Positions 1 through 64,000 of a stretch of DNA of 64,000 bases are shown piece by piece; position 1 is the first letter of the stretch; the number at the start of each line of letters is the position of its first letter. The stretch is taken from positions 154,401-218,400 of the IMG/VR virus record IMGVR_UViG_3300032285_004054. The stretch is one strand, 5' to 3'. The notes beneath the pieces were generated by a model that worked only from the letters and a program-made list of their open reading frames with translations, searched no databases and was not told where the DNA came from. The position numbers were made by a program, and so were the translations under genes.

Positions 1-589
1 CTTGACCTACTAAACAGTAGAGAGATTTAGGAAATAACCCACCTTCTATTTTCTCATCAAGAAACTTCCAACCTGTAGGAATAGGGTTATATATGGTGGT
101 TAGCTCTTTAATATGTTCATCAATATCGTCAAAATACCAATGACCTAAATTCTCTGTTAAACTTATATTATAAGCTTTTTCAAATTGTTGTAAGATTTCT
201 GCAGTGTCAGCTTTACCTTGTGCAAACTTATCTGCAGTATCAACAATAGTGTTATACAGACAACGCTCTTTTAAGAAATGCTCTGTATTAGCAAGCAATT
301 CGTCTCGATTAAACTTATTATCGATACGCTTTAACTTATCTGCTACCTCGTTAAACGCTCTCTTCTCTTCATCAGAAGTTAAGCGAGTTTTAATTTCAGT
401 GTGATTAGGTACTGCACCTCTTTCGGTAAAGAAAGAGGTTACTACCTTAAAAATAGTAGCGATATTTTTATCACTAAAATACGTAGGATCTACGTATTCT
501 ATAATAGTAGAGAGATATTCCTGACTTACTAACGAATTATATAGAATGATATTTTCGTAATAGTCAAGGTCGAGTTTGCTATTAGACAT
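1..589 (-). CDS. 41: Replicative DNA helicase, T4 gp41/DnaB-like (5' part; runs off window)
   Basis: Manual translation MSNSKLDLDYYENIILYNSL...PIPTGWKFLDEKIEGGLFPKSLYCLVGQV reaches the Walker A at the window edge; TAATG overlap with the uvsX stop. Confidence 0.88.
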   Translation of the reverse strand, partial: MSNSKLDLDYYENIILYNSLVSQEYLSTIIEYVDPTYFSDKNIATIFKVVTSFFTERGAVPNHTEIKTRLTSDEEKRAFNEVADKLKRIDNKFNRDELLANTEHFLKERCLYNTIVDTADKFAQGKADTAEILQQFEKAYNISLTENLGHWYFDDIDEHIKELTTIYNPIPTGWKFLDEKIEGGLFPKSLYCLVGQ

Positions 590-1695
590 TAGCTATCGAT
601 ATTATCGACTTCCTCTTCGAGATCTACTGTAGAACTCGTACCGTAACAAAGTTTTTCTTGAAGAGCCTTTTCAATGTCTGGCATAATCTTTTCCCAGAAT
701 TTAGCATCCTTTTCAAGATCTTTACGGTAACCAAGGCTTTCACCTTTATACAAAACAGTACGACCTGGCTTCTCAATAACTCCAAAAGCTTCTGCAATCT
801 CAAAAAGACCAGCATGCTTATCAAGACCTGTCTTAAAGTTGAGATACAACTCAGTTTTAAGGTAAGAAGGCACAAAGCGGTTTTTTACTGTTAATGCACC
901 TAGTGTAACACCTGAGATGTTGTGAGCAATAGCTACAGACTCTTCATTTGGATTATCACTCGCTTTTTCATTACGGGTGCTAAGTTGTACAAGCACAGAA
1001 GCAAGATAGATCGGGCCTTTACCACCGCTCTGTGTTTTAACAAGTGTCGGAAACATTTCCATGCCTTCATAGATATGGTTACTAAAGAGAATAGGTACTT
1101 TAGCTTTAGCAGCTTTATACGTAAGAATACGCATCATTGATTTAATAGCTTTTGCTCTTTGTCCTACATCTGCTGCATCCTTACCGGCTGCGGAATCTTT
1201 AATTTCTTTAGCACTAGCTAGATTACCTAGTGAATCAATAGCTACAATAAATTTTAAATCGGGGTTATTAGCCTTGATAACGTTATCAAGGAATGCGCAC
1301 ATTTGATTACGACAATCTTCAATTGTCTCAACAGGGTAATACTTAACTCGGGAAGTATCCATACCAGCGCCTTCAGCACTTTTCTTATCTACGGCAACCT
1401 CAGAGTCCCAAATAACAGGGATATAACCTTTCTTCTGAGCGTTAGCCATAATCTTATTCATAATAAGGGTTTTGCCAGCCATCGAGGGACCAGCAAAACC
1501 CGTAATACGTCCTCCAGGTATACCTTTATACATGGAGCCTGAAATAATAGCATTTAAGGCAAAAGACCCTGTATCGATCCAATCTTCTGCAGTTGATAGA
1601 GTTGCAGCATCGAGTACTGCAGCGTCTGGATTTAAATCATCAACAGATTTAAAAATATCTTTTAAATTCGAGAGGTCGTTTTTGTCTTTTGCCAT
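589..1695 (-). CDS. uvsX: RecA-like recombinase UvsX
   Basis: DTGSFALNAIISG, Walker A GPSMAGKT, IDSLGNL; T4-like context. Confidence 0.95.
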   Translation of the reverse strand: MAKDKNDLSNLKDIFKSVDDLNPDAAVLDAATLSTAEDWIDTGSFALNAIISGSMYKGIPGGRITGFAGPSMAGKTLIMNKIMANAQKKGYIPVIWDSEVAVDKKSAEGAGMDTSRVKYYPVETIEDCRNQMCAFLDNVIKANNPDLKFIVAIDSLGNLASAKEIKDSAAGKDAADVGQRAKAIKSMMRILTYKAAKAKVPILFSNHIYEGMEMFPTLVKTQSGGKGPIYLASVLVQLSTRNEKASDNPNEESVAIAHNISGVTLGALTVKNRFVPSYLKTELYLNFKTGLDKHAGLFEIAEAFGVIEKPGRTVLYKGESLGYRKDLEKDAKFWEKIMPDIEKALQEKLCYGTSSTVDLEEEVDNIDS

Positions 1696-1736
1696 AATGC
1701 GATATAATAGTATATCTTTAGATTAAGTCAATACTA

Positions 1737-2105
1737 TTAATCCTCGAATAGCTTTACTACCTGAGGTTCACCCTGAGCAGGCTGAGGTGCTGCAGGAAGA
1801 GCAGCAAAGATCTGCTTATACTGAGCATCAAGCTTAAAGTCAAAGGCAATATCCTCAGACTCCGTAATAAGATTACGCTGATACTTCCAGTATGTAGCTT
1901 CTGTCTTATCAGCCTGAAACTCTCTAAAGAAGAGAGGCAGAATCTGAAGAGCCAGCTGACCGGTTTGCTGATTAGGCATTACCTGTACTACTGCGGGATT
2001 CTTGACTGTAAGAACAGCATCGGTTGTTCTCTCATCAACGCGCTCTGCAATAACAGTGCGGCCAATTGTGTCAAGGAATGTGATTAGTTTTGTTGTTTCG
2101 CTCAT
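1737..2105 (-). CDS. Hypothetical protein (beta-rich)
   Basis: 122 aa ORF co-oriented between queF and uvsX. Confidence 0.6.
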   Translation of the reverse strand: MSETTKLITFLDTIGRTVIAERVDERTTDAVLTVKNPAVVQVMPNQQTGQLALQILPLFFREFQADKTEATYWKYQRNLITESEDIAFDFKLDAQYKQIFAALPAAPQPAQGEPQVVKLFED

Positions 2106-2140
2106 ATCGTTAATATATTATATTGGTTTGTTGTGTAATT

Positions 2141-3070
2141 CTACTGCCCCATTGCTTTATTTGTGTATTTGTTCACGTTGAACAAAGCTTCGGGTAGTAG
2201 ATCGGCTCTAGAAGCTCTTGCAGGATTAATATCCAGTGAACCTCTACGGGAGTAAAGAAGAGTAACACAGCAATCAGTTACTTCAGGATGCTTCATAATA
2301 GTTGTAAATAGTTTCTCAGCACAAAACTCATGAAATTCATTAACTTCACGGAGAGATACAATCTGCTTAAAAAGAGACTCCGGATCAACTGCCATGCCGT
2401 CTTTTGTCTTAATAAGAATATATGCTGCACCTGTATCCTTCTGTTTAGTATGACGGCAACGTGAACGAAGAGCATTAGTAAACCAGCGACTTGTTACGGG
2501 CTGATTGTCTTCTGGATGCAACTTATAAAACTTAAGATGATCTACCTGAGAGGAATAGTCAGTTATTTCAATAGAATCTGCTTTACCGTAGAGTTCCCAA
2601 TAAAGATCGAGATATTCATCTTCGAACGCATTATACGAATTTACATCTGAACCTGACGGAAAGAAGCAAACATGTACAGGTGTCTGTAGAGCAGCTTCAA
2701 GATCTTTCTTAACTTGCTCTTCGTAGTTAACGATAGCTTCCTTAATAGAACTACCCATCTTACACATATCAAAAGAATTGAGATAGAGTTTAGCAGACTT
2801 TGACTCTACCATAAACTTTGACTCAGCAGGGTATGTATACTTTAACGTACCTGCTACAGGGTAGCCGTTATCGAGGAGAAATGTTGCTTCGTGGCAATGC
2901 CATGTATCAAAACCGACAAATTCATTGCCGGTAATACCGTGATCAGCTCTCGCTAATTCTCTTGGCATTGGATTAAGCAATGATGGATCAAATTGCTCGG
3001 TATAAATTGCGTACGAAGCTGAAGATCCAAGTGTCTTCGACGCAATATCAGTTAGGTTTGTTGTACTCAT
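2141..3070 (-). CDS. queF: NADPH-dependent 7-cyano-7-deazaguanine reductase QueF (bimodular, E. coli YqcD-type)
   Basis: VESKSAKLYLNSF motif, catalytic Cys in RSRCRHT, EFHEFCAE, RRGSLDINP. Confidence 0.93.
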   Translation of the reverse strand: MSTTNLTDIASKTLGSSASYAIYTEQFDPSLLNPMPRELARADHGITGNEFVGFDTWHCHEATFLLDNGYPVAGTLKYTYPAESKFMVESKSAKLYLNSFDMCKMGSSIKEAIVNYEEQVKKDLEAALQTPVHVCFFPSGSDVNSYNAFEDEYLDLYWELYGKADSIEITDYSSQVDHLKFYKLHPEDNQPVTSRWFTNALRSRCRHTKQKDTGAAYILIKTKDGMAVDPESLFKQIVSLREVNEFHEFCAEKLFTTIMKHPEVTDCCVTLLYSRRGSLDINPARASRADLLPEALFNVNKYTNKAMGQ

Positions 3071-3627
3071 AATTCGTAAGGGTTGTTATATTCGTATTTT
3101 TGTGTTTCCCAGCGTTCAATAGAATTAAGCACTTGCATAACTCTATTTTCAACTGAACCTGAAATTCTAATAACAGGAACTTTATACGATTGTATAATAG
3201 CTTGAAACGATTGCACTACACATTCAAAGAAATCTCTATTAACAGTTCGTTGACCGTCTTCTACTAACGGCAATTCCGGTTCAACATAAAAAATAATATC
3301 ATATCTATCAATCATTGCATAAAACAATTCTCTAATAGCACTCAGCACTTTTAAGTCTTTAACCAAAGACATTGAGTATGCATAACCATCTAAAGCACAA
3401 CGATCGTAAATAATATTACCGTCTTCATTAAGACGCTGAAGATGTTTAGTCATAATAGCTAATTGAGTTACCTCATCACCATCCTCATTTATATTATAAC
3501 CTGCCTCCTGCATACCTCTTGTTAAAGAAGTTTTAAAAGAAAAATCATCTAATAAACCGCTATCTTGTAACGCATTTACAAGAGTAGTTTTACCTTGACT
3601 ATGAGCTCCTGAAATAGCTACCTTCAT
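3067..3627 (-). CDS. P-loop nucleotide kinase-like protein (AAA_28/thymidylate kinase-like)
   Basis: GAHSQGKTT Walker A, YDRCALD; ATGA-coupled to queF and dpdN. Confidence 0.8.
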   Translation of the reverse strand: MKVAISGAHSQGKTTLVNALQDSGLLDDFSFKTSLTRGMQEAGYNINEDGDEVTQLAIMTKHLQRLNEDGNIIYDRCALDGYAYSMSLVKDLKVLSAIRELFYAMIDRYDIIFYVEPELPLVEDGQRTVNRDFFECVVQSFQAIIQSYKVPVIRISGSVENRVMQVLNSIERWETQKYEYNNPYEL

Positions 3628-4163
3628 GCTGAATATAATAACCTCTTATTCAAAAATGTAAACCATAAATTTGTAGCATCCTTATGAAGTTTTTCTAAAA
3701 CTTCAAACTCAAGTACCCCTTCTATAAGAATTGTACTATACTCTTCTATTTTACCGCCATCAAGTTCGGCAGTACAGCGATGAATTGTATTACCTGACCA
3801 TTTCTGAAGTTCTTGTACAGCTCTTTTTTGAGGGTCCTTGCCTTTAAGATGAGGATGAAGCAAGAGATTAGCAGGATGTAGATTATATATTTCATACTCT
3901 TCACATATTTCACCCGGTATAATCCTCAACCATCCGTGTAACGTAACGAATGCGTTTTTAGGTATATGATGTTTATACTCTTCTATAGAAGGCGATTTAC
4001 TAATTTGAAAAATTCTAGCTCCAAACTCGTTAATAAGTTTTTGATTAACGCCGTTTAAATCCTGTCTATTGGTTATAATAAGATCAGGTGTACGGTTAAG
4101 TTTCTTTGAAAGATTGTAAATCTCACTACCTGTTTGACTAAAAAAAGTTACCCAAGGTCTCAT
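3624..4163 (-). CDS. dpdN: PurN-like formyltransferase, probable preQ1 formyltransferase DpdN
   Basis: LHGWLRII, YNLHPANL, TIHRCTAELDGG match the formyl_trans_N fold; lies between queF and dpdA. Confidence 0.8.
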   Translation of the reverse strand: MRPWVTFFSQTGSEIYNLSKKLNRTPDLIITNRQDLNGVNQKLINEFGARIFQISKSPSIEEYKHHIPKNAFVTLHGWLRIIPGEICEEYEIYNLHPANLLLHPHLKGKDPQKRAVQELQKWSGNTIHRCTAELDGGKIEEYSTILIEGVLEFEVLEKLHKDATNLWFTFLNKRLLYSA

Positions 4164-5014
4164 GATACGAACGTACAGAGCTTTTTAAATACGTGTGTGT
4201 TGTACAAAACATCAGTAATTTGTTCAGATGTTAATGTAGAGCTAATAAAATCAACAAGCTTTACTGACCATTTTTCATCTAATCCTCTAAGAAGACCGTA
4301 ACGCTTACCTAAGATAGCTGCAACAATTGGGTTCGATGTGTCAATTGTTTCAATACATTTAAGATTTTGAAATCCAAACTCCCAGGGTACACTACATCCT
4401 AGTAGATGATGAGGTTTATCATGATTAATAATGCCGTCTCTATACAACCTTTCAATAAGACATATACGACCTAAAGCATAATTTGACCATTTATTAAATT
4501 TAAAATCTTTTAAAACGTCAGGTATCATATCTCCCCAGTCAAGTTCCTTTTGAACGCTCGCAAGATCAGGCCATTCGTTAAGATAAAAACTATAATCGAA
4601 TGAAATAGCGATCTTATCTGCTATACTCGACATAAAACGATAACATTTTACAATCTCCTCATATGTCTTACCTTGAACAACACCTATTGTCTTACCTGGT
4701 AGTACAGAATATTTCTCAGTAAATTTTGCGTAGCTTTCGATTGTTTCTTCAGTATTTTCAAGTACATCTGGTACAATGTATTCAGTTGGTTTAAGACGAG
4801 ATACCCAATAAGCGAATTCGTCAGAATCATATGCTGTACCTAACTCAAAAATTGAGTTGTCAAGAAGAACATGTCTGCCTTCTTTAACTGAATCTTCAAA
4901 GAACTTATAATATTCAGGATGCTCTTTAAATAGATGTACAAGCGCATAATCATAATCATTATAAGATTTTGATACATCTAGGAAAGATATAGGTGTCTCG
5001 TGGCTAATTAACAT
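4160..5014 (-). CDS. dpdA: TGT-fold 7-deazaguanine transglycosylase DpdA
   Basis: VLLDNSIFELG, IVPDVL, VVQG, HHLLGCS, IDTSNP motifs; queF/queD/queE context. Confidence 0.85.
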   Translation of the reverse strand: MLISHETPISFLDVSKSYNDYDYALVHLFKEHPEYYKFFEDSVKEGRHVLLDNSIFELGTAYDSDEFAYWVSRLKPTEYIVPDVLENTEETIESYAKFTEKYSVLPGKTIGVVQGKTYEEIVKCYRFMSSIADKIAISFDYSFYLNEWPDLASVQKELDWGDMIPDVLKDFKFNKWSNYALGRICLIERLYRDGIINHDKPHHLLGCSVPWEFGFQNLKCIETIDTSNPIVAAILGKRYGLLRGLDEKWSVKLVDFISSTLTSEQITDVLYNTHVFKKLCTFVS

Positions 5015-5032
5015 AAATATTGATCAATAATA

Positions 5033-5272
5033 ATGTCTAACGAAGAAGATATCCAGTATATAATTGTAAAAAAATTAGTCTACGTGATAAAAGTAGGGCC
5101 TATTTATTTTTGGGATACAGCTGCTACAAATAAAGCTGAATGTCTTAGAAAAGGTTTACAGTTTTTTAAAGTAGAAAGTGAACATCTTTTAAAAATTAAA
5201 GGTGCTGAATTAATACGTTTATTTACAAAAGAAATTATAGCTCAAGATAATAAATCAAATAAGTCTGTTTGA
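5033..5272 (+). CDS. Hypothetical protein antisense to the replication operon
   Basis: 79 aa ORF with TAAATA at 5014-5019 upstream; overlaps the pol 3' end by 31 bp. Confidence 0.45.
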   Translation: MSNEEDIQYIIVKKLVYVIKVGPIYFWDTAATNKAECLRKGLQFFKVESEHLLKIKGAELIRLFTKEIIAQDNKSNKSV

Positions 5273-7785
5273 ACCTCTTTACCTATTTGTGGTAGTCTCC
5301 AACCGATAGCTTCATAAACACTTTCAATAGGTGGTACTACAATCTTACTAAACATCTTATCGTAATCAATTTTAATTGAATTAAATTCCTCTGGATATTC
5401 ACTTGTAAATGCTATTGCATCTAACCCATACTTATTTTTAGAAGCGTAGAAGTATTTTATCTTTTGTCCTGATTTAATAGTCTCGTATTTGGTTTCGAGC
5501 TCTAACTCATTTAAAAGTAAATTATACGCAATAGATGCTTTTACGTGACAAGGAGTTGCTTTGTTAAATTTTGATAGAGATGCACCTTGTGAATACTTTT
5601 CGTATTCTTTTACAGATTTTCTAAAAGCAGCTTCTGCAACACTGAGTGTCTTAAACGTATCGTAAGCTTCTCTAAAAACTTCATTTGTCTTCTTAACATC
5701 TCTAGACAGGAAGGCTGTATTTACGGTTTTCTTAATTACCTCTTTTACTTTTTGAGGTGTTGTTGAGCGTGCAAGCTCAACACCTACATATTTAAATTTA
5801 CTAACAGGTACCCCTTCATCATCAAGAATATGTAAGATATATCGTTTCTTTTGTAAGAAAGCTCCTACGTCAGCAATGGCTTCTCTCTTGAATACAAATC
5901 TCGGATCTGCTGAATTTAATTCTTCTCTAGCCCAGTCAAGAATTTTTGTACCTAAATGCTTATCAATTGCGTTGATAATTGTATGAGATTGCTCAGTAAC
6001 AATATTATTGTCAGCAAGTTTGATATTAAGTTTATCAAGAATTGGCTGAATTGTAATGTATAACGAGTCAGTATCACCACTTAAGATTAATGAATTATCT
6101 GTTTTAAAAGTTTCTTTTGCAAATTCGTTAATAATATGTCCACCTGCTTTAGCTACAGCTTGACCTGTAAGTGTAATAGAGGATGCATTATCAATATCCA
6201 TGAAAGCAGAATGCTTATTTGCAAACGTACCATAGATAGAATTTAGAAGAATTTTTAACGTATACTGTAGGGTATCGAAGTATTGTATAGAGGATGTTGT
6301 TTCTTTATCTTGCTTCTTTGTTTTCTTAAGCTCAAGCATTCTCTTACGAGCATAAACTCGCTCATCATAAATACTATTAATCAAATTAGGACAAACACCT
6401 TTAAACTTTTGAGAATATAGTACACCAGCTTTTGAAAGTGATACGTTTTCTGCTTTTAAGAATTGCTTGAGTTTATCAACAGTGATAGTAAATGTACCAC
6501 CGTTGACAAGTTTAATTTGAACTTCTTTATCTACTTCAACATCTCCTGTTACTATTTTACCTAATTTAGTTTCAGGTGAAATGTTTAAAGTAATAATAGT
6601 GTTAGGGTATAGGGAGTTAACGTCAAAACTTACAATAGCTTCTTTGAGACCTCGTTCGGGATCTCTTACATAACCTCCTTCAAGAGCCTCTCTTTCAATT
6701 TCGTTTTTAAATGTAGGTATAATGTATCCTTGTTTTTGGGCTTGTAAAGTCATTGCACCTGTAACAATAGATACTTTACCGAGTGCGCGTTCAAAGTTTG
6801 TACATCCTTTGTATGCTAGTAGACGAATGATCTTAAGATAGTTAAGCTTATCTTCCATTTTACGTAGAAGATCGACGTCCTGAATATTGTAATCAACGAA
6901 GTTTTCCCAATCTGTTTCAGCTAATGTTGAAAGGTTTGTAGCGTTAATTGCAAGCTTACCTTCACCTAACTCGTATTCGGCAATATAATTCAACGAAAAC
7001 GACTCTCTATCTCCTTTAGAGTAAGTCTTATAAATTTCCATGTAGTCTAAACAGCTAATACCTGTAATGTACCAGCGACCTACATCTTTACCGAACTTAG
7101 CAAAATTAGAACGGTAATTAAGTTCTCTTACTGGTGATAATTGTTTAATAAACTCTTCACCTAAGAGGTTTTTTGCTCTATTAATAATATACGGCACGTC
7201 AAACTGCTCGGTATTCCATCCTGTTAGAATATCTGGTGGATCCTTTTTCCAAAAATTAACAAACCGTTCAAATAGTTCTTCCTCGTTACTACACTTATAA
7301 TATGTAACGTTATCTAGTTTAGGTGTATAGTCGTTCTTTAACCCCCAAGTGTGTATTTTACCTGTAATTGTATCAAGAATAGTAATGAGGGTAACAGGGT
7401 CTTTTGCTCGTTCGGGTATAGGAAATTCATTCGGTGAATACGTTTCAATATCGATAAAATAAACCTTAAGAGGAAACTTACTGAATTCCTCTTTATGTAC
7501 ATCCTCTTTGAAGGTTTCGATAAGAAACTGCTGATCTACAGGTAAATTACCAAAGAGTCTTGGGTTACCTGTATCTTGAACGAACTTATTACGTTCAAAA
7601 GAATTTCTAAATGAATGTCTTTTTAAAGGGGTTTTAAAAATAGAAACACCATCCTGAGCGCCTTCTTTTTCTGTATATAAGAACGGTATAAACGGTACTT
7701 CAGTATCTATACGCTGACCGTCTTCTGTCCAAGTTCTAAGATATACTAAACCGTCTTTAGGGTTATAAGATGCGTTTCTATACAC
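5242..7785 (-). CDS. 43: Family B DNA polymerase, gp43-like
   Basis: Exonuclease DIETY, SFDVNSLYP, KILLNSIYG, SGDTDS; hydrophobic C-terminal clamp-binding-like DLFDLLS. Confidence 0.97.
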   Translation of the reverse strand: MYRNASYNPKDGLVYLRTWTEDGQRIDTEVPFIPFLYTEKEGAQDGVSIFKTPLKRHSFRNSFERNKFVQDTGNPRLFGNLPVDQQFLIETFKEDVHKEEFSKFPLKVYFIDIETYSPNEFPIPERAKDPVTLITILDTITGKIHTWGLKNDYTPKLDNVTYYKCSNEEELFERFVNFWKKDPPDILTGWNTEQFDVPYIINRAKNLLGEEFIKQLSPVRELNYRSNFAKFGKDVGRWYITGISCLDYMEIYKTYSKGDRESFSLNYIAEYELGEGKLAINATNLSTLAETDWENFVDYNIQDVDLLRKMEDKLNYLKIIRLLAYKGCTNFERALGKVSIVTGAMTLQAQKQGYIIPTFKNEIEREALEGGYVRDPERGLKEAIVSFDVNSLYPNTIITLNISPETKLGKIVTGDVEVDKEVQIKLVNGGTFTITVDKLKQFLKAENVSLSKAGVLYSQKFKGVCPNLINSIYDERVYARKRMLELKKTKKQDKETTSSIQYFDTLQYTLKILLNSIYGTFANKHSAFMDIDNASSITLTGQAVAKAGGHIINEFAKETFKTDNSLILSGDTDSLYITIQPILDKLNIKLADNNIVTEQSHTIINAIDKHLGTKILDWAREELNSADPRFVFKREAIADVGAFLQKKRYILHILDDEGVPVSKFKYVGVELARSTTPQKVKEVIKKTVNTAFLSRDVKKTNEVFREAYDTFKTLSVAEAAFRKSVKEYEKYSQGASLSKFNKATPCHVKASIAYNLLLNELELETKYETIKSGQKIKYFYASKNKYGLDAIAFTSEYPEEFNSIKIDYDKMFSKIVVPPIESVYEAIGWRLPQIGKEVQTDLFDLLS

Positions 7786-7815
7786 ACGCTAATAATAGAC
7801 CGGTTTTAATTTGTT

Positions 7816-9069
7816 TCAAGATAATTTTGGATTTGTCTCAAGAAGATATGTTCTTTCATTAGAACCAAACGGCGTAAAATATGCTTCGTGATGTTTTCCG
7901 AGATTCTTTTCATCTTCAAGCCAGTAGTTATCAGTAAACGCACGTGACTTCTTACAAAGATCAGCATAACGAGTTTGATCTTTAAGAGCATATTTAATTT
8001 GATCAATAAACTCATCACCTGTCTTATACTTTAAGAGAGCATCCTTATATGTTACCATATCTGGACAAACACAAGGTAGACCCATTGCTCCTGCTTCTAA
8101 TAATTTAATATTAGATTTAGCACGATTAAAATTATTATCTTGTAGGGCAGCGAATGTTAGCTGTGTACCTGACTCTGCCATAGAAGCCGGGAAGTCTGGT
8201 AACTGTACCCACTCCTTGTAAATAATTTCACCTGAATCAACAAACGGTTTTAACGGTAGGGGGTAGCAACCGTAAAACTGCCATTGATAATCCTTACGGG
8301 TCTTCATTACAGCATTAACTACATGTGCAAAATCGTCTGCTTGATTAACACGGTTAACTACGTCTACGTGTGTACCTGAAGCAAAAATTGAAATAACGGG
8401 TTTCTTTTTATTCTTTTCGTATCCTTTGATAAGCTTATCGAGGTTGTAATAGCGATCAAACCACCATTTCAATAGATAGTTCGGTATTACAGTCGTAGCT
8501 TTATTACCTGTTTTCTCAATAAAATAATCTCTCATGAAATCACATGTAACAGTAACCTCATCACACATGTTCATAATATCGAGAATAGATCCTCGAATCT
8601 CATCGCTCGTAAATGCATCTTTATTACGGTTGTAATCTGGAATATCTTCTCTAAAGACAATATCGTCGATTTCGTAAATAAGCTTAAAGCCGTTTTGCTT
8701 GGAAAGCTCTTTAAGAACTTTAACAAACTCTTTTTGAATTGGTGTTGCCTGGCGTTGAATTTTAACTGCCTGAATGCCCTGATAAAATCTAGGATCCAGA
8801 ACCATCGTTGTTAATTCTAACACAACAGCTTTATTATAGAGATTAAGCATGGAGTTAGGAGCCATACAACGATAAAAACTACAGCCACCGTAATCAGCTA
8901 AATAATTTACAGCTCTTGGTAGATTTGCCCCAGGTATTTCAGGTGGAGGTAATTCAAAAGAACCTCTTGTAGGTACAGCACAAAATGTTGAAGGCATACC
9001 TAAAGGTAGGCCAACAGGTGCACCTATTGTTGTGTCTAAGCTAGTTCGTACGAGATTATAGTTGCTCAT
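7816..9069 (-). CDS. Glycosyltransferase (GT-B-like)
   Basis: YEIDD, FNRAKSNIKLLEAGAMGLPCVC (GT4-like nucleotide-binding motif). Confidence 0.75.
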   Translation of the reverse strand: MSNYNLVRTSLDTTIGAPVGLPLGMPSTFCAVPTRGSFELPPPEIPGANLPRAVNYLADYGGCSFYRCMAPNSMLNLYNKAVVLELTTMVLDPRFYQGIQAVKIQRQATPIQKEFVKVLKELSKQNGFKLIYEIDDIVFREDIPDYNRNKDAFTSDEIRGSILDIMNMCDEVTVTCDFMRDYFIEKTGNKATTVIPNYLLKWWFDRYYNLDKLIKGYEKNKKKPVISIFASGTHVDVVNRVNQADDFAHVVNAVMKTRKDYQWQFYGCYPLPLKPFVDSGEIIYKEWVQLPDFPASMAESGTQLTFAALQDNNFNRAKSNIKLLEAGAMGLPCVCPDMVTYKDALLKYKTGDEFIDQIKYALKDQTRYADLCKKSRAFTDNYWLEDEKNLGKHHEAYFTPFGSNERTYLLETNPKLS

Positions 9070-10867
9070 TGTTGTTTAATATATATGTAAAACCGTTTCT
9101 TTTTTCAAGCTGAATAATACTATCAACTTTACTGTTAATAGCGTTACTACGATGTGTTATAATATAACATCCTTCATTATATTTTTCAAGACGTTCACGT
9201 AATACTTTCATTACTAATTCAACACCTTTGTCGTCTAAAGAGGAATCGAGTAGTTCATCATAAAAAATAGTACTAAAATTAATATCGCCCTGTAAGCGTC
9301 TAATGTCTAGAAAAGCAAATAAACAGGCGAGGTCAATTCTTTTACGTTCACCACCAGAGAAGTTAAAATAAGATTTAACTTCGTTATTTTCATCGATAAT
9401 TTGCTCATCAAAAAACTCGTTAAACTGACATAAGCAATTTGCATGTAGTGCATTTAAGTAGTGAGCTAATCTAGCATTCAATAGCTTTAATATTTTTTTT
9501 ACAATATAAGCTTTAACTCCTTCCTCTGAAACAACAAATTTAACACTATCCAATACGTTTAAATTTAAATCTAACGCATCTATTTGTTGGATGTAGTTAT
9601 TTTGCTCTATTGTTAAATTTTTAACGTTTTCTTCTAAAGAAGTGTTAGTTTCTTGTTTAACAGATTCGATATCTCTTAGAATCTCGTTATTACTTTCTTC
9701 AATAATATTAAGCTTATTTGTACAGATAATATTTTTATTTTTAAGATCTTTAATCTTATCTTTTTTATCTTGTAGTTCTCTAAATTGCTGTTTAATATAC
9801 TTAATGTTTTCTTTAACATTATCGTATTGCTCTTGCCACTTGCTTACGTTTTTAGTGTACTGTACTTCTTTTTCTTTTAACTTATTAATAGCATCAGTTC
9901 TATGTGTCGTATCTTCTTCAGAGTATGGTCGTTGACACAGCTTACACGATGAACCTACCTTTTCAATCTCTTTAATATTGTTAATATTTGTTTCTAATTC
10001 GAACTTAGCAGTAGTTAACTGCTGTAATGTATTTGTATGCTCAGTATCTGCTGCAACTTGAAGCTCGTTTAGTTCTGTTTCTTTATTTGAAATAAGCTCT
10101 TCAATATTTACTGGTACATCAATTATACTATTTTTAAGTAGGGTATAATTGCTGTTATTGTTTTCAATTTTAACCTCAAGATCTTTTATTTTGTTTTGTT
10201 TATTAACATTGAACTGATTAAGTTGTACTAGATTAAATTCAAGAGTTTTATCAATTGTTGTTTTTTTAGCAAAAACTACATCATACTCTCTCTTCAACTC
10301 ATTGTATTGCTCTCTAGCTTTTAAAAGCATCTCTGAAAACACTTCTAGATTAAGCGTGCTTTCGATAAATTTTCGTTTATCAACTTTAGACTGTGCCATA
10401 AAAGGTACAGTATTATTAATCGTCATTACAACAGTATTTTGAAATATTTTGCTAGTAGAGTTTACTAACTGTTGTATATACTCGTTTGTTTTAGGTAAAG
10501 TTGAACGCGTGACATCAACACCATCTTTTAAGATGGAACATTTTGTAGGTCCTAAGGACCGTGTTACGGTATAATTGTTTGTTATACCGTTTACGCTTAT
10601 TTGTAATTCGAGTTTAACTTCGCAATGTTTTTTATTATAAGAGTTAACAATAAGATCTTTACTTAGTTCTCTAATCGTTGAACCGAATAACGCAAAATGC
10701 AATGCATCGACGACTGTCGATTTACCTACACCGTTTTTAGAATCTTCCTTATCGTAGTTAATGCCTGTAATGACATTAATACCTGATTGAAAGTTAATAA
10801 CTATCGGTTCACTACCTACCGATAGAAAATTACGAACTGTAAGTGTTTTAAAGCTTATTACCCGCAC
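9056..10867 (-). CDS. 46: Recombination ATPase gp46 (SbcC/Rad50-like)
   Basis: NGVGKST, CKLC zinc hook, FSGGERKRID signature, DELLD. Confidence 0.96.
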   Translation of the reverse strand: MRVISFKTLTVRNFLSVGSEPIVINFQSGINVITGINYDKEDSKNGVGKSTVVDALHFALFGSTIRELSKDLIVNSYNKKHCEVKLELQISVNGITNNYTVTRSLGPTKCSILKDGVDVTRSTLPKTNEYIQQLVNSTSKIFQNTVVMTINNTVPFMAQSKVDKRKFIESTLNLEVFSEMLLKAREQYNELKREYDVVFAKKTTIDKTLEFNLVQLNQFNVNKQNKIKDLEVKIENNNSNYTLLKNSIIDVPVNIEELISNKETELNELQVAADTEHTNTLQQLTTAKFELETNINNIKEIEKVGSSCKLCQRPYSEEDTTHRTDAINKLKEKEVQYTKNVSKWQEQYDNVKENIKYIKQQFRELQDKKDKIKDLKNKNIICTNKLNIIEESNNEILRDIESVKQETNTSLEENVKNLTIEQNNYIQQIDALDLNLNVLDSVKFVVSEEGVKAYIVKKILKLLNARLAHYLNALHANCLCQFNEFFDEQIIDENNEVKSYFNFSGGERKRIDLACLFAFLDIRRLQGDINFSTIFYDELLDSSLDDKGVELVMKVLRERLEKYNEGCYIITHRSNAINSKVDSIIQLEKRNGFTYILNNNEQL

Positions 10868-10903
10868 ATGAATATTGTATATGATACATTAATCATTGCT
10901 ACT

Positions 10904-11512
10904 TTATTTTTTTACAATGTATGATGTAATACTTTGTCCGTTGTTTGTTGAATATACTTCACAAAATTCTATTTGGTTTTTTAAATTCAAAATTTGTTCT
11001 TCGGTTACATAAAAATTTTTATAATCTGAACAGTTAATGTTTTTAATATCTTTTAAAAGGCTTAAAGTTGTGCTTTCTGTTTTAGTTTCTAATAGACTTG
11101 TGTGTAAATCTTCTAATATGTAAATTCCTCCGCTTTTAAGTCTGTTAAAAATATTAACTATTGATACTTGCTGCTGAAGCATCGTATGACCTCCATCATC
11201 TATTATAAGGTCAAATTCTACTCCGTTAAAAACACTCTGTAAAAAATTAATATCTGTTTGATCGCCCTGTTCAATTACAATACGATCCTCTTGTAGGTAT
11301 TTTCGATCTTCTATATCGAAACCGTATATTGTTGCTTTTGGAAAGTATTCTTTCCACATACGTAACGATTGGCCTAAGAAAACACCTATTTCTAAAATAG
11401 AAGTGTAAGTATTTCTAAAATTTGAAAGTTTTTCATTATATATTTGTGTAAAGTGATGGTTTACAGCTTTATCTGTACTACATTTTAGTCCTATTTCAGT
11501 TAATATGTCCAT
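10904..11512 (-). CDS. Class I SAM methyltransferase (sugar O-methyltransferase-like)
   Basis: ILEIGV, YGFDI, IIDDGGH, YILEDL. Confidence 0.8.
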   Translation of the reverse strand: MDILTEIGLKCSTDKAVNHHFTQIYNEKLSNFRNTYTSILEIGVFLGQSLRMWKEYFPKATIYGFDIEDRKYLQEDRIVIEQGDQTDINFLQSVFNGVEFDLIIDDGGHTMLQQQVSIVNIFNRLKSGGIYILEDLHTSLLETKTESTTLSLLKDIKNINCSDYKNFYVTEEQILNLKNQIEFCEVYSTNNGQSITSYIVKK

Positions 11513-11515
11513 AAA

Positions 11516-12223
11516 TTATACTATTTTTGTAAATCCTTCGGTGTTCCATTTTCTATAAAATACTTCTTGAGCATCAAGAAGTTTCTTTCTTACCTGATCT
11601 GATGTCTCTTCAGATTCGGGTTTATTTAGCCCGTGTTCAATTTGGGATGCTGTATTTAAAGCATGCGGTAATTTGTTTGCCTGTAGACAGCGTTCATAAT
11701 CGTTATCTTGAAAATAAAAATCAAAACGCTCATCAAATTTACCAATAATATCAAAAACCTGTTTACGCATAAACAAACAAAAACCTAATAAAAATTTTGT
11801 TGTTTCATAACCAAAATATAAAGTATTATCTTCTGGGAAATCATTATATGTATTTCTATGCCAGGAACGATCTACCGGGCTTGCAGACATGAGAGTGTTA
11901 ATTTTATTAAACGCAAATACCATGTTCTCAAGGCATTTTGGTTTTGTTATAACATCGTTATTTGAAATACAAATAAACTCTGATGTACAGTATGTCAAAG
12001 CTATATTAAGAAATTTGTTGTAATTGAAATCGTAAGGCGGTACAACACTAATAATTTTATTAGAAATATTTTTCCAAATAGAGTTATCAAAGTCTTTATT
12101 ACTCTCAACCAGAATAATATTATTAATATACTGTTCTTCTTTAAGGTAAGACGTAATACATCTTAATACCATTTCATAATACTCACTATTTTTTGTATAT
12201 GTAAGTATAATAATATCGATCAT
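11516..12223 (-). CDS. Glycosyltransferase family 2-like
   Basis: N-terminal IIILTY, SNND, FDERFDFYFQDND. Confidence 0.8.
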   Translation of the reverse strand: MIDIIILTYTKNSEYYEMVLRCITSYLKEEQYINNIILVESNKDFDNSIWKNISNKIISVVPPYDFNYNKFLNIALTYCTSEFICISNNDVITKPKCLENMVFAFNKINTLMSASPVDRSWHRNTYNDFPEDNTLYFGYETTKFLLGFCLFMRKQVFDIIGKFDERFDFYFQDNDYERCLQANKLPHALNTASQIEHGLNKPESEETSDQVRKKLLDAQEVFYRKWNTEGFTKIV

Positions 12224-12939
12224 AGAGTTATACCTTCGAGGTGTTTTGTTTCTTGTGCGTATATACGCTGTACGTGCTGACCATGCATTAATATACCGAC
12301 ATTATTATGTGTTGCAGTACTACTTACGTCTATATCTTCATCCTTTTCGCCGTATTTACTAACATGCCAGGACATACCTTCGTAGTGTTTATATAGTACT
12401 CCGCTACCGTTATAGTTACCAATTTTTAATTTATGTTTTCTAATATCTTCGAAAAACGAAGAACCGATATCGTATCTCTTTTCTCCTCTACTCTTTTGTC
12501 TTTCAATATCAAAGAAATTAATATTATGATCTTTTACATGCTTAACGTTTATAAAACAATGCCAAGGATGTACTCTATTATATAGTTTTTTACCTGCACG
12601 GTCTCCTACTATTTCTCCCATTAGTGTTAAATCCATCTCTTTAAATTGTCTAAAGATTTCATCATGATTTGATAGAAAAATAACATCCGTATCTACTAGT
12701 AAAGCATAATCTGTTTTTACGTTTTTAAGTAAAATATCAACCGAAGGTCCGTGTATACCTCCTTTATTTTCAACAAATGGTATATTTGCTCTTTTGAGAA
12801 TATCTTTTGTAAGATTATCTATAGAATTTTCACATATTAATATATTACATTCTGGGTGAAACGCTCTAAATGTTTTTAACATATTAGACGTAACAACAGG
12901 AGTGTTATATGAGCAAGATATAAGAGTTAAATTATCCAT
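12220..12939 (-). CDS. Glycosyltransferase (GT-A fold)
   Basis: LISCSYNT, LLVDTD DxD motif. Confidence 0.7.
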   Translation of the reverse strand: MDNLTLISCSYNTPVVTSNMLKTFRAFHPECNILICENSIDNLTKDILKRANIPFVENKGGIHGPSVDILLKNVKTDYALLVDTDVIFLSNHDEIFRQFKEMDLTLMGEIVGDRAGKKLYNRVHPWHCFINVKHVKDHNINFFDIERQKSRGEKRYDIGSSFFEDIRKHKLKIGNYNGSGVLYKHYEGMSWHVSKYGEKDEDIDVSSTATHNNVGILMHGQHVQRIYAQETKHLEGITL

Positions 12940-13741
12940 TTTGCTTATAAATTTCTTTTAAGGATTTTTTTACTAAATCAAGCGGGGTATCAGGTATGCC
13001 ACCAGGTACGGTGCCATGCTTTTTAACAAAAATTTCATCAGCTGCTCTAACTATAGTTTGATGATCGCTTCTTGAACTAATTGTACTTGTTTGAAGAGTC
13101 CAAGGAATATCCTCTAGGTATTGATTTGAGTTTGCAATATCTGCAAAATACCAGAATGGCGGATGCATTCCTTTTTGTATAATTCTATAAGTGTGTTCTA
13201 CGTGTTCACACGCGTTAAAAAATAACTCATCAATTAACCCTACTTCTTCAAGACACTTACGCGTATAAAAAGAAAACGCACCCACACAATGTGGATATAA
13301 TGCAATTGAAAGATCCTCTGAATAGCTTATAACAGTTCTAGGGTTAGGGGTTTCGGATCTAAACATTTTATTCATAAGTCCGTGCTGACTATAATTAAAA
13401 TGCTGTATACCTGTGCCTTTTGAAGCATCTATATATCTCTGAAAAACACTTTCATCCTTAATAAGGATATCATCTTCTATTAAGAAAATGTAATCGCAAC
13501 CTTTTTCTAATAAAAGCTTTGTAGCATCATTTTTACTAATACCAACACCCTTATTGGTTTTATGCTGTATTAATGTAAAATTATCTTTATTCGGGTATAG
13601 ATCATCACTGTAAGGCGTACCGTCATTTACAACTACAACATGTTGTATCTTATCAACAGGTATAGTTTTAAAACTCTTTTTAAAGTAATTCTCTCTATTG
13701 TATGTTACAATACCTATACCTATTTTATTATTTGTTTCCAT
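12932..13741 (-). CDS. Glycosyltransferase family 2
   Basis: GIVTYNR, VVNDG, FLIEDD, EHVEHTYR. Confidence 0.85.
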   Translation of the reverse strand: METNNKIGIGIVTYNRENYFKKSFKTIPVDKIQHVVVVNDGTPYSDDLYPNKDNFTLIQHKTNKGVGISKNDATKLLLEKGCDYIFLIEDDILIKDESVFQRYIDASKGTGIQHFNYSQHGLMNKMFRSETPNPRTVISYSEDLSIALYPHCVGAFSFYTRKCLEEVGLIDELFFNACEHVEHTYRIIQKGMHPPFWYFADIANSNQYLEDIPWTLQTSTISSRSDHQTIVRAADEIFVKKHGTVPGGIPDTPLDLVKKSLKEIYKQNG

Positions 13742-14387
13742 TTTTAATTTCTTTTAGTTGTGGTTTAAGATCGTCAATACTAGGTATTAGCTGATCCCAG
13801 GGTAGTACATTATATTTGTATTTGTACCAGCCACTAGAGTACATCTCTAGAGTTTGTTTAGCAACTTTATCGTCCTTTTGAACGATATCAAATAACCAGG
13901 GTGTAGTCTTATCAATACTTGAAGGGTATAAGTTTGTACTTCCTAATCTAATTGCATAATCCATTGAGCATAATGAATCGTTAAGTCTTACATCTAAATA
14001 ACCAATTTTATCTATTGCTTGTCTTGTAAAAACCTCTAAAACAACTTTTTGCTCGCTACCGTTGCTTACATTTATCTTAACACTACCATAATCTATAACA
14101 GTACCTGTTTTAAGAGGCCCTGTGAGGTAGTTGATACCAGTTGAAATAATAGTATTTACGTACTGTTCAGCTACAATTCTCAATGAATTAACAGATAAGG
14201 GAGGTAGTTCATTGTTTGTGTTGTATATAACAAAATACTGATACTGTTCGTTATCAATAAAGCGTCGTAGAAAGCTATTTTTAGTAGCGGTAACATTTTT
14301 ACCTATAGAGGAAAAAAATATACCTGGTTCTTCTTCATTTTGAAGAGATGGCTTTGTAATAATACCAATTGCTATTTGATTATTCAT
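13728..14387 (-). CDS. Degenerate GT2-like protein
   Basis: FTRQAIDKIGYLD and DYAIRL resemble the GT2 C-terminal half of neighbouring genes; no clear DxD. Confidence 0.45.
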   Translation of the reverse strand: MNNQIAIGIITKPSLQNEEEPGIFFSSIGKNVTATKNSFLRRFIDNEQYQYFVIYNTNNELPPLSVNSLRIVAEQYVNTIISTGINYLTGPLKTGTVIDYGSVKINVSNGSEQKVVLEVFTRQAIDKIGYLDVRLNDSLCSMDYAIRLGSTNLYPSSIDKTTPWLFDIVQKDDKVAKQTLEMYSSGWYKYKYNVLPWDQLIPSIDDLKPQLKEIKNGNK

Positions 14388-15435
14388 TTGTTTGTTGTGA
14401 TATTTTATATAGTTCTAAGCATTTATCTAGTATACTTCTTTTATCTACATCAGTTGTTAATAAATTAACAAATTCTTGTAACGCTGTTTCAATGTCGAAA
14501 CTTAAATTTTCTAATTCTTCTCCTTCAACTTGTTTTTCTTCTAAGAGATTAAATTCAGTTCTTAAAGAGAGAGGTTTATACTGCGATATTTTTGTAATAA
14601 TAGAATCAATATGTTGAGCGGTTAATTTGTTATCAACATAAAGACTAACTATATTGTTTCTTACTATCTCCTCAACATTCTTTATAGAACCGTCAAATAT
14701 TTTTGCAGTATTAATTCTCTTATGCTTAGGTGAAAATGTATTTTCAATAAATTCAACATCTAGCGTATCTACATCTAATATCGAAACACCTTTTTGTTGA
14801 TCTCTGTCTCCAAAATCTAACTCATGAGGTGAACCTAGATATAATATACTTTTACCACCAGGGTAGAACCTATGCTCTCTAAAATGAAAATGACCTGATA
14901 TAACTAAATCAGCCTTATCATGTAAAAAGGTATTTTCAAAACCATGCTCACATACTTTATGTTGGTTCATTCTAAAATTAATAATATCAAAATGTCCAAC
15001 TATAACATCACACTTAGGTATACTCTTAGCTTCAGTACCCCAAGGGCAAAATGTAAATGATTTATCTCTAATTTTAAAATTACGTAACTCTTCAAAAACT
15101 GTTACGTTCTTATTATTAAGAATAGAAATCGAATTAACGTCAGATTTATCTTTATAGAAGCAATCATGATTACCAGTTATTGCTACAATATTAAAATCTT
15201 CTAATATATTAAAAAATCTATTCGCAGCATGTATTGTGTTAACACCAATTAAATGTCTATCATGAAAGATATCTCCTGCAATAATAATATCTTTAATATT
15301 GCGTTCAAGTAATGTCGATTTTAACCAATAAGCAAATTTGATAGCTATATCATGCCAGGTCTGCGAGTTTTGATGTACACCTAAGTGTATATCACTTATA
15401 CAGGCTATTTTTGGACCTGTGATATTATTCATCAT
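14380..15435 (-). CDS. 47: Recombination nuclease gp47 (SbcD/Mre11-like)
   Basis: SDIHLG, GDIFH, GNHD, SGHFH metallophosphoesterase motifs. Confidence 0.95.
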   Translation of the reverse strand: MMNNITGPKIACISDIHLGVHQNSQTWHDIAIKFAYWLKSTLLERNIKDIIIAGDIFHDRHLIGVNTIHAANRFFNILEDFNIVAITGNHDCFYKDKSDVNSISILNNKNVTVFEELRNFKIRDKSFTFCPWGTEAKSIPKCDVIVGHFDIINFRMNQHKVCEHGFENTFLHDKADLVISGHFHFREHRFYPGGKSILYLGSPHELDFGDRDQQKGVSILDVDTLDVEFIENTFSPKHKRINTAKIFDGSIKNVEEIVRNNIVSLYVDNKLTAQHIDSIITKISQYKPLSLRTEFNLLEEKQVEGEELENLSFDIETALQEFVNLLTTDVDKRSILDKCLELYKISQQTNE

Positions 15436-15985
15436 TTGTTGCTAGTGAATCGTCATAGTGATCACTACCGTCATCTTCTCTGTGAGCATTTTTCTGATAG
15501 GGTATCTGACCACTCTCTGCTAGTAGTTCATAAACTTCATTTTGATATCTATGAATAGTTTCATGTTCTTTCTTTTCTTTTTTAATTCTATTTTGAAATG
15601 CTCTATAAGCTACTTTTGTAAAGTAAGAAAAAGGATTATACCCGCTATCACACTTAAATCTCTTTCTAGTTAAAGCAGTCATCATCTTAATGATCGCGTC
15701 CCCAATCATTTCTTCCTTATATGAATAGTTAATAAAGTTCTGTGCGTACCCTAGACGTGTACCGATCTTTTGAATCATGTCGGCTAGTTCATTCTTAAGA
15801 TCGTTAGTTTTGTAGTACTCCTTTATAAGATTTTCCATCTCAATCGGGTCAACGTAATTTGGCTTAAGCTCTTCTTTAGTACGTCTGACTCTCTTCTTAC
15901 CTTTTGTAATAGCTTTATCGTCTAGTATTTCATCTAGATCTGGCTCTTCGAATCCGACGAACGCATCTTTTTGTTTTTTAATCAT
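15425..15985 (-). CDS. 55: Late-transcription sigma factor gp55
   Basis: NFINYSYKEEMIGDAI, NPFSYFT, FQNRIKKEKK. Confidence 0.92.
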   Translation of the reverse strand: MIKKQKDAFVGFEEPDLDEILDDKAITKGKKRVRRTKEELKPNYVDPIEMENLIKEYYKTNDLKNELADMIQKIGTRLGYAQNFINYSYKEEMIGDAIIKMMTALTRKRFKCDSGYNPFSYFTKVAYRAFQNRIKKEKKEHETIHRYQNEVYELLAESGQIPYQKNAHREDDGSDHYDDSLATNDE

Positions 15986-16021
15986 AAAATTTAATCAATA
16001 ATATACGATTGATATGTTTAA

Positions 16022-17470
16022 TCAACTCTCCAGTAGCTCTTTTACAGTAAAATCTATACTTTCATTTGTGTATAGTTCTATTCTTTCCTGTAAATGAGAA
16101 TTACCGTAACGTAGATTATCTCCTATATCAAAAATTGTAGCACGTTTTTTATTAGCGTGTAGACGAAGACTTCTACCTATGGATTGAATAATTTTTATCC
16201 TAGCTTTTCCAATAGCTGCAAACACAACATAGTGTAAGTTTTTAATATTAATACCGGTACTAAAAATTTTAGATATAGCAATACATACGATATTGTCGCT
16301 TGTCTCCATAAGTTCGCGTATTTTTTCTCTTTCATCTACCTCTACACCTCCATGTACAAAATAAACCATTTTATTAGTATTATTATAAAGTACGTTGTGT
16401 AGTTCTTCACCATGTGCGATACGATCAACCATAATGAGAATATTGTTTGATACACCATTAACGAGTTTAGTTATTACCTCATTACGAAATTTATTAGTTT
16501 GTAAAAATTGTATTTCTTCCTCATACCCTGCGGTAGGGTTAGACATAGACGGTGTTGTGAATGCAGGTAGATTTCTATAGTGTAACTTAAGTACAGCAAC
16601 AGTAACGTCGGTTATATATTTTTGTTCTCTTAAATCTATCGACTTCTTTGTGTATATAATCTTACCTATCTTACCAAAAATATTCCATTGGTCCATTTTA
16701 TTGTCGGGTAATGTACCTGTTAAACCGTAGCGAAACTTAGCAGGTATCTTGTCGATAACTTTATTTACTTTATTACCATGTTTAATCTTATGTACCTCAT
16801 CAACAATAAGAAGGTCTATATCTTTAAGAGCTGATAAATCTTGTTTTTCAGATTGTAATATCTGAGCATTTGAAATAATAATTGAAGCGTTTGGATCTGG
16901 TTCATTACTACCTGTCCATTTTGTTACACTACTTTCTGGTATTCCGTACTCAATAAAATCACTAGATGTCTGAGTAGCTAACTGTAGATCAGGTACTAAA
17001 ATTAATGTTTTACATTTATTAACTTGCTCCTGTATTGTACTAACAAGAGTAGCCATAACAAGAGTTTTACCTGCTGACGTAGGTAGAATTATAACACCAC
17101 CTCTATTTTTTATAGCTGCTTTAATAGTTTCTTCCTGATAATCTCTTAATGGTAGATTAAGTTTTGCAATTTTATCCTCAAATAAAAAAGGCGGTTCGTA
17201 CGCTTTCTTAAAAGCGTCACTTATTGTGATATCAAATTTAATTTCTAAACTTTGTAGATATTCAATTATTGTTGGTGCTAATCTAATCTCAAATCTACCT
17301 TGAGGTGTAATTACGTATTGTCTTGTTGAGGGACGATAACCTACTGCAAAACGTCTCTTAAAAGCTTGGTTTTTATCTTCAACAGAAAAATATTCTCTTA
17401 TGTTAGGTAGATAATCAGTTGTAATTACACCCTTCTTTCTACCAAAATCATAATCAAATAAAACCTTCAT
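16022..17470 (-). CDS. uvsW: SF2 helicase UvsW
   Basis: LRDYQ, PTSAGKT, DEVH, QSIGRSLR. Confidence 0.94.
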   Translation of the reverse strand: MKVLFDYDFGRKKGVITTDYLPNIREYFSVEDKNQAFKRRFAVGYRPSTRQYVITPQGRFEIRLAPTIIEYLQSLEIKFDITISDAFKKAYEPPFLFEDKIAKLNLPLRDYQEETIKAAIKNRGGVIILPTSAGKTLVMATLVSTIQEQVNKCKTLILVPDLQLATQTSSDFIEYGIPESSVTKWTGSNEPDPNASIIISNAQILQSEKQDLSALKDIDLLIVDEVHKIKHGNKVNKVIDKIPAKFRYGLTGTLPDNKMDQWNIFGKIGKIIYTKKSIDLREQKYITDVTVAVLKLHYRNLPAFTTPSMSNPTAGYEEEIQFLQTNKFRNEVITKLVNGVSNNILIMVDRIAHGEELHNVLYNNTNKMVYFVHGGVEVDEREKIRELMETSDNIVCIAISKIFSTGINIKNLHYVVFAAIGKARIKIIQSIGRSLRLHANKKRATIFDIGDNLRYGNSHLQERIELYTNESIDFTVKELLES

Positions 17471-17883
17471 TATGTTGTTTCAAGCTTAATAATTTCTATT
17501 AAGTTTTTTATATCGTAACTAACACTTCTAAAATTTGTTTCAACTTTACCTAGATACTCGACAAGTAATTCATTTTCTGCTATCTGATGATCTATTTTTG
17601 TAATAATTTCGTGATTGCTAGCTGCAATTTCCGCAGTCTTAGCAGTTATACCGACGGGTGATTCAGCTTTCATTTTTTCGCTAATTTTAGCGAGAGCTTG
17701 TTGGCGTAACTTGTTTAGCTTTATAACTTCCTGTTTATGGAACATAAGCCTACCAACCCAGTAATGTCTCGTAGCAGGTAGGTCTAACTGAACTTGCTTC
17801 ATATTAAATTCATCAAGAGCGATCGATTTTTTAATCGCTTCCTCGTATGTCTGTAAAAGAGAGATAGTACTTTCCTGTTCCAT
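17470..17883 (-). CDS. uvsY: Recombination mediator UvsY
   Basis: 137 aa helical ORF from ATG 17883 (track starts at an upstream GTG); YDIKNLIE C-terminus; adjacent to uvsW. Confidence 0.8.
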   Translation of the reverse strand: MEQESTISLLQTYEEAIKKSIALDEFNMKQVQLDLPATRHYWVGRLMFHKQEVIKLNKLRQQALAKISEKMKAESPVGITAKTAEIAASNHEIITKIDHQIAENELLVEYLGKVETNFRSVSYDIKNLIEIIKLETT

Positions 17884-17931
17884 CTCATTAATAATATGTG
17901 CTTTTAACCTTTTTACCACTAAATATTATAT

Positions 17932-18198
17932 ATGTCTTTGTTTGACAACATTGTTAATTCTATTTTAAAAGAAAGTGCTAATATATCTGGTGGTATTGGT
18001 AGTGCGTTTGGTCCGGGTGTAGGAGCGGAGGGAGCAACACAATTTTCAGCTGATACCTACGCAAGAGGAGATGCACGTATAGTTAAACCTTTAAGTAAAG
18101 GTGTAATCACTCGTAATGGAGTCGTAAAAACTGTATTTTCAACAGGTAAAAAAAGTAAAAAGAAACATTCCAGGCGCCGTAAACATAAAAGAAAGTAA
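17932..18198 (+). CDS. Late protein with capsid-targeting-like N-terminus and basic C-terminus
   Basis: MSLFDNIVNSILKES; TAAATA 6 nt upstream. Confidence 0.6.
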   Translation: MSLFDNIVNSILKESANISGGIGSAFGPGVGAEGATQFSADTYARGDARIVKPLSKGVITRNGVVKTVFSTGKKSKKKHSRRRKHKRK

Positions 18199-18614
18199 TG
18201 GAATACGGACATTGGATTGTAAGAGAAGGTGTTAGTATATCTGAGGGTACTTTTGGGTTTATATATGAAATTACCAATACTGTTTTAAATAAAAAGTATA
18301 TAGGTAAGAAGCAGTGTACAAGTCGTATTAAACGTAAACCTCTTAAGGGTAAAACACGTAATAGAATAGAACATAAGGAATCTGATTGGAAGTTATACAC
18401 AAGCTCCTCAAATGAACTAAATGAAGATATAGCAAAGTACGGAAAAGATAAGTTTTGTTTTGAAATTATAAAAGAATGTAATTCGAAGTGGGAATTAGCA
18501 TATTATGAAATTAAAGAGCAACTCGATAAACAGGTTCTTTTAAGGGAAGACTACTATAACGGTATAATAAATGTAAGAATAGGTAGACCTCCTAAAAGTG
18601 CTAAGATTAAATAA
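18198..18614 (+). CDS. Free-standing GIY-YIG endonuclease-like protein
   Basis: GFIY-x10-YIG plus conserved R and E. Confidence 0.85.
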   Translation: MEYGHWIVREGVSISEGTFGFIYEITNTVLNKKYIGKKQCTSRIKRKPLKGKTRNRIEHKESDWKLYTSSSNELNEDIAKYGKDKFCFEIIKECNSKWELAYYEIKEQLDKQVLLREDYYNGIINVRIGRPPKSAKIK

Positions 18615-18619
18615 AAGAC

Positions 18620-19204
18620 ATGAAGCAGGTTAATAGATGTATGTATTGTCAGAGTACGAGTTACGGTAGAGGTTGTAACTACGGTCCTCACGGTATACAC
18701 TTTCATCCTGATGACACCAAGCTTTGTTCATATTGCGGTTCAACCAACTACGGTAATGGCTGCTTAACAAACCCTTTTGGTAAAGTACATATTCACGGAA
18801 TAATGTATAATAATATGTTAAAAGAATCACTAGTTAACGGGTTTTATATGCACGAAATGTTTAAAGATCTTAAGGAATACCGAGCATACAAGTTAGGTAT
18901 TATTGACGAGAGCGGAAATAAAATTAAAGAACCTATAACGGAAGAGGAGCGTGCTGCTTTCTCCCCTATAACCAAAAACTTTATTAAAATAAAGCGTTAT
19001 TTGGGATCTAAGTTAGATCTTATTAACCGTGCAACAATCCTCGAAAAAGAAACAAAATTAAACTATAATAAGGAAGATCATAAAAAGCTGTTAAAGCATA
19101 CAGATGAGTTTGAAAATGTTTTTGAACAGTTACATAGAGCAGTAGATGCAGCTCTAGAGGATGGTTTAACCCACGAGCAAATTGAAAGCTTGTTGCAGAA
19201 ATAA
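18620..19204 (+). CDS. Hypothetical protein with duplicated Cys/His motif
   Basis: Two CxYCxSTxYGxGC...H repeats; TAAATA 6 nt upstream. Confidence 0.65.
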   Translation: MKQVNRCMYCQSTSYGRGCNYGPHGIHFHPDDTKLCSYCGSTNYGNGCLTNPFGKVHIHGIMYNNMLKESLVNGFYMHEMFKDLKEYRAYKLGIIDESGNKIKEPITEEERAAFSPITKNFIKIKRYLGSKLDLINRATILEKETKLNYNKEDHKKLLKHTDEFENVFEQLHRAVDAALEDGLTHEQIESLLQK

Positions 19205-19218
19205 ATTTACATTATAAT

Positions 19219-19722
19219 ATGGGTATGAAAATAAAAGAATACCCTGATAAGAGGATTTGTACTATAGATTTCTATCCTCTATTAGAACAAGCTACTAAAG
19301 AAGTATTAACGGCTTGTAAGCGTTATAACATACCTCTTAATACTACCGGAAGGGGTTCAACAGATGTGTCCCGCTTTTTTTATCATTTTTGTTTAGAAAA
19401 GTTTCTAGAAGGGTACAAGAGCTGTAATTCAAAGTACCCTAAAGTACTGGTTTTTTACCCTATTACTAATGGTGTATTGAAGAATTTTGTTGACAAGGGA
19501 CTTGATAAGGTCCTTAAGATATTACCCGTGCCTTGGTGTAAGGTAAAGAAGTTTGATTCACCGGATACGTCAACAGCTGCGCTAGGTGCAATTGAAAAGA
19601 ATCGTAACGTAGCACAGAACTTAGACAAGTTTGCTAGATCGAATGAACTGTTTTCCTTCCTGAAGAAAAAATATAAAGTTTTTTTAAATGGTACAGTTGA
19701 TTTAACTGAAGACCCCCAATAA
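19219..19722 (+). CDS. Hypothetical protein
   Basis: 167 aa ORF; TATAAT immediately upstream (likely start ATG 19225). Confidence 0.6.
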   Translation: MGMKIKEYPDKRICTIDFYPLLEQATKEVLTACKRYNIPLNTTGRGSTDVSRFFYHFCLEKFLEGYKSCNSKYPKVLVFYPITNGVLKNFVDKGLDKVLKILPVPWCKVKKFDSPDTSTAALGAIEKNRNVAQNLDKFARSNELFSFLKKKYKVFLNGTVDLTEDPQ

Positions 19723-19788
19723 GTGAATTAAAGACCCTTTAAGCCCCCTGAACAATTGTTTTTATGGAACTTTCAATAAATATATTAT

Positions 19789-20130
19789 ATGTCTAAATTC
19801 GCATCTGCTCTAAAATCTGTTTTTGAAGATATGGCTCTAGGAACACCTGCTCCTCAGGCCGGAAACTCTGCTGCAACCGCAAGTGCTCCTACTGCTACTG
19901 GTCCTGTTGCTACTTCTAATCCTCCTAATCAAACTTTAACTCCTAGTCCTTCTACTGGAGCACAGCCTAACCCTCTTAAAGCTGCAGCTGCTGTTACTGG
20001 TGCTAAGCCTAATTTACAAGCTAACGATCCTAACCTTTTAGCTTTTGCTAAATCTCAAAATTTAAATCCTCAAGATGTTTATAAAGCTTTAACATCTTCT
20101 GCTACTACCCATCAGCCTAACGTTCCTTAA
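19789..20130 (+). CDS. Ala/Pro/Thr-rich late protein with capsid-targeting-like N-terminus
   Basis: MSKFASALKSVFED; TAAATA 6 nt upstream. Confidence 0.6.
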   Translation: MSKFASALKSVFEDMALGTPAPQAGNSAATASAPTATGPVATSNPPNQTLTPSPSTGAQPNPLKAAAAVTGAKPNLQANDPNLLAFAKSQNLNPQDVYKALTSSATTHQPNVP

Positions 20131-20498
20131 TGCACGAGGCTGTAATCAATCTGCTTAAGCTTCAGAACCAATTACGTATTTGTCATTGGCAAACGGATTC
20201 TTTTTCTGAGCACAAAGCTCTTGATAAAGCTTATAACGGCTTAAATGGTGTTATTGATGATCTTGTAGAAGTTTATCAAGGTAAGCACGGAAAGCTAAAG
20301 TTTAACGATACTATTGATTTAACTTTAGTTAACTATGAAGAGATATCTCTTCAGGATATCCTTCAAGATGTTTACGAGTATCTTCAAACAACATTTGTTG
20401 ATGATATGGATCCAGAAATGGATACCGATCTTTTGAATATAAAAGACGAAGGTTTAGCTGTTATCAATCGTTTACGTTATCTTCTTACGCTTAAGTAA
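20130..20498 (+). CDS. Ferritin/Dps-like four-helix protein (DUF5856-like)
   Basis: HWQT...HKALD...Y...DDLVEVYQG pattern. Confidence 0.75.
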   Translation: MHEAVINLLKLQNQLRICHWQTDSFSEHKALDKAYNGLNGVIDDLVEVYQGKHGKLKFNDTIDLTLVNYEEISLQDILQDVYEYLQTTFVDDMDPEMDTDLLNIKDEGLAVINRLRYLLTLK

Positions 20499-20508
20499 TA
20501 GATAACAT

Positions 20509-21471
20509 ATGCTTTCTGAATCTTTTTTAAGTTTTTATAAAAACGGTTCGTATATTACCGAGGGAGGTAATGTATTCGGTACTACTCATCCTATTAAGAA
20601 AGAATATATTGATTCTACTTTAAAAGAATTTTATAAACAACTTATCGGTATTTTTCCTGAGGCTGATATTCATTTTAAAAGTATTCGTACTTTAGGTTCT
20701 GTTGGCAAGAAGCCTGAATCTGGAGATATTGATCTTGCTTTATCAGAAGATTCATTTAAAAATATTGATGATTGGGGTCTGAATAGATCTGAAGTAAAAC
20801 ATCTTTTTGATTCTTTTAAAAAGAAATCTAGAACCGCAACTGATGAACTTCTTCTAAAGAGAGCAGTTATTGTAGCAATTGCTGAAAAAATAAACGAAAG
20901 CGAATGTGATATAGTTACTGATATTAAGGGTTCCTCTGCAGGATCTCTTTTTTGTCAATTTCCACAATTTGATGATCAAGGTAACAAACTAGAAACATTT
21001 GTTCAAATTGATATTAATGTAGGAAATCTAGATTGGTTATCCTTTGCTTATCATTCTGCTACATATTCTGGTAATGTTAAAGGTTTACATCGTACCCAGC
21101 TTCTTGTTTCCCTCTTTTCACATAAAGGTTATACATTTTCACACAATTACGGTGTAAAAGATAGAGAAACTCAAGAAATTGCAGCCTCTACTCCTCAAGA
21201 AGCCATCGAACTTTTAAATAAACTATACAATATTGAGTTAACTCCTGATATTGCTGGAGATTACTTCAAATTAATGAATTATCTAAAGTATGAACTCTCA
21301 CCTGAAGATCTTCATGCTGTATACGACACTTACTTACGAATTTTAGATAGTACAAGAGCTGATATACCTGAAGATTTACAGGAATATTGGAAAGAACATC
21401 AACAACGCTTAGGTCTTAAGGGTAAATTCTTACCTAATGAATCAAACCTAGCAAAATATAAAACAACATAA
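20509..21471 (+). CDS. Pol-beta-superfamily nucleotidyltransferase
   Basis: GS-x7-GDID motif and VQIDI third Asp; N-terminal ITE/GGNVF. Confidence 0.75.
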   Translation: MLSESFLSFYKNGSYITEGGNVFGTTHPIKKEYIDSTLKEFYKQLIGIFPEADIHFKSIRTLGSVGKKPESGDIDLALSEDSFKNIDDWGLNRSEVKHLFDSFKKKSRTATDELLLKRAVIVAIAEKINESECDIVTDIKGSSAGSLFCQFPQFDDQGNKLETFVQIDINVGNLDWLSFAYHSATYSGNVKGLHRTQLLVSLFSHKGYTFSHNYGVKDRETQEIAASTPQEAIELLNKLYNIELTPDIAGDYFKLMNYLKYELSPEDLHAVYDTYLRILDSTRADIPEDLQEYWKEHQQRLGLKGKFLPNESNLAKYKTT

Positions 21472-21472
21472 T

Positions 21473-22888
21473 ATGTCTGGAGTAGCAGGAGGTAATAGAA
21501 TCAAAAGACAAGACGTATCTGATACGTTCAATGACTATGTTAGAAGGGTTTTGACAAGAATTCCTTCTTTTGTTAATGCTTCCTTATCAGGTAGTGTAAA
21601 AGTAGGTGCAAAAGATGATTACGGTGATCTAGACCTTATTGTTTTGTTTAAAGGTAAGGATAAAAAAGTGGTAAAACAGCAAATTATTGATGTTGTTCAA
21701 TCTTTACCAGATGCCGTTATTGTACCTTTCAAAAATCCTCGCTATCAGGGTAGAAAATACTATAATGCTGGGGAATTAATATCCGTATTATTCCCTATTA
21801 CAGGCCGTCCCGGAGAATTTATACAGGTTGATAATAATGTAGCTTTATCAGTTGAAGAGCACACATTTAAAAACAATTTTTTAGATTTACCTGCTGAAAT
21901 TCAAGGACTTCTTATCGGTCTTACAAAAGTAGTAACACTCGAAGAAAAGCCTTCTGAGATTTTTAAAAAATTAGGTATTACAAATTTACCAAAATTAGCT
22001 AGTAATCAAGAATTTGAGTTTAATTTAAGCTCGGTCAATCTTTCTCTTAGAAAAGTTACTCTAGATGGATACAAAGAGTTATCCAGGGAAGTAGTTTGGA
22101 GTTCATCTGATTGGGAAAAAGTAAAATTACTTCTTAGTAAGTTCAATATCAATCTACCTTTTGAAGAGTTACTGAATAGTATTGCCAGACGCTTAACAAA
22201 TCCAAGATCCAAAGCAAGAATTGCAGGAATCTTTAAGAGTATGGTGAGTGTTAAGTCAGGGGAGGTAGGTACCGCTAAGGGAGCAGGTAAAGAAAAAGCA
22301 CTTCTTGCTGTAGCTCAAAAGCTTGCTGAATCTGTTGAAGAAAGTCAACAGGTTGTATCAATTTATGCCGGGGGGTTTAAACCACCTCATAAAGCACATT
22401 TTAGAAACGCACAAATTCTTGCAAACAAATCAAACAAATTAATAATTTTCATTGGACCGAAAATACGGGAAGGGTTAACAATAACACCTGAGCAATCTAA
22501 ATCTATTTGGGAGGTATACACCAAGTATATTGATGTACCTACCGAGGTAAGTATTAGTAGTATCACACCAATTAGAGATACATACGAATGGATTGACTTA
22601 AATCAGTCAACTGTCAAACAGATCATTACCGGTACAACAAAAGAAGAGATGGGTAAGTTCTCAAGTATAGCTAAAAACGCTGAAAAATACCCTAAAGTTA
22701 CCGTAGTTGAGTTACCGGTAATAACATACGGTGAAGATGAAAAATTCTCTGCAGGAGATATTAGAAAATCAGAAGATTATATCAAATCCGGTAGCTGGAT
22801 ACCTGCTGAGCTTAGTGAAGAGGATAAGAAAAAAGTTATTAATATAGCTCTACCGAAACAAGCGTTTAGAGAATATTTTAAGAAATAA
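21473..22888 (+). CDS. Nucleotidyltransferase fused to an HxGH-like (cytidylyltransferase-family) domain
   Basis: GS-x8-GDLD plus IQVD; C-terminal GGFKPPHKAH...FSAGDIR. Confidence 0.75.
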   Translation: MSGVAGGNRIKRQDVSDTFNDYVRRVLTRIPSFVNASLSGSVKVGAKDDYGDLDLIVLFKGKDKKVVKQQIIDVVQSLPDAVIVPFKNPRYQGRKYYNAGELISVLFPITGRPGEFIQVDNNVALSVEEHTFKNNFLDLPAEIQGLLIGLTKVVTLEEKPSEIFKKLGITNLPKLASNQEFEFNLSSVNLSLRKVTLDGYKELSREVVWSSSDWEKVKLLLSKFNINLPFEELLNSIARRLTNPRSKARIAGIFKSMVSVKSGEVGTAKGAGKEKALLAVAQKLAESVEESQQVVSIYAGGFKPPHKAHFRNAQILANKSNKLIIFIGPKIREGLTITPEQSKSIWEVYTKYIDVPTEVSISSITPIRDTYEWIDLNQSTVKQIITGTTKEEMGKFSSIAKNAEKYPKVTVVELPVITYGEDEKFSAGDIRKSEDYIKSGSWIPAELSEEDKKKVINIALPKQAFREYFKK

Positions 22889-22930
22889 CTATAGTTGATA
22901 AAGAAATACGAGGTTATATAATAACCCGTA

Positions 22931-23212
22931 ATGAACACCGCAGAAACGTTTTCTTTTACAAAAGATGAACTAAATCTTATTACTGAATCTCTCTTATTTT
23001 CATCATCTGTTAATATCTGTGCAGATTGGGATGAAAATTCAATTACTAGTATGCTAGAGCTCGCTAAGAAGATTAAGAAGCATACAAAAACTGATACTGA
23101 TCTTAAAAATATTTACTTCTTAGAAGAAGAGAATTACGAAGAAAAGTGGACCGGTGATATTATTAAAAACTTTAAGGGAAAAATTAGAGTACTGGATTTA
23201 AGTAAAGCATAA
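22931..23212 (+). CDS. Hypothetical protein
   Basis: 93 aa ORF after TTGATA..TATAAT promoter. Confidence 0.6.
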   Translation: MNTAETFSFTKDELNLITESLLFSSSVNICADWDENSITSMLELAKKIKKHTKTDTDLKNIYFLEEENYEEKWTGDIIKNFKGKIRVLDLSKA

Positions 23213-23213
23213 T

Positions 23214-23732
23214 ATGTCTCAATACACATCTACTAAATTAATCGAGCTAGGCTCTTGTGCTTTTCGTCAATGGCGTGCTACCCACAGTCATTGCCAATAT
23301 ATTCACGGATATCGCTTAATGGCTAAGTTTTGGTTTGGTTGTGATTCTCTTGATGAGAAGAACTGGGCAGTTGACTTTGGAGGTCTTAAGGAGCTTAAGA
23401 AGATTCTTAACAATCAGTTTGACCACACCCTTTGTGTTGCTCAGGATGACCCTCTCCTAGAGGAGTTTAAGAAGCTAGATGATATTGGAGGTGTTCAACT
23501 CCGTATTATGGAATCAGTCGGTGTTGAAAAAACAGCCGAATGGTGCTTTAAAACAGCTAATGAGTTTGTAAAAAACCTAACACAGAATCGTTGCTGGGTA
23601 GAGAGTGTTGAAGTGTTCGAACACGAACAGAATTCTGCTATCTATTCTAAAGAAGATTTAACACTTAAAATAACACCTTCAGTAACTTCAACATCAAATA
23701 CATTTTATGCCTCAGACCGACCAGGAGTCTAA
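23214..23732 (+). CDS. queD: 6-carboxytetrahydropterin synthase QueD (HCxxxHGY variant)
   Basis: CAFRQW...HCQYIHGY, VDFG, FDH, E..NSA. Confidence 0.9.
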   Translation: MSQYTSTKLIELGSCAFRQWRATHSHCQYIHGYRLMAKFWFGCDSLDEKNWAVDFGGLKELKKILNNQFDHTLCVAQDDPLLEEFKKLDDIGGVQLRIMESVGVEKTAEWCFKTANEFVKNLTQNRCWVESVEVFEHEQNSAIYSKEDLTLKITPSVTSTSNTFYASDRPGV

Positions 23733-23922
23733 ACCTCTACTACTTAAACCTTACGCACCTGTAACAGGGGATGTATTTACAGAAGGTGAGTTCGGGTTTA
23801 CTAAACTCGTAGCTTTACTTAGTGTACTTGTATATGCACTCATTTATAATATTATTTGTACACCTTTAGGGTGGATTGGTATTGTAATATCTGCAATTGG
23901 GTATAAACTGATATCAAAATAA
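23707..23922 (+). CDS. Small membrane protein
   Basis: Two hydrophobic segments. Confidence 0.5.
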   Translation: MPQTDQESKPLLLKPYAPVTGDVFTEGEFGFTKLVALLSVLVYALIYNIICTPLGWIGIVISAIGYKLISK

Positions 23923-23923
23923 T

Positions 23924-24754
23924 ATGGAAAATAATACATTAGAAATTTCAGAGCACTTCTACTCCGTACAATGTGAAGGTATCTCCACAGGTGTACCGGC
24001 GTATTTTATTCGTTTGAAAGGTTGTAATCTATCCTGTGGTTTTTCAGGTAAAGCTATTGTAGATCTTAAGCGTAATCTTGAAGAAGTTGAAGGTTATGTA
24101 GTAGGTGGTAATATAACTGGTGATTTACACAGTGAAGGTAAGGCAACATGGACATGTGATTCAGCACCTGTCTGGCTCAGAGGTGCTCATACTACATACG
24201 AGCAGCTAGTACAATCTTGGGTTGATCAAGGTATCCTAGATTGGATTCTAGATGGTACAATTCATCTTATCTGGACAGGAGGTGAACCTACAATACCTAA
24301 GCATCAAAAAGCAATTGTCGGTTTCTTGAAGTGGTTTGCTGACAAATATAAAACAGAAAAAGTTTATAGTGAGATTGAAACTAACGGTTCAATTGTTATT
24401 GAAGATAGTCTTCTTACTTGGCTAGATCAGATTAATTGCTCGGTTAAGCTTCATAATTCAGGCATGGATAAAGATAAGCGTATTAATGAACAGGCACTTC
24501 GCCGTATTAAGCTTCATCGCAATTATTCATTTAAGTTTGTAATCTCTGACGAGGAAGATTTAGTAGAAATTATTAGAGATTTTGTAGTACCTTTTGAAAT
24601 ACCTACTAACAGAATCTGTATGATGCCCGGACTAGATAGTCAAGAACATTACCATGAAAGGACACGTTTTGTTTTAGAGATGGCTAAGAAGTATGGTTTT
24701 AGAGGTTTATCACGTTTACATATTAGTGCTTGGGATCAAGCAACAGGTGTATGA
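23924..24754 (+). CDS. queE: Radical SAM 7-carboxy-7-deazaguanine synthase QueE
   Basis: FYSVQCEG, RLKGCNLSC...CDS, TGGEP, EIETNG, RLHI. Confidence 0.92.
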   Translation: MENNTLEISEHFYSVQCEGISTGVPAYFIRLKGCNLSCGFSGKAIVDLKRNLEEVEGYVVGGNITGDLHSEGKATWTCDSAPVWLRGAHTTYEQLVQSWVDQGILDWILDGTIHLIWTGGEPTIPKHQKAIVGFLKWFADKYKTEKVYSEIETNGSIVIEDSLLTWLDQINCSVKLHNSGMDKDKRINEQALRRIKLHRNYSFKFVISDEEDLVEIIRDFVVPFEIPTNRICMMPGLDSQEHYHERTRFVLEMAKKYGFRGLSRLHISAWDQATGV

Positions 24755-25380
24755 AAATTGCTATAATAGGTACACATTGTAACGGTAAGACAACTCTTAT
24801 TGAGGAATTTCTAAAGCGCTGGCCAATGTATAAGAAGCCAGCGAAGACGTATAGAGATTTCTTAAATGATAAGAAAATAAAAATTAATCAAAAAGGCACT
24901 AAAGAGAGCCAGAGAGCGATACTTGATGCACTTATTGATGAAGTACAAACGGCTTGCGGATCAGGAGATGAGTTTCTTATCTTTGATCGTTGTGTATTAG
25001 ACAATCTTGTTTATTCACTTTGGCTTAATGCAAAAGGTAAAGTTGATGATAACTTTATTATGGATTGTAAGTTTCTAGTATCTGAAACAATTAAGCTTTT
25101 TGATATTATCTTTTACATACCTTTAAGAGAAGAAATTAAATTAGAGAAGAGAAAACATAGAGATATTGACCCTGTTTATCGAGAGGAAATTGATAATATA
25201 TTCTCAGCGGTTATTGGTACATATCTTACTGGGTCAGGTATTTTCTTTCCGTTAAGTGATTGCCCGGCTGTTATTGAAATTGAAGGTCCGCCGGATCTAA
25301 GATGCGATCAAATACAGCTCTATATTAAAGATACAGGAAAAACGTATACAGAGGAAGATCCATCGTTAATTTATACATAA
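24751..25380 (+). CDS. Second P-loop nucleotide kinase-like protein (AAA_28-like)
   Basis: GTHCNGKTT, FDRCVLD; ATG 24751 overlaps the queE stop. Confidence 0.8.
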   Translation: MKIAIIGTHCNGKTTLIEEFLKRWPMYKKPAKTYRDFLNDKKIKINQKGTKESQRAILDALIDEVQTACGSGDEFLIFDRCVLDNLVYSLWLNAKGKVDDNFIMDCKFLVSETIKLFDIIFYIPLREEIKLEKRKHRDIDPVYREEIDNIFSAVIGTYLTGSGIFFPLSDCPAVIEIEGPPDLRCDQIQLYIKDTGKTYTEEDPSLIYT

Positions 25381-25398
25381 TCATATTAAATATATGAT

Positions 25399-26400
25399 AT
25401 GTTGGATTTTAGGTCAATAGTACATGAAAAGCTCTTTTTAGAAGAAGAAGAGATAGCTTCGCCTCCTACCAGTACTGCAAGTGATGCTGAGATAACTTTT
25501 TTTAAGAAAATTAACACAGCTAATAGTTCAATTCCTCAAAAACAAGAAGATGTTAGGAAATTTGTACAAACACTTTTAAGTAAACAAAGCGATTATCAGG
25601 CTGTAAAGGATTTTATTCCTTATGAGGATTATCTACCTATAATAGACATTATCTATACCAGTCTAGGTAGTAAAGCAGGTTTTTTAGCAAGTAAAAGCCC
25701 AGATGGTACCTTAGATAAACTTTGGAATAACGTTAATGCTGCGCTAGATGCAAATCCTACTATTTTAAATAAACTTAAAAATAAAAATATTGATACGTAC
25801 GTATATCAGGATACTGTTATAGAAGGAATGGCCAAGAATATTCTAGATTTTAAAAATAAGAGCTTAATAGCAGCAGCAGCTTATCAAACAATAGGTCCAA
25901 TGTTTATTGTACCGGCCTTAGAATCAATTTTCGAAAAAAGACTTAGCGTCGAAACACAGTTAAAAATTTCAGGTAATAAAACAGGCTATGTAACACCGGA
26001 TATTTACAGAAGCTTTATACAGGATATTTTTACACACTACACTGAATACAGTACAGGCGGAAAAAAAGTAGATGATAAAATACTTTCAGGTTTAACAGAA
26101 GCAGGTATAAACTATCAAGCTTTAATTTATATAGCAATTTCTACTATAAAATTTTATAATAACCTATTAGTAGATTTATTAACTAAATCGTTTGCAGAAG
26201 ATGATCCTAAGCAAGATATAATCGGTAAATATCTAGAAAAGGAATTAGTAGATAACACTAATGCAAAAAAATATGCATTTCAGTTAGCGTTAACAGGTAA
26301 ATTTAACTCTGATTTTGGAGTCAAAACCTCTGATATTGAAAAATCACCTGCTGGTAAACAACAATTTCCAGCATCACCAACACCAACACCAACTGCGTAA
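25399..26400 (+). CDS. Late protein with capsid-targeting-like N-terminus
   Basis: MLDFRSIVHEKLFLEE; TAAATA 6 nt upstream. Confidence 0.6.
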   Translation: MLDFRSIVHEKLFLEEEEIASPPTSTASDAEITFFKKINTANSSIPQKQEDVRKFVQTLLSKQSDYQAVKDFIPYEDYLPIIDIIYTSLGSKAGFLASKSPDGTLDKLWNNVNAALDANPTILNKLKNKNIDTYVYQDTVIEGMAKNILDFKNKSLIAAAAYQTIGPMFIVPALESIFEKRLSVETQLKISGNKTGYVTPDIYRSFIQDIFTHYTEYSTGGKKVDDKILSGLTEAGINYQALIYIAISTIKFYNNLLVDLLTKSFAEDDPKQDIIGKYLEKELVDNTNAKKYAFQLALTGKFNSDFGVKTSDIEKSPAGKQQFPASPTPTPTA

Positions 26401-26408
26401 ACATATAT

Positions 26409-26747
26409 ATGAGTAATTTATTTGATAAAATTATAAGCGAAATTTTGTTAGAAGGTAACGGTTATAATCGCGCCGCGCGAGGTGCCGGAGGCGGTAATCG
26501 CTCTAAGCAAAAAAGATACGGTGTAAAAAAATTCACACCGCCTGCTCCTGAGACTCCAACAGCACCTGTACAGGAAATTATCGATTATTCTAAAAATTTA
26601 TACACACTTAACTTTATTGAAAGCTTAAAAGATACTGATGGTAATGTAATTATTACTAAGTTTAAAGAAATATGTTCTGGTGTTCAAGCTAAACCTGAAA
26701 CACCAGGATTTGATTTTGGCATTTTCGGTAAAGGTTTAAACTTCTAA
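26409..26747 (+). CDS. Late protein with capsid-targeting-like N-terminus
   Basis: MSNLFDKIISEILLEG. Confidence 0.6.
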   Translation: MSNLFDKIISEILLEGNGYNRAARGAGGGNRSKQKRYGVKKFTPPAPETPTAPVQEIIDYSKNLYTLNFIESLKDTDGNVIITKFKEICSGVQAKPETPGFDFGIFGKGLNF

Positions 26748-26748
26748 T

Positions 26749-26988
26749 ATGAGCAAAAAATTTAATACATTAGTAGAAAGCTTTTTCCCTACAACACTTA
26801 AGTTGGTAACAAGGGTTCGCTACCCGAAACAAATACAATTTAGTCAGGAGTTTCATGAAGCTTTAAAGAAAGAGTATCAGAGACTTCAAACAATTGAAGA
26901 AAAAGAAACCGAGCAGCAAATCGCTCCTATTAGAAATTACAGAGATAAATTTCTTAAAGCAGTAAATTTTTGTATTAGAGCTCTTTAA
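26749..26988 (+). CDS. Small protein with capsid-targeting-like N-terminus
   Basis: MSKKFNTLVES. Confidence 0.55.
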   Translation: MSKKFNTLVESFFPTTLKLVTRVRYPKQIQFSQEFHEALKKEYQRLQTIEEKETEQQIAPIRNYRDKFLKAVNFCIRAL

Positions 26989-27986
26989 CGTTTAAGCTTT
27001 AACTTAGCCTCGATACCTGAGTAAGCGTTATCAACGATATATTTGTACGGAAATTCGTTAAGTTGTAAACTCGTACATACTTCATTTATATCTTTAAATT
27101 TACTAAACTCTTTCGGCCAAATAAAGATCTTCTTACCAGAGTCAACAACTGATAATATCTTCTTATCTACTTCTTTATTATCTTTATCGTTATCGTAGAC
27201 GTATATAAGCTCATGACCAAAGCAAGTATTGAGAAATTGTTCCTGCTTTTCTGTCGTTGATGTACCACCCATTGCTACTGCATTTCTAACAAACATAGCA
27301 TCAATAGGTCCCTCAAAAATAAAGATATACGGTATATCTGAATCAATATTATTTTCGCCGTACAAACATTTTTCACCATACTTAGTTAGGTATTTTGGAA
27401 ATGCATCACCGCACAATACTCTACTCTGATAGCTTTCTATTTTATTATTTTTAGAGTAAAAAGGTATAATAAGTCTATTCTTATGTACCTTGTCATCAAA
27501 TGACATATAAAGAGCCTTAGGTCTATTTACTGCAGTTGTTAATCTTCTCTCTTGACAGTACGTTAACGCACTTTCAATTAACGGCCACTGACTCGTATCT
27601 TTAAAGAAATTACATTGATAGTCTTCAAACAAATTTATACTATCCTCCGGTATTGAAGGAACAGATTTAGTATATGTATTACTATTTTTTGAACTTACCG
27701 GGTCGGTAATTGTGTCATATGTTTTAGATTCTCTTAGAATCTCACTATAGCTTTTTTTACTTACCTCTTGAATCCAAGAAGACTCTTGCCAAGATCTACT
27801 ACAGTTAAAGCAGTAAAAATACCTATCATTAGTAAAATAAAACAAACGCCGCTTACTGCCAGCCGAAGAGCCTTCATTACATATACAACATTCTGCATTG
27901 TAGCACCCCTGGTGTTTTTTGTAAGTAGGTCGCTTGCAGTAGGTATAGATGTTTTGTACAACATAACTTTGAGGTAGTAACTCCAC
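26985..27986 (-). CDS. 61: DNA primase gp61-like
   Basis: CCIC...CFNC zinc finger, TOPRIM FEGPIDA and YDND. Confidence 0.93.
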   Translation of the reverse strand: MELLPQSYVVQNIYTYCKRPTYKKHQGCYNAECCICNEGSSAGSKRRLFYFTNDRYFYCFNCSRSWQESSWIQEVSKKSYSEILRESKTYDTITDPVSSKNSNTYTKSVPSIPEDSINLFEDYQCNFFKDTSQWPLIESALTYCQERRLTTAVNRPKALYMSFDDKVHKNRLIIPFYSKNNKIESYQSRVLCGDAFPKYLTKYGEKCLYGENNIDSDIPYIFIFEGPIDAMFVRNAVAMGGTSTTEKQEQFLNTCFGHELIYVYDNDKDNKEVDKKILSVVDSGKKIFIWPKEFSKFKDINEVCTSLQLNEFPYKYIVDNAYSGIEAKLKLKR

Positions 27987-28013
27987 CTCAATAGTATACT
28001 ATATTTTTATAAC

Positions 28014-28487
28014 TTATCTACGGGGAGCAGGCTGATTACCAGCTCCAGAAGCTAGATCACGAGAGCGCTTTGAGGAATTAATAAGATAACCATTTAAAAC
28101 CTCTATAAGACTACGAACTTGTTCTGCAATCTTGATAATATCTGTGGATGTGTCTCTAGAGATACCAGCAAAAAGGCTACCAGCAACATCAATATCATTT
28201 ACAAATTTCTGTAATGAATCACCTTTAGGGTTGTTTAAAGCATCAGCAAATTGTTCGAGCTTCTCAATCTGGGAGGAAAGATTACCAGCGTGCTCACCTG
28301 TACCGGTAGCAACAGGAGCAGGTTCTACACCATAGTTATCAGGAACAGGTTCATTTGTTGTTGAATCGTCTCCCTCTGAAGGTACCTGACCGTCGGTAGG
28401 AGGAGGTACATCTGTAGGAGCTGGAGCAGGAGGAGCAACTGTTTCATCTGCTTCAATTAATAGTGTATAAAGCTTCTTAAAGTCCAT
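28014..28487 (-). CDS. Late protein with capsid-targeting-like N-terminus
   Basis: MDFKKLYTLLIEA followed by a Pro/acidic linker; TAAATA upstream. Confidence 0.6.
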   Translation of the reverse strand: MDFKKLYTLLIEADETVAPPAPAPTDVPPPTDGQVPSEGDDSTTNEPVPDNYGVEPAPVATGTGEHAGNLSSQIEKLEQFADALNNPKGDSLQKFVNDIDVAGSLFAGISRDTSTDIIKIAEQVRSLIEVLNGYLINSSKRSRDLASGAGNQPAPRR

Positions 28488-28503
28488 AAATTATATAATA
28501 TTT

Positions 28504-28854
28504 ATGTTATTATTTATTAATCTTGTTTGTATTGTAGTGAGTATTTTGTTTATTTGGAACAAGACAGATGCTTTTATAAGTTATTGTGAGTTATTAGGAT
28601 GGTTTAAAACTACCATAAACAACTATAATTTAACATCTAATTTAAGTTTTCCACAGTTTTTATACGTTACCTATAAGCATAGTATGAAAAACAAATTGAC
28701 GCTGTTCTCCCTAAAGCTAATAACTTGTCCTATATGTCTAGGTCTGTGGTTAAGCAGTATACTATGCTTACTTACAGGTGTATTTGCATACACGTTAATA
28801 GTTTTTATATTATCCGTAATACTATATTCTATTTTAGAACGCCTGTACTCTTAA
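28504..28854 (+). CDS. Membrane protein
   Basis: Hydrophobic helices and CPICLGLW. Confidence 0.55.
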   Translation: MLLFINLVCIVVSILFIWNKTDAFISYCELLGWFKTTINNYNLTSNLSFPQFLYVTYKHSMKNKLTLFSLKLITCPICLGLWLSSILCLLTGVFAYTLIVFILSVILYSILERLYS

Positions 28855-29629
28855 TATGTGTTAAAATATTCTCGATACGTTCCTGCATCGGGTTTAACTT
28901 AATGAGCTTATATTCAGTATTAATTACGTTAAACCAAATTACATAGGTATTTTTAATTTCTATTTTAGAATACTTTTCTATGAAATTTTTATACGCTGCA
29001 AGCTGCAAACTATAGGTATTAAATTCACAAACTTGTAGATCCGAAATAGGGTCATGATAAATTTCGTCAAATTTATTTGTAAAACGAATATCTTTATTTG
29101 TTTTATAGTCGTATATTTCAAAACCATTTACCTTTGGATTATACACTAATAAATCCATCATACCGCAAATACCTGTATCGTTAATATCACCGACAACTAA
29201 TTCGTTTTTAATTGGCAGTAGATAGTTGTAGTCGTCGTAAAATTTATGAAACTGTTTAACCAGCTCTAATACTTCTTTGTTAAGATTTTCATGAACCTCT
29301 TCACCAATTTCTTTTATTACAGCGTCTCTATTATAAGGTATAACCTTATTATTGTAATAATTTTCAATATAGTTATGAAGAATTGTACCTTTCCATGTGG
29401 AGTACAAATTATTAATTCTCCACGTTTCTAAAATCTCTTCAGGTGTAACGCCGAGCTGTTGCGCTTTAATATTTGACCATTTTACTTTATCGAACTTAGG
29501 CTTATACTTTTCTAGTAATCCTGTTACAGATAAAGAAGGCGCAGGTCTTCCTTTAATTAGATATCTATGATTGTGATGTAAAAATGTAATTGCATCAAAT
29601 ACACGCAAGCTTTGTAGTTCTTCAAACAT
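28829..29629 (-). CDS. PD-(D/E)XK exonuclease (RecB/Cas4-like fold)
   Basis: SVT motif, E...GMMD...DYKT, QLAAY. Confidence 0.85.
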   Translation of the reverse strand: MFEELQSLRVFDAITFLHHNHRYLIKGRPAPSLSVTGLLEKYKPKFDKVKWSNIKAQQLGVTPEEILETWRINNLYSTWKGTILHNYIENYYNNKVIPYNRDAVIKEIGEEVHENLNKEVLELVKQFHKFYDDYNYLLPIKNELVVGDINDTGICGMMDLLVYNPKVNGFEIYDYKTNKDIRFTNKFDEIYHDPISDLQVCEFNTYSLQLAAYKNFIEKYSKIEIKNTYVIWFNVINTEYKLIKLNPMQERIENILTHIKSTGVLK

Positions 29630-30240
29630 TATTTTAATCTCTTAATAGGGCAGCAACAATGCTTGTATATATTACAACCACCGCAATGACGACCGTTATC
29701 AAGGTAGATATGAGGTCTTGCGCATGCAAAATGAGTAATTGACTTTACATCATCCGGGTTTGTCATATCCAAAAACTTAGGATCACCTTTAGGTTTTAGG
29801 ATATATTTCGAGGGATTAGGATCATTAATAAAATCGTTCAAAGCTTTTCTTTGAGCTCTCCTCTTAGCTCGCTCTCTATTTTTAATCTTAGGAGCATAAC
29901 ATTTCAAATACTTAAGAGGTAGCTCGGTATTATCCCTGTATTTGTATTTGTTACGAATTTCAATATCTGTGAATCCGTCTTTAAGCATCTTTCTTGCATC
30001 CTTACAAACGTAGTATTGTACATACTCAGACGAAGAAGGAAACTTAAGCTTAATAGCCTGCTTCTCAAGCATTGCTTTACTAATTTTAAATTCCTGACCA
30101 GTAAGAATACAAATAACAACTGGCTTACGAGGACGCTTGAGCACTCTCTCTTTTTTAACCTTAACTGGTTTTGTTTTAACAGGCTTAGGCTTAACAGTCT
30201 TAACCTTCGTAGGTTTAACTTTCTTTTTCTTTTTAATCAT
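29629..30240 (-). CDS. Basic protein with Cys-rich C-terminus
   Basis: K/P-rich N-terminus; CARP...CGGC...CCC. Confidence 0.6.
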   Translation of the reverse strand: MIKKKKKVKPTKVKTVKPKPVKTKPVKVKKERVLKRPRKPVVICILTGQEFKISKAMLEKQAIKLKFPSSSEYVQYYVCKDARKMLKDGFTDIEIRNKYKYRDNTELPLKYLKCYAPKIKNRERAKRRAQRKALNDFINDPNPSKYILKPKGDPKFLDMTNPDDVKSITHFACARPHIYLDNGRHCGGCNIYKHCCCPIKRLK

Positions 30241-30251
30241 AAATAAAATAT

Positions 30252-30437
30252 ATGCCCATCATTAAAGGAAATAAAGCAAAAAGTAAAAAATCAATTGCTA
30301 AAAATATTAAAACCGAGCTAAAAGCAGGTAAGCCTAAAAAACAAGCAGTAGCCATTGCTTTAAGTTTAGCGGGTAAAAAGAAGAAAACTGTCAAGGAATC
30401 TTTTGACAGTGTAGTTGCTTCTATACTTGGTGAATAA
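30252..30437 (+). CDS. Small very basic late protein
   Basis: KPKKQAVAIALSLA; TAAATA 6 nt upstream. Confidence 0.65.
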   Translation: MPIIKGNKAKSKKSIAKNIKTELKAGKPKKQAVAIALSLAGKKKKTVKESFDSVVASILGE

Positions 30438-30472
30438 AAGAAAAACGGCCGGATTTCTCCGGCCGTTTCTTA
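30437..30472. terminator. Bidirectional intrinsic terminator
   Basis: 11-bp stem AAACGGCCGGA/TCCGGCCGTTT between convergent genes. Confidence 0.85.
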
Positions 30473-30484
30473 AGTTAAGAACAA

Positions 30485-30715
30485 TTAGCGATTACCCTTA
30501 ACGCGTGCCCAACGACCCTTGTTGTCACGTACGTTGTAGTAGCGTGCACGGAGGAGGGCAGTATTGGTACGATCAACGAAACCAAGGAACTCGTACTTGG
30601 AAGGGTTGATGTAGTTCTCCACGATGCTCTCCCTCATGGTACGAGGCATTGCGGAATCGACGTCAAAGTTAGCAATCTCGCTAACATTCTTTGTTGTGAT
30701 GGTGTTGTTTGTCAT
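30485..30715 (-). CDS. Hypothetical protein
   Basis: 76 aa ORF with GC-richer codon usage. Confidence 0.6.
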   Translation of the reverse strand: MTNNTITTKNVSEIANFDVDSAMPRTMRESIVENYINPSKYEFLGFVDRTNTALLRARYYNVRDNKGRWARVKGNR

Positions 30716-30745
30716 AACGATTTTTATAATAGAAGCTGCTTTCTA

Positions 30746-31912
30746 TTATTCAACTGAAAAACCAATAATTCTTTTTTCACTCTTAACGTCACCATGTACG
30801 TTTTCTACTTCGGCATTGTAAATTTCAGCCAAAGACATAGGCTCTGTAACTTTAACTTTAAGCTTCATCTTCTTAACAAGCTTTTGTGCTGTTTTTACAG
30901 AAAGTTTATCAAATTGATATTCTTTCTTAAGTCTTCCCTTACGTAAGAGAGCTTGATCGAGTTCATGTCTCGGGTTATTGTAAGTTGCAATAATTGAGAT
31001 ATTAAAAATATCCCCCATCATACCGTCTGTAAGGTTTAGAATAGTAGAAACTAGGGACGATTGATCACCACCCTCTCTTTGAAGAAGTGCTTTCTCAGCA
31101 TCTTCAATAATTAGAATACTAGATTTTTTATCAAGAAGTGCAGGTAGAAAGGACGGATCAACAATTGCATCAATAAAGTTTGTCGGTACGTAAATCATAT
31201 TACGCTTAACAACTGATGAAAGGTATTTGATATAAGTTGTCTTACCTGTACCAGGGTCGCCATGAAACAAATACAAACCGCTTTTGTTCTTGTTTAACTC
31301 TTCAACGATCTCATCATGCACTTTTTCTAATTCTGGCTCATAATGAGTTGTAATATCATATGTTTCAGGTAAAACAACTTCAAAAGGTTCAAAATTAAAA
31401 CCACTAGCTGTTTTTATAATTGTATGAATTACAGCTTTATAATTTGGTTTATAGATAAATTCTTCAAAGTCTTCTAAAGGCGGACGAACACCTGGAGGAT
31501 GATAAAAACGTAGAACATAATACTGTTCTTTAGTGTTATTAACACTTCTTTGTTCAGCCATTTCAATTTCAATAACAATATTTTCTTTGTATAGATATGT
31601 ACCTCTGTATTGTGCATCCCCATCTTCTTCCCACGTTAAACCTCCGTCATCTACATAACCTGAAGCTCCTTTACTAAGTTCATTAGGTACAAAAATCCAA
31701 TCAGAAATTAGCTTACCTTTTTCTTTAATTATTTCTACTGCATTAAAACTATATTGAAATGAAGAGTTGTACACACAAGGACAGCATTTAAATCTTTCCA
31801 TAAAGAAAGATCCAACAGGCAATATATGGGTTGTGTGACTTTTTGTAAAAAAATCATGAGACTTATCAAAGATTAAAGGATCGCCGTCTCCTGAGATGGT
31901 AATTTTTTTCAT
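30746..31912 (-). CDS. AAA+ ATPase
   Basis: GDPGTGKT, IIEDAE, ALLRKGR. Confidence 0.9.
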   Translation of the reverse strand: MKKITISGDGDPLIFDKSHDFFTKSHTTHILPVGSFFMERFKCCPCVYNSSFQYSFNAVEIIKEKGKLISDWIFVPNELSKGASGYVDDGGLTWEEDGDAQYRGTYLYKENIVIEIEMAEQRSVNNTKEQYYVLRFYHPPGVRPPLEDFEEFIYKPNYKAVIHTIIKTASGFNFEPFEVVLPETYDITTHYEPELEKVHDEIVEELNKNKSGLYLFHGDPGTGKTTYIKYLSSVVKRNMIYVPTNFIDAIVDPSFLPALLDKKSSILIIEDAEKALLQREGGDQSSLVSTILNLTDGMMGDIFNISIIATYNNPRHELDQALLRKGRLKKEYQFDKLSVKTAQKLVKKMKLKVKVTEPMSLAEIYNAEVENVHGDVKSEKRIIGFSVE

Positions 31913-32850
31913 TTTAATGTAACGTAGTTGATATACTTTAAGGACGATAAATCATTACCGCCAGCGTAACTTATAGAAGACTGTAGTGACTGTTTAATTT
32001 CTGCTAAACGTTGCTCAAGGGTAACTCCCTGCTCAAGCTCTAACAGCGTACCTTCAATATGTTTATTTTCTTTCTTTGCTGAAAAACTTGCAGAACCAAA
32101 ATACACTTTACGTCCATTTACAGTAGGAGCAGGAGAATCAGCACATGATGCAAATAATGAACCTGCCATGGTTATTGTAGCACCAGCGGAAATAGCTTTA
32201 GCAATATCACCGTAATATCTAATACCTCCATCTGCAATAATAGGAATACATGCTTCCTTGGCACAATTTTGTACAGCCGTGAACATCGGTATATGAAAAC
32301 CGGTTTGCAGTCTTGTGGTACATGCTCTACCAGGCCCGATCCCTACTTTCAAGGCATTAGCTCCCCAATTAGTTAAATCAGTTACTGCTTCAGGAGTAGT
32401 AATATTACCTGCTATAATAAAAGTATTCGGAAAAAATAGTTTGATATAATCAATCATCCTACGAACTTTTTCGTGATGACCGTGAGCTACATCAATAGTA
32501 ATATAATCGACCCTTAATCTATCATCGTAAATTCTATTTAACTCATCGTAACTATCCTGATTAACACCAGTACTGATACTAATAATATGATGACCTAAAT
32601 CATTAAATTTTAAAACAAACGGGTAGGTAATCTTGTTAAAACGATGCATTACATAAAAGTAATTGTTTAAACTCATCCATCCTGCCCAGTCCTCACTTAT
32701 TACCGTTTCCATATTTGACGGTACAATAGGAAGTTTGAAATTGTAGTTTCCTAATCTTACAGATGTATCAGCTAGAGATCTACTCTCAAGTTGAGAGTAT
32801 TGAGGTACGAGGTAAACATCGTCGTAACAGAGAGCTGGCTTAACATTCAT
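31909..32850 (-). CDS. guaC: GMP reductase (IMPDH/GMPR family, no CBS domain)
   Basis: YDDVYLVP, DVAHGH, KVGIGPGRACTT, DGGIRYYGD. Confidence 0.88.
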   Translation of the reverse strand: MNVKPALCYDDVYLVPQYSQLESRSLADTSVRLGNYNFKLPIVPSNMETVISEDWAGWMSLNNYFYVMHRFNKITYPFVLKFNDLGHHIISISTGVNQDSYDELNRIYDDRLRVDYITIDVAHGHHEKVRRMIDYIKLFFPNTFIIAGNITTPEAVTDLTNWGANALKVGIGPGRACTTRLQTGFHIPMFTAVQNCAKEACIPIIADGGIRYYGDIAKAISAGATITMAGSLFASCADSPAPTVNGRKVYFGSASFSAKKENKHIEGTLLELEQGVTLEQRLAEIKQSLQSSISYAGGNDLSSLKYINYVTLK

Positions 32851-32852
32851 AA

Positions 32853-33065
32853 GTGTGTAAAATTACACCTATGATTTTACGTACAATAATCATATTATCA
32901 ACCTGTTTATTAACAGGCTGTCTTTCACTACAAAAAGATGATTACGGTAACACTTGCTTAGGAAATAAAATACTTACACTTAAGGGAGTAGTCAATACAG
33001 AAGATTACAGAATAACCCCTCAAAAACCTCCAGGTCTAGATAACACAGTTACAATATTTTTTTAA
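32853..33065 (+). CDS. Putative lipoprotein
   Basis: Hydrophobic signal plus lipobox LLTGC (likely start MILRT). Confidence 0.55.
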   Translation: MCKITPMILRTIIILSTCLLTGCLSLQKDDYGNTCLGNKILTLKGVVNTEDYRITPQKPPGLDNTVTIFF

Positions 33066-33066
33066 G

Positions 33067-33099
33067 AAAAAAAAAAAGGGCCCGTAAGGGCCCTTTTTT
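33067..33099. terminator. Bidirectional intrinsic terminator
   Basis: A11-GGGCCC-GTAA-GGGCCC-T6 between convergent genes. Confidence 0.88.
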
Positions 33100-33112
33100 A
33101 GGTTATATGTTC

Positions 33113-34195
33113 TTAGGCTCCTACGGGAGTAAGAAACGGGTTAGGCGCCATTGAAGCAAGATCCGGTCCAGAGAAGAACAGATCGGATGCAAGACGGTTG
33201 ATCTCCATACGTGTAGCAATCTCCTCATCCGTAAGCTTATGAGTAGCCGTATGGGTGAGCTGATTGAACAGATCGTAACTGTTAATGTTTGAGTTAGCAG
33301 ATGCCAACCAGCGATTGTTTTGCTTCTTAACATCCACCCCGATTGAAGCATAACGAGTCTTGATAACTTCGTCGTTAAAGACTTCTGCAGCGAGTTCCTT
33401 ATCGTAGTTTGCAACAACAGCCTTAGCAGCATAAAACTCCCTCAAAGAGGCGTTATTGCTACGAAGACGGTTACAACCCTGTTGAATCTCTTCCTTGTAC
33501 CCTTCACCGCCTAGGTAACGTCCAATCTGACGATCGAAAGTCTTCTGTGTGAGTTCAGTGCTTGAAACAAAACGCTGAGCCATACGATGAACAGCTTGCA
33601 TGCCGTTCGAGCAAACAAGTCGCAGAAAGTAAGGATAGGATTGAAGTTTATTGAGTGACATACTCAAGCCAAATCCGCCTTTCCAGAGATCTTGACCGTC
33701 ACCGAAGACGTCGATATCAGCGTTAGGGTTCTTAAAGTCAATATTAATTGAAATATTAACAGGGTCAAAGTTCATACTACGAAGTTCTAGATCTACGTTT
33801 GTACCTCGAAGATACTCCTCAGTAAAGCGAAGACCGTTAGTAAGATCTACCGGTTTCTCTTCGGTAGACTCATGATTTAGGATGCGAGTAATATATTGAT
33901 CTTTATGATTTACTACTGCAGTTACAACTTTATTCTCTTTAATATTTGAGAGAGCGTCATGCAAAGGAGCCCACTGAGAGGCATCATCTTTAATTTCATT
34001 AACCAAATCGTCCTTAATTCCAAGGACACCAAGAAGGTTACTTAGAGAAGTCTCTCCGAGCCTGTTTCCATTAGCGGAAAAAGAGTTTCCACTCTTTTCG
34101 ATGTCTTTGACGGCGAGAGGCACCAACGAATAACCGTTCAATGTCTCTTGAATGCTGCTACGATGAGCTACGTATTTTTCTAGTGTTGTTGTCAT
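33113..34195 (-). CDS. DUF932-like protein
   Basis: RLVCSNGM motif, YDLFNQLTH. Confidence 0.6.
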   Translation of the reverse strand: MTTTLEKYVAHRSSIQETLNGYSLVPLAVKDIEKSGNSFSANGNRLGETSLSNLLGVLGIKDDLVNEIKDDASQWAPLHDALSNIKENKVVTAVVNHKDQYITRILNHESTEEKPVDLTNGLRFTEEYLRGTNVDLELRSMNFDPVNISINIDFKNPNADIDVFGDGQDLWKGGFGLSMSLNKLQSYPYFLRLVCSNGMQAVHRMAQRFVSSTELTQKTFDRQIGRYLGGEGYKEEIQQGCNRLRSNNASLREFYAAKAVVANYDKELAAEVFNDEVIKTRYASIGVDVKKQNNRWLASANSNINSYDLFNQLTHTATHKLTDEEIATRMEINRLASDLFFSGPDLASMAPNPFLTPVGA

Positions 34196-34240
34196 ACCCC
34201 TACATTATACGGGATATAATTTTGAACTCCAGCAATTTTT

Positions 34241-34522
34241 TTAATCTTCCGGAAATTCTTTTTGCTTCCTAAAAACTTCTACAGTTTTAAGTAATTCTGC
34301 TTTATCGTTTGTGTTGAGAAGTCGATGTAGCATATCACTCTCTTCAATTAGTGTTTTTATTTTACCGGCAAGTAAGTCAGGAGCTTGAACACCTGCAATA
34401 TGTTGACAGGAACGTAAAGATGTATAAGCCTGTCTGTATTTTTCGTTTTCTTCAACGAGTTTTTGTATGTCACTATTAAACTGTATCGTAACGCCCTGTT
34501 TAAGTCTAGTGTGCGGTGTCAT
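34241..34522 (-). CDS. Hypothetical protein
   Basis: 93 aa helical ORF. Confidence 0.5.
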   Translation of the reverse strand: MTPHTRLKQGVTIQFNSDIQKLVEENEKYRQAYTSLRSCQHIAGVQAPDLLAGKIKTLIEESDMLHRLLNTNDKAELLKTVEVFRKQKEFPED

Positions 34523-34576
34523 AGCTAAAATATTTATACTTGATAAGGTACTTTTACAAAAATAAATAAACCGATT

Positions 34577-34765
34577 ATGCCAAATACATCAAACACAATA
34601 ATTGAACTTGTAAATACTTTTGCTGCTGAAGCAGGTAAATTTTACGAGGGTAACAATGCCGCCGGCGCAAGAGCCCGGAAAGCTCTTCAGGAAATAATCA
34701 AGTACGGTCGTGACGAACGCAAGAGAATTCAGGAAGAGAAAAACGCACGTAAAGCTGCAAAGTAA
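34577..34765 (+). CDS. Hc1-like (histone H1-like) nucleoid protein
   Basis: GNNAAGARARKAL pattern, basic C-terminus. Confidence 0.7.
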   Translation: MPNTSNTIIELVNTFAAEAGKFYEGNNAAGARARKALQEIIKYGRDERKRIQEEKNARKAAK

Positions 34766-34767
34766 AA

Positions 34768-35406
34768 GTGTCAGTTAAACTCGTATCGGTTACAAAACCG
34801 GTTATTGAGGGAATCACGAGCGCAGAGGATTTAATTTCTTACTGCGCTCGTGTCAGTAACCCTACTAATCAGTTTAATACAGAAACAGCTCCTAAGCTTC
34901 TTGCTTATCTTATAAAGCATAAGCATTGGTCACCATTTGAAATGGTATCTATGACCGTGGAGATTAAAACTTCTAGAGCTATTGCTGCTCAAATTCTTCG
35001 TCATCGTAGTTTTTCTTTTCAAGAGTTTTCTCAAAGATACTCTACAGCGACAGAACTCGAAGATATTGAATGGAGACTACAAGGTAAGACTAACCGTCAA
35101 GTAGGAGATGAAAAAGTCGATCTTAGTATAGGTGCATTAACAAAATTACATTTTTTACAAACAAAGTCTAAAGAATTGTATGATGAACTAATTAATTCAG
35201 GTATTGCAAAAGAATGCGCTAGAATGGTATTACCACTCAATACATCAACTACTTTATATATGAGCGGTACAATTCGTTCATGGATACATTATCTACAAAT
35301 ACGTAGCGACGAAACAACTCAAAAAGAGCATAGAGTTATTGCTATTAAAATTAGAGAGCTGTTTAACCAACAATTCCCAGTTGTTTCAGAAGCATTAAAT
35401 TGGTAA
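34768..35406 (+). CDS. thyX: Flavin-dependent thymidylate synthase
   Basis: HWSPFE, RHRSFSFQEFSQRY, ARMVLP. Confidence 0.95.
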   Translation: MSVKLVSVTKPVIEGITSAEDLISYCARVSNPTNQFNTETAPKLLAYLIKHKHWSPFEMVSMTVEIKTSRAIAAQILRHRSFSFQEFSQRYSTATELEDIEWRLQGKTNRQVGDEKVDLSIGALTKLHFLQTKSKELYDELINSGIAKECARMVLPLNTSTTLYMSGTIRSWIHYLQIRSDETTQKEHRVIAIKIRELFNQQFPVVSEALNW

Positions 35407-35407
35407 G

Positions 35408-35479
35408 TGGAATCGATGGGACTCGAACCCATAACCAATAGATTAAAAGTCTACTGCTCTACCATTGAGCTACGATTCC
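35408..35479 (-). tRNA. tRNA-Lys(UUU), CCA not encoded
   Basis: Cloverleaf folded by hand; loop CTTTTAA. Confidence 0.92.
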
Positions 35480-35483
35480 AAAA

Positions 35484-35558
35484 TGGTGCACGATGAGGGG
35501 ATCGAACCCCCGACCTTGTCCGTGTAAAGGACCTGCTCTACCGCTAAGCTAATCGTGC
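35484..35558 (-). tRNA. tRNA-Val(UAC)
   Basis: Loop TTTACAC, CCA encoded. Confidence 0.92.
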
Positions 35559-35564
35559 TAAAAG

Positions 35565-35644
35565 TGCTCATGGAGGGACTTGAACCCCCACCCTTACGGA
35601 CTAGATCCTAAGTCTAGCGCGGCTGCCAATTACGCCACATGAGC
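35565..35644 (-). tRNA. tRNA-Leu(UAG), CCA not encoded
   Basis: Loop CTTAGGA, class II variable arm. Confidence 0.92.
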
Positions 35645-35651
35645 TTTAAAA

Positions 35652-35727
35652 TGGTACATCGGGCAGGGATCGAACCTGCGACCAAGGGTTTAGAAAACCC
35701 CTGCTCTATCCACTGAGCTACCGATGC
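35652..35727 (-). tRNA. tRNA-Arg(UCU)
   Basis: Loop TTTCTAA, CCA encoded. Confidence 0.92.
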
Positions 35728-35731
35728 ATAT

Positions 35732-35902
35732 TTAAGGAAGTTCCTCCTTTGGAGGGTCAATAATATCTTTAATCTCTGCCTGAATACGTTTGATTTCTTC
35801 GTTAAAAGCTTTTGCAGACTGCTTCTTACGATTTTTCATATCGTCAAGATCCTGTACTAGTTGAAATACTCTTGCTTCTTTTGTTGTGTTTGTTTCTTCC
35901 AT
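35732..35902 (-). CDS. Small coiled-coil protein inside the tRNA cluster
   Basis: Manual translation MEETNTTKEARVFQLVQDLDDMKNRKK... (56 aa). Confidence 0.6.
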   Translation of the reverse strand: MEETNTTKEARVFQLVQDLDDMKNRKKQSAKAFNEEIKRIQAEIKDIIDPPKEELP

Positions 35903-35912
35903 AATTTTAAAG

Positions 35913-35988
35913 TGGTGCGCCCGGAGGGATTTGAACCCCCAACCAATCAGTTATGAGCCGACTGCTCTGACCATTGAGCTACAAGCGC
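35913..35988 (-). tRNA. tRNA(CAU), Ile2 or elongator Met
   Basis: Loop CTCATAA, A73, CCA; no initiator GGG/CCC stem. Confidence 0.85.
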
Positions 35989-35998
35989 GTTGTTAAAA

Positions 35999-36074
35999 TG
36001 GTACTCCAGGTCGGATTCGAACCGACACTTGAGGGATTTTAAGTCCCTTGTCTCTGCCGTTGGACTACTGGAGC
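35999..36074 (-). tRNA. tRNA-Leu(UAA) with short variable loop
   Basis: Loop CTTAAAA, 5-nt variable loop, CCA. Confidence 0.85.
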
Positions 36075-36219
36075 GCATAAAAGACATATTAATTACAAAG
36101 CCAAAGGCATTCAAGAAGAAAAATAATAAAACTCAAAATAACTACAATAGTAATAGTCTTTTCGTGATTCCAAAAATTTTGAAACGCAATATAGAGCTGA
36201 TTATTTTTCATATCAAAAA

Positions 36220-36314
36220 TGGTACTGGGTGTGGGAATCGAACCCACGCTCGGCCCTCATCTAGGGCGCCACGATTATAAGTCGTGCGGTGCTCTCCAAT
36301 TACACTAACCCAGT
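36220..36314 (-). tRNA. Atypical long-arm tRNA with UAU anticodon (reads Ile AUA)
   Basis: Acceptor ACTGGGT/ACCCAGT, loop CTTATAA, ~22-nt variable region with GCCCT/AGGGC stem, T-arm GTGGG-TTCGATT-CCCAC, CCA. Confidence 0.82.
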
Positions 36315-36320
36315 ATAGAA

Positions 36321-36536
36321 TTATTTGTTCTTGTTATACTCGTTTTGAGCTTTGATTTGCTTACTCTTACGAACTTTGATTTTTTCTTTAGCTTTCTTTT
36401 TTTGGTTAGGTGTGAGAAAATTACGGTGTAACCTTACTTCATCAAGAATACCTTCTCGGTCAATCTTTGTCTTAAGCTTCTTAAGTGCGCGTTCTAGGCC
36501 ATTCGGCTCTCTGTTGTTTACGTATACTTGTACCAT
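36321..36536 (-). CDS. rpsU: Ribosomal protein bS21
   Basis: LERALKKLKTKIDREGILDEVRLHRNFLTP bS21 pattern, 71 aa, basic tail. Confidence 0.88.
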   Translation of the reverse strand: MVQVYVNNREPNGLERALKKLKTKIDREGILDEVRLHRNFLTPNQKKKAKEKIKVRKSKQIKAQNEYNKNK

Positions 36537-36591
36537 ATTTAGAATTATACCTTTTTAAGTTAAAATAGCAAATGAAAAAATAAATATTATT

Positions 36592-36903
36592 ATGAAAGAC
36601 TTTAAGAGATTTAATAGAGAAGAACCTTGGTATACAAAAGTATATGTAAAGTTAATAATATATATTGTTATATCTTGTATTACTTCTCTTATAGCAGATC
36701 TTTCACACTATACATGTCACGATTCAGGGTTTGGAGATATAACCCCTGTGCATTGGATTGTAATAGGTTTAAATTTTATATTACAAGGGGTAATAGCTTG
36801 GAGAGCATTTATTGACGAATCTTCTGCTAAATACAGAGAGTATTTAGAAAATTACGAAGATAAAGAAGAAGAAAAAATTGAGAAAGTAGCAGCTATTAGG
36901 TAA
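36592..36903 (+). CDS. Two-TM late membrane protein (holin candidate)
   Basis: Two hydrophobic helices, charged tail, TAAATA upstream. Confidence 0.45.
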   Translation: MKDFKRFNREEPWYTKVYVKLIIYIVISCITSLIADLSHYTCHDSGFGDITPVHWIVIGLNFILQGVIAWRAFIDESSAKYREYLENYEDKEEEKIEKVAAIR

Positions 36904-37210
36904 TTTCCCATTCGTCATCCCAATTGTCTAATGTAACATCATTGGATTTATTTTGCTGCCATTGATCATCAGATACAACTTTCTTATCAAGAATATATTC
37001 AATTGTACTCTGTAGCTCTTTCTGATTAAAGACTTCGTAACTAAAAGTGTTACCTCTGGTATCGTTATGAATAACTTCAGCAGATTCATCATCAATGCTA
37101 AGCTCAACGAGTACTTCACCTTTATTCTTATCTACGGTTGAGTAGGTATAAAACCTTTCGTCAATAACTCCGTCGAACTTAAAGAATGTATTATCTAGGT
37201 ATTTTTTCAT
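36896..37210 (-). CDS. Hypothetical acidic protein
   Basis: 104 aa ORF. Confidence 0.55.
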   Translation of the reverse strand: MKKYLDNTFFKFDGVIDERFYTYSTVDKNKGEVLVELSIDDESAEVIHNDTRGNTFSYEVFNQKELQSTIEYILDKKVVSDDQWQQNKSNDVTLDNWDDEWEIT

Positions 37211-37211
37211 A

Positions 37212-37421
37212 TTATGGATGGATGTATGTTAGTAGTGTAATGTATATAAAAAGGAGCATTAGAGCATCTAGATTAATAAAACCTAAACAATTAAGCACGC
37301 AAGCAGTAAATAGAGCTGCTACACCGGTAAACCCTGTTTCAGACTTAGTCTTATTAAACCAAATATAGGTAAAAATAAACAAAAACAATAACGCTATCAT
37401 ACTAGTATACAGGATCACCAA
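37212..37421 (-). CDS. Small membrane protein
   Basis: Hydrophobic 69 aa ORF. Confidence 0.5.
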   Translation of the reverse strand: MVILYTSMIALLFLFIFTYIWFNKTKSETGFTGVAALFTACVLNCLGFINLDALMLLFIYITLLTYIHP

Positions 37422-37584
37422 GACCGTACTCTTCTTTTTCTAGAGCAATAATAATCTGCCCGTAATTGTAAAACTTACCATCTATCTCTACATCATTTGA
37501 TGTAACTTTTTCCGCTGTAAAATGTACGTTTTCTTTTATAAACTCCCTTGTTACAGGGTTATTAATATCGAAGCTGAATTTCAT
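37402..37584 (-). CDS. Hypothetical protein
   Basis: 60 aa ORF. Confidence 0.5.
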   Translation of the reverse strand: MKFSFDINNPVTREFIKENVHFTAEKVTSNDVEIDGKFYNYGQIIIALEKEEYGLGDPVY

Positions 37585-37778
37585 AACTACTACACAGAAG
37601 CCTCTGTCTGTTCAGTACTGTCAATAATATCTACTACAGTAGCGCTCTTTTCAGTATGCTGACCTCCGGGTAGACCAATATCATTATTGGTAGAGGTAGG
37701 ATCAATATAGGCGTTTACTGGTAGTTCCGTATTTGTCATACCTGAATATTATAATATTAGAAATTATAATCCAGCTTT

Positions 37779-38174
37779 TTATATACCTTTTGCAGCAGCG
37801 TGGTAACGAGCTCTCTTAGCAACGTCACAAATAGCACTAGAAGCTACAGCAATCTTTTGTAACATCCAGGGCTCAATACTCTCACCAGAAGAGAGAATAT
37901 CATGAAGCTCTTTAGCGTTTGTAAAGAGATCAAAAAGGTTTGTCTTGGCCATTTCTAATTCCTCGCTTTCATGCTCTTCCGGAGACTCTTCACATTCACA
38001 ACCTTCTTCTTCAGGTTCTTCACCTAAATCCATAACAATTACACCAGCATCCTTGCCTTCATCATCCGTTACTTCAACAGGTGTTGTATCATGCTCAATA
38101 TCTGTAGGTTCATTATGATCTTTTTGTCTTGAGGAAATATAAGCCTCAGCAATTAAGCGAAATTCCTTGTCCAT
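37779..38174 (-). CDS. Putative internal virion protein
   Basis: MDKEFRLIAEAY; acidic; PWMLQKI helix. Confidence 0.6.
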   Translation of the reverse strand: MDKEFRLIAEAYISSRQKDHNEPTDIEHDTTPVEVTDDEGKDAGVIVMDLGEEPEEEGCECEESPEEHESEELEMAKTNLFDLFTNAKELHDILSSGESIEPWMLQKIAVASSAICDVAKRARYHAAAKGI

Positions 38175-38175
38175 A

Positions 38176-38541
38176 TTAAGCTACGCTTCCGTCCTCTGGA
38201 CAATTTCCTGTCTCGTGATCTCCGCCACAAGTCGTACAGACCTTAGCGGTTACTTTATCATCTTCGCCGGCTGTACCAGCAACTTCTTCTTTTTCTTTCT
38301 TTGTAAGAAGAGCGTCAAGATCAGCGATGGTCTTACCGTGGTCGTTAACAATCTTAACAATATCTTCTTTTTCGTCCTTAAGCTTTAGATAGTCCTTAGA
38401 ACCGTGCTCAGCTTTAAGTAAGGAACGAACTACTTTGTAGTAACGTCTTGCAAGCTTTTTGTTAACAACTTTATCAGTAGCTGTACCTTCGAGGATGCGC
38501 TGATAAGCTTCCGCTAATAATACTTCATCTTTATTGATCAT
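38176..38541 (-). CDS. Putative internal virion protein with C-terminal Cx2Cx3Hx4C knuckle
   Basis: LLAEAYQRILEG; CTTCGGDHETGNC; TAAATA 6 nt upstream. Confidence 0.6.
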   Translation of the reverse strand: MINKDEVLLAEAYQRILEGTATDKVVNKKLARRYYKVVRSLLKAEHGSKDYLKLKDEKEDIVKIVNDHGKTIADLDALLTKKEKEEVAGTAGEDDKVTAKVCTTCGGDHETGNCPEDGSVA

Positions 38542-38550
38542 ATATTATAT

Positions 38551-38772
38551 TTAATCTTTCCTATGGGACTTCTTCCACCATTTGCACCAGGCACTAGGCT
38601 TAATGTCCCCGCTAACAGCAGAACATTTATTTGGTGATCTCCACATTGTACATTGATCACATCGCTGTCCCTTAACAGTGTGAGCTACATAACCCGCTTC
38701 TGCTTTAGAGTGTTTTGCTTTAGCTTCACTTAACATCTCTAAAGCTAATTTTATAACTTTATCGAAGCTCAT
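38551..38772 (-). CDS. HiPIP-like [4Fe-4S] domain protein with capsid-targeting-like N-terminus
   Basis: AGY...CDQC...C...GDIKPSAWCKWW matches the HiPIP Cys/aromatic pattern. Confidence 0.75.
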   Translation of the reverse strand: MSFDKVIKLALEMLSEAKAKHSKAEAGYVAHTVKGQRCDQCTMWRSPNKCSAVSGDIKPSAWCKWWKKSHRKD

Positions 38773-39203
38773 CCGCCTTGCTGTGCTGCCTTCATATATG
38801 AATGAAGTTGTTCGATATCCTTAGGTATAGCTTTTTTAATAACTTCAGGAATTGGTTTACTTAATAACAATAATGATTGTGCGTAATCTTTAGCTGTATC
38901 TCTATCTTTTGAAATAGCTATAATTTCGTGTGTAGTAAGTTGAGCACCATTTATATATTTACGATACGCTCTTTCAGCGTCATAACGTGTATTATCTTCT
39001 TTTGGTGTGTGAGGTTTGGCAACTTCTTCTGTTTCACCTGGACCTCTAGGGTTAGGCTCTTCAGGGTTTCCAGCAGGTCTAGCTTTAGCAGGATGTGCTA
39101 AACCTAATGAAGCAGCCATGGCTGCAGTTGCCATAGCTTTTGAAAAAGGTCCTTCTTGAACCAATTCATATGCTTCTGTTATTTTTTGTATATCTTTACT
39201 CAT
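38769..39203 (-). CDS. Putative internal virion protein
   Basis: KITEAYELVQEG followed by hydrophobic MATAAMAASLGLA. Confidence 0.55.
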   Translation of the reverse strand: MSKDIQKITEAYELVQEGPFSKAMATAAMAASLGLAHPAKARPAGNPEEPNPRGPGETEEVAKPHTPKEDNTRYDAERAYRKYINGAQLTTHEIIAISKDRDTAKDYAQSLLLLSKPIPEVIKKAIPKDIEQLHSYMKAAQQGG

Positions 39204-39204
39204 A

Positions 39205-39459
39205 TTAATCTTTATTTACTACGCTGTCAAAACCTGCACTCCAGAGATCAGCAGCTTTTTTATTACCGCCTTTATGAGGATTTTCAGGCATAACACCATC
39301 TCTGAGATATCTTCTTCCAGCTAAAGCGCCATGGGCAAAATGATCAGATGCATCTGAGGCTGCGTGATAATCAGTAGGAGTTCTTGACATAAGTTTTTCG
39401 TATTCTTGTCTACTAATAGTATCGTATGCTTCGTTTAAAGCGGTTTCGAATTTCGACAT
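39205..39459 (-). CDS. Putative internal virion protein
   Basis: MSKFETALNEAY; TAAATA 6 nt upstream. Confidence 0.6.
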   Translation of the reverse strand: MSKFETALNEAYDTISRQEYEKLMSRTPTDYHAASDASDHFAHGALAGRRYLRDGVMPENPHKGGNKKAADLWSAGFDSVVNKD

Positions 39460-39482
39460 ATAATATATTTAAGGTTTAATAT

Positions 39483-39532
39483 AAAAAAAGAGACGGTAGA
39501 TCAAGAGGCGACCAAGCCCTCAACCTACCGTC
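39483..39532 (-). terminator. Long hairpin followed by a U-tract
   Basis: GACGGTAG/CTACCGTC outer stem, inner GAGG/CCTC stem, T7 on the minus strand. Confidence 0.6.
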
Positions 39533-39578
39533 ATTTTGCTCTTGTTTAACGTCGTAGCGCTAGCCAACTCAGACGGGT

Positions 39579-39800
39579 CTAAGTACGCTCTATGTTTTTG
39601 TAACGTACCCCTCTGCGTTTCCTTAGTAAAGGCTCCGGACTTGAGACCGGCTTAGTAGCATTAATACGATGTTTTAATCTACACATGAATCTATATACAG
39701 TATCCGGATCAGGCAAGCAAAGAAATAAAAATATTATTAATGGAAACCCCATAAAAACCGCTATACCTTCCAGATACTGTAAAATAGCACTCACTAGCAA
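39579..39800 (-). CDS. Small membrane protein
   Basis: One TM helix plus basic tail. Confidence 0.45.
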   Translation of the reverse strand: MLVSAILQYLEGIAVFMGFPLIIFLFLCLPDPDTVYRFMCRLKHRINATKPVSSPEPLLRKRRGVRYKNIERT

Positions 39801-39809
39801 ATAACGATT

Positions 39810-40775
39810 TTACGTTATAGCATCAATTAATCCACCGAAATTTTCTTCGGTCTCCGGATCAATTATACCTTTTAGTAAATCAGATTCTATTGGATAAAGA
39901 TCATTATACTCGACTACATATTTTTCACTTTTATCTTTAGCAAAATCAGGCTCAACAAGAGCTTGTCGTACGCGATGTCTTGCCCAAGGACTCATTTCCA
40001 CAGCTGGTTTAATGTATGTAGCAAGTTCACCTTTCCATAAATTATCTCTATCACTTCTTAAACAAACTCTATCTCCCTCTTTAAGGTTGTTTCTCCATGT
40101 TTCTAAATCAAAATCCTTACTCTCTGTAACACTTAGTAAATCACTAAATGAATCTTTAGTATCTTTTGTTAATGACTTTCTTAATTCCCAATCAATAGGA
40201 AATAATTTACTTAGATTGTATCTAGTATAGCCTTGAGAGCCATCTATATTGTGACCTTCTTTAACAAGTAAAGCAATATCTCTAAAACTATCAACTACTT
40301 CTAAATATGTAGCTTTAAATCCACGGACAGTAAAAGGTCTAACTTCTACCTTATCGCCTTTCTTTAAGTTACTTCGCCAAGTTCTAAGATATTCGTAATC
40401 CTCTTGAGTCTCTTCTGATACTATATCGATTAAATCGCTAAATGAATTTTCTGTATCCTTAGATAGAGAGTTCTTTAATTCATATTTTTTTAAAGCTTTT
40501 TGTACTTTATCGGTTACAACCTTTCTAACTGTATAGTAACTATCAGGTACATGTAAGCTTCTATACCATTCATCAAAATCTTTCATATGAACAAACCAAC
40601 CATTACCTGATTTAGCATCTCTAGTCCATATAGCAGGTTTTCCGTCTATAATAATATCCCAACAAGGATTCCACATCTGACCTCCCATTAAGGTTTCAAA
40701 AGGACCCTTAACAATCTCTACTTTAAGATCATTAGCTCTTCTTAATTCCTCTAATATAAGATCATTAAATCTCAC
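39810..40775 (-). CDS. Tail-family member: three-module fusion
   Basis: MRFNDLILEE start; tails KYELKNSLSKDTENSFSDLIDI, DWELRKSLTKDTKDSFSDLLSV, IDPETEENFGGLIDAIT. Confidence 0.85.
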   Translation of the reverse strand: MRFNDLILEELRRANDLKVEIVKGPFETLMGGQMWNPCWDIIIDGKPAIWTRDAKSGNGWFVHMKDFDEWYRSLHVPDSYYTVRKVVTDKVQKALKKYELKNSLSKDTENSFSDLIDIVSEETQEDYEYLRTWRSNLKKGDKVEVRPFTVRGFKATYLEVVDSFRDIALLVKEGHNIDGSQGYTRYNLSKLFPIDWELRKSLTKDTKDSFSDLLSVTESKDFDLETWRNNLKEGDRVCLRSDRDNLWKGELATYIKPAVEMSPWARHRVRQALVEPDFAKDKSEKYVVEYNDLYPIESDLLKGIIDPETEENFGGLIDAIT

Positions 40776-40914
40776 GGTTTATTATTTATCAATATCTGCT
40801 CTAGCGCGGCGAGGTTTCTCCTAATTTCCCCGCTTAGTGCATCCGTCTCGGCCCCAAAGTTTTTGAAAATATTTTATACTCTAAATTGAATTCCGATTAT
40901 TAATTCTAGGGAAA

Positions 40915-41199
40915 TTAAAGAATATCTAATAGATCTCCGAACGTCTCGCCTGTCTCCTTGGACAGATGCCGCTTTATATTATGATCTTCTATAGCTTTGG
41001 CAATAGCGTTCTTTACTCCTTGCTTCTTATAGAGTTCAAGTCCCCAAACAGTGAGGTATTGGTTAGTCTCCAAATATCTAAAACCATCTGGCTCCTCGCC
41101 TATTGTTAACTTCTGGCCATCTACCTCCACGTCATAGCCTATATAGCCTTCGTCCTTAAGGTCGTAAGGACCTCTTAAGAATTTTACTTTATAAGACAT
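40915..41199 (-). CDS. Tail-family member
   Basis: Ends HLSKETGETFGDLLDIL. Confidence 0.85.
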   Translation of the reverse strand: MSYKVKFLRGPYDLKDEGYIGYDVEVDGQKLTIGEEPDGFRYLETNQYLTVWGLELYKKQGVKNAIAKAIEDHNIKRHLSKETGETFGDLLDIL

Positions 41200-41542
41200 C
41201 TAAGAACCCTCCGAATGAATCTCTTGTTTCTGGAGACATAGCTTGAAGTGTCTCCCAATTCTTAATAGCTTTAGCTACCGGACCGTTTTCAGTATCTTTT
41301 CCATCCCAAAGGTAAATCTCTGGCATATAAAGAACATAAGGGTATTCACCACGTTCTGGAGTATAAATGACAAAACTATTTCGATCTTCCGTATCCTCTT
41401 TAATATGCATTAACCAGGCACCTTCTATATCTTCGGGAAGTGTATAGCCTCGCTTTAGATACTCATTGATCTCTTCATCGGTAGCCCTTCTTAGGACTTT
41501 ATAGAAGTTACCAGACTCTAGAAAGAACTTGTTAAAGGACAT
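41189..41542 (-). CDS. Tail-family member
   Basis: MSFNKFFLES ... MSPETRDSFGGFLDVL. Confidence 0.85.
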   Translation of the reverse strand: MSFNKFFLESGNFYKVLRRATDEEINEYLKRGYTLPEDIEGAWLMHIKEDTEDRNSFVIYTPERGEYPYVLYMPEIYLWDGKDTENGPVAKAIKNWETLQAMSPETRDSFGGFLDVL

Positions 41543-41906
41543 CTAATAAACCTCCAAATGAATCTTTAGTTTCTTTGTCTACACTATTTAAAAGATTATA
41601 ATCTTCTATAGCCTTGTCTATTTGTTCTCTAAACGGATCATCATAGACGTCGGTATGATTGGGGATAATCTTAGGATAGGGAGGTAGCCAATGCCCTCTA
41701 TAATGACCTGGTGGCCAGCAGTAATAGCATATGCACTCCTTGTCCTTATACTTCATTTGTAGCTTATAGACATTCTCTTCCCAATCTTTTATATCCAGCT
41801 CATTACGAAAGAGATGGGTCATTGGTCCCTCAAGTATCTTTACTTCAATTCCTCTATTATCACCGTAATTGATAAGAGCTTCTTTTATTAATCGATCAAA
41901 GTACAT
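41532..41906 (-). CDS. Tail-family member
   Basis: MYFDRLIKEA ... VDKETKDSFGGLLDVL. Confidence 0.85.
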   Translation of the reverse strand: MYFDRLIKEALINYGDNRGIEVKILEGPMTHLFRNELDIKDWEENVYKLQMKYKDKECICYYCWPPGHYRGHWLPPYPKIIPNHTDVYDDPFREQIDKAIEDYNLLNSVDKETKDSFGGLLDVL

Positions 41907-42312
41907 CTAATAATCCTCCAAATGAATCTCTTGTATCTTTACTTAATCCTTGCTTAAAATTCCATTGATCTATAAGAGCTGGAACTGTTTCACGTAACAT
42001 CTTATTAAGGAATTGAGCTCTCGGGGCTGACTTGTGTTGTCTACCGACCATACGTTTAAACCAAGTAGGTGTTTGAATAACAGTATAATAAGCTGTTGTC
42101 TTCTGAAGCTCTCTATCTTTATCCTCTATCTTCTTAACCCACCAAGTACCTCCTTTACTATCCTTTAAACAAAAGACCTCTTTATAGTCTTTATGTGGAG
42201 GTTGTTCAAGATGAAGCTCACCAGTAAGACTATCCATAAAGCCGGTACCTACAACCTTAAATGTTGTATTCATCCAGTCCAGTTCTTCTAATACTAATTG
42301 ATTAAAGTACAT
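41896..42312 (-). CDS. Tail-family member
   Basis: MYFNQLVLEE ... LSKDTRDSFGGLLDVL. Confidence 0.85.
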   Translation of the reverse strand: MYFNQLVLEELDWMNTTFKVVGTGFMDSLTGELHLEQPPHKDYKEVFCLKDSKGGTWWVKKIEDKDRELQKTTAYYTVIQTPTWFKRMVGRQHKSAPRAQFLNKMLRETVPALIDQWNFKQGLSKDTRDSFGGLLDVL

Positions 42313-42664
42313 CTAATAATCCTCCGAATGTTTTCTTTGTATCATTACTTAATAGCTTTCTAAACTCCCAATCATTAATAGCATCAGGAACTAACCCGGA
42401 GAACCCCATAAAGGTTACATCTCCGCTATCATGAATGTTGTAGCTAGTATATCCTTCCTTCTCGTTATCTTTAAACCGTACAACAAGACGCGGCCAATAC
42501 CCAGGTCTATTACCATCATCGTCTACCACCCAGGCACCTTTTATATACTCTTCCCTTACCCAGCGATAGCCATAACCGTATATCCTCTGAAGATCTTCTT
42601 CTGTAGCGTCCCGAACGACGTGATACTTCTCTAAAGCTTCTAATACTATTTGATTAAAGTACAT
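42302..42664 (-). CDS. Tail-family member
   Basis: MYFNQIVLEA ... LSNDTKKTFGGLLDVL. Confidence 0.85.
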   Translation of the reverse strand: MYFNQIVLEALEKYHVVRDATEEDLQRIYGYGYRWVREEYIKGAWVVDDDGNRPGYWPRLVVRFKDNEKEGYTSYNIHDSGDVTFMGFSGLVPDAINDWEFRKLLSNDTKKTFGGLLDVL

Positions 42665-42995
42665 CTAATAATCCTCCGAAAGTTTCTCTTGTATCCTTTG
42701 ATAAGGATTGTTTTAATTCCCAATCTTTCATAGCTTTAATAATAAGGCTATCAAGTGTATCAATATCAATACCGAATAGCTTTTTACATTGATCTCGTTC
42801 ATATACAGCATTATCCGGATCAATTCCTGAAGTATTTAAACCATCGAGATAAAGCATACATTGATCATCTTTGACATAACGAAAGAAACACTTCTTACCA
42901 TTTACAGTTATATTATAATGAAGGTCTCCGATAGCCCAATCTGGAAGATCTTTGTCTTCTATAACATTAATAATCTTAATAGAAGGTTGTTTCAT
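42654..42995 (-). CDS. Tail-family member (no N-terminal CTS)
   Basis: Ends DWELKQSLSKDTRETFGGLLDVL. Confidence 0.85.
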   Translation of the reverse strand: MKQPSIKIINVIEDKDLPDWAIGDLHYNITVNGKKCFFRYVKDDQCMLYLDGLNTSGIDPDNAVYERDQCKKLFGIDIDTLDSLIIKAMKDWELKQSLSKDTRETFGGLLDVL

Positions 42996-43003
42996 ATAGG
43001 CTA

Positions 43004-43540
43004 TTAGAGGGCGTCTAGGAAGTCCTTAAATGATCCTTGAGTCTTAGTATCGGTTTGTCCTAGAGCTAAGAAGTTCTTTTCTTTATGTTTTATCCACCAG
43101 TTTACTAGCTTATCTAGCTTCTCGGCAAATGCGTAATGATAACCTTTCTGCCTCCATACTGGATCCTCTGTATTATTATCATAATGAACGAAGTAACTTA
43201 TATATGGATATAAAACATTCGGTACCCAAGAGGCAGCTGCAGCAATATGGGTAGGTCCTGTTTCATCTTCAAGTCTTCTAGTATCATCAATACAAGTCAT
43301 ATAATATGTCTTTGTATCTGTCCATGTAGCAAGCTCCCTAGTCTTATGTAATATACCATTAGGTTCAGCCTCCTTCGGTAGTCCTTCTTTAATGTCATAT
43401 ATCTCAAAGTTATGAAAGGGCATTGAATCAACCTCATCCGTTGACCAGACCGATCGTTCAAAGCCTTGCTTTCTATCGGGGTTTCTTGATCGAGGTACAT
43501 TAGCTACTAGAGCCTCTTTGAAGTAATCTTTAAATGACAT
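43004..43540 (-). CDS. Tail-family member
   Basis: MSFKDYFKEA ... TDTKTQGSFKDFLDAL. Confidence 0.8.
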   Translation of the reverse strand: MSFKDYFKEALVANVPRSRNPDRKQGFERSVWSTDEVDSMPFHNFEIYDIKEGLPKEAEPNGILHKTRELATWTDTKTYYMTCIDDTRRLEDETGPTHIAAAASWVPNVLYPYISYFVHYDNNTEDPVWRQKGYHYAFAEKLDKLVNWWIKHKEKNFLALGQTDTKTQGSFKDFLDAL

Positions 43541-43877
43541 CGATTAAACCTCCAAATGATTGTTCAGTATCCTTTGATAGATTGTTTTTTAATTCCCAAG
43601 ATATAAGCTGTTTGTATATAGGAAAGTCCGGATAGATATACCCTTCAAAGCCATAATTAGGTAAGCTATACACCATTAAGTTTTCATTGTTAAGATCTTC
43701 AAATAAGTCCTTACAACGTATGACTAGAACATCAGATACATCGGTATAGTTTCTAATTACCCATCCTCTAGTTAATTTTAAATCCTCATCATATTGAGAA
43801 GATAAACCATCGAGTATTTTCTGAGGAGCTAATTCTATCTTCTCCTTCTTTGATTCGTAGAATAACTTAAATGACAT
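43530..43877 (-). CDS. Tail-family member
   Basis: MSFKLFYES ... LSKDTEQSFGGLIDVI. Confidence 0.85.
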   Translation of the reverse strand: MSFKLFYESKKEKIELAPQKILDGLSSQYDEDLKLTRGWVIRNYTDVSDVLVIRCKDLFEDLNNENLMVYSLPNYGFEGYIYPDFPIYKQLISWELKNNLSKDTEQSFGGLIDVI

Positions 43878-44265
43878 CTAGTAGCCCTCCGAAAGTATCT
43901 CTTGTCTTATCTGGTAGATGCCTCCTTTGTTCAAAGTCATCTATAGCCTTAACTACTCTCCTACCTTCTTCTCTATAGGCTGGTATATCCCGCTCGGTAA
44001 AGGCACCACATCTATCCATACCTTCTAAAGTATAAACATCATAACCTTTTACATACGTAATAGATCTTATAGCAATATATCTAGCAATATATCTATCAGT
44101 TCCTGATTCCTTCTTTATAGTAAGAAGATAGAGAGGGTCATCTTTTCTCCAAGGATACTTCCTACGAAAGACCCCCTCATACCCCTCAGGCACTGCTTCT
44201 ACAGTTATATTATCTCTTTGAAGCTTATAAGGCTCTTTAGATTCGTAGAATAACTTAAATGACAT
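43867..44265 (-). CDS. Tail-family member
   Basis: MSFKLFYES ... LPDKTRDTFGGLLDVI. Confidence 0.85.
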   Translation of the reverse strand: MSFKLFYESKEPYKLQRDNITVEAVPEGYEGVFRRKYPWRKDDPLYLLTIKKESGTDRYIARYIAIRSITYVKGYDVYTLEGMDRCGAFTERDIPAYREEGRRVVKAIDDFEQRRHLPDKTRDTFGGLLDVI

Positions 44266-44608
44266 CTAATAGACCTCCAAATGAATCTTTAGTATCGTCT
44301 GATAGATTATTTTTAAACTCCCATTTCTTAATAGCTTTAGCAAGAGGTGAGTTTATATCCTCATGACTAATAAGGTCAATAGTGTTAGGGTCTAATGTGT
44401 AAATTGAATATGTCTTCCAGTCAGGAATATATGCTACAATAACCTGTCCTTCATCATAGTCATCGTTCATATAAACGATCCATGCCTGTTCAATATCTCC
44501 CTTCTCCGTATCAAGATCTCTTGTAAGATCTTTAAGTTCTTTCTTTGTAAATCTTCTAAGAACTTTGTATGAGTCGTTTGACTCTGTAAAAAATTGTTTA
44601 AATGACAT
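44255..44608 (-). CDS. Tail-family member (first in the array)
   Basis: MSFKQFFTES ... LSDDTKDSFGGLLDVI. Confidence 0.85.
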   Translation of the reverse strand: MSFKQFFTESNDSYKVLRRFTKKELKDLTRDLDTEKGDIEQAWIVYMNDDYDEGQVIVAYIPDWKTYSIYTLDPNTIDLISHEDINSPLAKAIKKWEFKNNLSDDTKDSFGGLLDVI

Positions 44609-44628
44609 CTATCTATCTCCTTGATAGA

Positions 44629-44823
44629 TTATTTAAGAGTCTTTATTTCATTCCCTATCTCTACTATATACTCACCTATCTTAGACATGCCGAGCTCCTT
44701 GGTTAGGCTCTGCTTCTCCCTTAGTATTCTAACGATAGTCTCTAGCTTACCTAGATAGTCTTCTAATGTAAGCCCGGATAGATCTTCCTTTAGATAGCCT
44801 GATACAATTTCATTAAACTTCAT
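44629..44823 (-). CDS. Small late protein with CTS-like N-terminus
   Basis: MKFNEIVSGYLKED; TAAATA 7 nt upstream. Confidence 0.6.
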   Translation of the reverse strand: MKFNEIVSGYLKEDLSGLTLEDYLGKLETIVRILREKQSLTKELGMSKIGEYIVEIGNEIKTLK

Positions 44824-44859
44824 AGTCTATTATTTAGTCTATGAACAGGTTTAATAGTA

Positions 44860-45411
44860 TTAGGATTCCCTCTTTATAATAGTTAATCCGTTGTTGTTAG
44901 TGTAGGTACAAACCTCTTTCCATTCCTTATGATTAGAAAGGAAGAGCTTAATAGCTGGTACCAAACCAATCCTTCCCTCTACAGTTGATCCATCCTCATT
45001 AACCGTTCCGAAAGTAATAGTATCATGGAACAGTATATACTTCTTAACCTTACTATGATGTCTCTCAAGTTCTCCTAATACCTGATCGTATGTATGCAGA
45101 GTATCTATAAAGAGCATATCTACTTCCTCTAGATCATACTCCAAGGTACTAGCTTGATCAAAGCGCATATTAACATTCTCTCTCTTACATTCTTCCTTAA
45201 AGATATCGATATTGTAATTCGTATTAATATCTACGCATATAAGCTTCTTAGGATTAGCCTTAGCTAGGGCATAAGAGCTAACTACATTACGTACACCAAA
45301 CTCAGCTATTGTTTCACACTCCCTAGCGTATGTGTAAAGGGTCTCCAGATGTTCATTAATATCTGAAGGTGTATATCTTCTTTCGTTGTACCTTGAATCT
45401 ATAATACTCAT
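44860..45411 (-). CDS. Class I SAM methyltransferase (Methyltransf_24-like)
   Basis: IAEFGVR, CVDI, FIDTLH, FHDT. Confidence 0.8.
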   Translation of the reverse strand: MSIIDSRYNERRYTPSDINEHLETLYTYARECETIAEFGVRNVVSSYALAKANPKKLICVDINTNYNIDIFKEECKRENVNMRFDQASTLEYDLEEVDMLFIDTLHTYDQVLGELERHHSKVKKYILFHDTITFGTVNEDGSTVEGRIGLVPAIKLFLSNHKEWKEVCTYTNNNGLTIIKRES

Positions 45412-45467
45412 TTAATAGAATTTATACTAGTCTTTTATATAGTGCTAGTATCTATTAAATGTTTATA

Positions 45468-45656
45468 TTACTTTTCTTTATCTTGCTTTACAGTTACTAC
45501 TAAGTTAACCGGCTGGCTATTCTCTTTATCAAATACTATACCACCATGGGTATGATTAAGTCCTGCTACAATTGCTCCTGTTATATCAAAGAATGTATAA
45601 GCTATACAGAAGTAAATTAGGAAGTTCTTTAGCGTTAATTCTCTTAGAAAGTTCAT
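45468..45656 (-). CDS. Small membrane protein
   Basis: One TM helix; TAAATA 7 nt upstream. Confidence 0.5.
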   Translation of the reverse strand: MNFLRELTLKNFLIYFCIAYTFFDITGAIVAGLNHTHGGIVFDKENSQPVNLVVTVKQDKEK

Positions 45657-45854
45657 ATAGAACTATTTAAGGTATTTGAAAGGATTTTATTCCGGATTTT
45701 GTTCCTTCCTCATCGATAGTCAGGCATGGAGCCTCTTCTACCGACCAGCTCGTGCTTAATCAATACATCAGGATCAAAGCTTACCATAGGTCTTTGGCTC
45801 CCCTGAACTAGATAGAGTCTATAAGCATCACCAACGAGCAATTCGACTCTACCT

Positions 45855-46025
45855 CCCTCTAGGATTATACCTACAACTAGAGGGTATTAATTTGTTTGAC
45901 CGGGGTGGTTAATCCATCCTGATGCACCGGTTGATAAAGGCCTTTTAGAGCAACCTAGTCACGCGCACGTACGGTAGCTCTTTCGATCGAGCCTGCGAAC
46001 GGTCAAAATGTTTTAAAGGCCTAAG
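45855..46025. ncRNA. Candidate structured non-coding RNA
   Basis: GC-rich and ORF-free; TTTGACCG/CGGTCAAA closing helix plus internal stems. Confidence 0.4.
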
Positions 46026-46043
46026 CCATCATAGTCCTCCATA

Positions 46044-46247
46044 TTAATATCGTCCATGTCTCTTATCATAGGTAGCAAAAGGATCAGAGTCTACAATGGT
46101 TACCAGGACCCAGGCCGCTATACAATTCCAAAAGGTATAATGAATATTGGTATGGAATAGATAATTGATTGCCCAGATACCGAGCCAGATGTCTAGAACT
46201 CGATAGATGATATAGTAGATGCCTCGTACTAGTTCGTTCCGTTCCAT
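46044..46247 (-). CDS. Small membrane protein
   Basis: Likely start MERNELVRG; two hydrophobic segments. Confidence 0.5.
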   Translation of the reverse strand: MERNELVRGIYYIIYRVLDIWLGIWAINYLFHTNIHYTFWNCIAAWVLVTIVDSDPFATYDKRHGRY

Positions 46248-46412
46248 ATTACTTCCTCTTCTTACCTGCGTCCGATCGTTGGGCACGATAGGCTCCTACC
46301 TTAGATCCCTTTGGTACTCCGGCCGATAGTTGAGTACGAAGATACTTGGCCGTATTATAACGAACCAATGATCCACCTTTACAGATTTTGTTCTTTGTTG
46401 TTGCCATACAGA

Positions 46413-46610
46413 TTAGATATTATAGGCGTTATCGATAACGGCAAGGTAATAACCATCTAGATCTACCTCCCACCTATCTACCTTTGTATTCTTTACTAGG
46501 TTATGAACCTTATACCTATCATCATTAGAGTAGATATTGACAATGACCTCCTTGTCTAGCTCCTCCTCTGGTACCTCTGAGAGCTTATTCTTTAGATCCC
46601 TATAGGTCAT
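46413..46610 (-). CDS. Hypothetical early protein
   Basis: MTYRDLKNKL, similar to 48012-48203 (MTYKQLLNEL). Confidence 0.6.
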   Translation of the reverse strand: MTYRDLKNKLSEVPEEELDKEVIVNIYSNDDRYKVHNLVKNTKVDRWEVDLDGYYLAVIDNAYNI

Positions 46611-46814
46611 TTAATTAGTAAAGTAGGTAGGGTTGGCTCGGAAGGCTGGAGTAGGTTTAGTAAGCTGGGAATGCTTTACTGAATCCTTTCCGAGATAATA
46701 GACACCAATGATGGCGTAGAGGACAATGTTACAGGTAACATAAGTTATACAGAATAGCTTATAGGTATCCCAGATAGCTTCCTTGAGACGATTAGAGGTT
46801 ATAGTAGAGCTCAT
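46611..46814 (-). CDS. Small membrane protein
   Basis: One TM helix. Confidence 0.5.
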   Translation of the reverse strand: MSSTITSNRLKEAIWDTYKLFCITYVTCNIVLYAIIGVYYLGKDSVKHSQLTKPTPAFRANPTYFTN

Positions 46815-46986
46815 ACTTGTAGTTATTAATGTTGTTGTTGTTTGACATACGCCTCAGCCATCCATCCTGGGTAGTTGATTGTATGTGGTTTAGAAGAAGA
46901 GAAGGCTTCCTCTCTACGGAGTACCCGAAGATATTAAAGAAAGCTTCTAGAGGGTTCTTAATGAATGTCTTGATCTTATTCTTCAT
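46792..46986 (-). CDS. Hypothetical early protein
   Basis: MKNKIK start 6 nt after the -10 of TTGCCG-17-CATAAT. Confidence 0.6.
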   Translation of the reverse strand: MKNKIKTFIKNPLEAFFNIFGYSVERKPSLLLNHIQSTTQDGWLRRMSNNNNINNYKYELYYNL

Positions 46987-47026
46987 ACGAGTATTATGAA
47001 TGCTTTGGTTGGAACCGGCAACTACT

Positions 47027-47155
47027 TTATCGATCAAACGATTTAAATGATTGGCGGTTATAGTTCTTCTTATTCTTAAAGGCCTTCTGACCCGGGGCCC
47101 AATGCCGCCGGGTCTTAATCTCCTTTAGAGAGATGGTAAATGCTTTCGTCTTCAT
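47027..47155 (-). CDS. 42-aa basic peptide
   Basis: MKTKAFTISLKEIKTRRHWAPGQKAFKNKKNYNRQSFKSFDR; own promoter TTGCAG-17-TACTAT. Confidence 0.6.
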   Translation of the reverse strand: MKTKAFTISLKEIKTRRHWAPGQKAFKNKKNYNRQSFKSFDR

Positions 47156-47196
47156 ACTACTAATAGTAGAAGCTTATAGAGGCACCTGCAAGTATC

Positions 47197-47361
47197 TTAT
47201 AGAGCCTCTACCGCTCTCTTCATACTATCTATCTCCATGACGACGTCGGAGTAGGCTACTACTAGCTCTTGGATCTGCATATCCTTCTGATAGATTTGAT
47301 CCTTGAGGACGGCTATGAGCTTCTCCATCTCTTCGATCTTGTTTTGTAGGTCTGTTGTCAT
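47197..47361 (-). CDS. Small coiled-coil protein
   Basis: MTTDLQNKIEEMEKLIAVLKDQ... (54 aa); ATGA overlap with the upstream gene. Confidence 0.6.
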   Translation of the reverse strand: MTTDLQNKIEEMEKLIAVLKDQIYQKDMQIQELVVAYSDVVMEIDSMKRAVEAL

Positions 47362-47648
47362 TTTGTTGTAGGTGGTTCTTGGCCGGGATTACCATCCGTC
47401 CTCCAGGTACTATAGATGCCTTCATTGAGGGCGTCGATATTGGCGTAGTTGTGGATCAGATCGTAGTCATGCTTGAACTGTAGCGTACCCCAAACCAGAA
47501 CCAGAGCTACCCAGAGGGCTAGGATCAATGGCCAGATACGAAGGTAGAGCCTATCTACAAACCTTCTTAGACGCCTCAGTTGTACTTCGATCTCAACTGA
47601 GATAGGATACCAATATGTCCATTTGAGCTGTTGGGTCTTGGAGAACAT
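47358..47648 (-). CDS. Membrane protein
   Basis: TM segment IWPLILALWVALVLVWG. Confidence 0.55.
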   Translation of the reverse strand: MFSKTQQLKWTYWYPISVEIEVQLRRLRRFVDRLYLRIWPLILALWVALVLVWGTLQFKHDYDLIHNYANIDALNEGIYSTWRTDGNPGQEPPTTK

Positions 47649-47809
47649 AATCCTTTTAATTCATCATTGTGTTCTGGGTAATGCATACCCTATAAAGCTT
47701 CTCCATGGCGGCCAGGTACTCCTCATCGACTCCCATGAGCCTGGCCGCCATTTGTCGCATGCTATTCATCTCTTCTTCAGAGATGGAGTCTAAAGCGTTC
47801 TCCATTATC

Positions 47810-48007
47810 TTATTCGGTTACAATCTCGTAGGTAAGGGACTGGATAGCAAACCCATAGGCGTCGGCGATGGCGTCGGCCAGATCCTCTTCGAGGTTGCAG
47901 CTATCAGGGAACTCAAACTCCAGATCGACTGGAAGGTCACAAAGGTCCTCTTCATTATCGACGACCCAATAGATGTCGGTTACTTTGATCTTGTTCAGTA
48001 GTTCCAT
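47810..48007 (-). CDS. Acidic hypothetical early protein
   Basis: 65 aa, tightly packed. Confidence 0.6.
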   Translation of the reverse strand: MELLNKIKVTDIYWVVDNEEDLCDLPVDLEFEFPDSCNLEEDLADAIADAYGFAIQSLTYEIVTE

Positions 48008-48011
48008 AGTC

Positions 48012-48203
48012 TTAGATTCCGTAGGAGGTTAATACGAGGTAGAAATGATCGGGGTCGAGAACGTCATTGGCGTCATCGGTAGATACTTCGGCGTGATTGA
48101 TTGAGCAGAAGTCATCACGATCAGGATCATAGACGGTGACTGTGTCTTCAAGACGCTCTTTAGGAAGCTTCTTAAGCTCGTTGAGGAGTTGTTTGTAGGT
48201 CAT
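48012..48203 (-). CDS. Hypothetical early protein
   Basis: 63 aa. Confidence 0.6.
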   Translation of the reverse strand: MTYKQLLNELKKLPKERLEDTVTVYDPDRDDFCSINHAEVSTDDANDVLDPDHFYLVLTSYGI

Positions 48204-48208
48204 AAGGG

Positions 48209-48457
48209 TTAGGCGGTTACTTGTTTGTTCTTTAGTTGTTCGATCTCGGCTTTAGAGCTGCTATACCCATCATTGATAGCCTCCTGAAGGGTACGTCCGT
48301 AGTTGAAGTATCCGCTGCGATCCATCTCCAGGTATGTTTGAATGGATCCGAGGGTGAAGGCGTATCTGTATTCCTTATTACCTCTGAGTGTCTCAAGCTC
48401 CAGAATCAGATCTACGAGCTCCTTGACGGTTCTATCTACTGTGTTCTTATTTTTCAT
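48209..48457 (-). CDS. Hypothetical early protein
   Basis: MKNK start; promoter TTGTAG-17-TATACT-6-ATG. Confidence 0.65.
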   Translation of the reverse strand: MKNKNTVDRTVKELVDLILELETLRGNKEYRYAFTLGSIQTYLEMDRSGYFNYGRTLQEAINDGYSSSKAEIEQLKNKQVTA

Positions 48458-48473
48458 ACGATCAGTATAAGGG

Positions 48474-48674
48474 CTAGAGGTCGGAACTACAAGCTTCTTC
48501 TGCTGGCAACCCTAGAACAATCTCGTTATACTTGCTATGGAATACCTCCTGGATCTGATCTACTAGATTGAACATAATATAGGCCTTATCATTAGCCCCG
48601 CTACTATATTCATTCTCAAGATCTTTGAGGTAGTCGGAGATGAATGCGATGAATTCTTCGTTCTTATCTTTCAT
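48474..48674 (-). CDS. Hypothetical early protein
   Basis: TTGAGG-17-CATAAT-6-ATG. Confidence 0.65.
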   Translation of the reverse strand: MKDKNEEFIAFISDYLKDLENEYSSGANDKAYIMFNLVDQIQEVFHSKYNEIVLGLPAEEACSSDL

Positions 48675-48705
48675 ATAATGATTATGATCGGGTTGGAAGG
48701 AAACC

Positions 48706-48903
48706 TCAAGCCAAGAATTTGCCGAATGTCTCCATGCTCAGGTAGTATCGCCTCTGAACGGCCTCAGGCACCCTCCAGAAGTCAGAATCAGGTCCATCGC
48801 ACTTATCATACTCTTTCATCGCTTTCTTGGCTTCATTCATAGCTTCGAAGAAGTCTCGAGCCTTTAAGACGGCTTCCATGTCGTACTTGATCTTATTTTT
48901 CAT
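48706..48903 (-). CDS. Hypothetical early protein
   Basis: TTGACC-17-TATACT-6-ATG. Confidence 0.65.
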   Translation of the reverse strand: MKNKIKYDMEAVLKARDFFEAMNEAKKAMKEYDKCDGPDSDFWRVPEAVQRRYYLSMETFGKFLA

Positions 48904-48921
48904 ACGATCAGTATATAGGGT

Positions 48922-49113
48922 TCAGTCCTGAAGGTCAATGATAGAATCTGTAATTCCTTCCATACGTTCCTGTTGGGAATCCTCGACAGCTCCATAGAAG
49001 TACTCCTCATAATGGGCTTCTACTTCGGCTTTGGTAATATCAATGCCTTGATCCTTTAAAGCATCAATAACGTCTTGAATTTCAGAGTCAGCGATTTCAA
49101 TCTCAATCTTCAT
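48922..49113 (-). CDS. Acidic hypothetical early protein
   Basis: 63 aa. Confidence 0.6.
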   Translation of the reverse strand: MKIEIEIADSEIQDVIDALKDQGIDITKAEVEAHYEEYFYGAVEDSQQERMEGITDSIIDLQD

Positions 49114-49117
49114 ATGT

Positions 49118-49267
49118 TTATTCAGCGGTTAGGAATTTGATGTTGATATAACGGCGTAGACCTCTTGGTTTATTCTTCTCTGACATCATCGCCAGTCCTC
49201 CGACGATTGAACGAATGATCCAGATCTTACCCTGGTCCTCTATGTGCATTCCTTTTCTTATTTTCAT
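49118..49267 (-). CDS. Small basic early protein
   Basis: MKIRKGMHIEDQGKIWIIRS (49 aa); TTGCAG-17-TATACT-6-ATG. Confidence 0.6.
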   Translation of the reverse strand: MKIRKGMHIEDQGKIWIIRSIVGGLAMMSEKNKPRGLRRYINIKFLTAE

Positions 49268-49367
49268 ACATTCAGTATAAGGGAATTGAAAAGGAACTGC
49301 AAGCCTGGAAGAGTTGAAAAATAAGAAACGTCTCTATCCAGGCCTGCAGCAACCCTTCCCAAAAGTC

Positions 49368-49745
49368 TCAGTACCTAGGCACCACGATGGTGGGCTGTGG
49401 GGCGGTAAAATACGCTGGGGAATAATAAGCAGGGTTAGCATACGTCGGTACGTATCCTCCACATCCATAGGCTGGTACCGGGACGGGGGCAGCATATGCT
49501 GGGGCGGCCAGAGCTCCGGCGACGCCTAAACCGAAGAGCGTCCAACCTAGGCCATTAGGGATGCCAGTTCCACACCAGCCACCTCCTCCCCCATAGCCAC
49601 ATCCCCCGCGGTAGTATCCTCCATTACCGCAACCCCCGCCCCATCCTCCACCACCGCGATAGCATCCCCCATTGCCGTTATAATAGGCTTGGGATGTACT
49701 AACGAGAGCTGTAATAAGGAGTAGGGATAGAATGATCTTTTTCAT
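49368..49745 (-). CDS. Exported Gly/Cys/Tyr-rich protein
   Basis: Signal peptide MKKIILSLLLITALVSTSQA, GGC repeats, hydrophobic helix, Pro/Tyr tail. Confidence 0.65.
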   Translation of the reverse strand: MKKIILSLLLITALVSTSQAYYNGNGGCYRGGGGWGGGCGNGGYYRGGCGYGGGGGWCGTGIPNGLGWTLFGLGVAGALAAPAYAAPVPVPAYGCGGYVPTYANPAYYSPAYFTAPQPTIVVPRY

Positions 49746-49746
49746 A

Positions 49747-49938
49747 TTATTGATTGTAGTTAGAATTGGCTGATTGTGCAAGCTCCTCATAGTGTTCAAT
49801 TACAAAGAGGTATTCATCTTTGGTTAGACCGGCGACGATTCGGGCCTGGGGATCGAGCATATTGTATCGACCGCCAGCTCGGACCTTCTCATAGGCGAGC
49901 CAGTCGTTGATTTGATCTTTGGTAAAGTCCATTGTCAT
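49747..49938 (-). CDS. Hypothetical early protein
   Basis: Likely start MTMDFTKD. Confidence 0.55.
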   Translation of the reverse strand: MTMDFTKDQINDWLAYEKVRAGGRYNMLDPQARIVAGLTKDEYLFVIEHYEELAQSANSNYNQ

Positions 49939-49942
49939 AGTC

Positions 49943-50170
49943 TTAGGCAATGCGTAACATAATGGTACCTTCTTCATCGAGGATCGAGCGCCATTCAAAG
50001 CCCTCGGCCTTCAACTTAGCAATCATCCGGCCGGCTGGTGGGTGGCTATTGTTCAGACGGAAGATCGTTCCGATTGCTGACGAACGCCAGGGATAGGTGG
50101 TCGTATTAAAAGGACGACCTGGCTTACGCTTACCTCGAACATTGATGGACTTGATTTTATTGTGCTTCAT
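49943..50170 (-). CDS. Basic protein (AT-hook-like RKPGRP)
   Basis: 75 aa. Confidence 0.55.
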   Translation of the reverse strand: MKHNKIKSINVRGKRKPGRPFNTTTYPWRSSAIGTIFRLNNSHPPAGRMIAKLKAEGFEWRSILDEEGTIMLRIA

Positions 50171-50238
50171 TGTATTGGATTGTATTTGGGTTTAAAAAGT
50201 GGGAGACCCCAGGGCTCGCTGGGATCTCCCTATGATTC

Positions 50239-50571
50239 TTACTTAGCCTTCCCCTCAACCGGCATAGGAGCCTTAGCCTTAGGAGCGGCCTTCTTCTTAG
50301 CCGTCTGGATCTCCTCCTTCAGAGCCTCGACAACGGTCTCTACCGTCTTCTGAGCAGTCTTCTTAACAGCGCCCTTCCCGGTAAAGGTACGCAGGAGGTT
50401 CTCCAAGGAGCCGTACTTCTCGATCTTCTTCTTGAGGTTGGATCCGAAGCAGGTGAACGCGTTACCGGTTACCGTGCACTCGATGTAGTTCGTCGGAAGA
50501 ACTCCGAACTGGTCGAAGTAACCGAGCTGATAGGCGATGACGTCGTCGTTGATGATGTTGTTGTTTTTCAT
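50239..50571 (-). CDS. Basic protein with CxxTG motif and histone-like tail
   Basis: Start MKNNNII after an A/C-rich leader; weakly similar to the N-terminal domain of 29629-30240. Confidence 0.6.
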   Translation of the reverse strand: MKNNNIINDDVIAYQLGYFDQFGVLPTNYIECTVTGNAFTCFGSNLKKKIEKYGSLENLLRTFTGKGAVKKTAQKTVETVVEALKEEIQTAKKKAAPKAKAPMPVEGKAK

Positions 50572-50651
50572 TGTTGGGTTTGTTTTTGGGTTTTGGTTGT
50601 TACTGCTGTACTGATTGTACTTCTTCATTGTGGCTCCGATCCTTCGGAACC

Positions 50652-50861
50652 TCAAGCTTTTTCATCCAGGAATTCCTGAACCTGTTCTTCCAGGATAGGA
50701 TCCTGAATAGGATTCCCGTCTGTATCCCGGATCTCAAAATCAATGATCTTTCCCTTGGCGTTGGAATACTCATTGACAACGATGGATCCGTAGCGTGGGA
50801 CCTCATCGATAAAATAGGTGTCGAGAATAGTCTCGGTGTGTTCGTGGGTTGTAATTGTCAT
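50652..50861 (-). CDS. Acidic hypothetical early protein
   Basis: TTGAGG-17-CATAAT-6-ATG. Confidence 0.65.
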   Translation of the reverse strand: MTITTHEHTETILDTYFIDEVPRYGSIVVNEYSNAKGKIIDFEIRDTDGNPIQDPILEEQVQEFLDEKA

Positions 50862-50898
50862 ACGAGCATTATGGATGGATTGGAAGGAAACCTCAAGC

Positions 50899-51174
50899 TT
50901 AAACCAATCCTACAAGAGCCTTAAAGGTCTGATCGGATGGACGCTCGGTAGCAAACCAGGTATGGGTAGTATAATTGCCAATATCTACACCGAGATCTTG
51001 AAGGTCTTCACCAATAATAACATCCATAAGCTTCCATCCTTTAACGGCCTGATCTTTAAAAGCCTCTCGGATGATTACTTGCTTGTAAGGATTAATCTGA
51101 TACATCTCATAATCATCAATGAAAAGGATGTATTTAGCTGTCGATGAGTTTAGGGCGATGTTCTTATTTTTCAT
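50899..51174 (-). CDS. Hypothetical early protein
   Basis: TTGAGT-17-CATACT-6-ATG. Confidence 0.65.
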   Translation of the reverse strand: MKNKNIALNSSTAKYILFIDDYEMYQINPYKQVIIREAFKDQAVKGWKLMDVIIGEDLQDLGVDIGNYTTHTWFATERPSDQTFKALVGLV

Positions 51175-51192
51175 AGATTCAGTATGTAGGGA

Positions 51193-51384
51193 TCAGAGAA
51201 GGAACTCAAGCTGTTTCTTCAGCTCCTGTGCCGTCTCTATATCAATGACGATGATTTGATTGCAGGAAAACCCCTTGAGGGTCAGCTCCAGGACCTCCTT
51301 ATGGCCTTCGTATGGGTTCTGGCCATGACGTACGGCTACGCCTTGGTAGATAGATCCGGTGATTGGTTCTTCTGTATTTTTCAT
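51193..51384 (-). CDS. Hypothetical early protein
   Basis: TTGCCT-17-CATAAT-7-ATG. Confidence 0.6.
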   Translation of the reverse strand: MKNTEEPITGSIYQGVAVRHGQNPYEGHKEVLELTLKGFSCNQIIVIDIETAQELKKQLEFLL

Positions 51385-51421
51385 AGATTGGATTATGGAT
51401 TGGAAGGAAAGAACAGGCAAG

Positions 51422-51691
51422 CTATTCCTTCTCCCAAAGATAAGCCCTTTCAGTCAGATCTTGGATGAAGCAGCTGAATTCGCCATTCATACAAGCATTC
51501 TCAACGGCCAAAGCAGCCTCTTCCAACGCTGGATCCTCAGTATAAAGGACATCGATGGCTTCTGTATACTCTGGCTTATCCATAAAACCTTTCAGTTCTT
51601 GGAGGGCCTTATAGACGCCAGAGGTAAGCTCTTCGTAGCGTCCGGCGATAGCGATGATGGCTTCAGGGTTCAGGGTGTTTTTATTTTTCAT
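51422..51691 (-). CDS. Hypothetical early protein
   Basis: TTGTCT-17-CATAAT-6-ATG. Confidence 0.65.
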   Translation of the reverse strand: MKNKNTLNPEAIIAIAGRYEELTSGVYKALQELKGFMDKPEYTEAIDVLYTEDPALEEAALAVENACMNGEFSCFIQDLTERAYLWEKE

Positions 51692-52056
51692 GCATTCATT
51701 ATGGCAGCAGAGGGAAGGAAAGACAAGGGAATCTTTTTTTATTTCCGGCTTGATGGTTCCAATAGGAGCCTATAGAATGAAAGGATAATAAAGAAGAGGT
51801 CGTTGAGCAGGGACCTAGGAGAAGAAAACAGCTCGAAGAGGGAGTAACATCCTGCCACGTTTGTTAGCACACCCTGCCCCTATATACTAACATCGTTGTT
51901 AAATCTTCCTAGAATAGGGTAACTAACTTCTCTGTTAGATGTTAGTAGAATTTCCTGCTTGCAACAATCAGTAAGTACCGGATAATGGAAATATAGTTCA
52001 GGAAATCTCGGATAGTTCAGTTGAACATTCCTAGAAGTAAGCACGGAAAGTACTAG

Positions 52057-52118
52057 AAAAAAACTGTTCTAAAAAAACCGTGAAAAAAACAGGGTAGAAA
52101 AAAACTGTGAAAAAAAAC
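52057..52118. repeat. Five tandem A7-8C tracts
   Basis: Tracts start at 52057, 52071, 52083, 52098, 52110. Confidence 0.8.
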
Positions 52119-52121
52119 GTG

Positions 52122-52195
52122 TGGCTACCCCTCATGGATTCGAACCATGACAAAGAGAGCCAAAATCTCTTGTGCTACCGTTACACTAAAGGGTA
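52122..52195 (-). tRNA. tRNA-Gln(UUG)
   Basis: U1-A72, loop TTTTGGC, CCA. Confidence 0.9.
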
Positions 52196-52199
52196 AGAA

Positions 52200-52274
52200 T
52201 GGCTCCCGAGGCTGGATTCGAACCAACAACATGCGAGTTAACAGCTCGCTGCTCTACCGTTGAGCTACTCGGGA
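52200..52274 (-). tRNA. tRNA-Asn(GUU)
   Basis: Loop CTGTTAA, G73, CCA. Confidence 0.93.
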
Positions 52275-52280
52275 ACAATT

Positions 52281-52363
52281 TGGGCAGAGAAGGACTCGAA
52301 CCTTCGAAGGCGAATGCCAAAGGATTTACAGTCCTCCCCGTTTGACCGCTTCGGTATCTACCC
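52281..52363 (-). tRNA. tRNA-Tyr(GUA), CCA not encoded
   Basis: Loop CTGTAAA, long variable arm. Confidence 0.92.
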
Positions 52364-52414
52364 GTATTGCTTATACAATTTATAATAGACATAGATATAG
52401 TCAAGAGAATAAAA

Positions 52415-52489
52415 TGGCATCCTCAAGGGGATTTGAACCCCTGCTAGGTCCGTGAAAGGGACCGGTGCTAACCGCTACACTATGAGGAC
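52415..52489 (-). tRNA. tRNA-Glu(UUC)
   Basis: Loop CTTTCAC, CCA. Confidence 0.92.
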
Positions 52490-52704
52490 ATAGATAGAGT
52501 ATTATATAGGCTCTATAAGAATAGGCAAGAGCTATTAAAGGAATCTAAGAGAAATTCCCCTTATTAGGAGGCTATAAGGACTGTTTATATGAGAAAAAAA
52601 TTAAAAAAATTCTTGAAAAATTGTAAGGACACACTAAGTGTTTTCTAAGTATTCGCAATTATTCTTCCATTCCCTAATCAATCTTTAATAATCTTTAATA
52701 CTCT

Positions 52705-52944
52705 CTATATAAGCTCTACCTTTGTTCTATGATTAAAAGTGACACATTGTCCTACTACAATTGGCCAGACACCTTCTGGAAGTACCGGAGGAACATCTAC
52801 TACGATCCTGGCAGCTTTATAGGCTGGGTTACGAGCTTCTGGCCAATAAGGACTGGCACATCTATAGACACCTCCATCATTGTTATGTTTGAACTGTTGG
52901 CCTTTCTTTAGCTCTCCAATTCTTACAATGTTCTTATTGTTCAT
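52705..52944 (-). CDS. Hypothetical early protein
   Basis: TTGAAT-17-TAAAAT-6-ATG. Confidence 0.65.
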   Translation of the reverse strand: MNNKNIVRIGELKKGQQFKHNNDGGVYRCASPYWPEARNPAYKAARIVVDVPPVLPEGVWPIVVGQCVTFNHRTKVELI

Positions 52945-52982
52945 AGATTCATTTTAAAATCTATCGGAGGAACATTCAAGCT

Positions 52983-53288
52983 TTAAATGATACCCAAGAG
53001 ACCTTCAAATGAGTCTTTTGTTTCCGGTGATAGATTCTTCATTATATTATATCTCTCTATCGCCTTTAATCCTTCTTCTTCTATATCTTTGAATATATTA
53101 ACCGATGTTGCCAGCCCCAGTAATGGCTTATATTTTGTTGGTACCTTTAAGAACGCTAGATATGATCTCTTTTTACCTTTTTCTAAAACAAATTGCCAGG
53201 TATTACCTTCATTATCTTTCATCTCATACCCTGGTTCCCTTCTCTTTCCTACTATCTTATACTCTACATCTGTAAATGTTAATGACAT
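52983..53288 (-). CDS. Tail-family member
   Basis: Ends RYNIMKNLSPETKDSFEGLLGII. Confidence 0.8.
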   Translation of the reverse strand: MSLTFTDVEYKIVGKRREPGYEMKDNEGNTWQFVLEKGKKRSYLAFLKVPTKYKPLLGLATSVNIFKDIEEEGLKAIERYNIMKNLSPETKDSFEGLLGII

Positions 53289-53291
53289 AAC

Positions 53292-53423
53292 CTATTCCTT
53301 TACGCAATTATTAACTACCCTCCCGGATGGTAGCTTCTTTGTTCCTTTCTTCTTATATCCCTTCCAACAATGCATTTGCTTCTTTTCGGTTAATATAGCT
53401 TTTACAATTTTATCAAAATTCAT
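53292..53423 (-). CDS. 43-aa CTS-bearing peptide with CWKGY...NCVK motif
   Basis: Manual translation MNFDKIVKAILTEKKQMHCWKGYKKKGTKKLPSGRVVNNCVKE. Confidence 0.7.
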   Translation of the reverse strand: MNFDKIVKAILTEKKQMHCWKGYKKKGTKKLPSGRVVNNCVKE

Positions 53424-53432
53424 ATACTCTAT

Positions 53433-53786
53433 TTATACAACATCAATAAAGCTACCGAACGTTTCTTTTGTATCATCGGACATATGCTTTTCTAATTCAA
53501 ATCTATTATATTCCTTTTTTACTAGATCTCTAATATACTTTTCTAGTTCCTTACGATCTGGAGATAATGTATCTTTTGATATCCCAGGGATCTTACTACT
53601 CAATGAATAGCCTATATCCTTATCAAATCCATCATTTGTCCCATAGATACCCATCTTCTCACCATTTATATAAACATCGGCTAGTACCGTCCATATCTTA
53701 GAACTAGTACTGGGACGAATCTTTACAGCAATATCCAATCCTGCAAAGCCTTCATTGAGTATACTCTCTACTAGATCCTGGAACAT
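53433..53786 (-). CDS. Tail-family member
   Basis: MFQDLVESILNEG ... MSDDTKETFGSFIDVV. Confidence 0.8.
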   Translation of the reverse strand: MFQDLVESILNEGFAGLDIAVKIRPSTSSKIWTVLADVYINGEKMGIYGTNDGFDKDIGYSLSSKIPGISKDTLSPDRKELEKYIRDLVKKEYNRFELEKHMSDDTKETFGSFIDVV

Positions 53787-53811
53787 ATATTATACTTATT
53801 AAATAATACAC

Positions 53812-54222
53812 ATGTCATTTAGTCAATTAGTTCTGGAAACCCTAGATGAATACCGAGTCATCGGGGATGCCTCCCATCATGCTATCAATATGGCTATGCG
53901 GTACTTTACCGCCGGGATCAAGGATACTGATAAGATCTTCACCCAACCTATTGAACATGGATGGCTTTTGAATGTACGAGGGGATAAGATTTATGTATTC
54001 CCTAATTACTTTATAGGTATGATGGATCCAGGTGATTCAGATTACGTCGTCTTTAATGATCAATATAACTTCATTAACCGTTCAACCAATCGTGTTAATA
54101 ATCCAAAGGGAGTTATTGATAATAGAAAGATAAAGAAAGCGATTGAGAATTGGGAGATGCTTAAGTCAGTATCCCCAGATACTAAATCCTCATTCGAAGA
54201 CTTATTAGGTACTATATCCTAA
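53812..54222 (+). CDS. Tail-family member
   Basis: MSFSQLVLET ... NWEMLKSVSPDTKSSFEDLLGTIS. Confidence 0.8.
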   Translation: MSFSQLVLETLDEYRVIGDASHHAINMAMRYFTAGIKDTDKIFTQPIEHGWLLNVRGDKIYVFPNYFIGMMDPGDSDYVVFNDQYNFINRSTNRVNNPKGVIDNRKIKKAIENWEMLKSVSPDTKSSFEDLLGTIS

Positions 54223-54566
54223 CCGATCAGCTTCTCCAGTAGCATTCTACTGTTAACCTTAATATCACACTCCAAGGCGTCTCTAGATTCAATAGCCTTA
54301 AAGTACTCTTCGTCATTATCAATCAGTTCCTGACCTAACGTCTTCTTAACATCTGGATTGAGCTTTGATTTGATCAGTTCCAGGATTGGCTCCACATCTT
54401 TATCTGATAGATGGAGGGTAACTTCGGAGCCATCATATACGGAACCATAATTGAATTCCAGCTTTAGAGTAACCGGAGGACATGGACTATAACCAAATGG
54501 TTGACCAGTAAAGTCGGAGAAGTAACTTGCCTCCTCTATCTGTTCAGGAACGATTATCTTTTTCAT
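54219..54566 (-). CDS. Hypothetical protein
   Basis: 115 aa, coupled to the second queD. Confidence 0.55.
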   Translation of the reverse strand: MKKIIVPEQIEEASYFSDFTGQPFGYSPCPPVTLKLEFNYGSVYDGSEVTLHLSDKDVEPILELIKSKLNPDVKKTLGQELIDNDEEYFKAIESRDALECDIKVNSRMLLEKLIG

Positions 54567-55129
54567 AGTTTTCGATCATCATATTCAACAACACCCTTTT
54601 CGTCTCTATAAAGCTCAATTAGGTATTTGTTTCCAATATAGAAGTTAGAACGTTCATCTTGAGAAATAGAATCTCTATTACAATCGGTATAACAATTAGG
54701 CGTCTCATATAGACGAACATTCTCAATCCAAAGATTAGGATACTTGTTAAAGAGAATATCCATAGCCAGGAATACTTCTTTAGCAATATTCTCTACCGAT
54801 GGATTGCAGTAATTACCTGGACCATTCAATGTCATAATCCAGAGCTTGGTACCTAAATCATTAACAGCCTTGATGAGTGTCCTATCATGACAATTGAGAA
54901 TAGCTCCATGATCGAGCTTATCATCAATCCATTGACATCCTACTCTCTTAATCTCCTTGAAGTCTACAGCATATCCGATCTCTTCAATTGTATCAAAGCC
55001 AAAGGTTAGTTCATAAAGATATGTATGCCCATGAACATGAAAGCATTTCATCCGCTCATTCATTACCCGATGCATTACATCGAACGATCCCTTTCTAGTA
55101 ATAGTCTGTTTAGTACTCATACTCTTCAT
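54563..55129 (-). CDS. queD: Second QueD/PTPS-family enzyme (canonical H...CxxxHGH)
   Basis: MHRV...KCFHVHGHTY, VDFKEIK, DH, NPSVENIA, LYETP. Confidence 0.88.
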   Translation of the reverse strand: MKSMSTKQTITRKGSFDVMHRVMNERMKCFHVHGHTYLYELTFGFDTIEEIGYAVDFKEIKRVGCQWIDDKLDHGAILNCHDRTLIKAVNDLGTKLWIMTLNGPGNYCNPSVENIAKEVFLAMDILFNKYPNLWIENVRLYETPNCYTDCNRDSISQDERSNFYIGNKYLIELYRDEKGVVEYDDRKL

Positions 55130-55336
55130 CTATTATAGATTCAACCCTTTTGAAATCAATAATAATAGGTATTTGCAGGGAGATCCTACTATTCCTTCAA
55201 ATAAACCCTGAATTCCCCATTATTCAACACTTATTTCGACGTTGAATATCAACGACTTACGACAGCAAAAGCACGTATATTATTTATTGAAAAATCCTTT
55301 GTTTTTTACAGATTTCCCCTAAAAATCACTACTTTT

Positions 55337-55612
55337 TCACAGAATTCCCACAAAATCCTGGAAATTCTCCTGTGTTTTCTCTGATAATTCCTTAATAATA
55401 CTATAGTTTTTCGGGAACATTTTACAGATTTCCGCTACTTGATCCCTGTCTGTTGAACCATCCTGGTAACGAACATCTATCTTACACATTAAACTACTAG
55501 GGAATATAGTTTGCATTTCCGTTACTTGTACGGTCATAATTCTTCCGTCATAGTAATAATCAAACCAGTCCCCAGGCTTGAGATTACTAACAAATGATAG
55601 GTTATCGAACAT
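55337..55612 (-). CDS. Tail-family member under an early-type promoter
   Basis: Ends LSEKTQENFQDFVGIL; TTGAAC-17-TAGTAT-6-ATG. Confidence 0.7.
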   Translation of the reverse strand: MFDNLSFVSNLKPGDWFDYYYDGRIMTVQVTEMQTIFPSSLMCKIDVRYQDGSTDRDQVAEICKMFPKNYSIIKELSEKTQENFQDFVGIL

Positions 55613-55667
55613 GAATATATACTAGAGGAATTTGATTTATAGTTCAACTATAAAATAAATATAACCG

Positions 55668-55991
55668 ATGAACTTCGAGGATCTTGTTGTAGAGGCTATA
55701 CATAACAAATATGTTAAGTTTGATATAGAGATTCTTAGTGGTCCTTACCCTGGTGAACATTACGGGTGGTTGGAAGAGTGTCAAGTATACAAAGCAAGAA
55801 TTTTTGATAATACAAACGTTCAATTAATCTATCAACCGAGTAGGGATTATGTTGGTGCGAAGAATTTTGACGTCTGGTGGTTTGGTCGGGAGGCTGGATT
55901 TGACGAACAGGCCAAAGCAGCTATAATAAAATACAATATGTCAAAGGAAGCTAAGGGATCATTTGGTGACTTCTTAGACGCCATATCATGA
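55668..55991 (+). CDS. Tail-family member
   Basis: MNFEDLVVEA ... MSKEAKGSFGDFLDAIS. Confidence 0.8.
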   Translation: MNFEDLVVEAIHNKYVKFDIEILSGPYPGEHYGWLEECQVYKARIFDNTNVQLIYQPSRDYVGAKNFDVWWFGREAGFDEQAKAAIIKYNMSKEAKGSFGDFLDAIS

Positions 55992-56314
55992 GCTTAAACG
56001 TAGAAATAATTCCCAGAAGAACGTACGATACAAGTTACGGATTCAAGCGTTACAGTTGTAAGATATCCGGATCTGTAGACGGAATTGATATCAATAATGC
56101 ACTACCTTGGCAGAAAGGTGTCTTCCAAGTAGAAATATGGCATAATGGCTCCTGTCGACTACCTGCTTTAGATCAAGTTCCAGAGATTCCCTACCCTAAA
56201 ACCTATCACAAGTTTTGTGCTGAAGTTAAGAAAGCTATTGAAGACCAGGAGCTAATATCCTCACTATCGCCGGAAACAGGCGATGCTTTCAAAGACCTTA
56301 TTAGTATAACTTAG
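55988..56314 (+). CDS. Tail-family member
   Basis: Ends LSPETGDAFKDLISIT. Confidence 0.78.
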   Translation: MSLNVEIIPRRTYDTSYGFKRYSCKISGSVDGIDINNALPWQKGVFQVEIWHNGSCRLPALDQVPEIPYPKTYHKFCAEVKKAIEDQELISSLSPETGDAFKDLISIT

Positions 56315-56475
56315 AAACCGGCCTGATCTAGAAAAGCAACAGCACCTTGAATAAGACCGATAGCAATATCAGGTTTATTGTTTTGATTGAGGCTTCTAAC
56401 ATCATTAAGGAGATTCTTAAGTCTCTCAATTAGAGCAATAAGCTGCTCTTTAGAATATTCGTTTGATTTAGGCAT
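56311..56475 (-). CDS. Small helical late protein
   Basis: MPKSNEYSKEQLIALIERL (54 aa); TAAATA 6 nt upstream. Confidence 0.55.
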   Translation of the reverse strand: MPKSNEYSKEQLIALIERLKNLLNDVRSLNQNNKPDIAIGLIQGAVAFLDQAGF

Positions 56476-56603
56476 ATAAGTTATTTAACTATAGGTTTTT
56501 CCTTTTCAACCTTTTTATTGTGTTCTCTATCAATAGTTAGGAACAGTCTTTTAATTTTCTCCCTCTTAAGTTTCTTCTTTTTAGAGGGAGAACTCATTCA
56601 ATA

Positions 56604-56828
56604 TTATTTAGGCAAATATGTCTTAGTTATCATTGATATAATCATATCATGGTCATGATGATAACTAGAATCGTCTTCATAATCAAAACGATCAAACGAA
56701 CCATTACTAAACGTAATATAAATTGCCTTTACATCTTCACCTTCAGGACTATCAATAAACATAATCCTTTGAGCAAAAGCTAAATTAACGTATTGATTTT
56801 GAAGTTTTACAAAGTTTGGAGATTGCAT
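56604..56828 (-). CDS. Hypothetical protein
   Basis: 74 aa. Confidence 0.55.
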   Translation of the reverse strand: MQSPNFVKLQNQYVNLAFAQRIMFIDSPEGEDVKAIYITFSNGSFDRFDYEDDSSYHHDHDMIISMITKTYLPK

Positions 56829-56953
56829 AATACAAAAATATAATAGCTCTTTTTATTTCTTTAGCAAGTGATATAATGAAATAAGGTATAACTGTTACAT
56901 AGATAGCCCATATGATTATTAGCATTAGGTTCCTTACAGCGTTTTCAGACCAA

Positions 56954-58160
56954 TCAGGGTACATAATCTACCTCCTCGACACGTCTTACCTCAAGTCCAA
57001 AATCAACTCTAATAGGCTTCCCTACTACATGATTGCTTTCATCTATTGCTCTTACAATAATACAACAAGGATCCTTTAGGTCCATCTGAACCATTCCAGC
57101 ATCCATAATATAAACAGATTCGTTTTCTAAACCACAATCAGGAGCATGATCTACTCTTACTGCTTTCATGATGATCTAGGAAGGTATACTGCACTAATGT
57201 TATCAGACTCTATACCAAGAGATCTTACTTCCTGGTACTCTCCATCGTACCAATGTTTGTCTTGTTTTGGATAAAAGCTAAGGCCAGTAACAATTTCAAT
57301 TTTCTTTACTTCGTCATATCCAGTTTCATATCCATCCACGAGAACAATTTGCTCAGGATCATACTTTTGTAGTTGCTCTAATAGTTCTTTAACTTTCATA
57401 TTTTCCAGGTTGTTTTGCCTCCAAAGTGACCACAGGTTTCACAAGAGCCTTTATCAGACTCGTAATCATCATATTGAAGACAATAGAGAAGATCATCTAC
57501 AGATGTTTGGTTCTTCTTAATAGCTTCCTTTAGTTGACCAAGTAAATAATCTATCAGTTCTTCGTTCTGTTCAAGATACTCTCCTTCTTTTAGCCACTCT
57601 CCATTTACACACCATGCTGGACCAAAGCAGGACTTTTCATCTTTAATGATTATATATTTGTGTTCGTCAGACATTAGAGTGATGGCTTATTTGTTCCAAT
57701 ATCTTCAGCTACATAAGGACATTGCATCTTAATCCATTTGCTAGAAGGATATTCTTTAAAAGATACATAACCATCTGTACCCCAGGGATAACCTTTTGAA
57801 TAGTAGGTCTGCTGAACCTCTCCATTAATGTTTAGTCTTTGAATCTTATAGTAATGTACCTGAGGTCGATCGAAATAAGCACATCCTGTAAAAAACAAAA
57901 TAGGTACAAGTGGTATAGCTATTATAAAAGCTATTACTTTTACCTCAAACCAGAATGTTTTAGATTTGTTAGTCATACTACTCAACCTTCTCACCAGGAA
58001 TCTTTCCAATGTCTAAGAAGACAGAATGAGGATGAGTATCTTTGTAGGTGACTAGATCAATACCAAACACATTAAAGACATTATTGGACTTACTAGCACA
58101 ATAAACATCTGCATCAGGATCTTGAAGCTCGAGAGCATGAATGAGTTCTTTTACTGTCAT
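56954..58160 (-). other. Coupled operon of five small hypothetical ORFs (56954-57169, 57166-57399, 57396-57674, 57674-57976 with lipobox FTGC, 57978-58160)
   Basis: ATGA overlaps; upstream TTGACT..TAGAAT promoter. Confidence 0.6.
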
Positions 58161-58197
58161 ATGATAATTCTATATGATTATCTTTTTGAGTCAAGCA

Positions 58198-58620
58198 CTA
58201 AATCTTATTCAGTAAAGAAGCTGATGAGTTTAGGTCCTGTTGACCCCAATCAACTAAAAGAGCATTGACACCAGCTTGTTCAGCACAGATGCACACCTCA
58301 ACACTATCATCAATATGAAGGGTACTCTTAAGGTTCAAAAGAGTCTGAGTCTTTGATCTGCCTTCTGTACTAATAACAGACTTGATAGGGAGGTTGTAGA
58401 GCTTAATCAGATCATGACACTCTGGAATATGTTCAGGCATTCTAAATGTTACAACATGAATCTCAAAACCCTCTTCATGCTTTTCTCTAACAAAGTCATG
58501 GACTCTCTTTACAGGTTCTGGATCGAAGCCAGATGATATCCAAAGAGCTCCAGAACCATATTGATATGCTGGATCCTCAAACAGAGTGTCGTCAAAGTCG
58601 ACTGTGATTACTGGCTTCAT
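58198..58620 (-). CDS. HAD-superfamily phosphatase
   Basis: VDFDDTL motif I, VTFR motif II, HIDDS motif IV. Confidence 0.8.
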   Translation of the reverse strand: MKPVITVDFDDTLFEDPAYQYGSGALWISSGFDPEPVKRVHDFVREKHEEGFEIHVVTFRMPEHIPECHDLIKLYNLPIKSVISTEGRSKTQTLLNLKSTLHIDDSVEVCICAEQAGVNALLVDWGQQDLNSSASLLNKI

Positions 58621-58736
58621 TTTGTAAAAAGGTTTCTAATCAATTTATAGCTCACATAGGATGTAATTACAATAAAAAAGATAAACAGAAATATATCTGG
58701 TTCAGTTATATACATATCCTATATGCTCTAGAAGGA

Positions 58737-61243
58737 CTAGTCAAGAGAATCTTCAGCAACTTCTGGTTTAAAGTCTTTAGGAATGTTATCATCTAACCAC
58801 TCTTTTGGTCTCTCTGTAAACTTTCCTTCTTCTCCTAACAGACTAAAATAAGCACATTCCAATCCAATAAGCATACCATACATATACTCATTGCAGTTGT
58901 AGTTGCCATTCTGCTTTTGGATGTCAATAAGACCTTTAATCTTTTCAGCTGCTTCTTTCATAATGTTATAGGTAAAGTAGTCTTTGTACCATCATAAGCT
59001 ACATGGTATACTGGAGTTGCTTCTCTAATAACTCTAACACCACCACAGACATTATCTTCATCTCTAATTGGAACAACTTCACAGTCTGGTCCTTTATATG
59101 GAACATAAGCAATGTCTTTTCCAAAATGAGGATCAATGTTTGGAGGTACTGGAACAGTTGGAAGAGTTCTCCAAATGTTTTGATTCTTTATGATCTCTTC
59201 ATTCTGCTTAACAATCATTTCAAGCAGTTCAATAATCTTTTCTTCTTTCTTCATATTAATTTCTAGGATCAGTCCAACTCTGAATAGGATAAGGTGTATT
59301 GAGAATCATTTCAACAAAAGCTTTTCCTTTTTCAGTAAGTGTAAGTTGATCAGCATCAGAATCATGTTCAGCAAATCTCACTAGGATATGATCTTTTAGT
59401 AATTGACTAGCAGCATCATATTCTGCCTTATTCCATCTGTTGATCATATACCTTGGCATATAGTGAGCTTTGAGTAGAATTTCAATCTTTAATGGACTGT
59501 GTAGGTTTCTGCTAATCATATTTTTACCAGGCTGGAAGGTTTTTACTAATGTTCCATCCTTTTGCTTCATATTTCTTTTCAAGTCTTTCTAGGATAGGCT
59601 TTAGAAAGTCATTGAGTTCTTTGCTTGTACAATTCTCTTCACAGCTCAGATAATAGAACATACCCTTATAATATGTCTCCCAATGATATGCTTTACTTCT
59701 ACTCAGTTGACCAATCATTGTAGATGGTAGACCTGTAGCTGTATAGAAAATTTCTTTCTTCTTCATACTATGATGCTAATCTATTTCCTGGTTTGTATCC
59801 AGCTGCTTTTAGAACTTCATCTCTAGCTTCCAATAACTTCTCAGATGGTAAAAAATAAGGCTCAACACAGCTTAGAAGCTTATCAATAGCTCTGCCCAAA
59901 GATTCTTTCCTTTCTCCATAAATGTGTCTGTGGAGTTCTTTAGCCATTCTATCTTTAATAAGGTCTTCATACATTCCTATGCTAGACTCTGACCATTGGC
60001 TATCTATATCTTGGTAATACTCTGTAAAGAATTCAAGTTTAGCTCTATGTCTAATCCTGCCACTATTGGATATCTCCTTAGTGTATTGGATCATATCTGT
60101 AAAGTCTTTGTCATTCATATTATTGATCTTTATATCTTAAACCTTATCATCATAAGCTTCATCATATCCATTTCTCCAAGCCTCTTCTTTAATCTCTTCA
60201 ATCCTTTCATTAAAGACATTCAAAAGATAATCAATAAAAAGCTTTGCTGACTCTTCTACATCTCCTTCAAACTTTAATTTGTCTTCATTAAAGTCAAACT
60301 TACCAACTTCTTTATGTTCTTTGTTAAAGAATGTTACAATGTGATTAGGTTCAAAAAGAGATAGAGCATTATCAGTACAAATAACTTTATCCCAATTAGA
60401 TGTATCAATCTCTAGTTCTTTCATATTAGTTTACTGTTACCTTTTGATACCCTATCTCCTCTATAACAACTCCACCCTTTAAGAGTCTGTGTTTATATCT
60501 TTGATTAGAGAATGATTTTAGCATAGCCCAAGCCCCTTCTGCAAAGGACTTCTGCATATCACAGAATCCCATCACTCTACTCCACTTATCAACAGGAGGT
60601 TCCATATAGAACTGAATATCATAGTATGATTTTTTCATTTCAAGAAGTATAGCACAGTAAAGTAAAGTGTCCAGACAAAAAAAGCACAGATGAAGCAAAA
60701 GATTCCAAGTAATGCTAAACCAAAGTCTCCAAAAAGAGAACCATCACTTGCATCATTTAGGTTTTTACCACCAAAGATAGCAAGAGCAATGGATAGGATA
60801 ATAGGAATCCAAATAGATGAGAAAGAGATTGTGAGTGCTAAAATCATAAATTAAATGCCTCATTAACTCTCTCTTCAAACTTCTTAACAGCTGGGAGGAT
60901 TACTTCTTGTACAACTTGTGATTCTGGATGAACATCTTTAGCTAACATACTCCCAAATTCCATTGCAGCAAATACTACTTTATTTCTAATAACAGAAAGC
61001 TCATCATGTTCTTCTAGTCCAGTTAGAACCTCTTTTAGGAAATTTTTAATCTCTTCTCTTTTCATATTAATTAAAATAATTCTGTGCTCCAAACAAACTA
61101 TATACCCAATGATAATATGGTGTAAAAAACTTTACAAGCCAAAAACATATACCAAAGATAAATGGAACAACTAAAGCAATTATTACAAAGATTGCAATTG
61201 CATGTATTGCTACTAATAGATTTTCAATTGTCTTTGTGCTCAT
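58737..61243 (-). other. Run of small hypothetical ORFs (58737-58961, 58958-59254, 59256-59582, 59524-59766, 59768-60118, 60137-60424, 60426-60638, 60635-60847 membrane, 60844-61065, 61067-61243 membrane)
   Basis: Tightly packed, co-oriented; no family recognised. Confidence 0.6.
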
Positions 61244-61417
61244 ATTAATGTTTAAAGAAAGTATATGTCAAATAGCCCCAAGTTACAAGCATAAAAAATA
61301 CAAATACTGAAAAGCCTATAATCAGAGTCTTATGAATCTCTCTAACAAGCTGAAGAACTGATATATTAAAATCAGATTGTTTTGTATTAAATTCAGCTTG
61401 TGATGATTTGAATGTAT

Positions 61418-61603
61418 CTAGTTTAATTTTGCAATTTTTTCACAAATATTGTTGTATTTGTTACAAAGCTTACTTTCTGCCCTATCAAGCTTATTCAACT
61501 CTCTCTTTATAAGAGTATATTCTTTTTTAACACCCTTGAGCTGTTTATCAATACAACCAAGAGTAAATTTTAGCTTTTTGATTTGTTCTTTCTTATTTTT
61601 CAT
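61418..61603 (-). CDS. Coiled-coil early protein
   Basis: TTGAAG-17-TATACT-6-ATG; MKNK start. Confidence 0.6.
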   Translation of the reverse strand: MKNKKEQIKKLKFTLGCIDKQLKGVKKEYTLIKRELNKLDRAESKLCNKYNNICEKIAKLN

Positions 61604-61624
61604 ACATTCAGTATATAGGCTTCT

Positions 61625-61810
61625 TTAGGGCACTTCAAGCCTTTTCTTCTTCTCAATAGTTGTGTAAATGAACATCTCTTTTGGTATCCAAAATTGATAC
61701 CATCTCTTAGTTACTGGTGCTCTTTGTATAGCTTGAAAATCATATACATTATAAGTTGAAACCCTAGGCATCAACCATTCATCTTTCTTTAGTCCTATAG
61801 AGTCATTCAT
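61625..61810 (-). CDS. Hypothetical protein
   Basis: Likely start MNDSIG. Confidence 0.5.
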   Translation of the reverse strand: MNDSIGLKKDEWLMPRVSTYNVYDFQAIQRAPVTKRWYQFWIPKEMFIYTTIEKKKRLEVP

Positions 61811-61811
61811 A

Positions 61812-62498
61812 TTAAATCTCCTCAAGTTCTTTAGGTTTAATAGGTGCTGTAACCTTTATACTATATCCATCACTAATGAAGTTACTGCAAATAATCTCTG
61901 ACTTCTCTCCTCTTGGCAAATTAGGCATAGCTTTATCAATGCTCTTCCAAATATCACTCCAATCAGCTGTGTCCTTATTCTCAATAGCATTAGCAATCTT
62001 CTTCCAAAGTTTCTTAGGAACTTTAAAGAGCTTATACTCAATTGCTCCTTGAACTACAGGCAATGGAACACCAGTGTGACTAAAAGGCTTATCAAACCTT
62101 CTAGTGTAATCAGCCCATCCATCATTGTCCTTAAAAGCTTTGTACCTTCCTAGAACCTTATAAATCTCATAGGCCATTGTAGCATCTCCTACCTTCTCCT
62201 GGTTATAGATGCCATAGGATACATTAGGATTGTTCTCTAAATCTGTACCCTTGAACAGATACTTCCTAGCACAATTATGAATCTCTTGTTTATCTTCATA
62301 GGCTAATGAATATCCAAATGCTTCATCAAGGGCATAATCAATCTGACCAAGTTTTAATCTCTGAAAAACTTCTAAAGACTTCAACAGAGTTGGAATGTGT
62401 CTCTCATCAAACTCAATAGTAACAGGCTGTCGAACTTTCTCTTTATAGTTCTTAGCAGCCTTCTTAAGATTCTTTTTAGCTTGTACTTTAGTGGTCAT
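61812..62498 (-). CDS. Hypothetical early protein
   Basis: 228 aa; TTGAGG-17-TATTAT promoter. Confidence 0.65.
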   Translation of the reverse strand: MTTKVQAKKNLKKAAKNYKEKVRQPVTIEFDERHIPTLLKSLEVFQRLKLGQIDYALDEAFGYSLAYEDKQEIHNCARKYLFKGTDLENNPNVSYGIYNQEKVGDATMAYEIYKVLGRYKAFKDNDGWADYTRRFDKPFSHTGVPLPVVQGAIEYKLFKVPKKLWKKIANAIENKDTADWSDIWKSIDKAMPNLPRGEKSEIICSNFISDGYSIKVTAPIKPKELEEI

Positions 62499-62532
62499 TG
62501 TGTCTTTATAATATATGGATCTTTAGGACACC

Positions 62533-63376
62533 TCAAGCTTCTTCTTTTGTATAATCCTCTTCAATGTTCTCATTGGTTTCCATATCCCACATCTCATCAA
62601 TGTTAATATCAAACCCATCACTTTGAAAAGCTCTATCTCTTGCAATGTCTTTAATGAGCTTATTAGCTTCATCAGTAATCTCTCCATCACTGAGACTATC
62701 ATCAACCTCCATCTCAGTCTCTACCCAGATCTTTACTTCAGCTGATACATAGATTGTTCTCATTTATTTCTCCTTTTTAACAGGTGTAATTTCACTCTGA
62801 ACAATATCTGGAAACTTTTTACCAAGCATTGGCTTTAGAATGTTTGGTATTCTGTCGAGCTTCTTCATCTCATCTCTCTCCTTAAGATACTTCAAACAGA
62901 TTTGAGGTACAAACCTACCAAGATCCTCTACTTCAGCATTCAAGTTAATATAATCAGAGACTTCATTCCACTGATTCATAATCTTTAGAGCTTCTTCTTT
63001 CCATTGTCTCAACTCATTATTTACATCTCTCAGTTCATTTATAATCCTCTCATCCTCTTGAGTTTTGACCCACAGAGCATCTCTTTCTAGCTGAACATCC
63101 TTTAGAGTCTTTGTCAATACAGACACAGACAACTCCAAATCAATATCATCATTCATAATCTTATTCTAAAATATGATTCTTAATCATCTCAAAAAGAGAA
63201 TCAATACTCTCTTTAACTGAGCCTTCAATCTTAATTGCTGTCTTTAAAACATTACCTTCAAAGCCTTTCATTGGATCATTAGGATCTTTAGGAACTGGCA
63301 AAGCACTATCTCCATCCCAATAAATGAGACTGATGAGATTGTTATTCCTATCAATTGATATTTTATAATTGTTCAT
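62533..63376 (-). other. Three-gene early operon (62533-62763, 62764-63156, 63161-63376)
   Basis: TTGACA-17-TAGACT-6-ATG at its head. Confidence 0.62.
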
Positions 63377-63480
63377 TATTACAGTCTATATGCTTTAGGA
63401 GAAGGTGTCAAGAAAAGAATTTTTACTAGAATCTATTGTTTTTACTGATGAGTAAAAATTCATGTTTTCAGCAAAAACAA

Positions 63481-63732
63481 TCAATAGCAGCAATCACACT
63501 TCTCAACAGTTGGATCAATATCTGCAATGACATTTCTAGCCTTTCTCAATGCTTGATCCAAATGATCCTTATTGATCTCATCCTTCTGTGCTACAATGAC
63601 TAGGTGCTTTAGAGCTTTCATGAGATCATCTCTTTCTAGTTTCAAAGCATCAAACTGTTCAACAAAACTCTTCATCTCTTGGACATCTTCTTTGATTTGT
63701 TTATGATCTTCTTTAATAAAATTGTGAATCAT
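63481..63732 (-). CDS. Coiled-coil early protein
   Basis: TTGAAT-17-TAGACT-6-ATG. Confidence 0.62.
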   Translation of the reverse strand: MIHNFIKEDHKQIKEDVQEMKSFVEQFDALKLERDDLMKALKHLVIVAQKDEINKDHLDQALRKARNVIADIDPTVEKCDCCY

Positions 63733-63741
63733 TTTTACAGT

Positions 63742-63942
63742 CTATAGAGATTCTAAGGACAATTCAAGCTTTTTAATTTTATCCCTTAACTCTTTATTGA
63801 CATCTTCTTGTTCATTAAGCATCCTCTCTAGTTCCCAGACTTTAGCTTCTAATGAATCTCTTTCTAGTTCTACTTTTTCTAGTCTGTCTTCAAACCACTC
63901 GAGTCTAAACTCTGGGTCATCATAGTCATAAGGGCAATTCAT
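63742..63942 (-). CDS. Coiled-coil early protein
   Basis: TTGACA-17-TAGAAT-6-ATG. Confidence 0.62.
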   Translation of the reverse strand: MNCPYDYDDPEFRLEWFEDRLEKVELERDSLEAKVWELERMLNEQEDVNKELRDKIKKLELSLESL

Positions 63943-64000
63943 TTTTACATTCTATATGCTTTAGGAGGAGGTGTCAATAAGATTCTTCACCACAGCATCA

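What the first reader, a model, noticed from the sequence alone, without database searches (positions are those of the whole stretch)
41189..44290. Dual-frame junction repeat: one ~30-45 bp element is tail, ribosome-binding site, start and capsid-targeting peptide at once
Seen: eight junctions overlap by exactly 11 bp. For example, TTT GGA GGA TTA TTA GAT GTA CTT TAA reads FGGLLDVL* in the upstream gene, supplies GGAGG 8 nt before an ATG, and reads ATG TAC TTT AAT (MYFN) in the next gene. Exact repeats: 31 nt (42298-42328 = 42650-42680) and 29 nt (43852-43880 = 44240-44268). Most other genes in the window lack a Shine-Dalgarno. Inference: each core is a plug-in cassette, and any crossover within the junction regenerates an in-frame, translationally coupled, capsid-targeted gene. 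UvsX/UvsY or single-strand annealing could therefore shuffle, delete or add cassettes with no integrase, an integron-like array built from overlapping codes. The tail persists with different codons where no gene overlaps (39810, 40915, 52983, 55988), so it is selected as protein and not only as an RBS.
Basis: partly seen in the sequence, partly recalled or inferred. Interest (0 to 1): 0.82.

Follow-up and report, generated by a model that had tools for sequence, protein, structure and literature searches.

The report
Overlap-linked gene cassette array, T4-like phage
A distant lake-water relative of phage T4 carries rows of small, mostly unrelated genes that all end in the same short protein tail; the DNA of that tail also holds the ribosome site and start codon of the next gene, and these repeated joints are where whole genes have been gained, lost and reordered between related phages.

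Summary
Ten tandem genes (44608 to 40915) are joined at eight places by an 11-nt overlap (GAT GTM NTT TAA / ATG...). GGAGG lies 8 nt before each ATG, and both exact repeats are as stated. The window holds 17 members and the same contig a second array; no Pfam, PHROG or GenBank-phage match. Lake-metagenome relatives carry arrays of up to 16 genes with the same overlap (tail ...LIDEL*, next gene MNF...). The tail is selected as protein: it survives, with other codons, where nothing overlaps. Where a gene overlaps, synonymous sites are tuned for translation (GGA/GAG, AT-rich codons, GAT). Where none does, GAC replaces GAT. A second joint type embeds the stop in TATAAATA, the T4 late-promoter consensus. 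Other genes in this genome show no Shine-Dalgarno signal. Core order differs between genomes, and single-cassette indels have breakpoints in the joint. The longest exact repeats usually flank one cassette. Tails are genome-specific. The closest precedents are PeSL shuffling and the T4 internal-protein loci. Capsid targeting is only an analogy: the N-leader and the relatives' tail both fit the T4 targeting-sequence pattern. No live variants were found. New variant of a known kind.

The parts
44255..44608 (-). K, first gene of the main array (117 aa; core type 1). It has its own AAGGAG 8 nt upstream and a TAAATA box at -27 (44630-44635).
   Evidence: AlphaFold model
43867..44265 (-). J (132 aa). 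This cassette is absent between the K and I orthologues of L002 and is flanked by the 29-nt exact repeat.
43530..43877 (-). I (115 aa; core type 13). L002 and L022 carry orthologues with clearly similar cores (L002 about 78% nucleotide identity) but different, genome-specific tails.
43004..43540 (-). H (178 aa), divergent tail SFKDFLDAL. The next gene starts 8 nt after its stop, so there is no overlap, no GGAGG, and GAC replaces GAT.
42654..42995 (-). G (113 aa; core type 10), with no N-leader. Its orthologues in L001 and L003/L008 are likewise not overlapped by the upstream gene.
42302..42664 (-). F (120 aa; core type 1), flanked by the 31-nt exact repeat.
41896..42312 (-). E (138 aa; core type 3); stop is TGA.
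   Evidence: AlphaFold model
41532..41906 (-). D (124 aa; core type 4). It carries an N-leader that its orthologues lack.
41189..41542 (-). C (117 aa; core type 1).
40915..41199 (-). B (94 aa; core type 7), last gene of the overlapped row. Tail TFGDLLDIL is written GAT ATT CTT TAA, so it contains no ATG.
39810..40775 (-). 321-aa ORF made of three family units fused in frame, with three tail motifs. GTG start, leader-like N-terminus (RFNDLILEE) and TAAATA at -13.
42298..42328 (-). 31-nt exact direct repeat, copy 1 (E/F joint). Copy 2 is at 42650-42680 (F/G joint).
   Evidence: Logan unitigs break exactly here
43852..43880 (-). 29-nt exact direct repeat, copy 1 (I/J joint). Copy 2 is at 44240-44268 (J/K joint). 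It consists of the 11-nt overlap plus 18 nt of the leader MSFKLFYES.
52983..53288 (-). Scattered member (101 aa; core type 2), tail SFEGLLGII.
53433..53786 (-). Scattered member (117 aa). Its stop lies inside GTATAAATAG, with an ATG 9 nt after the stop (type-B joint, followed by the 43-aa ORF 53292-53423).
53812..54222 (+). Scattered member (136 aa; core type 1), leader MSFSQLVLE, TAAATA at -12.
55337..55612 (-). Scattered member (91 aa), tail NFQDFVGIL.
55668..56314 (+). Two members (107 and 108 aa) joined by a 4-nt ATGA overlap. The first has leader MNFEDLVVE and TAAATA at -12.
589..1695 (-). UvsX-like recombinase: the phage's own homologous-recombination machinery.
   Evidence: Pfam RecA_N
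17470..17919 (-). UvsY-like recombination mediator.
15425..15985 (-). gp55-like late sigma factor, which makes T4-type late promoters plausible here.

Best explanation
The region is a multigene family peculiar to a lake-water lineage of distant T4-like phages. Each gene has three parts. (i) An optional, flexible 9-residue N-leader, M-x-F-(K/N)-x-hydrophobic-hydrophobic-x-E. (ii) A variable folded core; about 40 sequence types were found and most show no detectable relation to one another. (iii) A conserved C-terminal helix plus flexible tail: ...W-E-x-K-x-x-L-S-x-x-T-x-x-S/T-F-x-x-L-L/I-D-V/E-L-stop.

Shown: the DNA of the last 15 or so codons is multi-purpose. In the common joint (type A), the Asp codon GAT and the next G form the ATG of the following gene, 11 nt before the stop. 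Upstream synonymous sites are tuned into a translation-initiation region (GGA/GAG giving GGAGG or GAGG, and AT-rich codons).

Inferred: the main array is a polycistronic, probably late, transcript from a TAAATA box upstream of K. Ribosomes finishing one cistron start the next. This would be needed because the other genes of this phage have no Shine-Dalgarno sequence and appear to be made from promoters that abut the ATG.

Shown: in a second joint (type B), the last Leu codon, the stop and ATA spell TATAAATA, the T4 late-promoter consensus, with the next ATG 7-10 nt further on, and the Asp codon is GAC.

Shown by comparison, mechanism inferred: because every cassette ends and begins with the same 30-50 nt, homologous recombination between joints adds, deletes or reorders whole cassettes and always regenerates intact, expressed genes.

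Inferred at lower confidence (about 0.35): the proteins are late-made cargo or effector proteins carried in the virion like T4 internal proteins. The leader, and perhaps the tail, would act as the targeting or processing signal. Whatever the partner, the tail is a genome-specific docking peptide.
For: Anatomy and overlaps.

Family size and novelty: 17 ORFs and 19 tail motifs in the window; a second array of 5 in the same 218.4-kb contig (L004). No Pfam or PHROG family, no tblastn hit in 50,697 phage records. A profile search of 1.84 billion proteins found 62 representatives.

Same 11-nt overlap in relatives, with co-varying letters (DEL* = GAT GAA CTT TAA over ATG AAC TTT AA). 65 of 108 non-redundant tails are overlapped.

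Protein-level selection of the tail: it is kept at array ends and on the other strand with different codons.

Nucleotide-level selection where overlapped: GGA/GAG 48/50 against 12/22 (p 5e-5); ATC 48/56 against 15/32 (p 2e-4); TTT, ACA and AAA enriched (p 0.003-0.009). Synonymous identity outside the overlap is 0.59-0.63 against 0.43-0.48. In non-overlapped tails GAC:GAT is 22:8 although the genome ratio is 247:956 (p 1e-9).

No general Shine-Dalgarno usage.

Type-B joint: 16 of 43 non-overlapped tails. T4 late consensus TATAAATA at -13 to -6: PMC1524935. TAAATA lies near -12 upstream of many window ORFs and of sheath, tube and baseplate genes of the same contig, but not of uvsX, gene 32 or the helicase gene. 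A gp55-like sigma factor is encoded.

Cassette turnover: core orders differ. J is absent in L002 with breakpoints inside the 29-nt repeat, and a type-6 cassette indel separates L002 from L022. The longest exact repeat is between adjacent joints in 6 of 9 loci, and adjacent joints share longer matches than non-adjacent ones (p 7e-5). Tail identity follows the genome, not the core (0.64 within against 0.52-0.54 between).

Recombination genes. T4-type recombination needs under 50 bp of homology (PMC2839356).

Leader and tail as signals: residues 1-9/10 and the extreme C-terminus have low pLDDT while the cores are confident. The leader is optional on orthologous cores. The strict leader is in 23/109 members against 3/275 other ORFs. 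The aromatic-x-x-hydrophobic-hydrophobic-x-E pattern of the T4 targeting sequence (MKTYQEFIAE; targeting residues 4 and 7, processing residues 8 and 10; PMC9026906, 10.1101/2021.01.19.427310) is in the last 9 residues of 85/87 relatives' members and 0/267 other ORFs.
Against: No direct evidence of expression, coupling, cleavage or packaging. Promoter and leaderless-mRNA readings are motif-based.

No population variant was seen: L005, from another sample, is identical over 9,378 nt. The only run holding the DNA is kept as contigs, which cannot show rare joints.

The relatives compared are fairly diverged (about 76-85% nucleotide identity in shared cassettes), so rearrangements may be old and rare.

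Shine-Dalgarno matches are weaker or absent at many overlapped joints of relatives, so coupling may rely on reinitiation rather than GGAGG.

Against virion cargo: most members are acidic (median pI 5.2) whereas T4 internal proteins are described as basic (PMC9026906). There is no homology to T4 internal proteins. The window genome's tail lacks the Glu of the pattern (0/22). Only about 21% of members have the leader.

Cores might be very diverged paralogues rather than independent captures: a few clusters show weak profile similarity.
Confidence: 0.6

Rival explanations
1. This is an ordinary tandem paralogue family. One ancestral gene pair with an 11-nt overlap was duplicated many times, the cores diverged beyond recognition, and the termini stayed because they are functionally constrained. 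The joint has no special role in generating diversity, and rearrangements are incidental unequal crossovers.
For: Both models contain a beta-sheet plus C-terminal helices. Some core clusters show weak profile-profile similarity: 7-9, 2-3 and 4-7, probability 47-66%. The sibling contig is identical. No tail-less homologue of any core was found elsewhere.
Against: Most core pairs show no detectable similarity, and the secondary-structure order of the two models differs. Tails track the genome, not the core. The leader is present or absent on orthologous cores. The longest repeats flank single cassettes. This rival overlaps with the main explanation: unequal crossing-over at joints is the proposed mechanism.
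Confidence: 0.25
2. The proteins are not virion cargo. They are intracellular takeover or anti-defence proteins, and the acidic-hydrophobic C-terminal tail docks them onto one hub protein of the phage or host, such as the sliding clamp. The N-leader is just an N-terminal helix.
For: The phage's own DNA polymerase ends ...QTDLFDLLS*. That is an acidic-hydrophobic C-terminus loosely like the family tail; from my own knowledge, T4-family polymerases bind the clamp through such tails. The family is acidic. Genome-specific tails fit co-evolution with one partner. The nearest language-model hit with a named family is an anti-Thoeris protein, but at chance level.
Against: The spacing of F and LL differs between the polymerase tail and the family tail. 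The gp55-like protein ends ...SLATNDE*, which is unlike the tail. Members carry late-promoter-like boxes. Leader and tail both fit the T4 targeting-sequence pattern.
Confidence: 0.3
3. The conserved 'tail' is kept only as nucleic-acid signal (ribosome site, start, promoter), and the protein sequence is a by-product.
For: Strong synonymous-site constraints occur where a gene overlaps.
Against: The tail is kept with different codons where nothing follows or overlaps: at array ends, on the + strand, and inside the triple fusion. The conserved region extends about 30 residues upstream into a helix that packs on the core.
Confidence: 0.03
4. The joint is a programmed +1 frameshift site. At CTT TAA the ribosome slips to TTT AA., which is the frame of the next gene, and so makes fused poly-proteins.
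For: CTT is the last codon in 36 of 65 overlapped tails. The downstream frame is +1. Natural in-frame fusions of two or three units exist: 39810-40775, and multi-stretch hits P0051, P0054, P0057 and P0062.
Against: Many joints end CTC, CTA, CTG, TTA or ATT, which cannot slip this way. GGAGG is 13 nt from the CTT codon, a spacing that suits initiation at the ATG; from my own knowledge, the prfB-type stimulator sits about 3 nt away. An ATG is conserved in every overlapped joint and avoided in non-overlapped ones.
Confidence: 0.05
5. It is a true integron-type system in which a site-specific recombinase acts on the joints.
For: Cassette-like array, a single upstream promoter-like box, and promoterless internal cassettes.
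Against: The joints have no hairpin or inverted repeat: folding z-scores run from -0.55 to +1.19. None of the roughly 40 window and neighbouring ORFs scanned matched an integrase. Breakpoints lie in plain direct repeats.
Confidence: 0.03

Closest known systems
PeSL cassettes (promoter-early stem-loops) of T4-like phages (Arbiol et al. 2010, PMC2839356; Comeau et al. 2014, PMC4122927)
   Same: Short conserved sequences are repeated between small non-essential genes in hyperplastic regions. Indels and replacements between related phages have breakpoints in the repeat. They act through the phage's own homologous recombination, bring their own expression signal, and were explicitly compared with integrons.
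   Different: PeSLs are intergenic and consist of a sigma70-like early promoter plus a terminator stem-loop of about 100 bp. Here the repeat lies inside coding sequence (a C-terminal tail overlapping the next start), has no stem-loop, and carries a ribosome site and start codon or a late-promoter consensus. Mini-circles were not tested.
T4 internal proteins (IPI, IPII, IPIII) and their capsid targeting sequence; the hypervariable IP loci (PMC9026906, PMC3012670; Repoila 1994 as cited in PMC2839356)
   Same: Small diverse proteins share only a short terminal signal. The 9-10 residue N-terminal peptide has an aromatic residue, two hydrophobic residues and a Glu at matching spacing. The loci are plastic, flanked by repeated sequence, and lie near tRNA genes. 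The phage is T4-like and has a late-promoter-like motif.
   Different: There is no sequence homology. The family is mostly acidic. The defining feature here is a C-terminal tail, which T4 internal proteins lack. Only about a fifth of members have the leader. Cleavage and packaging are untested.
Translationally coupled overlapping cistrons (ATGA or longer overlaps) in bacterial and phage operons
   Same: The start codon lies inside the end of the upstream gene, with a purine-rich ribosome site in the upstream coding sequence.
   Different: The overlap is fixed at 11 nt and conserved across a whole family and several genomes, with co-variation of tail codons and the second and third residues of the next protein. 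It occurs in a genome that otherwise shows no Shine-Dalgarno signal.
Integron gene cassettes
   Same: An array of small diverse genes in one orientation, with a shared recombination site at each boundary and a common upstream promoter.
   Different: No integrase was seen, there is no attC-like hairpin, and the repeats are direct and coding. This is an analogy only.
C-terminal cargo-loading peptides of encapsulins (from my own knowledge, not tested)
   Same: A short conserved C-terminal peptide on otherwise unrelated proteins directs them into an HK97-fold shell.
   Different: There is no sequence relation and no evidence that the tail binds a capsid protein. This is a lead only.

Membership tests
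T4-type internal proteins with capsid targeting sequence | N-terminal peptide of about 10 residues with targeting residues (aromatic at 4, hydrophobic at 7) and processing residues (hydrophobic at 8, Glu at 10) | tested here: inconclusive
   The pattern M-x-F-(K/N)-x-hydrophobic-hydrophobic-x-E is present in 23/109 members (8 of 10 in the main array) against 3/275 other ORFs. The same pattern lies in the last 9 residues of 85/87 relatives' members. This is a motif-level match only; the T4 rule is from PMC9026906.
T4-type internal proteins with capsid targeting sequence | Cleavage of the peptide by the gp21-type prohead protease | not testable with these tools
   The head module was not reached. 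Walking from the window start gave terminase, tube, sheath and baseplate genes only.
T4-type internal proteins with capsid targeting sequence | Packaged in the head in many copies and ejected with the DNA | not testable with these tools
   There is no isolate and no proteome.
T4-type internal proteins with capsid targeting sequence | Sequence or fold relation to IPI, IPII or IPIII | tested here: not met
   No PHROG or Pfam hit. No PDB or viral fold match at E below 0.1.
T4-type internal proteins with capsid targeting sequence | Basic proteins | tested here: not met
   Median pI 5.2; 68% of members are below pI 6.
PeSL-type shuffling cassettes | Repeated conserved motif between small genes of a plastic region | tested here: met
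PeSL-type shuffling cassettes | Motif consists of a sigma70-like early promoter plus a terminator stem-loop in intergenic DNA | tested here: not met
   The joints are coding and have no intergenic space. No structure beyond shuffled controls. The type-B joint carries a late, not an early, consensus.
PeSL-type shuffling cassettes | Indels or replacements between related phages with breakpoints in the motif | tested here: met
   Window cassette J against L002, and L002 type-6 cassette against L022; adjacency of the longest repeats.
PeSL-type shuffling cassettes | Excised mini-circles during infection | not testable with these tools
   Only assembler contigs are available.
Integron | Tyrosine-recombinase integrase next to the array | tested here: inconclusive
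   None of about 40 ORFs scanned against PHROGs matched an integrase. The small ORFs and the rest of the 218-kb contig were not scanned.
Integron | attC sites: imperfect inverted repeats that fold as hairpins | tested here: not met
   Eight joints folded; z-scores from -0.55 to +1.19.
Translationally coupled overlapping cistrons | Start codon within the upstream coding end, preceded by a ribosome site; nucleotide constraint beyond the protein's needs | tested here: met
   Function was not assayed.

The most novel reading that the evidence does not exclude
A coding 'linker' of about 45 nt serves at once as four things: a protein docking or targeting tail, the translation-initiation region (or late promoter) of the next gene, the first residues of that gene, and the homology patch for recombination. 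This would give a lineage of lake T4-like phages an integrase-free, self-repairing cassette array from which a changing set of virion-delivered effector proteins is drawn. The tail would be a C-terminal counterpart of the T4 capsid targeting sequence.
Probability: 0.25. Interest if true: 0.85.

Novelty: new variant of a known kind. Interest (0 to 1): 0.62.

Why it matters
Recombination at conserved linkers is already proposed to explain how T4-like phages renew their accessory genes, but the known linkers are intergenic regulatory cassettes. Here the linker is embedded in coding sequence and is read in two frames. It is constrained at once as peptide, ribosome site, start codon and, in a second form, late promoter. 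This is a clean natural example of layered codes whose constraints can be measured: overlapped and non-overlapped copies of the same peptide occur side by side. If the tail or leader really directs proteins into the capsid, the arrays would be a large, unexplored arsenal of injected proteins in uncultured freshwater phages. They would also offer a ready-made portable tag pair. Finally, the window shows a phage that apparently dispenses with Shine-Dalgarno sites except inside these operons.

Tried and rejected
- DNA search (megablast) of the array against GenBank phages: no match. tblastn of two members: no match.
- Pfam and PHROGs on ten members: only sub-threshold noise.
- Fold search of two confident models against PDB and BFVD: nothing below E 0.1. 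ESM Atlas: only unnamed viral clusters at lead-level scores.
Junction DNA patterns were used instead. Of the 19 metagenome loci, L011, L012, L017, L019, L021 and L025 held no member detected by the tail profile and were set aside as probable chance matches.
- Word-based homologue searches with the cores of H and of 52983-53288: only self hits, so no tail-less homologues are known.
- Reads: only one run holds the DNA, as assembler contigs. Unitigs break at the 31-nt repeat, there are no joints, and depth is uninformative.
- Clamp-binding idea: the polymerase C-terminus is loosely similar but the gp55-like C-terminus is not. A scan of other C-termini gave nothing consistent.
- attC or PeSL-like hairpin at the joints: rejected.
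- Gene conversion as the main cause of genome-specific tails: only a small within-genome excess of synonymous identity (0.63 against 0.59), so selection by a partner is the more likely cause.
- Walking along the contig to find the prohead protease and capsid genes: reached terminase, tube, sheath and baseplate genes only, then stopped.

Full report
**What the window is.** The window is the last 64 kb of a 218.4-kb metagenomic viral contig. It encodes UvsX-, UvsY-, gp43-, gp46/47- and gp55-like proteins. Just outside it lie gp41-like, gp32, terminase, tail tube, sheath and baseplate genes. The DNA polymerase is at most 34% identical to that of any deposited phage. This is therefore a distant, uncultured T4-like phage. 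Relatives come largely from lake metagenomes, to judge by contig names such as the TBL_ (Trout Bog Lake) series.

**The observation.**
- Ten ORFs run head to tail from 44608 to 40915. Eight joints overlap by exactly 11 nt.
- In sense orientation a joint reads ...TTY GGA GGN YTN YTA GAT GTM NTT TAA. The ATG of the next gene is formed by the AT of the Asp codon GAT and the G that follows it.
- GGAGG ends 8 nt before that ATG.
- The 31-nt and 29-nt exact repeats are correct and flank cassettes F and J.
- The 11-nt overlap is specific to this family: 8 of 9 family overlaps, against 1 of 26 overlaps among other neighbours.
- GGAGG is in 8/8 overlapped and 0/9 non-overlapped tails.
- The other 108 ORFs show no Shine-Dalgarno enrichment over random sequence.

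**Extent of the family.** A motif scan and a tail profile find 17 ORFs in the window. They comprise the row of ten, a 321-aa in-frame fusion of three units (39810-40775) and six scattered members between 52983 and 56314 on both strands. Five more sit elsewhere in the contig (L004). No Pfam, PHROG or GenBank-phage relative exists. A profile search of 1.84 billion representatives gave 62 hits.

**Relatives.** Fetching their DNA showed arrays of up to 16 genes with the same 11-nt overlap. There the tail ends ...T-F-x-(D/E)-L-I-D-E-L*. It is written GAT GAA CTT TAA, and the next gene starts ATG AAC TTT AA (MNFK/N). The penultimate tail residue and the second residue of the next protein therefore co-vary: GTA with Tyr, GTC with Ser, GAA with Asn. 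Of 108 non-redundant tails, 65 are overlapped in this way.

**The layered code.** The tail is selected as protein. It persists at array ends, on the other strand and inside the fusion, with different codons. It also continues upstream into a conserved helix (K-A-I-x-x-W-E-x-K) that packs on the core in the models.

On top of that, overlapped tails show nucleotide-level selection.
- The Gly/Glu codon before the start is GGA or GAG in 48/50 cases, against 12/22 in non-overlapped tails (p 5e-5), although GGT is the preferred Gly codon of the genome.
- The Ile codon before GATG is ATC in 48/56 against 15/32.
- Phe, Thr and Lys codons are shifted towards TTT, ACA and AAA.
- Synonymous identity outside the overlap is 0.59-0.63 for overlapped pairs and 0.43-0.48 for non-overlapped pairs.
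- Conversely, non-overlapped tails write the Asp as GAC (22:8) in a genome that uses GAT 4:1 (p 1e-9). This removes the ATG.

The joint RNAs are not structured.

**A second joint type and the expression logic.** In 16 of 43 non-overlapped tails, including window 53433, the last Leu codon, the stop and ATA spell (C/T)TATAA(A/G)TA, with the next ATG 7-10 nt after the stop.

TATAAATA at -13 to -6 is the T4 late-promoter consensus (PMC1524935). The window encodes a gp55-like sigma factor. In the window, TAAATA sits at about -12 from the ATG of at least 16 ORFs. In the same contig it precedes sheath, tube-like and baseplate genes but not uvsX, the helicase gene or gene 32, which instead have TATAAT-like boxes just before the ATG.

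I infer the following.
- Most genes of this phage are transcribed from promoters that abut the start codon and give leaders of 0-3 nt. This fits the absence of Shine-Dalgarno sites.
- The main array has one such box 27 nt before K, followed by AAGGAG, and no box inside.
- Its internal cistrons therefore need the built-in ribosome site and start-stop overlap.

This explains why GGAGG appears only here. It is inferred, not shown.

**Cassette behaviour.** With leader and tail removed, cores fall into about 40 BLAST clusters. Profile-profile comparison links only a few of them weakly. Two cores modelled with confidence (pLDDT 79) have different secondary-structure orders and no PDB or viral fold match.
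- The same core types recur in different genomes in different orders.
- Between the window and L002, K and I are adjacent in L002 but separated by J in the window, and the alignment breakpoints fall inside the 29-nt repeat. Between L002 and L022, a type-6 cassette is present or absent with breakpoints at the stop and in the tail.
- In 6 of 9 loci the longest exact repeat is between adjacent joints, that is, flanking one cassette (27-49 nt in five of them, 21 nt in the sixth). Adjacent joints share longer matches overall (p 7e-5).
- Tail identity follows the genome (0.64) and not the core type (0.52-0.54). Yet synonymous identity is only slightly higher within genomes. The genome-specific tails therefore look like co-evolution with a partner, plus some local homogenisation.

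T4-type recombination needs under 50 bp of homology (PMC2839356), and UvsX/UvsY are encoded here.

Against ongoing activity: a contig from another sample is identical over 9.4 kb. The single run holding the DNA is stored as contigs, which break at the 31-mer repeat and show no joints.

**What the proteins may do.** The leader (M-x-F-K/N-x-hydrophobic-hydrophobic-x-E, Glu at position 9) is a portable add-on.
- It is present or absent on orthologous cores.
- It is disordered in both models.
- It is found in 23/109 members, against 3/275 other ORFs.
- After removal at the Glu, leader-bearing members of core types 1 and 3 would begin where their leaderless orthologues begin (read).

Its pattern matches the T4 capsid targeting sequence MKTYQEFIAE, in which residues 4 and 7 target and residues 8 and 10 direct processing (PMC9026906; 10.1101/2021.01.19.427310). 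The relatives' tail F-x-x-L-I-D-E-L fits the same pattern in 85/87 members and in 0/267 other ORFs. The window genome has Val in place of the Glu. Similar leaders head some non-family ORFs that carry late-type boxes, several of them basic (17932, 26409, 26749).

This supports, but does not prove, a virion-cargo role. The acidity of the family, the lack of homology to T4 internal proteins, and the polymerase's loosely similar C-terminus keep a non-virion hub-docking role open.

**Comparison with known systems and verdict.** The nearest precedents are the PeSL cassettes of T4-like phages and the hypervariable internal-protein loci (PMC2839356, PMC4122927, PMC3012670). Conserved linkers there mediate modular shuffling and were already likened to integrons. 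The present system differs in three ways. The linker is coding and read in two frames. It carries translation or late-promoter signals rather than an early promoter and terminator. It also defines a new protein family with a C-terminal signature. It fails the defining tests for integrons (no hairpin, no integrase seen). It fails the tests for membership of the T4 internal-protein family by homology and by charge. I rate it a new variant of a known kind. The genetic architecture is well supported, the recombination role is supported by comparison only, and the capsid-targeting role remains a hypothesis.

Noticed in passing
window-wide, e.g. upstream of 17932+, 18620+, 19789+, 25399+, 30252+, 36592+, 38176-, 39205-, 44629-, 45468-, 53812+, 55668+, 56311-; also L028 structural genes: TAAATA sits about 12 nt before the ATG of many ORFs, and before sheath, tube and baseplate genes of the same contig. 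uvsX, the helicase gene and gene 32 lack it. This suggests T4-type late promoters abutting start codons, hence near-leaderless late mRNAs, in a genome with no Shine-Dalgarno signal.
   Followed up: partly
window 53433 (stop region); L008, L018, L022, L023 and L024 joints: Second joint type: the last Leu codon, TAA and ATA form (C/T)TATAA(A/G)TA, with the next ATG 7-10 nt after the stop (16 of 43 non-overlapped tails). The Asp codon is then GAC.
   Followed up: yes
window 46000-53000: A GC-richer island (0.43-0.46 against about 0.35) holds nine copies of a roughly 50-nt motif: GCTTGAnG, 17 nt, (C/T)ATA(A/C)T, 7 nt, then ATG AAA AAT AAG AAC. This looks like a sigma70-type promoter fused to a conserved MKNKN start, and so resembles a PeSL-like early cassette system. 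Homologous MKNKN genes occur in L024/L007.
   Followed up: partly
window 37779-39459 (-): Four paralogues share an N-terminal motif ...(L/I)-x-E-A-Y. Relatives are present next to the arrays in L024 and L009, so synteny is conserved.
   Followed up: no
L002 2140-2454: One family member has TGA exactly at the conserved Trp codon of K-x-W-E, and the tail continues in frame after it. This is either a TGG-to-TGA nonsense mutation or a recoded stop. It is a single case.
   Followed up: partly
window 39810-40775 (-): Three family units are fused in one frame, with tail motifs at residues about 110 and 210 and at the end. Multi-unit relatives of 237-461 aa exist in the protein library.
   Followed up: partly
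L004 1935-4139 (same 218.4-kb contig, outside the window): A second array of five members lies near two large Gly-rich, fibre-like ORFs (498 and 448 aa).
   Followed up: partly
window 30252-30437 (+); 17932-18198 (+); 26409-26747 (+): A basic 61-aa ORF ends ...SFDSVVASILGE. This is the same motif that other small basic ORFs carry at the N-terminus (MSLFDNIVNSILKE, MSNLFDKIISEILLE). The motif therefore seems able to work at either end of a protein.
   Followed up: no
window 5242-5280 (-): The DNA polymerase ends ...QTDLFDLLS*, an acidic-hydrophobic tail loosely like the family tail.
   Followed up: partly
window 36220-36314 (-): The tRNA-Ile (anticodon TAT) is called at 95 nt, unusually long. 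Two tRNA clusters (35407-36314 and 52122-52489) bracket the main array region.
   Followed up: no
window 2141-3070, 23214-24754, 54563-55129; L027/L028: Several queuosine/7-deazaguanine-pathway-like genes are present: QueF-like or GTP-cyclohydrolase-like, PTPS/QueD-like (twice), a radical-SAM-like ORF, and GCHY-1. With them are glycosyl- and methyltransferases. This hints at modified DNA.
   Followed up: no

What the first reader, a model, noticed from the sequence alone, without database searches (positions are those of the whole stretch)
46986..63977. Early genes as self-contained leaderless cassettes with promoters overprinted on the previous gene's last codons
Seen: 14 promoters with exact -35/17/-10/6 nt/ATG geometry. 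The -35 is often inside the upstream stop or final codons (GCT TGA at 48706; KQLEFLL*, EEACSSDL*, IIDLQD*, KRLEVP*, KKLELSLESL*). Many proteins begin ATGAAAAATAA(G/A) (MKNK). Established: transcription starts ~7 nt after the -10, so the A of ATG would be +1, and leaderless mRNAs load 70S ribosomes without an SD. Inference: a systematic leaderless programme with an A-rich downstream enhancer. The shared promoter-MKNK block could also act as a recombination repeat for gene exchange.
Basis: partly seen in the sequence, partly recalled or inferred. Interest (0 to 1): 0.7.

Follow-up and report, generated by a model that had tools for sequence, protein, structure and literature searches.

The report
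Promoter-fused early gene cassettes in phage
An uncultured freshwater T4-like phage fills its early region with small genes whose start codon sits exactly where the preceding promoter should start transcription; related phages share this portable promoter-plus-first-codons module, which predicts, but does not prove, messenger RNAs with no leader.

Summary
The genes lie on the minus strand. Exactly 14 sites in the window fit TTGNNN-17-NANNNT-6-ATG. Eight more lie across the record's ends, so the early region is one 24.8 kb stretch with 22 sites. Every other spacer or distance gives 0-7 sites there, and the opposite strand gives 0-5. Lengths are conserved but sequences are not: 18 different 6-nt discriminators here, and 63 different spacers among 65 sites in five other phage contigs. 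In 13 modules the upstream gene's stop codon lies inside the promoter. The ATGAAAAAT head is under nucleotide-level selection: codon 2 is AAA 64 times and AAG 3 times, although gene bodies prefer AAG. Unrelated proteins carry the same head. Comparison of relatives, with weaker support from metagenome contigs, shows genes swapped at the promoter or ATG boundary, as with PeSL cassettes of RB49/phi1. There is no Shine-Dalgarno sequence and no regular stem-loop. Syn9, S-CAM7, HTVC008M and C48C1 lack the geometry. Leaderless transcription is the best-supported reading, but no RNA data exist. Shine-Dalgarno sequences are rare genome-wide, and the cassettes lack terminators. Verdict: a new variant of known kinds, of moderate to high interest.

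The parts
63940..63977 (-). Class-A module: TTGACA-17-TAGAAT-6-ATG, fused to gene 63742-63942 (66 aa)
   Evidence: The upstream ORF runs across the record's ends and stops 12 nt before the -35.
63730..63767 (-). Module TTGAAT-17-TAGACT-6-ATG, fused to gene 63481-63732 (83 aa)
   Evidence: The upstream stop TAG is the first three bases of the -10 (KKLELSLESL*).
63374..63411 (-). Class-A module TTGACA-17-TAGACT-6-ATG, fused to gene 63161-63376 (71 aa)
   Evidence: The module and its gene are 94% identical to L005:6374-6647.
63154..63192 (-). Module with an 18-nt spacer (TTGAGA-18-TAGAAT-6-ATG), written entirely over the last codons (..NHILE*) of gene 63376; fused to gene 62764-63156 (130 aa)
   Evidence: In L005 the same upstream gene and -10/discriminator are followed by a different gene, with the junction at the ATG.
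62496..62536 (-). Module TTGAGG-17-TATTAT-9-ATG (predicted 2-3 nt leader), fused to gene 61812-62498 (228 aa)
   Evidence: The stop of the upstream gene (GCT TGA) lies in the -35. The distance is 9, 9 and 7 nt at the orthologous promoters of this phage, L005 and L004.
61601..61638 (-). Module TTGAAG-17-TATACT-6-ATG, fused to gene 61418-61603 (61 aa, MKNKK)
   Evidence: (best PWM score, 32.2). The upstream stop lies in the spacer (KRLEVP*).
58716..58744 (-). Class-A-like promoter TTGACT-17-TAGGAT with no ATG at 6 nt. An ATG abuts the -10, and the next long gene starts at 58620. This is an exception to the geometry.
58158..58194 (-). Module with a 16-nt spacer, TTGACT-16-TAGAAT-6-ATG, fused to gene 57978-58160 (60 aa)
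55610..55647 (-). Generic sigma-70-like site TTGAAC-17-TAGTAT-6-ATG, fused to gene 55337-55612 (91 aa). It matches the family profile only weakly.
   Evidence: absent from the PWM hits
52942..52979 (-). Module TTGAAT-17-TAAAAT-6-ATG, fused to gene 52705-52944 (79 aa, MNNKN)
   Evidence: A homologue in L145 (66% identity) is also promoter-fused.
52501..52528 (-). Same promoter family (TTGCCT-16-TATAAT) placed 11 nt before tRNA-Glu; presumably drives the tRNA cluster 52122-52489
51689..51726 (-). Class-B module TTGTCT-17-CATAAT-6-ATG, fused to gene 51422-51691 (89 aa, MKNKN)
51382..51420 (-). Class-B module TTGCCT-17-CATAAT-7-ATG, fused to gene 51193-51384 (63 aa, MKNTE)
51172..51209 (-). Class-B module TTGAGT-17-CATACT-6-ATG, fused to gene 50899-51174 (91 aa, MKNKN)
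   Evidence: The upstream stop lies in the spacer (KQLEFLL*).
50859..50896 (-). Class-B module TTGAGG-17-CATAAT-6-ATG, fused to gene 50652-50861 (69 aa)
50626..50655 (-). Degenerate module: -35 TTGAGG and a 17-nt spacer, but the -10-like CACAAT overlaps the ATG of gene 50239-50628. Probably a decayed copy.
49265..49302 (-). Class-B module TTGCAG-17-TATACT-6-ATG, fused to gene 49118-49267 (49 aa)
   Evidence: In other freshwater runs only the 44 nt 49261-49304 match, with unrelated flanks.
48901..48938 (-). Class-B module TTGACC-17-TATACT-6-ATG, fused to gene 48706-48903 (65 aa, MKNKI)
   Evidence: The upstream stop lies in the spacer (IIDLQD*). Only 48893-48938 is matched in other runs.
48672..48709 (-). 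Class-B module TTGAGG-17-CATAAT-6-ATG, fused to gene 48474-48674 (66 aa, MKDKN)
   Evidence: The upstream stop GCT TGA lies inside the -35.
48455..48492 (-). Class-B module TTGTAG-17-TATACT-6-ATG, fused to gene 48209-48457 (82 aa, MKNKN)
   Evidence: The upstream stop lies in the spacer (EEACSSDL*).
47153..47191 (-). Weaker module TTGCAG-17-TACTAT-7-ATG, fused to gene 47027-47155 (42 aa)
46984..47021 (-). Class-B module TTGCCG-17-CATAAT-6-ATG, fused to gene 46792-46986 (64 aa, MKNKI)
46405..46444 (-). Weak module TTGCCG-16-TAATAT-9-ATG, fused to gene 46249-46407 (52 aa)
50201..50230 (-). The one strong intrinsic-terminator-like hairpin in the early region (12 pairs followed by a T run)

Best explanation
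The window is the last 64 kb of a 218.4-kb uncultured freshwater T4-like phage. Its 24.8-kb early, hyperplastic region wraps across the record's ends. It is tiled with about 30 sigma-70-type promoters, each fused directly to the start codon of a small ORFan. The conserved unit is about 44 nt: GC, a -35 TTGAnn, exactly 17 nt, a -10 (TAGAAT, TATACT or CATAAT), exactly 6 nt ending in a pyrimidine, then ATG followed by AAAAAT... Host RNA polymerase would start at the A of the ATG, the 7th base after the -10. The first gene of each unit would then be made from a leaderless mRNA, and its unstructured A-rich 5' end would favour direct ribosome loading. Because the module fills the whole gap between genes, it is often written over the previous gene's last codons and stop. 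The module also serves as the conserved linker at which genes are swapped between phages, in the manner of PeSL elements. What is shown: the geometry, its statistics, its conservation across phages, nucleotide-level selection on the head, and mosaic gene order with junctions at the module. What is inferred: promoter activity, early timing, the transcription start position, leaderless translation, and recombination at the module rather than selection for junctions at gene borders.
For: Geometry. There are 22 sites at spacer 17 / distance 6, against 0-7 in all other cells. The relative L005 has 18 at the same cell. Five other phage contigs have 65, against 9 or fewer elsewhere. Length is conserved but sequence is not: 18 distinct discriminators among 22 sites, and 25 distinct discriminators and 63 distinct spacers among 65 sites. 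The base before the A of ATG is a pyrimidine in 19 of 22 sites. A -10 box 6-8 nt from gene starts is the accepted sequence signature of leaderless transcription (PMC6028130; PMC12340547). The determinants of leaderless translation reported in PMC8459731 are met: an AUG start, no leader, and an accessible 5' end. Median unfolding energy is 0 kcal/mol for the fused genes, against 1.3-1.4 for other genes (p = 0.002 and 0.0002). The head is selected as nucleotides. Codon 2 is AAA 64 times and AAG 3 times, against 31:69 in the bodies of the same genes (p = 1e-25). Codon 3 is AAT 63 times and AAC never (p = 5e-15). In the 46.4-52 kb block, MKN heads occur on 7 of 10 fused genes and on 0 of 11 internal genes. 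Portability. One class-A promoter precedes at least 35 different N-termini in 22 contigs. Seventy-five fused genes fall into 48 BLAST clusters. The same gene occurs with and without the module, and the same upstream gene plus -10 is followed by different genes, with the junction at the ATG. Metagenome contigs join at the -35 edge and at ATG heads. In other runs only the roughly 44-nt module matches.
Against: No RNA data exist, so the start site is inferred from E. coli-type rules for an unknown host. Shine-Dalgarno motifs are rare throughout this genome (about 10% of genes). The host therefore initiates without them anyway, and leaderless loading is not required to explain translation. There are no terminators between cassettes, so downstream genes also sit inside read-through transcripts. 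Orthologues lacking the module must be translated internally. About a quarter of the modules have distances of 7-19 nt. The accessibility and codon tests treat sites as independent although some share ancestry. Junctions at gene borders could also arise from selection on random recombinants.
Confidence: 0.65

Rival explanations
1. The promoters are real, but the tight spacing reflects genome compaction only. Proteins are made mainly from long read-through transcripts by Shine-Dalgarno-independent internal initiation. The 6-nt distance is just the shortest that keeps the ATG in the transcript.
For: Shine-Dalgarno motifs are rare genome-wide. There are no terminators between cassettes. The same genes work without an adjacent promoter in relatives. 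Late TATAAATA motifs also crowd the ATG, but at variable distances of 5-13 nt.
Against: Compaction alone predicts a floor at 6 nt with a tail. It does not predict 22 sites at 6 nt against 7 at 7 nt and 5 or fewer at any other distance, nor 65 against 9 or fewer in five other phages. It does not explain the pyrimidine before the A, or the synonymous-codon constraint on the head that is specific to fused genes.
Confidence: 0.17
2. The module is a factor-dependent promoter or operator. The conserved GC before the -35 and the TCC/CCTAAAG motif in the spacer would be the binding site of a phage regulator, either an activator or an early shut-off repressor. The promoter class would then be defined by that factor, not by leaderless expression.
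For: Positions outside the two hexamers are conserved across phages: GC at -38/-37 and (T)TCC at about -29 to -26. GCTTGA resembles the T4 MotA box TGCTTtA at the sequence level (own knowledge).
Against: The hexamers are near-consensus sigma-70 with a 17-nt spacer, so no factor is needed. GCTTGA ends 19 nt before the -10, not the 12 +/- 1 nt of MotA boxes. No AsiA and no sigma region 4 homologue was found, although the AsiA search had no positive control. This reading is compatible with the same start site, so it is an addition more than a rival.
Confidence: 0.1
3. The module is a repeat spread and homogenised by recombination, a selfish or neutral linker. Its fixed geometry would be inherited rather than selected.
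For: Near-identical class-A copies occur 8 or more times in one 20-kb locus and in 22 contigs. Of the 40 copies with the ATG at 6 nt, 27 share one discriminator.
Against: Class-B modules have 63 different spacers and 25 different discriminators among 65 sites, yet keep 17 + 6 nt. The modules are strictly co-oriented with the genes and always in frame with ORFs of 30 aa or more.
Confidence: 0.05

Closest known systems
PeSL (promoter-early stem-loop) cassettes of T4-type coliphages RB49 and phi1 (Arbiol et al. 2010, PMC2839356)
   Same: Dozens of repeated sigma-70-like early promoters lie in hyperplastic regions, each just upstream of an ORFan and overlapping the end of the previous gene. They are proposed as linkers for modular shuffling, and comparison of relatives shows insertion, deletion and replacement at the elements.
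   Different: By definition PeSLs contain a stem-loop terminator and end in a Shine-Dalgarno sequence before the start codon. Here there is no Shine-Dalgarno sequence. A stable hairpin occurs in only 4 of 20 modules. The -10 lies exactly 6 nt from the ATG, and the conserved unit runs into the first 2-5 codons. Mini-circles were not tested.
-10 box adjacent to the ORF as the signature of leaderless genes (GeneMarkS-2 group C, PMC6028130; Deinococcus-Thermus, PMC12340547; mycobacteria, PMC4633059)
   Same: A Pribnow-type -10 lies 6-8 nt upstream of an AUG, with no ribosome-binding site.
   Different: Those are cellular genomes of Actinobacteria and Deinococcota, often with a weak or absent -35. 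This is a low-GC T4-like phage with full -35/-10 promoters, and the feature is concentrated in the early-gene array. The host is unknown.
Thermus phage phiYS40 leaderless middle and late transcripts (as reviewed in PMC3594737)
   Same: A phage expression programme in which a whole temporal class of mRNAs lacks leaders.
   Different: In phiYS40 the class is middle/late, the host phylum is rich in leaderless genes, and the case is backed by mapped 5' ends. Here the early class is at issue, the phage is T4-like, and the inference rests on sequence only.
Integron gene cassettes (the analogy drawn in PMC2839356)
   Same: Arrays of small, unrelated, exchangeable ORFs are bounded by a short conserved site.
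   Different: There is no integrase or attC. Each cassette carries its own promoter instead of relying on one common promoter.

Membership tests
PeSL regulatory cassettes | Repeated sigma-70-consensus early promoter in the hyperplastic region, upstream of ORFans | tested here: met
   There are 22 strict sites and about 10 relaxed sites in 24.8 kb. Of the 20 early-region products scanned against Pfam or PHROGs, only QueD matched a family above its threshold; one more had two weak PHROG matches of unknown function.
PeSL regulatory cassettes | Adjacent stable stem-loop acting as a terminator or attenuator | tested here: not met
   Terminator-like sites: 14 found, 11.0 +/- 4.4 expected. Only 4 of 20 modules fold better than shuffles (z below -2.8); the other 16 have z between -1.3 and +1.2.
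PeSL regulatory cassettes | Shine-Dalgarno sequence between the promoter and the start codon | tested here: not met
   Only 6 nt separate the -10 from the ATG, and 0 of 22 sites have a Shine-Dalgarno tetramer.
PeSL regulatory cassettes | Recombination between copies causes gene insertion, deletion or replacement; mini-circles form | tested here: inconclusive
   Gene order is mosaic, with junctions at the -35 edge or the ATG, in relatives and in metagenome contigs. Circular intermediates cannot be tested here.
Leaderless mRNA genes | The primary transcript's 5' end coincides with the start codon (or the leader is under about 5 nt) | not testable with these tools
   No RNA run was listed. The encoding contigs found are DNA assemblies.
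Leaderless mRNA genes | -10 element 6-8 nt upstream of the start codon | tested here: met
   In the PWM scan, made without ATG information, the distance is 6 nt in 22 sites, 7 nt in 2 and 9 nt in about 4.
Leaderless mRNA genes | AUG start and an unstructured 5' end (PMC8459731) | tested here: met
   ATG occurs 22 times at that position; the next triplet occurs 5 times. Median unfolding energy is 0 against 1.3-1.4 kcal/mol.
T4 MotA/AsiA-dependent middle promoters | MotA box centred at -30, 12 +/- 1 nt from the -10, replacing the -35; phage encodes MotA and AsiA | tested here: not met
   GCTTGA ends 19 nt before the -10, and a good -35 is present. The AsiA family was not found, but that search had no positive control.

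The most novel reading that the evidence does not exclude
A whole clade of uncultured freshwater T4-like phages may run on a universal, portable expression adaptor. The adaptor is a roughly 44-nt promoter + AUG + AAAAAU head that turns any captured ORF into an immediately expressed, leaderless early gene and also serves as the crossover site for exchanging such genes. Late promoters also abut start codons, and the phage encodes ribosomal protein bS21. On this reading the phage's entire programme is adapted to, or reshapes, ribosomes that initiate without a leader or a Shine-Dalgarno sequence.
Probability: 0.3. Interest if true: 0.8.

Novelty: new variant of a known kind. Interest (0 to 1): 0.62.

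Why it matters
If the start sites are as predicted, this would be the first T4-like phage group whose early programme is systematically leaderless. It would also give a defined 44-nt element that couples transcription start, translation start and gene exchange. That would provide a sequence-only marker for early genes in a widespread group of uncultured freshwater phages. It would give a natural experiment on what makes a leaderless mRNA efficient: more than 85 independent heads with measurable codon constraint. It would extend the PeSL model of modular shuffling beyond coliphages. It would also offer a compact promoter-and-start part to test in bacteria that use Shine-Dalgarno sequences rarely.

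Tried and rejected
A megablast of the early region against cultured phages found nothing. The DNA polymerase is only 31-34% identical to Phage C48C1, HTVC008M and cyanophages.

No RNA-seq run was listed, and the exact-protein look-up returned only DNA assemblies. The start site therefore could not be checked.

Two over-strict patterns missed the sites. One found a single site in the record, and one found nothing in viral contigs.

Blastp shows the MKNK proteins are not paralogues, so the paralogy explanation for the shared head is rejected.

Host inference failed:
- There is no psbA, WhiB or sigma region 4.
- The GMP reductase is about 50% identical to Comamonadaceae and Bacilli alike.
- The bS21 search returned only the query itself.

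The Syn9 transcriptome paper is not held. Literature searches found no description of leaderless early genes in T4-like phages.

The argument that fused genes lack a Shine-Dalgarno sequence while others have one was dropped, because such sequences are rare everywhere in this genome.

The short-sided joints between class-B modules mostly reflect similarity between modules. I do not count them as recombination events.

Full report
**What the sequence is.** The window is positions 154401-218400 of a 218,400-bp IMG/VR virus record. The same sequence is held by freshwater metagenomes. It encodes T4-type replication and recombination proteins: gp43-like polymerase, gp41-like helicase, an SbcC-like (gp46-like) nuclease subunit and UvsX. 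The polymerase is only 31-34% identical to Phage C48C1, Pelagibacter phage HTVC008M and Synechococcus myoviruses. A psbA search found nothing, and neither did searches for WhiB, AsiA or sigma region 4. The host is unknown.

The genes in the finding lie on the minus strand. An ORF runs in frame across the junction of the record's two ends. The early region is therefore one continuous stretch of about 24.8 kb: record positions 7100 down to 1, then 218400 down to 200700.

**Checking the observation.** A strict search for TTGNNN-N17-NANNNT-N6-ATG over the whole record finds 28 minus-strand sites. The plus strand has 14 scattered sites.

To avoid circularity I varied both lengths. In the early region, spacer 17 with distance 6 gives 22 sites. 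Every other combination (spacer 15-19, distance 0-14) gives 0-7, and the opposite strand gives 0-5. ATG is by far the commonest triplet at that position.

A profile built only from the -35 to -10 part, scanned without ATG information, recovers about 30 promoters in the early region. The distance to the first ORF-opening ATG is 6 nt in 22 sites, 7 nt in 2, 9 nt in about 4 and 19 nt in one. One copy sits 11 nt before tRNA-Glu.

The upstream gene's stop codon lies within the promoter in 13 modules and 3-12 nt before the -35 in 10 more. JGI's independent gene calls use the same starts.

**Two sub-classes.**
- Class A occupies 58-64 kb and the start of the record. It has TTGACA or TTGAAG, a spacer containing CCTAAAG, and TAGAAT or TAGACT.
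- Class B occupies 46.4-52 kb, a block of 45% GC against 34% elsewhere. It has GC-TTGAnn-(G)TTCC..., CATAAT or TATACT, a discriminator ending in GT, and the head ATG AAA AAT AAG AAC.

**Is the geometry selected or merely copied?**
- The 22 sites use 18 different discriminators.
- In a relative whose orthologous 228-aa protein is 67% identical (L005), the same strand carries 18 sites at 17/6 and background elsewhere. Its whole record has 24 strict-pattern sites on one strand, against 2-3 for the reversed-pattern control.
- The class-A promoter occurs in 22 IMG/VR contigs at 58 distinct sites. Forty have the ATG at 6 nt, and these are followed by at least 35 different N-termini.
- Class-B modules form arrays of 12-16 per 7-15 kb in five further large phage contigs. 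Pooled, these give 65 sites at 17/6 against 9 or fewer in any other cell, with 63 different spacers and 25 different discriminators.

Lengths are thus held constant while sequences drift. That is what selection on promoter and start-site geometry predicts. Cultured relatives (Syn9, S-CAM7, HTVC008M, C48C1) show only control-level counts.

**The leaderless reading.** With 6 nt after the -10, the A of the ATG is the 7th base downstream, which is the modal sigma-70 start position (established knowledge). The base before it is a pyrimidine in 19 of 22 sites.

A -10 box 6-8 nt from gene starts is the accepted sequence signature of leaderless transcription (PMC6028130; PMC12340547). The reported determinants of leaderless translation are an AUG start, zero leader and an accessible 5' end (PMC8459731), and all are met. 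Unfolding energy of the first 16 nt has a median of 0 kcal/mol in the fused genes, against 1.3-1.4 in other genes (p = 0.002 and 0.0002).

None of this replaces RNA data, and no RNA run was listed.

**The A-rich head.** The head is not explained by paralogy. The window's MKNK proteins show no blastp similarity to each other. Seventy-five fused genes from six contigs, one of them a near-identical copy of this window, fall into 48 clusters.

The head is constrained as nucleotides. Among 85 fused genes:
- Codon 2 is AAA 64 times and AAG 3 times, although the bodies of the same genes use AAG 69% of the time (p = 1e-25).
- Codon 3 is AAT 63 times and AAC never (p = 5e-15).
- Codon 5 is AAC 32 times and AAT twice (p = 2e-8).

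In the class-B block, MKN heads occur on 7 of 10 fused genes and on none of 11 internal genes (exact test p about 0.001). Whether the signal acts on ribosome loading, on early elongation or on promoter escape cannot be decided from sequence.

- Shine-Dalgarno tetramers occur upstream of only about 10% of this phage's genes. Their absence here is unremarkable, and the host evidently initiates without them.
- Terminator-like sites are not enriched, and only 4 of 20 modules contain a stable hairpin. The cassettes are therefore not transcriptionally insulated.
- Orthologous genes occur with the module in one phage and without it in another.
- About a quarter of the modules have 7-19 nt before the ATG.

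**Gene exchange.**
- Homology blocks between this phage and L005 begin at, or within a few bases of, start codons or the -35, and their order differs.
- Gene 63376 with its overprinted -10 and discriminator is followed by gene 63156 here, but by the head of gene 63732 in L005. The junction is exactly at the ATG.
- Metagenome contigs show a join of 62537 to 61646, both at -35 edges, with 8 shared bases. They also show 63986 joined to 58753, replacements bounded by 63414-63422 and 63941, and a 60420-to-61063 join between two TAATATGAAA heads. Contig-level joints in metagenomes are weak evidence, because some may come from related phages or from repeats.
- A clean 229-bp indel of gene 62763, with junctions at gene borders rather than at a module, shows cassette gain or loss.
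- In other freshwater runs only the roughly 44-nt class-B module matches, with unrelated flanks.
- Class-B genes have homologues of 29-78% identity, in shuffled order, in other phages.

This parallels PeSL-mediated shuffling (PMC2839356). Selection for junctions at gene borders remains an alternative.

**Comparison and verdict.** The closest known systems are the following.
- PeSL cassettes share the promoter arrays and the shuffling, but they carry a stem-loop and a Shine-Dalgarno sequence.
- Leaderless genes with an adjacent -10 occur in Actinobacteria and Deinococcota.
- Phage phiYS40 has leaderless middle and late mRNAs (PMC3594737).

My searches found no report of a T4-like phage with promoter-ATG fused early genes. 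I file it as a new variant of known kinds. The anatomy is firmly established, promoter function is very likely, leaderless expression is likely (about 0.65) but unproven, and a role as recombination linker is plausible.

Noticed in passing
window 36324-36536 (-): The phage encodes a ribosomal protein bS21 homologue (PF01165, 41.7 bits) next to the tRNA cluster at 35407-36314. It could bear on how phage mRNAs without a Shine-Dalgarno sequence or leader are translated.
   Followed up: partly
whole record; Pelagibacter phage HTVC008M (W03): The T4-type late motif TATAAATA ends 5-13 nt before the ATG at 14 of 15 gene-proximal sites. HTVC008M has 11 such sites against 1 in the control, mostly at 5 nt. 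Late genes may therefore also have almost no leader.
   Followed up: partly
window 51750-51778 (+) and 51790-52120: A high-scoring module-like promoter points the other way, on the plus strand, into a non-coding stretch of about 330 nt. On the minus strand, 52050-52120 holds five tandem T7-8 tracts just after tRNA-Gln.
   Followed up: no
window 46400-52000: The class-B cassette block is 45% GC against 34% for the rest of the window. Its genes have shuffled homologues in other phage contigs, which suggests the block was acquired from another lineage.
   Followed up: partly
window 53433-53786, 52983-53288, about 44608; record 7757-9572: Eight otherwise dissimilar proteins share only a C-terminal segment of about 20-35 residues. 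Its function is unknown.
   Followed up: no
L005:8704-10238: The L005 orthologue of the 228-aa gene (62498-61812) is interrupted by about 1.5 kb that is absent here. It may be a mobile insertion.
   Followed up: no
window 54563-55129 (-), 2141-3070 (-), 31909-32850 (-): There are QueD-like (PTPS), QueF-like and GMP-reductase-like genes. These hint at 7-deazaguanine metabolism or DNA modification.
   Followed up: no
window 50626-50655 (-): This is a decayed module. The -35 and spacer are intact, but the -10-like hexamer overlaps the ATG of gene 50628. The next gene downstream follows the only strong terminator hairpin (50201-50230).
   Followed up: no
window 55668-56314 (+): Two plus-strand ORFs (107 and 108 aa) interrupt the minus-strand early array. 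A near-consensus promoter-like site lies on the plus strand at 55900-55927.
   Followed up: no

What the first reader, a model, noticed from the sequence alone, without database searches (positions are those of the whole stretch)
58601..64000. CG-dinucleotide desert
Seen by manual reading: no CG from 58601 to 62430 (~3.8 kb) and only three to the window end (62431, 62856, 63900), all within TCGA. The base composition would predict on the order of 100 or more. The equally early-type genes at 46-52 kb are CG-rich, and depletion appears to ramp up over ~57-58.6 kb. Inference: strong local selection or mutation against CG. Options are restriction or methyl-deamination in a host with a CG-containing site, first-injected DNA, sequence-context bias of the deazaguanine modification, or a module acquired from another lineage.
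Basis: partly seen in the sequence, partly recalled or inferred. Interest (0 to 1): 0.75.

Follow-up and report, generated by a model that had tools for sequence, protein, structure and literature searches.

The report
CpG-free early genes in a phage
An uncultured freshwater T4-like phage and its relatives have rewritten one block of about 35 small, promoter-dense early genes so that it holds almost no CG dinucleotides while the rest of the genome is normal, which points to an unknown CG-directed barrier at the very start of infection.

Summary
The window is the last 64 kb of a 218.4-kb IMG/VR contig of a divergent T4-like myovirus from freshwater. The desert continues at the contig start, so it spans at least 10.5 kb and about 37 co-oriented small ORFan genes.

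It is not a chimera: independent assemblies reproduce it. It is not a foreign module: one gene family occurs in CG-free and CG-normal versions that differ by synonymous recoding.

Arg frequency is unchanged, but 78 of 81 Arg codons are AGR. C-ending codons before G drop from 29% to 1.4%. CG is the only strongly avoided word.

Every copy of a conserved sigma70-type promoter cassette lies inside the single desert (6 of 6 here, 9 of 9 in a second complete genome). About 25 relatives show the same link, and per-gene CG content is bimodal. Surviving CGs follow a reverse-complement-symmetric flank rule (TCGA tolerated), which suggests the CG is read on duplex DNA.

Best reading: selection purges CG from immediate-early genes to evade a CG-directed barrier. 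The agent is unknown. I found no published precedent. Interest is high.

The parts
58621..64000 (-). Core of the CG desert inside the window: about 18 tightly packed small genes (58-228 aa), all on the - strand, with their intergenic DNA. It continues beyond the window at the contig start (L001 1-3486).
   Evidence: 3 CG where about 146 are expected; the per-gene table gives CG 0 or 1 for every gene. ORFans with no Pfam or PHROG function.
56954..58620 (-). Downstream ramp: six small - strand genes with partial CG depletion, o/e rising from 0.18 to 0.45 with distance from the core.
   Evidence: 3/17, 1/6.5, 2/8.4, 3/9, 3/7.1, 3/6.6 observed/expected; the surviving CGs are almost all WCGA on the coding strand.
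63949..63977 (-). Canonical early-promoter cassette (sigma70-type TTGACA, 17-nt conserved spacer, TAGAAT). The -10 ends 6 nt before the ATG of gene 63742-63942.
   Evidence: The same 29-38 nt cassette occurs in about 25 other viral contigs.
63383..63411 (-). Canonical early-promoter cassette, abutting the ATG of gene 63161-63376.
58716..58744 (-). Variant cassette (TTGACT, 17 nt, TAGGAT). It is the most downstream copy, and the ramp begins after it.
61242..61271 (-). Further sigma70-like promoter of the same architecture. Others lie at 63163-63192, 62508-62536, 61610-61638 and 58167-58194.
   Evidence: at least 14 of the 33 desert genes called from ATG starts have an ATG-abutting promoter.
61812..62498 (-). 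Largest desert gene (228 aa, function unknown): 1 CG against 21 expected. Orthologues in L050 and L051 (87-89% aa identity) have 3 CG. A 67%-identical homologue in L052 (9944-10654) has 24 CG.
   Evidence: AlphaFold model unusable.
62430..62433 (.). Surviving CG inside TCGA. The other two survivors are at 62855-62858 and 63899-63902.
54563..55129 (-). Context, not part of the desert: QueD-like 6-pyruvoyl-tetrahydropterin synthase with normal CG.
   Evidence: PF01242, 89.5 bits

Best explanation
SHOWN. The region is the hyperplastic early-gene module of an uncultured freshwater T4-like myovirus. It holds about 37 small co-oriented ORFan genes, many with their own copy of a conserved sigma70-type promoter cassette that abuts the ATG. 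These genes have been recoded at synonymous sites so that CG is almost absent, while the rest of the genome keeps CG at o/e about 0.85. The trait is kept across a whole clade and follows a gene's context, not its ancestry.

INFERRED. The purge is maintained by purifying selection. During the first moments of infection, before the early proteins have acted, CG in these genes is the target of a CG-directed barrier that interferes locally with their expression. Later genes are expressed once the early proteins have neutralised the barrier, so they can keep CG.

The flanks of surviving CGs obey a reverse-complement-symmetric rule in all three codon phases: TCGA is tolerated, and RCGY contexts and CCGG are purged hardest. 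Candidates are a host DNA-binding or base-flipping defence protein, or a mark carried on the incoming DNA. It is less likely to act on mRNA. The identity of the agent is not known.
For: **Synonymous, dinucleotide-specific purge**
- Arg is 3.4% of residues in the desert and 3.3% elsewhere, but 78 of 81 Arg codons are AGR (54% elsewhere).
- One NCG codon remains.
- C3/(C3+T3) before G is 0.014, against 0.289 elsewhere, and is normal before A or T.
- CG is the only strongly avoided word: o/e 0.10 against 0.86, with the next word, CATG, at 0.56.

**Link to the cassette-driven gene class**
- All 6 canonical cassettes of the 218-kb genome and all 9 of a second complete genome lie inside the single desert.
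- The 1 kb downstream of 62 cassette copies in about 25 contigs has a median CG o/e of 0.12.
- In L052 each desert block starts at a cassette.
- T4-type late promoters precede 15 genes, none in the desert.

**Discrete gene classes**
- Per-gene CG o/e is bimodal.

**Context, not ancestry**
- The 228-aa family occurs with 1-3 CG in deserts and with 24 CG in a cassette-less island. At conserved residues the differences are synonymous.

**Ongoing maintenance**
- Deserts persist in genomes that share only about 2 kb of nucleotide similarity.
- Only 1 of 20 population variants to C or G creates a CG (about 4 expected), and that one makes TCGA.

**Duplex-level reading**
- Enrichment among survivors is T 1.79 at -1 and A 1.73 at +1, and T 1.34 at -2 and A 1.22 at +2.
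- The rule holds in each codon phase, p from 2e-4 to 2e-13.
- Density relative to normal genes is TCGA 0.35, one-sided contexts 0.10, VCGB 0.043.
Against: - No CG-reading factor was identified, and the host is unknown.
- Many CG-normal genes also have ATG-abutting sigma70-like promoters, including replication genes and the GC-rich small-gene array at window 46-52 kb. Early transcription by host polymerase alone therefore does not predict the purge.
- A few cassette copies face CG-normal genes (L056:3710, L074, L085).
- Some CG-free genes lie behind partly CG-containing genes on the same strand (L086). That fits a per-gene effect, for example on RNA, better than a strict polar DNA roadblock.
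- The pooled CG profile rises symmetrically on both sides of cassette arrays, so no polarity is seen.
- Timing of expression is inferred from promoter type only, and no RNA run could be listed.
- Selection and a region-specific CG hypermutation cannot be separated from sequence alone, because every CG can be removed synonymously.
Confidence: 0.42

Rival explanations
1. RNA-level stealth. The early mRNAs avoid CG because an endoribonuclease or RNA sensor cuts or binds CG-containing single-stranded RNA. It could be a host toxin-type interferase that an early phage protein later inhibits, or the phage's own host-shutoff RNase from which its early messages must be immune.
For: - Depletion is per gene and bimodal.
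- CG-free genes can sit next to CG-containing genes on the same strand.
- At the desert-block edges in L052, CG does occur in terminator-like hairpins, where it would be base-paired.
- Precedents from established knowledge: T4 Dmd against RnlA/LsoA, and T4 RegB, which distinguishes mRNA classes by a 4-nt motif.
Against: - The flank rule of surviving CGs is reverse-complement symmetric at +-1 and +-2 in every codon phase. That is expected for a duplex reader and would be a coincidence for an RNA reader.
- Mirror contexts such as ACGA and TCGT are equally frequent in the pooled data.
- No known bacterial RNase has plain CG specificity.
Confidence: 0.2
2. First-entering DNA, T5/T7 logic. The desert is the leading end of the genome. 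It sits in the cell alone for a while and must lack targets of host nucleases until anti-restriction proteins are made.
For: - All desert genes point one way.
- Both complete ~220-kb assemblies (G000, G004) break inside the desert.
- The upstream edge is sharp and the downstream edge gradual.
- A published precedent exists for motif loss confined to the early-injected region (PMC12455610).
Against: - L052 has about 2.4 kb and 3.5 kb of CG-normal genes between desert blocks.
- G002, complete with assembly terminal repeats, has the desert internal.
- Depth is flat, with no 2x terminal-repeat step.
- The G000 contig ends exactly at the edge of a 52-nt repeat shared with other contigs, and the G004 join interrupts genes, so these are assembly breaks.
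- Run contigs show many alternative joints at cassettes.
- T4-type phages package by headful, without fixed ends (established knowledge; not verified here, and Terminase_6C was not detected).
- No restriction enzyme is known to recognise bare CG.
Confidence: 0.1
3. Region-specific hypermutation. CG is lost by methyl-cytosine deamination, or by transcription-associated deamination limited to the very highly transcribed cassette units, without selection on CG itself.
For: - TG and CA are raised in the desert: coding-strand TG 1.28 and CA 1.13, against 1.06 and 0.97.
- A duplex methyltransferase would give symmetric flank effects.
- All CGs can be lost without changing a protein.
Against: - No cytosine methyltransferase was found in the phage.
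- A host enzyme would act on the whole genome.
- Transcription-associated deamination is strand-asymmetric and not CG-specific.
- CGN Arg codons were replaced by AGR, a transversion that deamination does not produce, with Arg content unchanged.
- An o/e of 0.0-0.1 would need a loss-to-gain bias of more than 10-fold confined to single genes.
Confidence: 0.1
4. Modification-free window. Virion DNA carries a bulky CG-context modification that host RNA polymerase cannot read until early proteins act, so immediate-early genes must lack the modification site. The mark could be phage-made (for example a 7-deazaguanine derivative) or imposed by the host.
For: - The phage encodes QueC, QueD, QueF, a GATase-like protein and two glycosyltransferase-like proteins.
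- The duplex-symmetric flank rule fits a DNA-modifying enzyme.
Against: - No TGT/DpdA, no C5, N4, N6 or Dam methyltransferase, and no ThyA-family hydroxymethylase were detected.
- The Que genes sit near tRNA-Asn and tRNA-Tyr genes, so they may serve tRNA queuosine.
- Replication genes with normal CG must also be read from parental DNA.
Confidence: 0.08
5. Imported module or assembly artefact. The block comes from a lineage with no CG, or the contig is a chimera.
For: The region is mosaic. Some segments are 94-97% identical to segments of otherwise divergent contigs.
Against: - An independent IMG/VR contig is 100% identical across the left boundary.
- Logan contigs of run X1 match at 100%, including a piece spanning 58081-58782.
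- The same architecture occurs in two other complete genomes.
- CG-normal and CG-free versions of one gene family exist.
- No contig examined is CG-free across core genes.
Confidence: 0.03

Closest known systems
Motif loss confined to the early-injected region of T7-like and T5-like phages (e.g. Type I R-M motifs in Murciavirus, PMC12455610; the T5 first-step-transfer region)
   Same: A sequence word is avoided only in the variable, anti-defence-rich early part of the genome, while the same word is tolerated elsewhere. The logic is that early products disarm the host.
   Different: There the avoided word is the 6-7 nt site of an identified restriction system, and the region is defined by the physical order of DNA entry. 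Here the avoided word is a bare dinucleotide, the depletion is per gene with CG-normal genes interleaved, and nothing shows an entry order.
PeSL (promoter-early stem-loop) cassettes of T4-type phages (PMC2839356, PMC4122927)
   Same: Conserved early-promoter cassettes are repeated between small ORFan genes in a hyperplastic region. Gene order is shuffled between relatives at the cassettes.
   Different: Most copies here lack the upstream stem-loop. CG depletion is not a property of PeSL regions: the early half of RB49 has CG o/e >= 0.97 throughout.
CpG suppression of vertebrate RNA viruses and HIV-1, countered by the CpG-binding protein ZAP (established knowledge; general background in PMC2390760)
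   Same: Synonymous, dinucleotide-level removal of CG from viral genes as a way of staying invisible.
   Different: That system reads RNA in animal cells and affects whole genomes at o/e about 0.2-0.5. This one is in a bacteriophage, is confined to one gene class, is nearly absolute (o/e 0-0.1), and its flank rule points to duplex DNA. No bacterial CG sensor is known.
Genome-wide restriction-site avoidance and PAM depletion in phages (e.g. PMC4246573)
   Same: Selection against short words that host immunity recognises.
   Different: Those signals are genome-wide, concern 3-6 nt words that are usually palindromes, and are partial. Here the non-palindromic contexts of CG are purged as well, and only about 4-5% of the genome is affected.
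T4 RegB endoribonuclease and GGAG (established knowledge)
   Same: A short word separates temporal classes of phage messages in a T4-type phage.
   Different: RegB destroys early messages that carry the word. Here the early genes lack the word, and the symmetry of contexts argues for DNA.

Membership tests
PeSL cassette (T4-type phages) | Conserved sigma70-type early promoter repeated between small ORFs | tested here: met
   There are 6 canonical copies plus at least 8 variants in the desert, and about 70 copies in about 25 contigs.
PeSL cassette (T4-type phages) | Terminator-like stem-loop immediately upstream of the promoter | tested here: not met
   The MFE of the 55 nt upstream of 95 distinct copies has a median of -6.3, against -6.0 for random controls. 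Hairpin plus T-run occurs only at a few block edges, for example L052 before 11463 and 13122.
PeSL cassette (T4-type phages) | Acts as a breakpoint of gene gain, loss or shuffling between related phages | tested here: met
   Desert genes are shared with L052 in a different order, some at 94-97% identity. Alternative joints at cassette positions occur in four metagenome runs.
Early-injected-region restriction avoidance (T5/T7 type) | Region lies at the physical leading end of the virion DNA | tested here: inconclusive
   The contig ends fall in the desert in G000 and G004, but they are repeat-edge assembly breaks. The desert is internal in the terminally redundant assembly G002, and depth is flat. 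Only contigs, not raw reads, were available.
Early-injected-region restriction avoidance (T5/T7 type) | Avoided word equals the recognition site of a host restriction system | tested here: not met
   All 16 NCGN contexts are depleted 3- to 40-fold, and no longer word explains this. The host is unknown.
Early-injected-region restriction avoidance (T5/T7 type) | Uninterrupted site-free stretch | tested here: not met
   CG-normal genes lie between desert blocks in L052 and L086. In G000 itself the core is uninterrupted.
Methylation-driven CpG decay | A CG-methylating cytosine methyltransferase acts on the DNA | tested here: not met
   PF00145 and PF01555 are absent from the phage genome, and the control genomes were positive. 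Host enzymes are not testable.
Methylation-driven CpG decay | Excess of TG and CA matching the CG deficit | tested here: inconclusive
   TG and CA are raised. Synonymous selection predicts the same, and CGN to AGR replacement is not a deamination product.
7-deazaguanine DNA modification (Dpd-type, phage) | DpdA/TGT-family DNA transglycosylase | tested here: not met
   PF01702 gives no match in six frames at E <= 0.001, and the controls were 14 of 14 positive. Very divergent DpdA subfamilies could be missed.
7-deazaguanine DNA modification (Dpd-type, phage) | preQ0/preQ1 synthesis genes | tested here: met
   QueD, QueC, QueF and a GATase-like neighbour. QueE and FolE were not searched.
ZAP-type CpG avoidance | Synonymous CG suppression in viral genes | tested here: met
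ZAP-type CpG avoidance | Host sensor that binds CG in single-stranded viral RNA | not testable with these tools
   Host unknown. The symmetric flank rule argues against an RNA reader.
T4-type myovirus | T4-like replication and recombination genes and late promoters | tested here: met
   PolB, gp46/47-like, UvsW-like, UvsX-like and clamp loader. gp53-like baseplate and tail chaperone. TATAAATA lies 13-34 nt before 15 genes. PolB is only 34% identical to the nearest GenBank phage.

The most novel reading that the evidence does not exclude
Freshwater bacteria possess an as yet undescribed innate immune mechanism that recognises the bare dinucleotide CG on incoming DNA, or on nascent early RNA, within the first minutes of infection. 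It would be a prokaryotic counterpart of CpG sensing in animals. A clade of T4-like phages escapes it by keeping their immediate-early, counter-defence genes CpG-free until those genes' products switch the system off.
Probability: 0.3. Interest if true: 0.92.

Novelty: new variant of a known kind. Interest (0 to 1): 0.8.

Why it matters
Word avoidance in phage genomes is one of the few ways to read host immunity from sequence alone. Here the avoided word is a dinucleotide, the avoidance is almost absolute, and it is limited to one class of genes that can be recognised by its promoter. That gives three things:

- **A marker.** It is a clean computational marker for immediate-early or counter-defence genes in uncultured T4-like phages.
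- **A prediction.** It makes a strong, testable prediction that something in these hosts reads CG at the onset of infection. Nothing with that specificity is known in bacteria outside the Mollicute CpG methyltransferases.
- **Built-in controls.** Natural matched controls exist: the same gene occurs with and without CG, and the same promoter occurs with and without a purge. These make the question directly testable once a host is in culture.

If the agent proves to be a defence system, it would extend the CpG-sensing theme of animal innate immunity to bacteria.

Tried and rejected
- **Strand asymmetry.** In the G000 ramps the survivors looked strand-biased (CGA on the coding strand). With 280 pooled desert genes the bias vanished and the rule proved reverse-complement symmetric, so the template-strand idea was dropped.
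- **Polarity.** I expected CG to rise only downstream of the last cassette. The pooled profile rises on both sides.
- **All sigma70-driven genes CG-free.** Rejected: many CG-normal genes have the same ATG-abutting promoter architecture.
- **CpG-specific bis-intercalators as chemical defence.** Echinomycin and thiocoraline clamp CG steps on duplex DNA, but they favour A/T-flanked sites including TCGA (PMC4357703). That is the opposite of the tolerance seen here. DNA intercalators do act early on phage DNA (PMC13250531). I kept this only as a remote lead.
- **McrBC-type reading of methylated RCG.** It fits the stronger purge of RCGY, but CCG is purged almost as strongly, and cleavage would not be gene-specific.
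- **Host identification.** The cassette is absent from GTDB genomes and GenBank phages. There is no psbA. GMP-reductase homologues are all unnamed metagenome or phage sequences.
- **Function of desert proteins.** Pfam, PHROGs and the ESM Atlas gave nothing. The AlphaFold model of the 228-aa protein has pLDDT 40, so no fold search was run.
- **RNA evidence.** No RNA run was listed, and read laying was limited to one call on assembled contigs.
- **Literature.** Four full-text searches found no report of CpG-free phage early genes.

Full report
**Observation**

CG occurs at window 58590 and 58599, and then only at 62431, 62856 and 63900, each inside TCGA. Zero-order expectation is about 103 for 58601-62430 and about 146 for 58601-64000. 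GpC is normal there. The ramp at 57-58.6 kb and the CG-normal, GC-rich small-gene array at 46-52 kb are both real.

**Where the window lies**

The window is the last 64 kb of a single 218,400-bp IMG/VR contig. Over the whole contig this is the only such region, and it resumes at the contig start. Genome 213001-218400 plus 1-2900 holds 9 CG against 214 expected. With its partly depleted edges the desert spans at least 10.5 kb and about 37 consecutive small genes, all on the - strand.

The contig ends are assembly breaks:
- The last 52 nt are a flank plus promoter repeat that is shared with other contigs.
- Logan contigs of four freshwater runs show many alternative joints at these repeats.
- Some sequence may therefore be missing between the end and the start, and the desert may be larger than seen.

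**The organism**

The genome encodes a family-B DNA polymerase, gp46/47-like, UvsW-like and UvsX-like proteins and a clamp loader. It also encodes a gp53-like baseplate protein. T4-type late promoters (TATAAATA) lie 13-34 nt before 15 genes. The polymerase is only 34% identical to the nearest GenBank phage, and the runs that hold the sequence are freshwater metagenomes. It is an uncultured, divergent T4-like myovirus with an unknown host.

**Not an artefact**

An independent IMG/VR contig is 100% identical over 14.6 kb across the left boundary. Logan contigs of run X1 match at 100%, and one piece spans 58081-58782. Baseline depth is 23-33x on both sides, without a step.

**Nature of the depletion**

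Arginine is as frequent in desert proteins as elsewhere (3.4% against 3.3%), but 78 of 81 Arg codons are AGA or AGG. One NCG codon remains. At codon junctions, C is chosen over T before G in 1.4% of cases against 28.9% elsewhere, and normally before A or T. All three codon phases are therefore purged, as is the intergenic DNA.

In 280 pooled desert genes (100 kb) from about 30 contigs, CG has o/e 0.10 against 0.86 in 277 neighbouring normal genes. No CG-free word of 3-6 nt comes close. Per-gene CG o/e is bimodal, with a sharp peak at 0-0.1, a trough at 0.2-0.3 and a broad peak at 0.6-0.9. Median protein length is the same in both classes.

**Link to a promoter cassette**

A conserved element occurs six times in the 218-kb genome, always on the - strand and always inside the desert core. 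It consists of TTGACA, a conserved 17-nt spacer (CCTCCTCCTAAAGCATA), TAGAAT, then 6-9 nt and the ATG. At least 14 of the 33 desert genes called from ATG starts have this or a variant promoter abutting the ATG.

An exact-pattern scan found the cassette in 35 stretches of about 25 viral contigs. The 1 kb downstream of 62 copies has a median CG o/e of 0.12.

Two further genomes were read in full:
- G004 (225,756 bp, complete, 32% GC) shares only about 2 kb of nucleotide similarity with this genome. It has one desert, again across its contig ends. All 9 of its cassettes lie in that desert, and the upstream edge falls at the first cassette.
- G002 (140,531 bp, complete with assembly terminal repeats) has one internal desert of about 6 kb with cassette variants.

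In L052 each desert block begins at a cassette. Between the blocks lie CG-normal genes without a cassette.

There are limits to this link:
- Other genes with ATG-abutting sigma70-like promoters are CG-normal.
- A few cassettes face CG-normal genes.
- CG status sometimes changes from gene to gene within one strand.
- The pooled profile shows no polarity.
- Most cassettes lack the stem-loop that defines PeSLs.
- RB49, the phage in which PeSLs were described, shows no CG depletion.

**Context, not ancestry**

The largest desert gene (228 aa) has 1 CG here and 3 in two orthologues of 87-89% identity. A 67%-identical homologue in a cassette-less island of L052 has 24 CG. At conserved residues the differences are CCG to CCT, GCG to GCA, CGC to AGA and NNC|G to NNT|G.

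Desert genes are shared between contigs in different orders, some at 94-97% identity. Among 20 population variants that introduce C or G, one creates a CG (about 4 expected), and it creates TCGA.

**What reads CG**

Relative to normal genes, TCGA is at 0.35 of normal density. Contexts with T before or A after the CG are at 0.10, and the remaining contexts are at 0.043. ACGC, ACGT and CCGG are at 0.02-0.03. The flank preferences are reverse-complement symmetric: T 1.79 at -1 and A 1.73 at +1, then T 1.34 at -2 and A 1.22 at +2. They hold in each codon phase. An apparent strand bias in this genome's ramps disappeared in the pooled data. This favours a reader of duplex DNA over a reader of mRNA, at roughly 1-in-16 odds of coincidence.

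The phage has no detectable C5, N4/N6 or Dam methyltransferase, no ThyA-family hydroxymethylase and no TGT/DpdA. It does have QueC, QueD and QueF, which may serve its own tRNA-Asn and tRNA-Tyr.

**Interpretation**

Shown:
- One discrete, promoter-marked class of small, mobile early-type genes has been synonymously purged of CG.
- The trait is conserved across a clade.
- There is one such block per genome.

Inferred:
- Purifying selection against CG acts while these genes must function, before their products change the cell.
- The selective agent is a CG-directed barrier, probably one that reads duplex DNA and acts locally on expression.

Cleavage of DNA cannot explain a per-gene pattern in a genome with about 5,500 other CGs. 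The rivals are an RNA-level nuclease or sensor, first-entering DNA, region-specific hypermutation, a CG-context modification of virion DNA, and import from another lineage. Each is weighed in its own section of this report.

**Comparison and novelty**

The nearest known phenomena are the loss of restriction motifs from the early-injected region of T7- and T5-like phages (PMC12455610), PeSL-mediated shuffling (PMC2839356, PMC4122927) and CpG suppression in vertebrate viruses. None of them combines a bare dinucleotide, near-absolute depletion and restriction to one gene class of a bacteriophage. Four full-text searches found no report of it. I rate it a new variant of a known kind (sequence stealth against immunity), with a substantial chance that it marks an unknown CG-directed defence.

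Noticed in passing
whole genome; e.g. window 63949-63977, 589-1695 (UvsX-like): Across the genome, sigma70-like -10 boxes end 6-9 nt before the ATG, so transcripts would be leaderless. Only about 10-12% of genes have a Shine-Dalgarno-like motif at -18 to -4. This hints at a host with little Shine-Dalgarno use.
   Followed up: partly
window 2141-3070 (QueF), 54563-55129 (QueD), genome 30265-30909 (QueC, L089), L089:2184-2825 (GATase-like): There is a scattered preQ0/preQ1 pathway without a detectable DpdA/TGT. QueD lies about 2 kb from phage tRNA-Asn(GTT) and tRNA-Tyr(GTA), which are queuosine-type tRNAs. The pathway may therefore modify tRNA rather than DNA.
   Followed up: partly
window 46000-52000: A GC-rich (40-48%) array of small - strand genes has normal CG and its own promoter variant (CTTGAGG..TTCC..CATAAT abutting the ATG). 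Its composition is very unlike the rest of the 36%-GC genome.
   Followed up: partly
L001:1845-2279 (- strand; genome start, inside the desert): A 144-aa desert protein carries a type IV pilin N-terminal methylation motif (PF07963, 27.5 bits), so it is a pilin or pseudopilin-like early protein.
   Followed up: no
window 31909-32850: A GMP reductase (IMPDH/GMP reductase domain, E 3e-58) is conserved at 57-84% identity. The best 120 matches are listed, several on contigs of about 200 kb, so it is a clade-wide auxiliary metabolic gene.
   Followed up: partly
window 36220-36314: tRNA-Ile(TAT) is predicted at 95 nt, about 20 nt longer than its neighbours. It may hold an intron or insertion, or be a mis-call.
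   Followed up: no
L010, L013, L014, L028, L043, L046 (QueD-related contigs): Some relatives with 27-33% GC have a moderate CG deficit (o/e 0.39-0.47) over the 6-20 kb of each locus read, rather than a local desert.
   Followed up: no
pooled desert genes: CATG is mildly under-represented in desert genes (Markov o/e 0.56, against 0.83 in normal genes). In the CG-normal part of the genome, TCGA is the most avoided CG tetramer (zero-order o/e 0.65), the reverse of its status in the desert.
   Followed up: no
window 58001-64000 in runs X1, X2, X8, X14: Unitigs are 0.1-1.3 kb long with many alternative joints at cassette positions, and depth peaks at up to 395x on the cassette at 63801-64000. Co-existing strains and phages therefore carry different cassette orders.
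   Followed up: partly
window 7816-9069 and L089:2822-3520: Two glycosyltransferase-like proteins were found: one weak Pfam match below the curated cut-off (PF13524), the other just above it (PF13712, 31 bits). One sits between the DNA polymerase and the gp46-like gene. Their substrates are unknown, and DNA glycosylation is not excluded.
   Followed up: no
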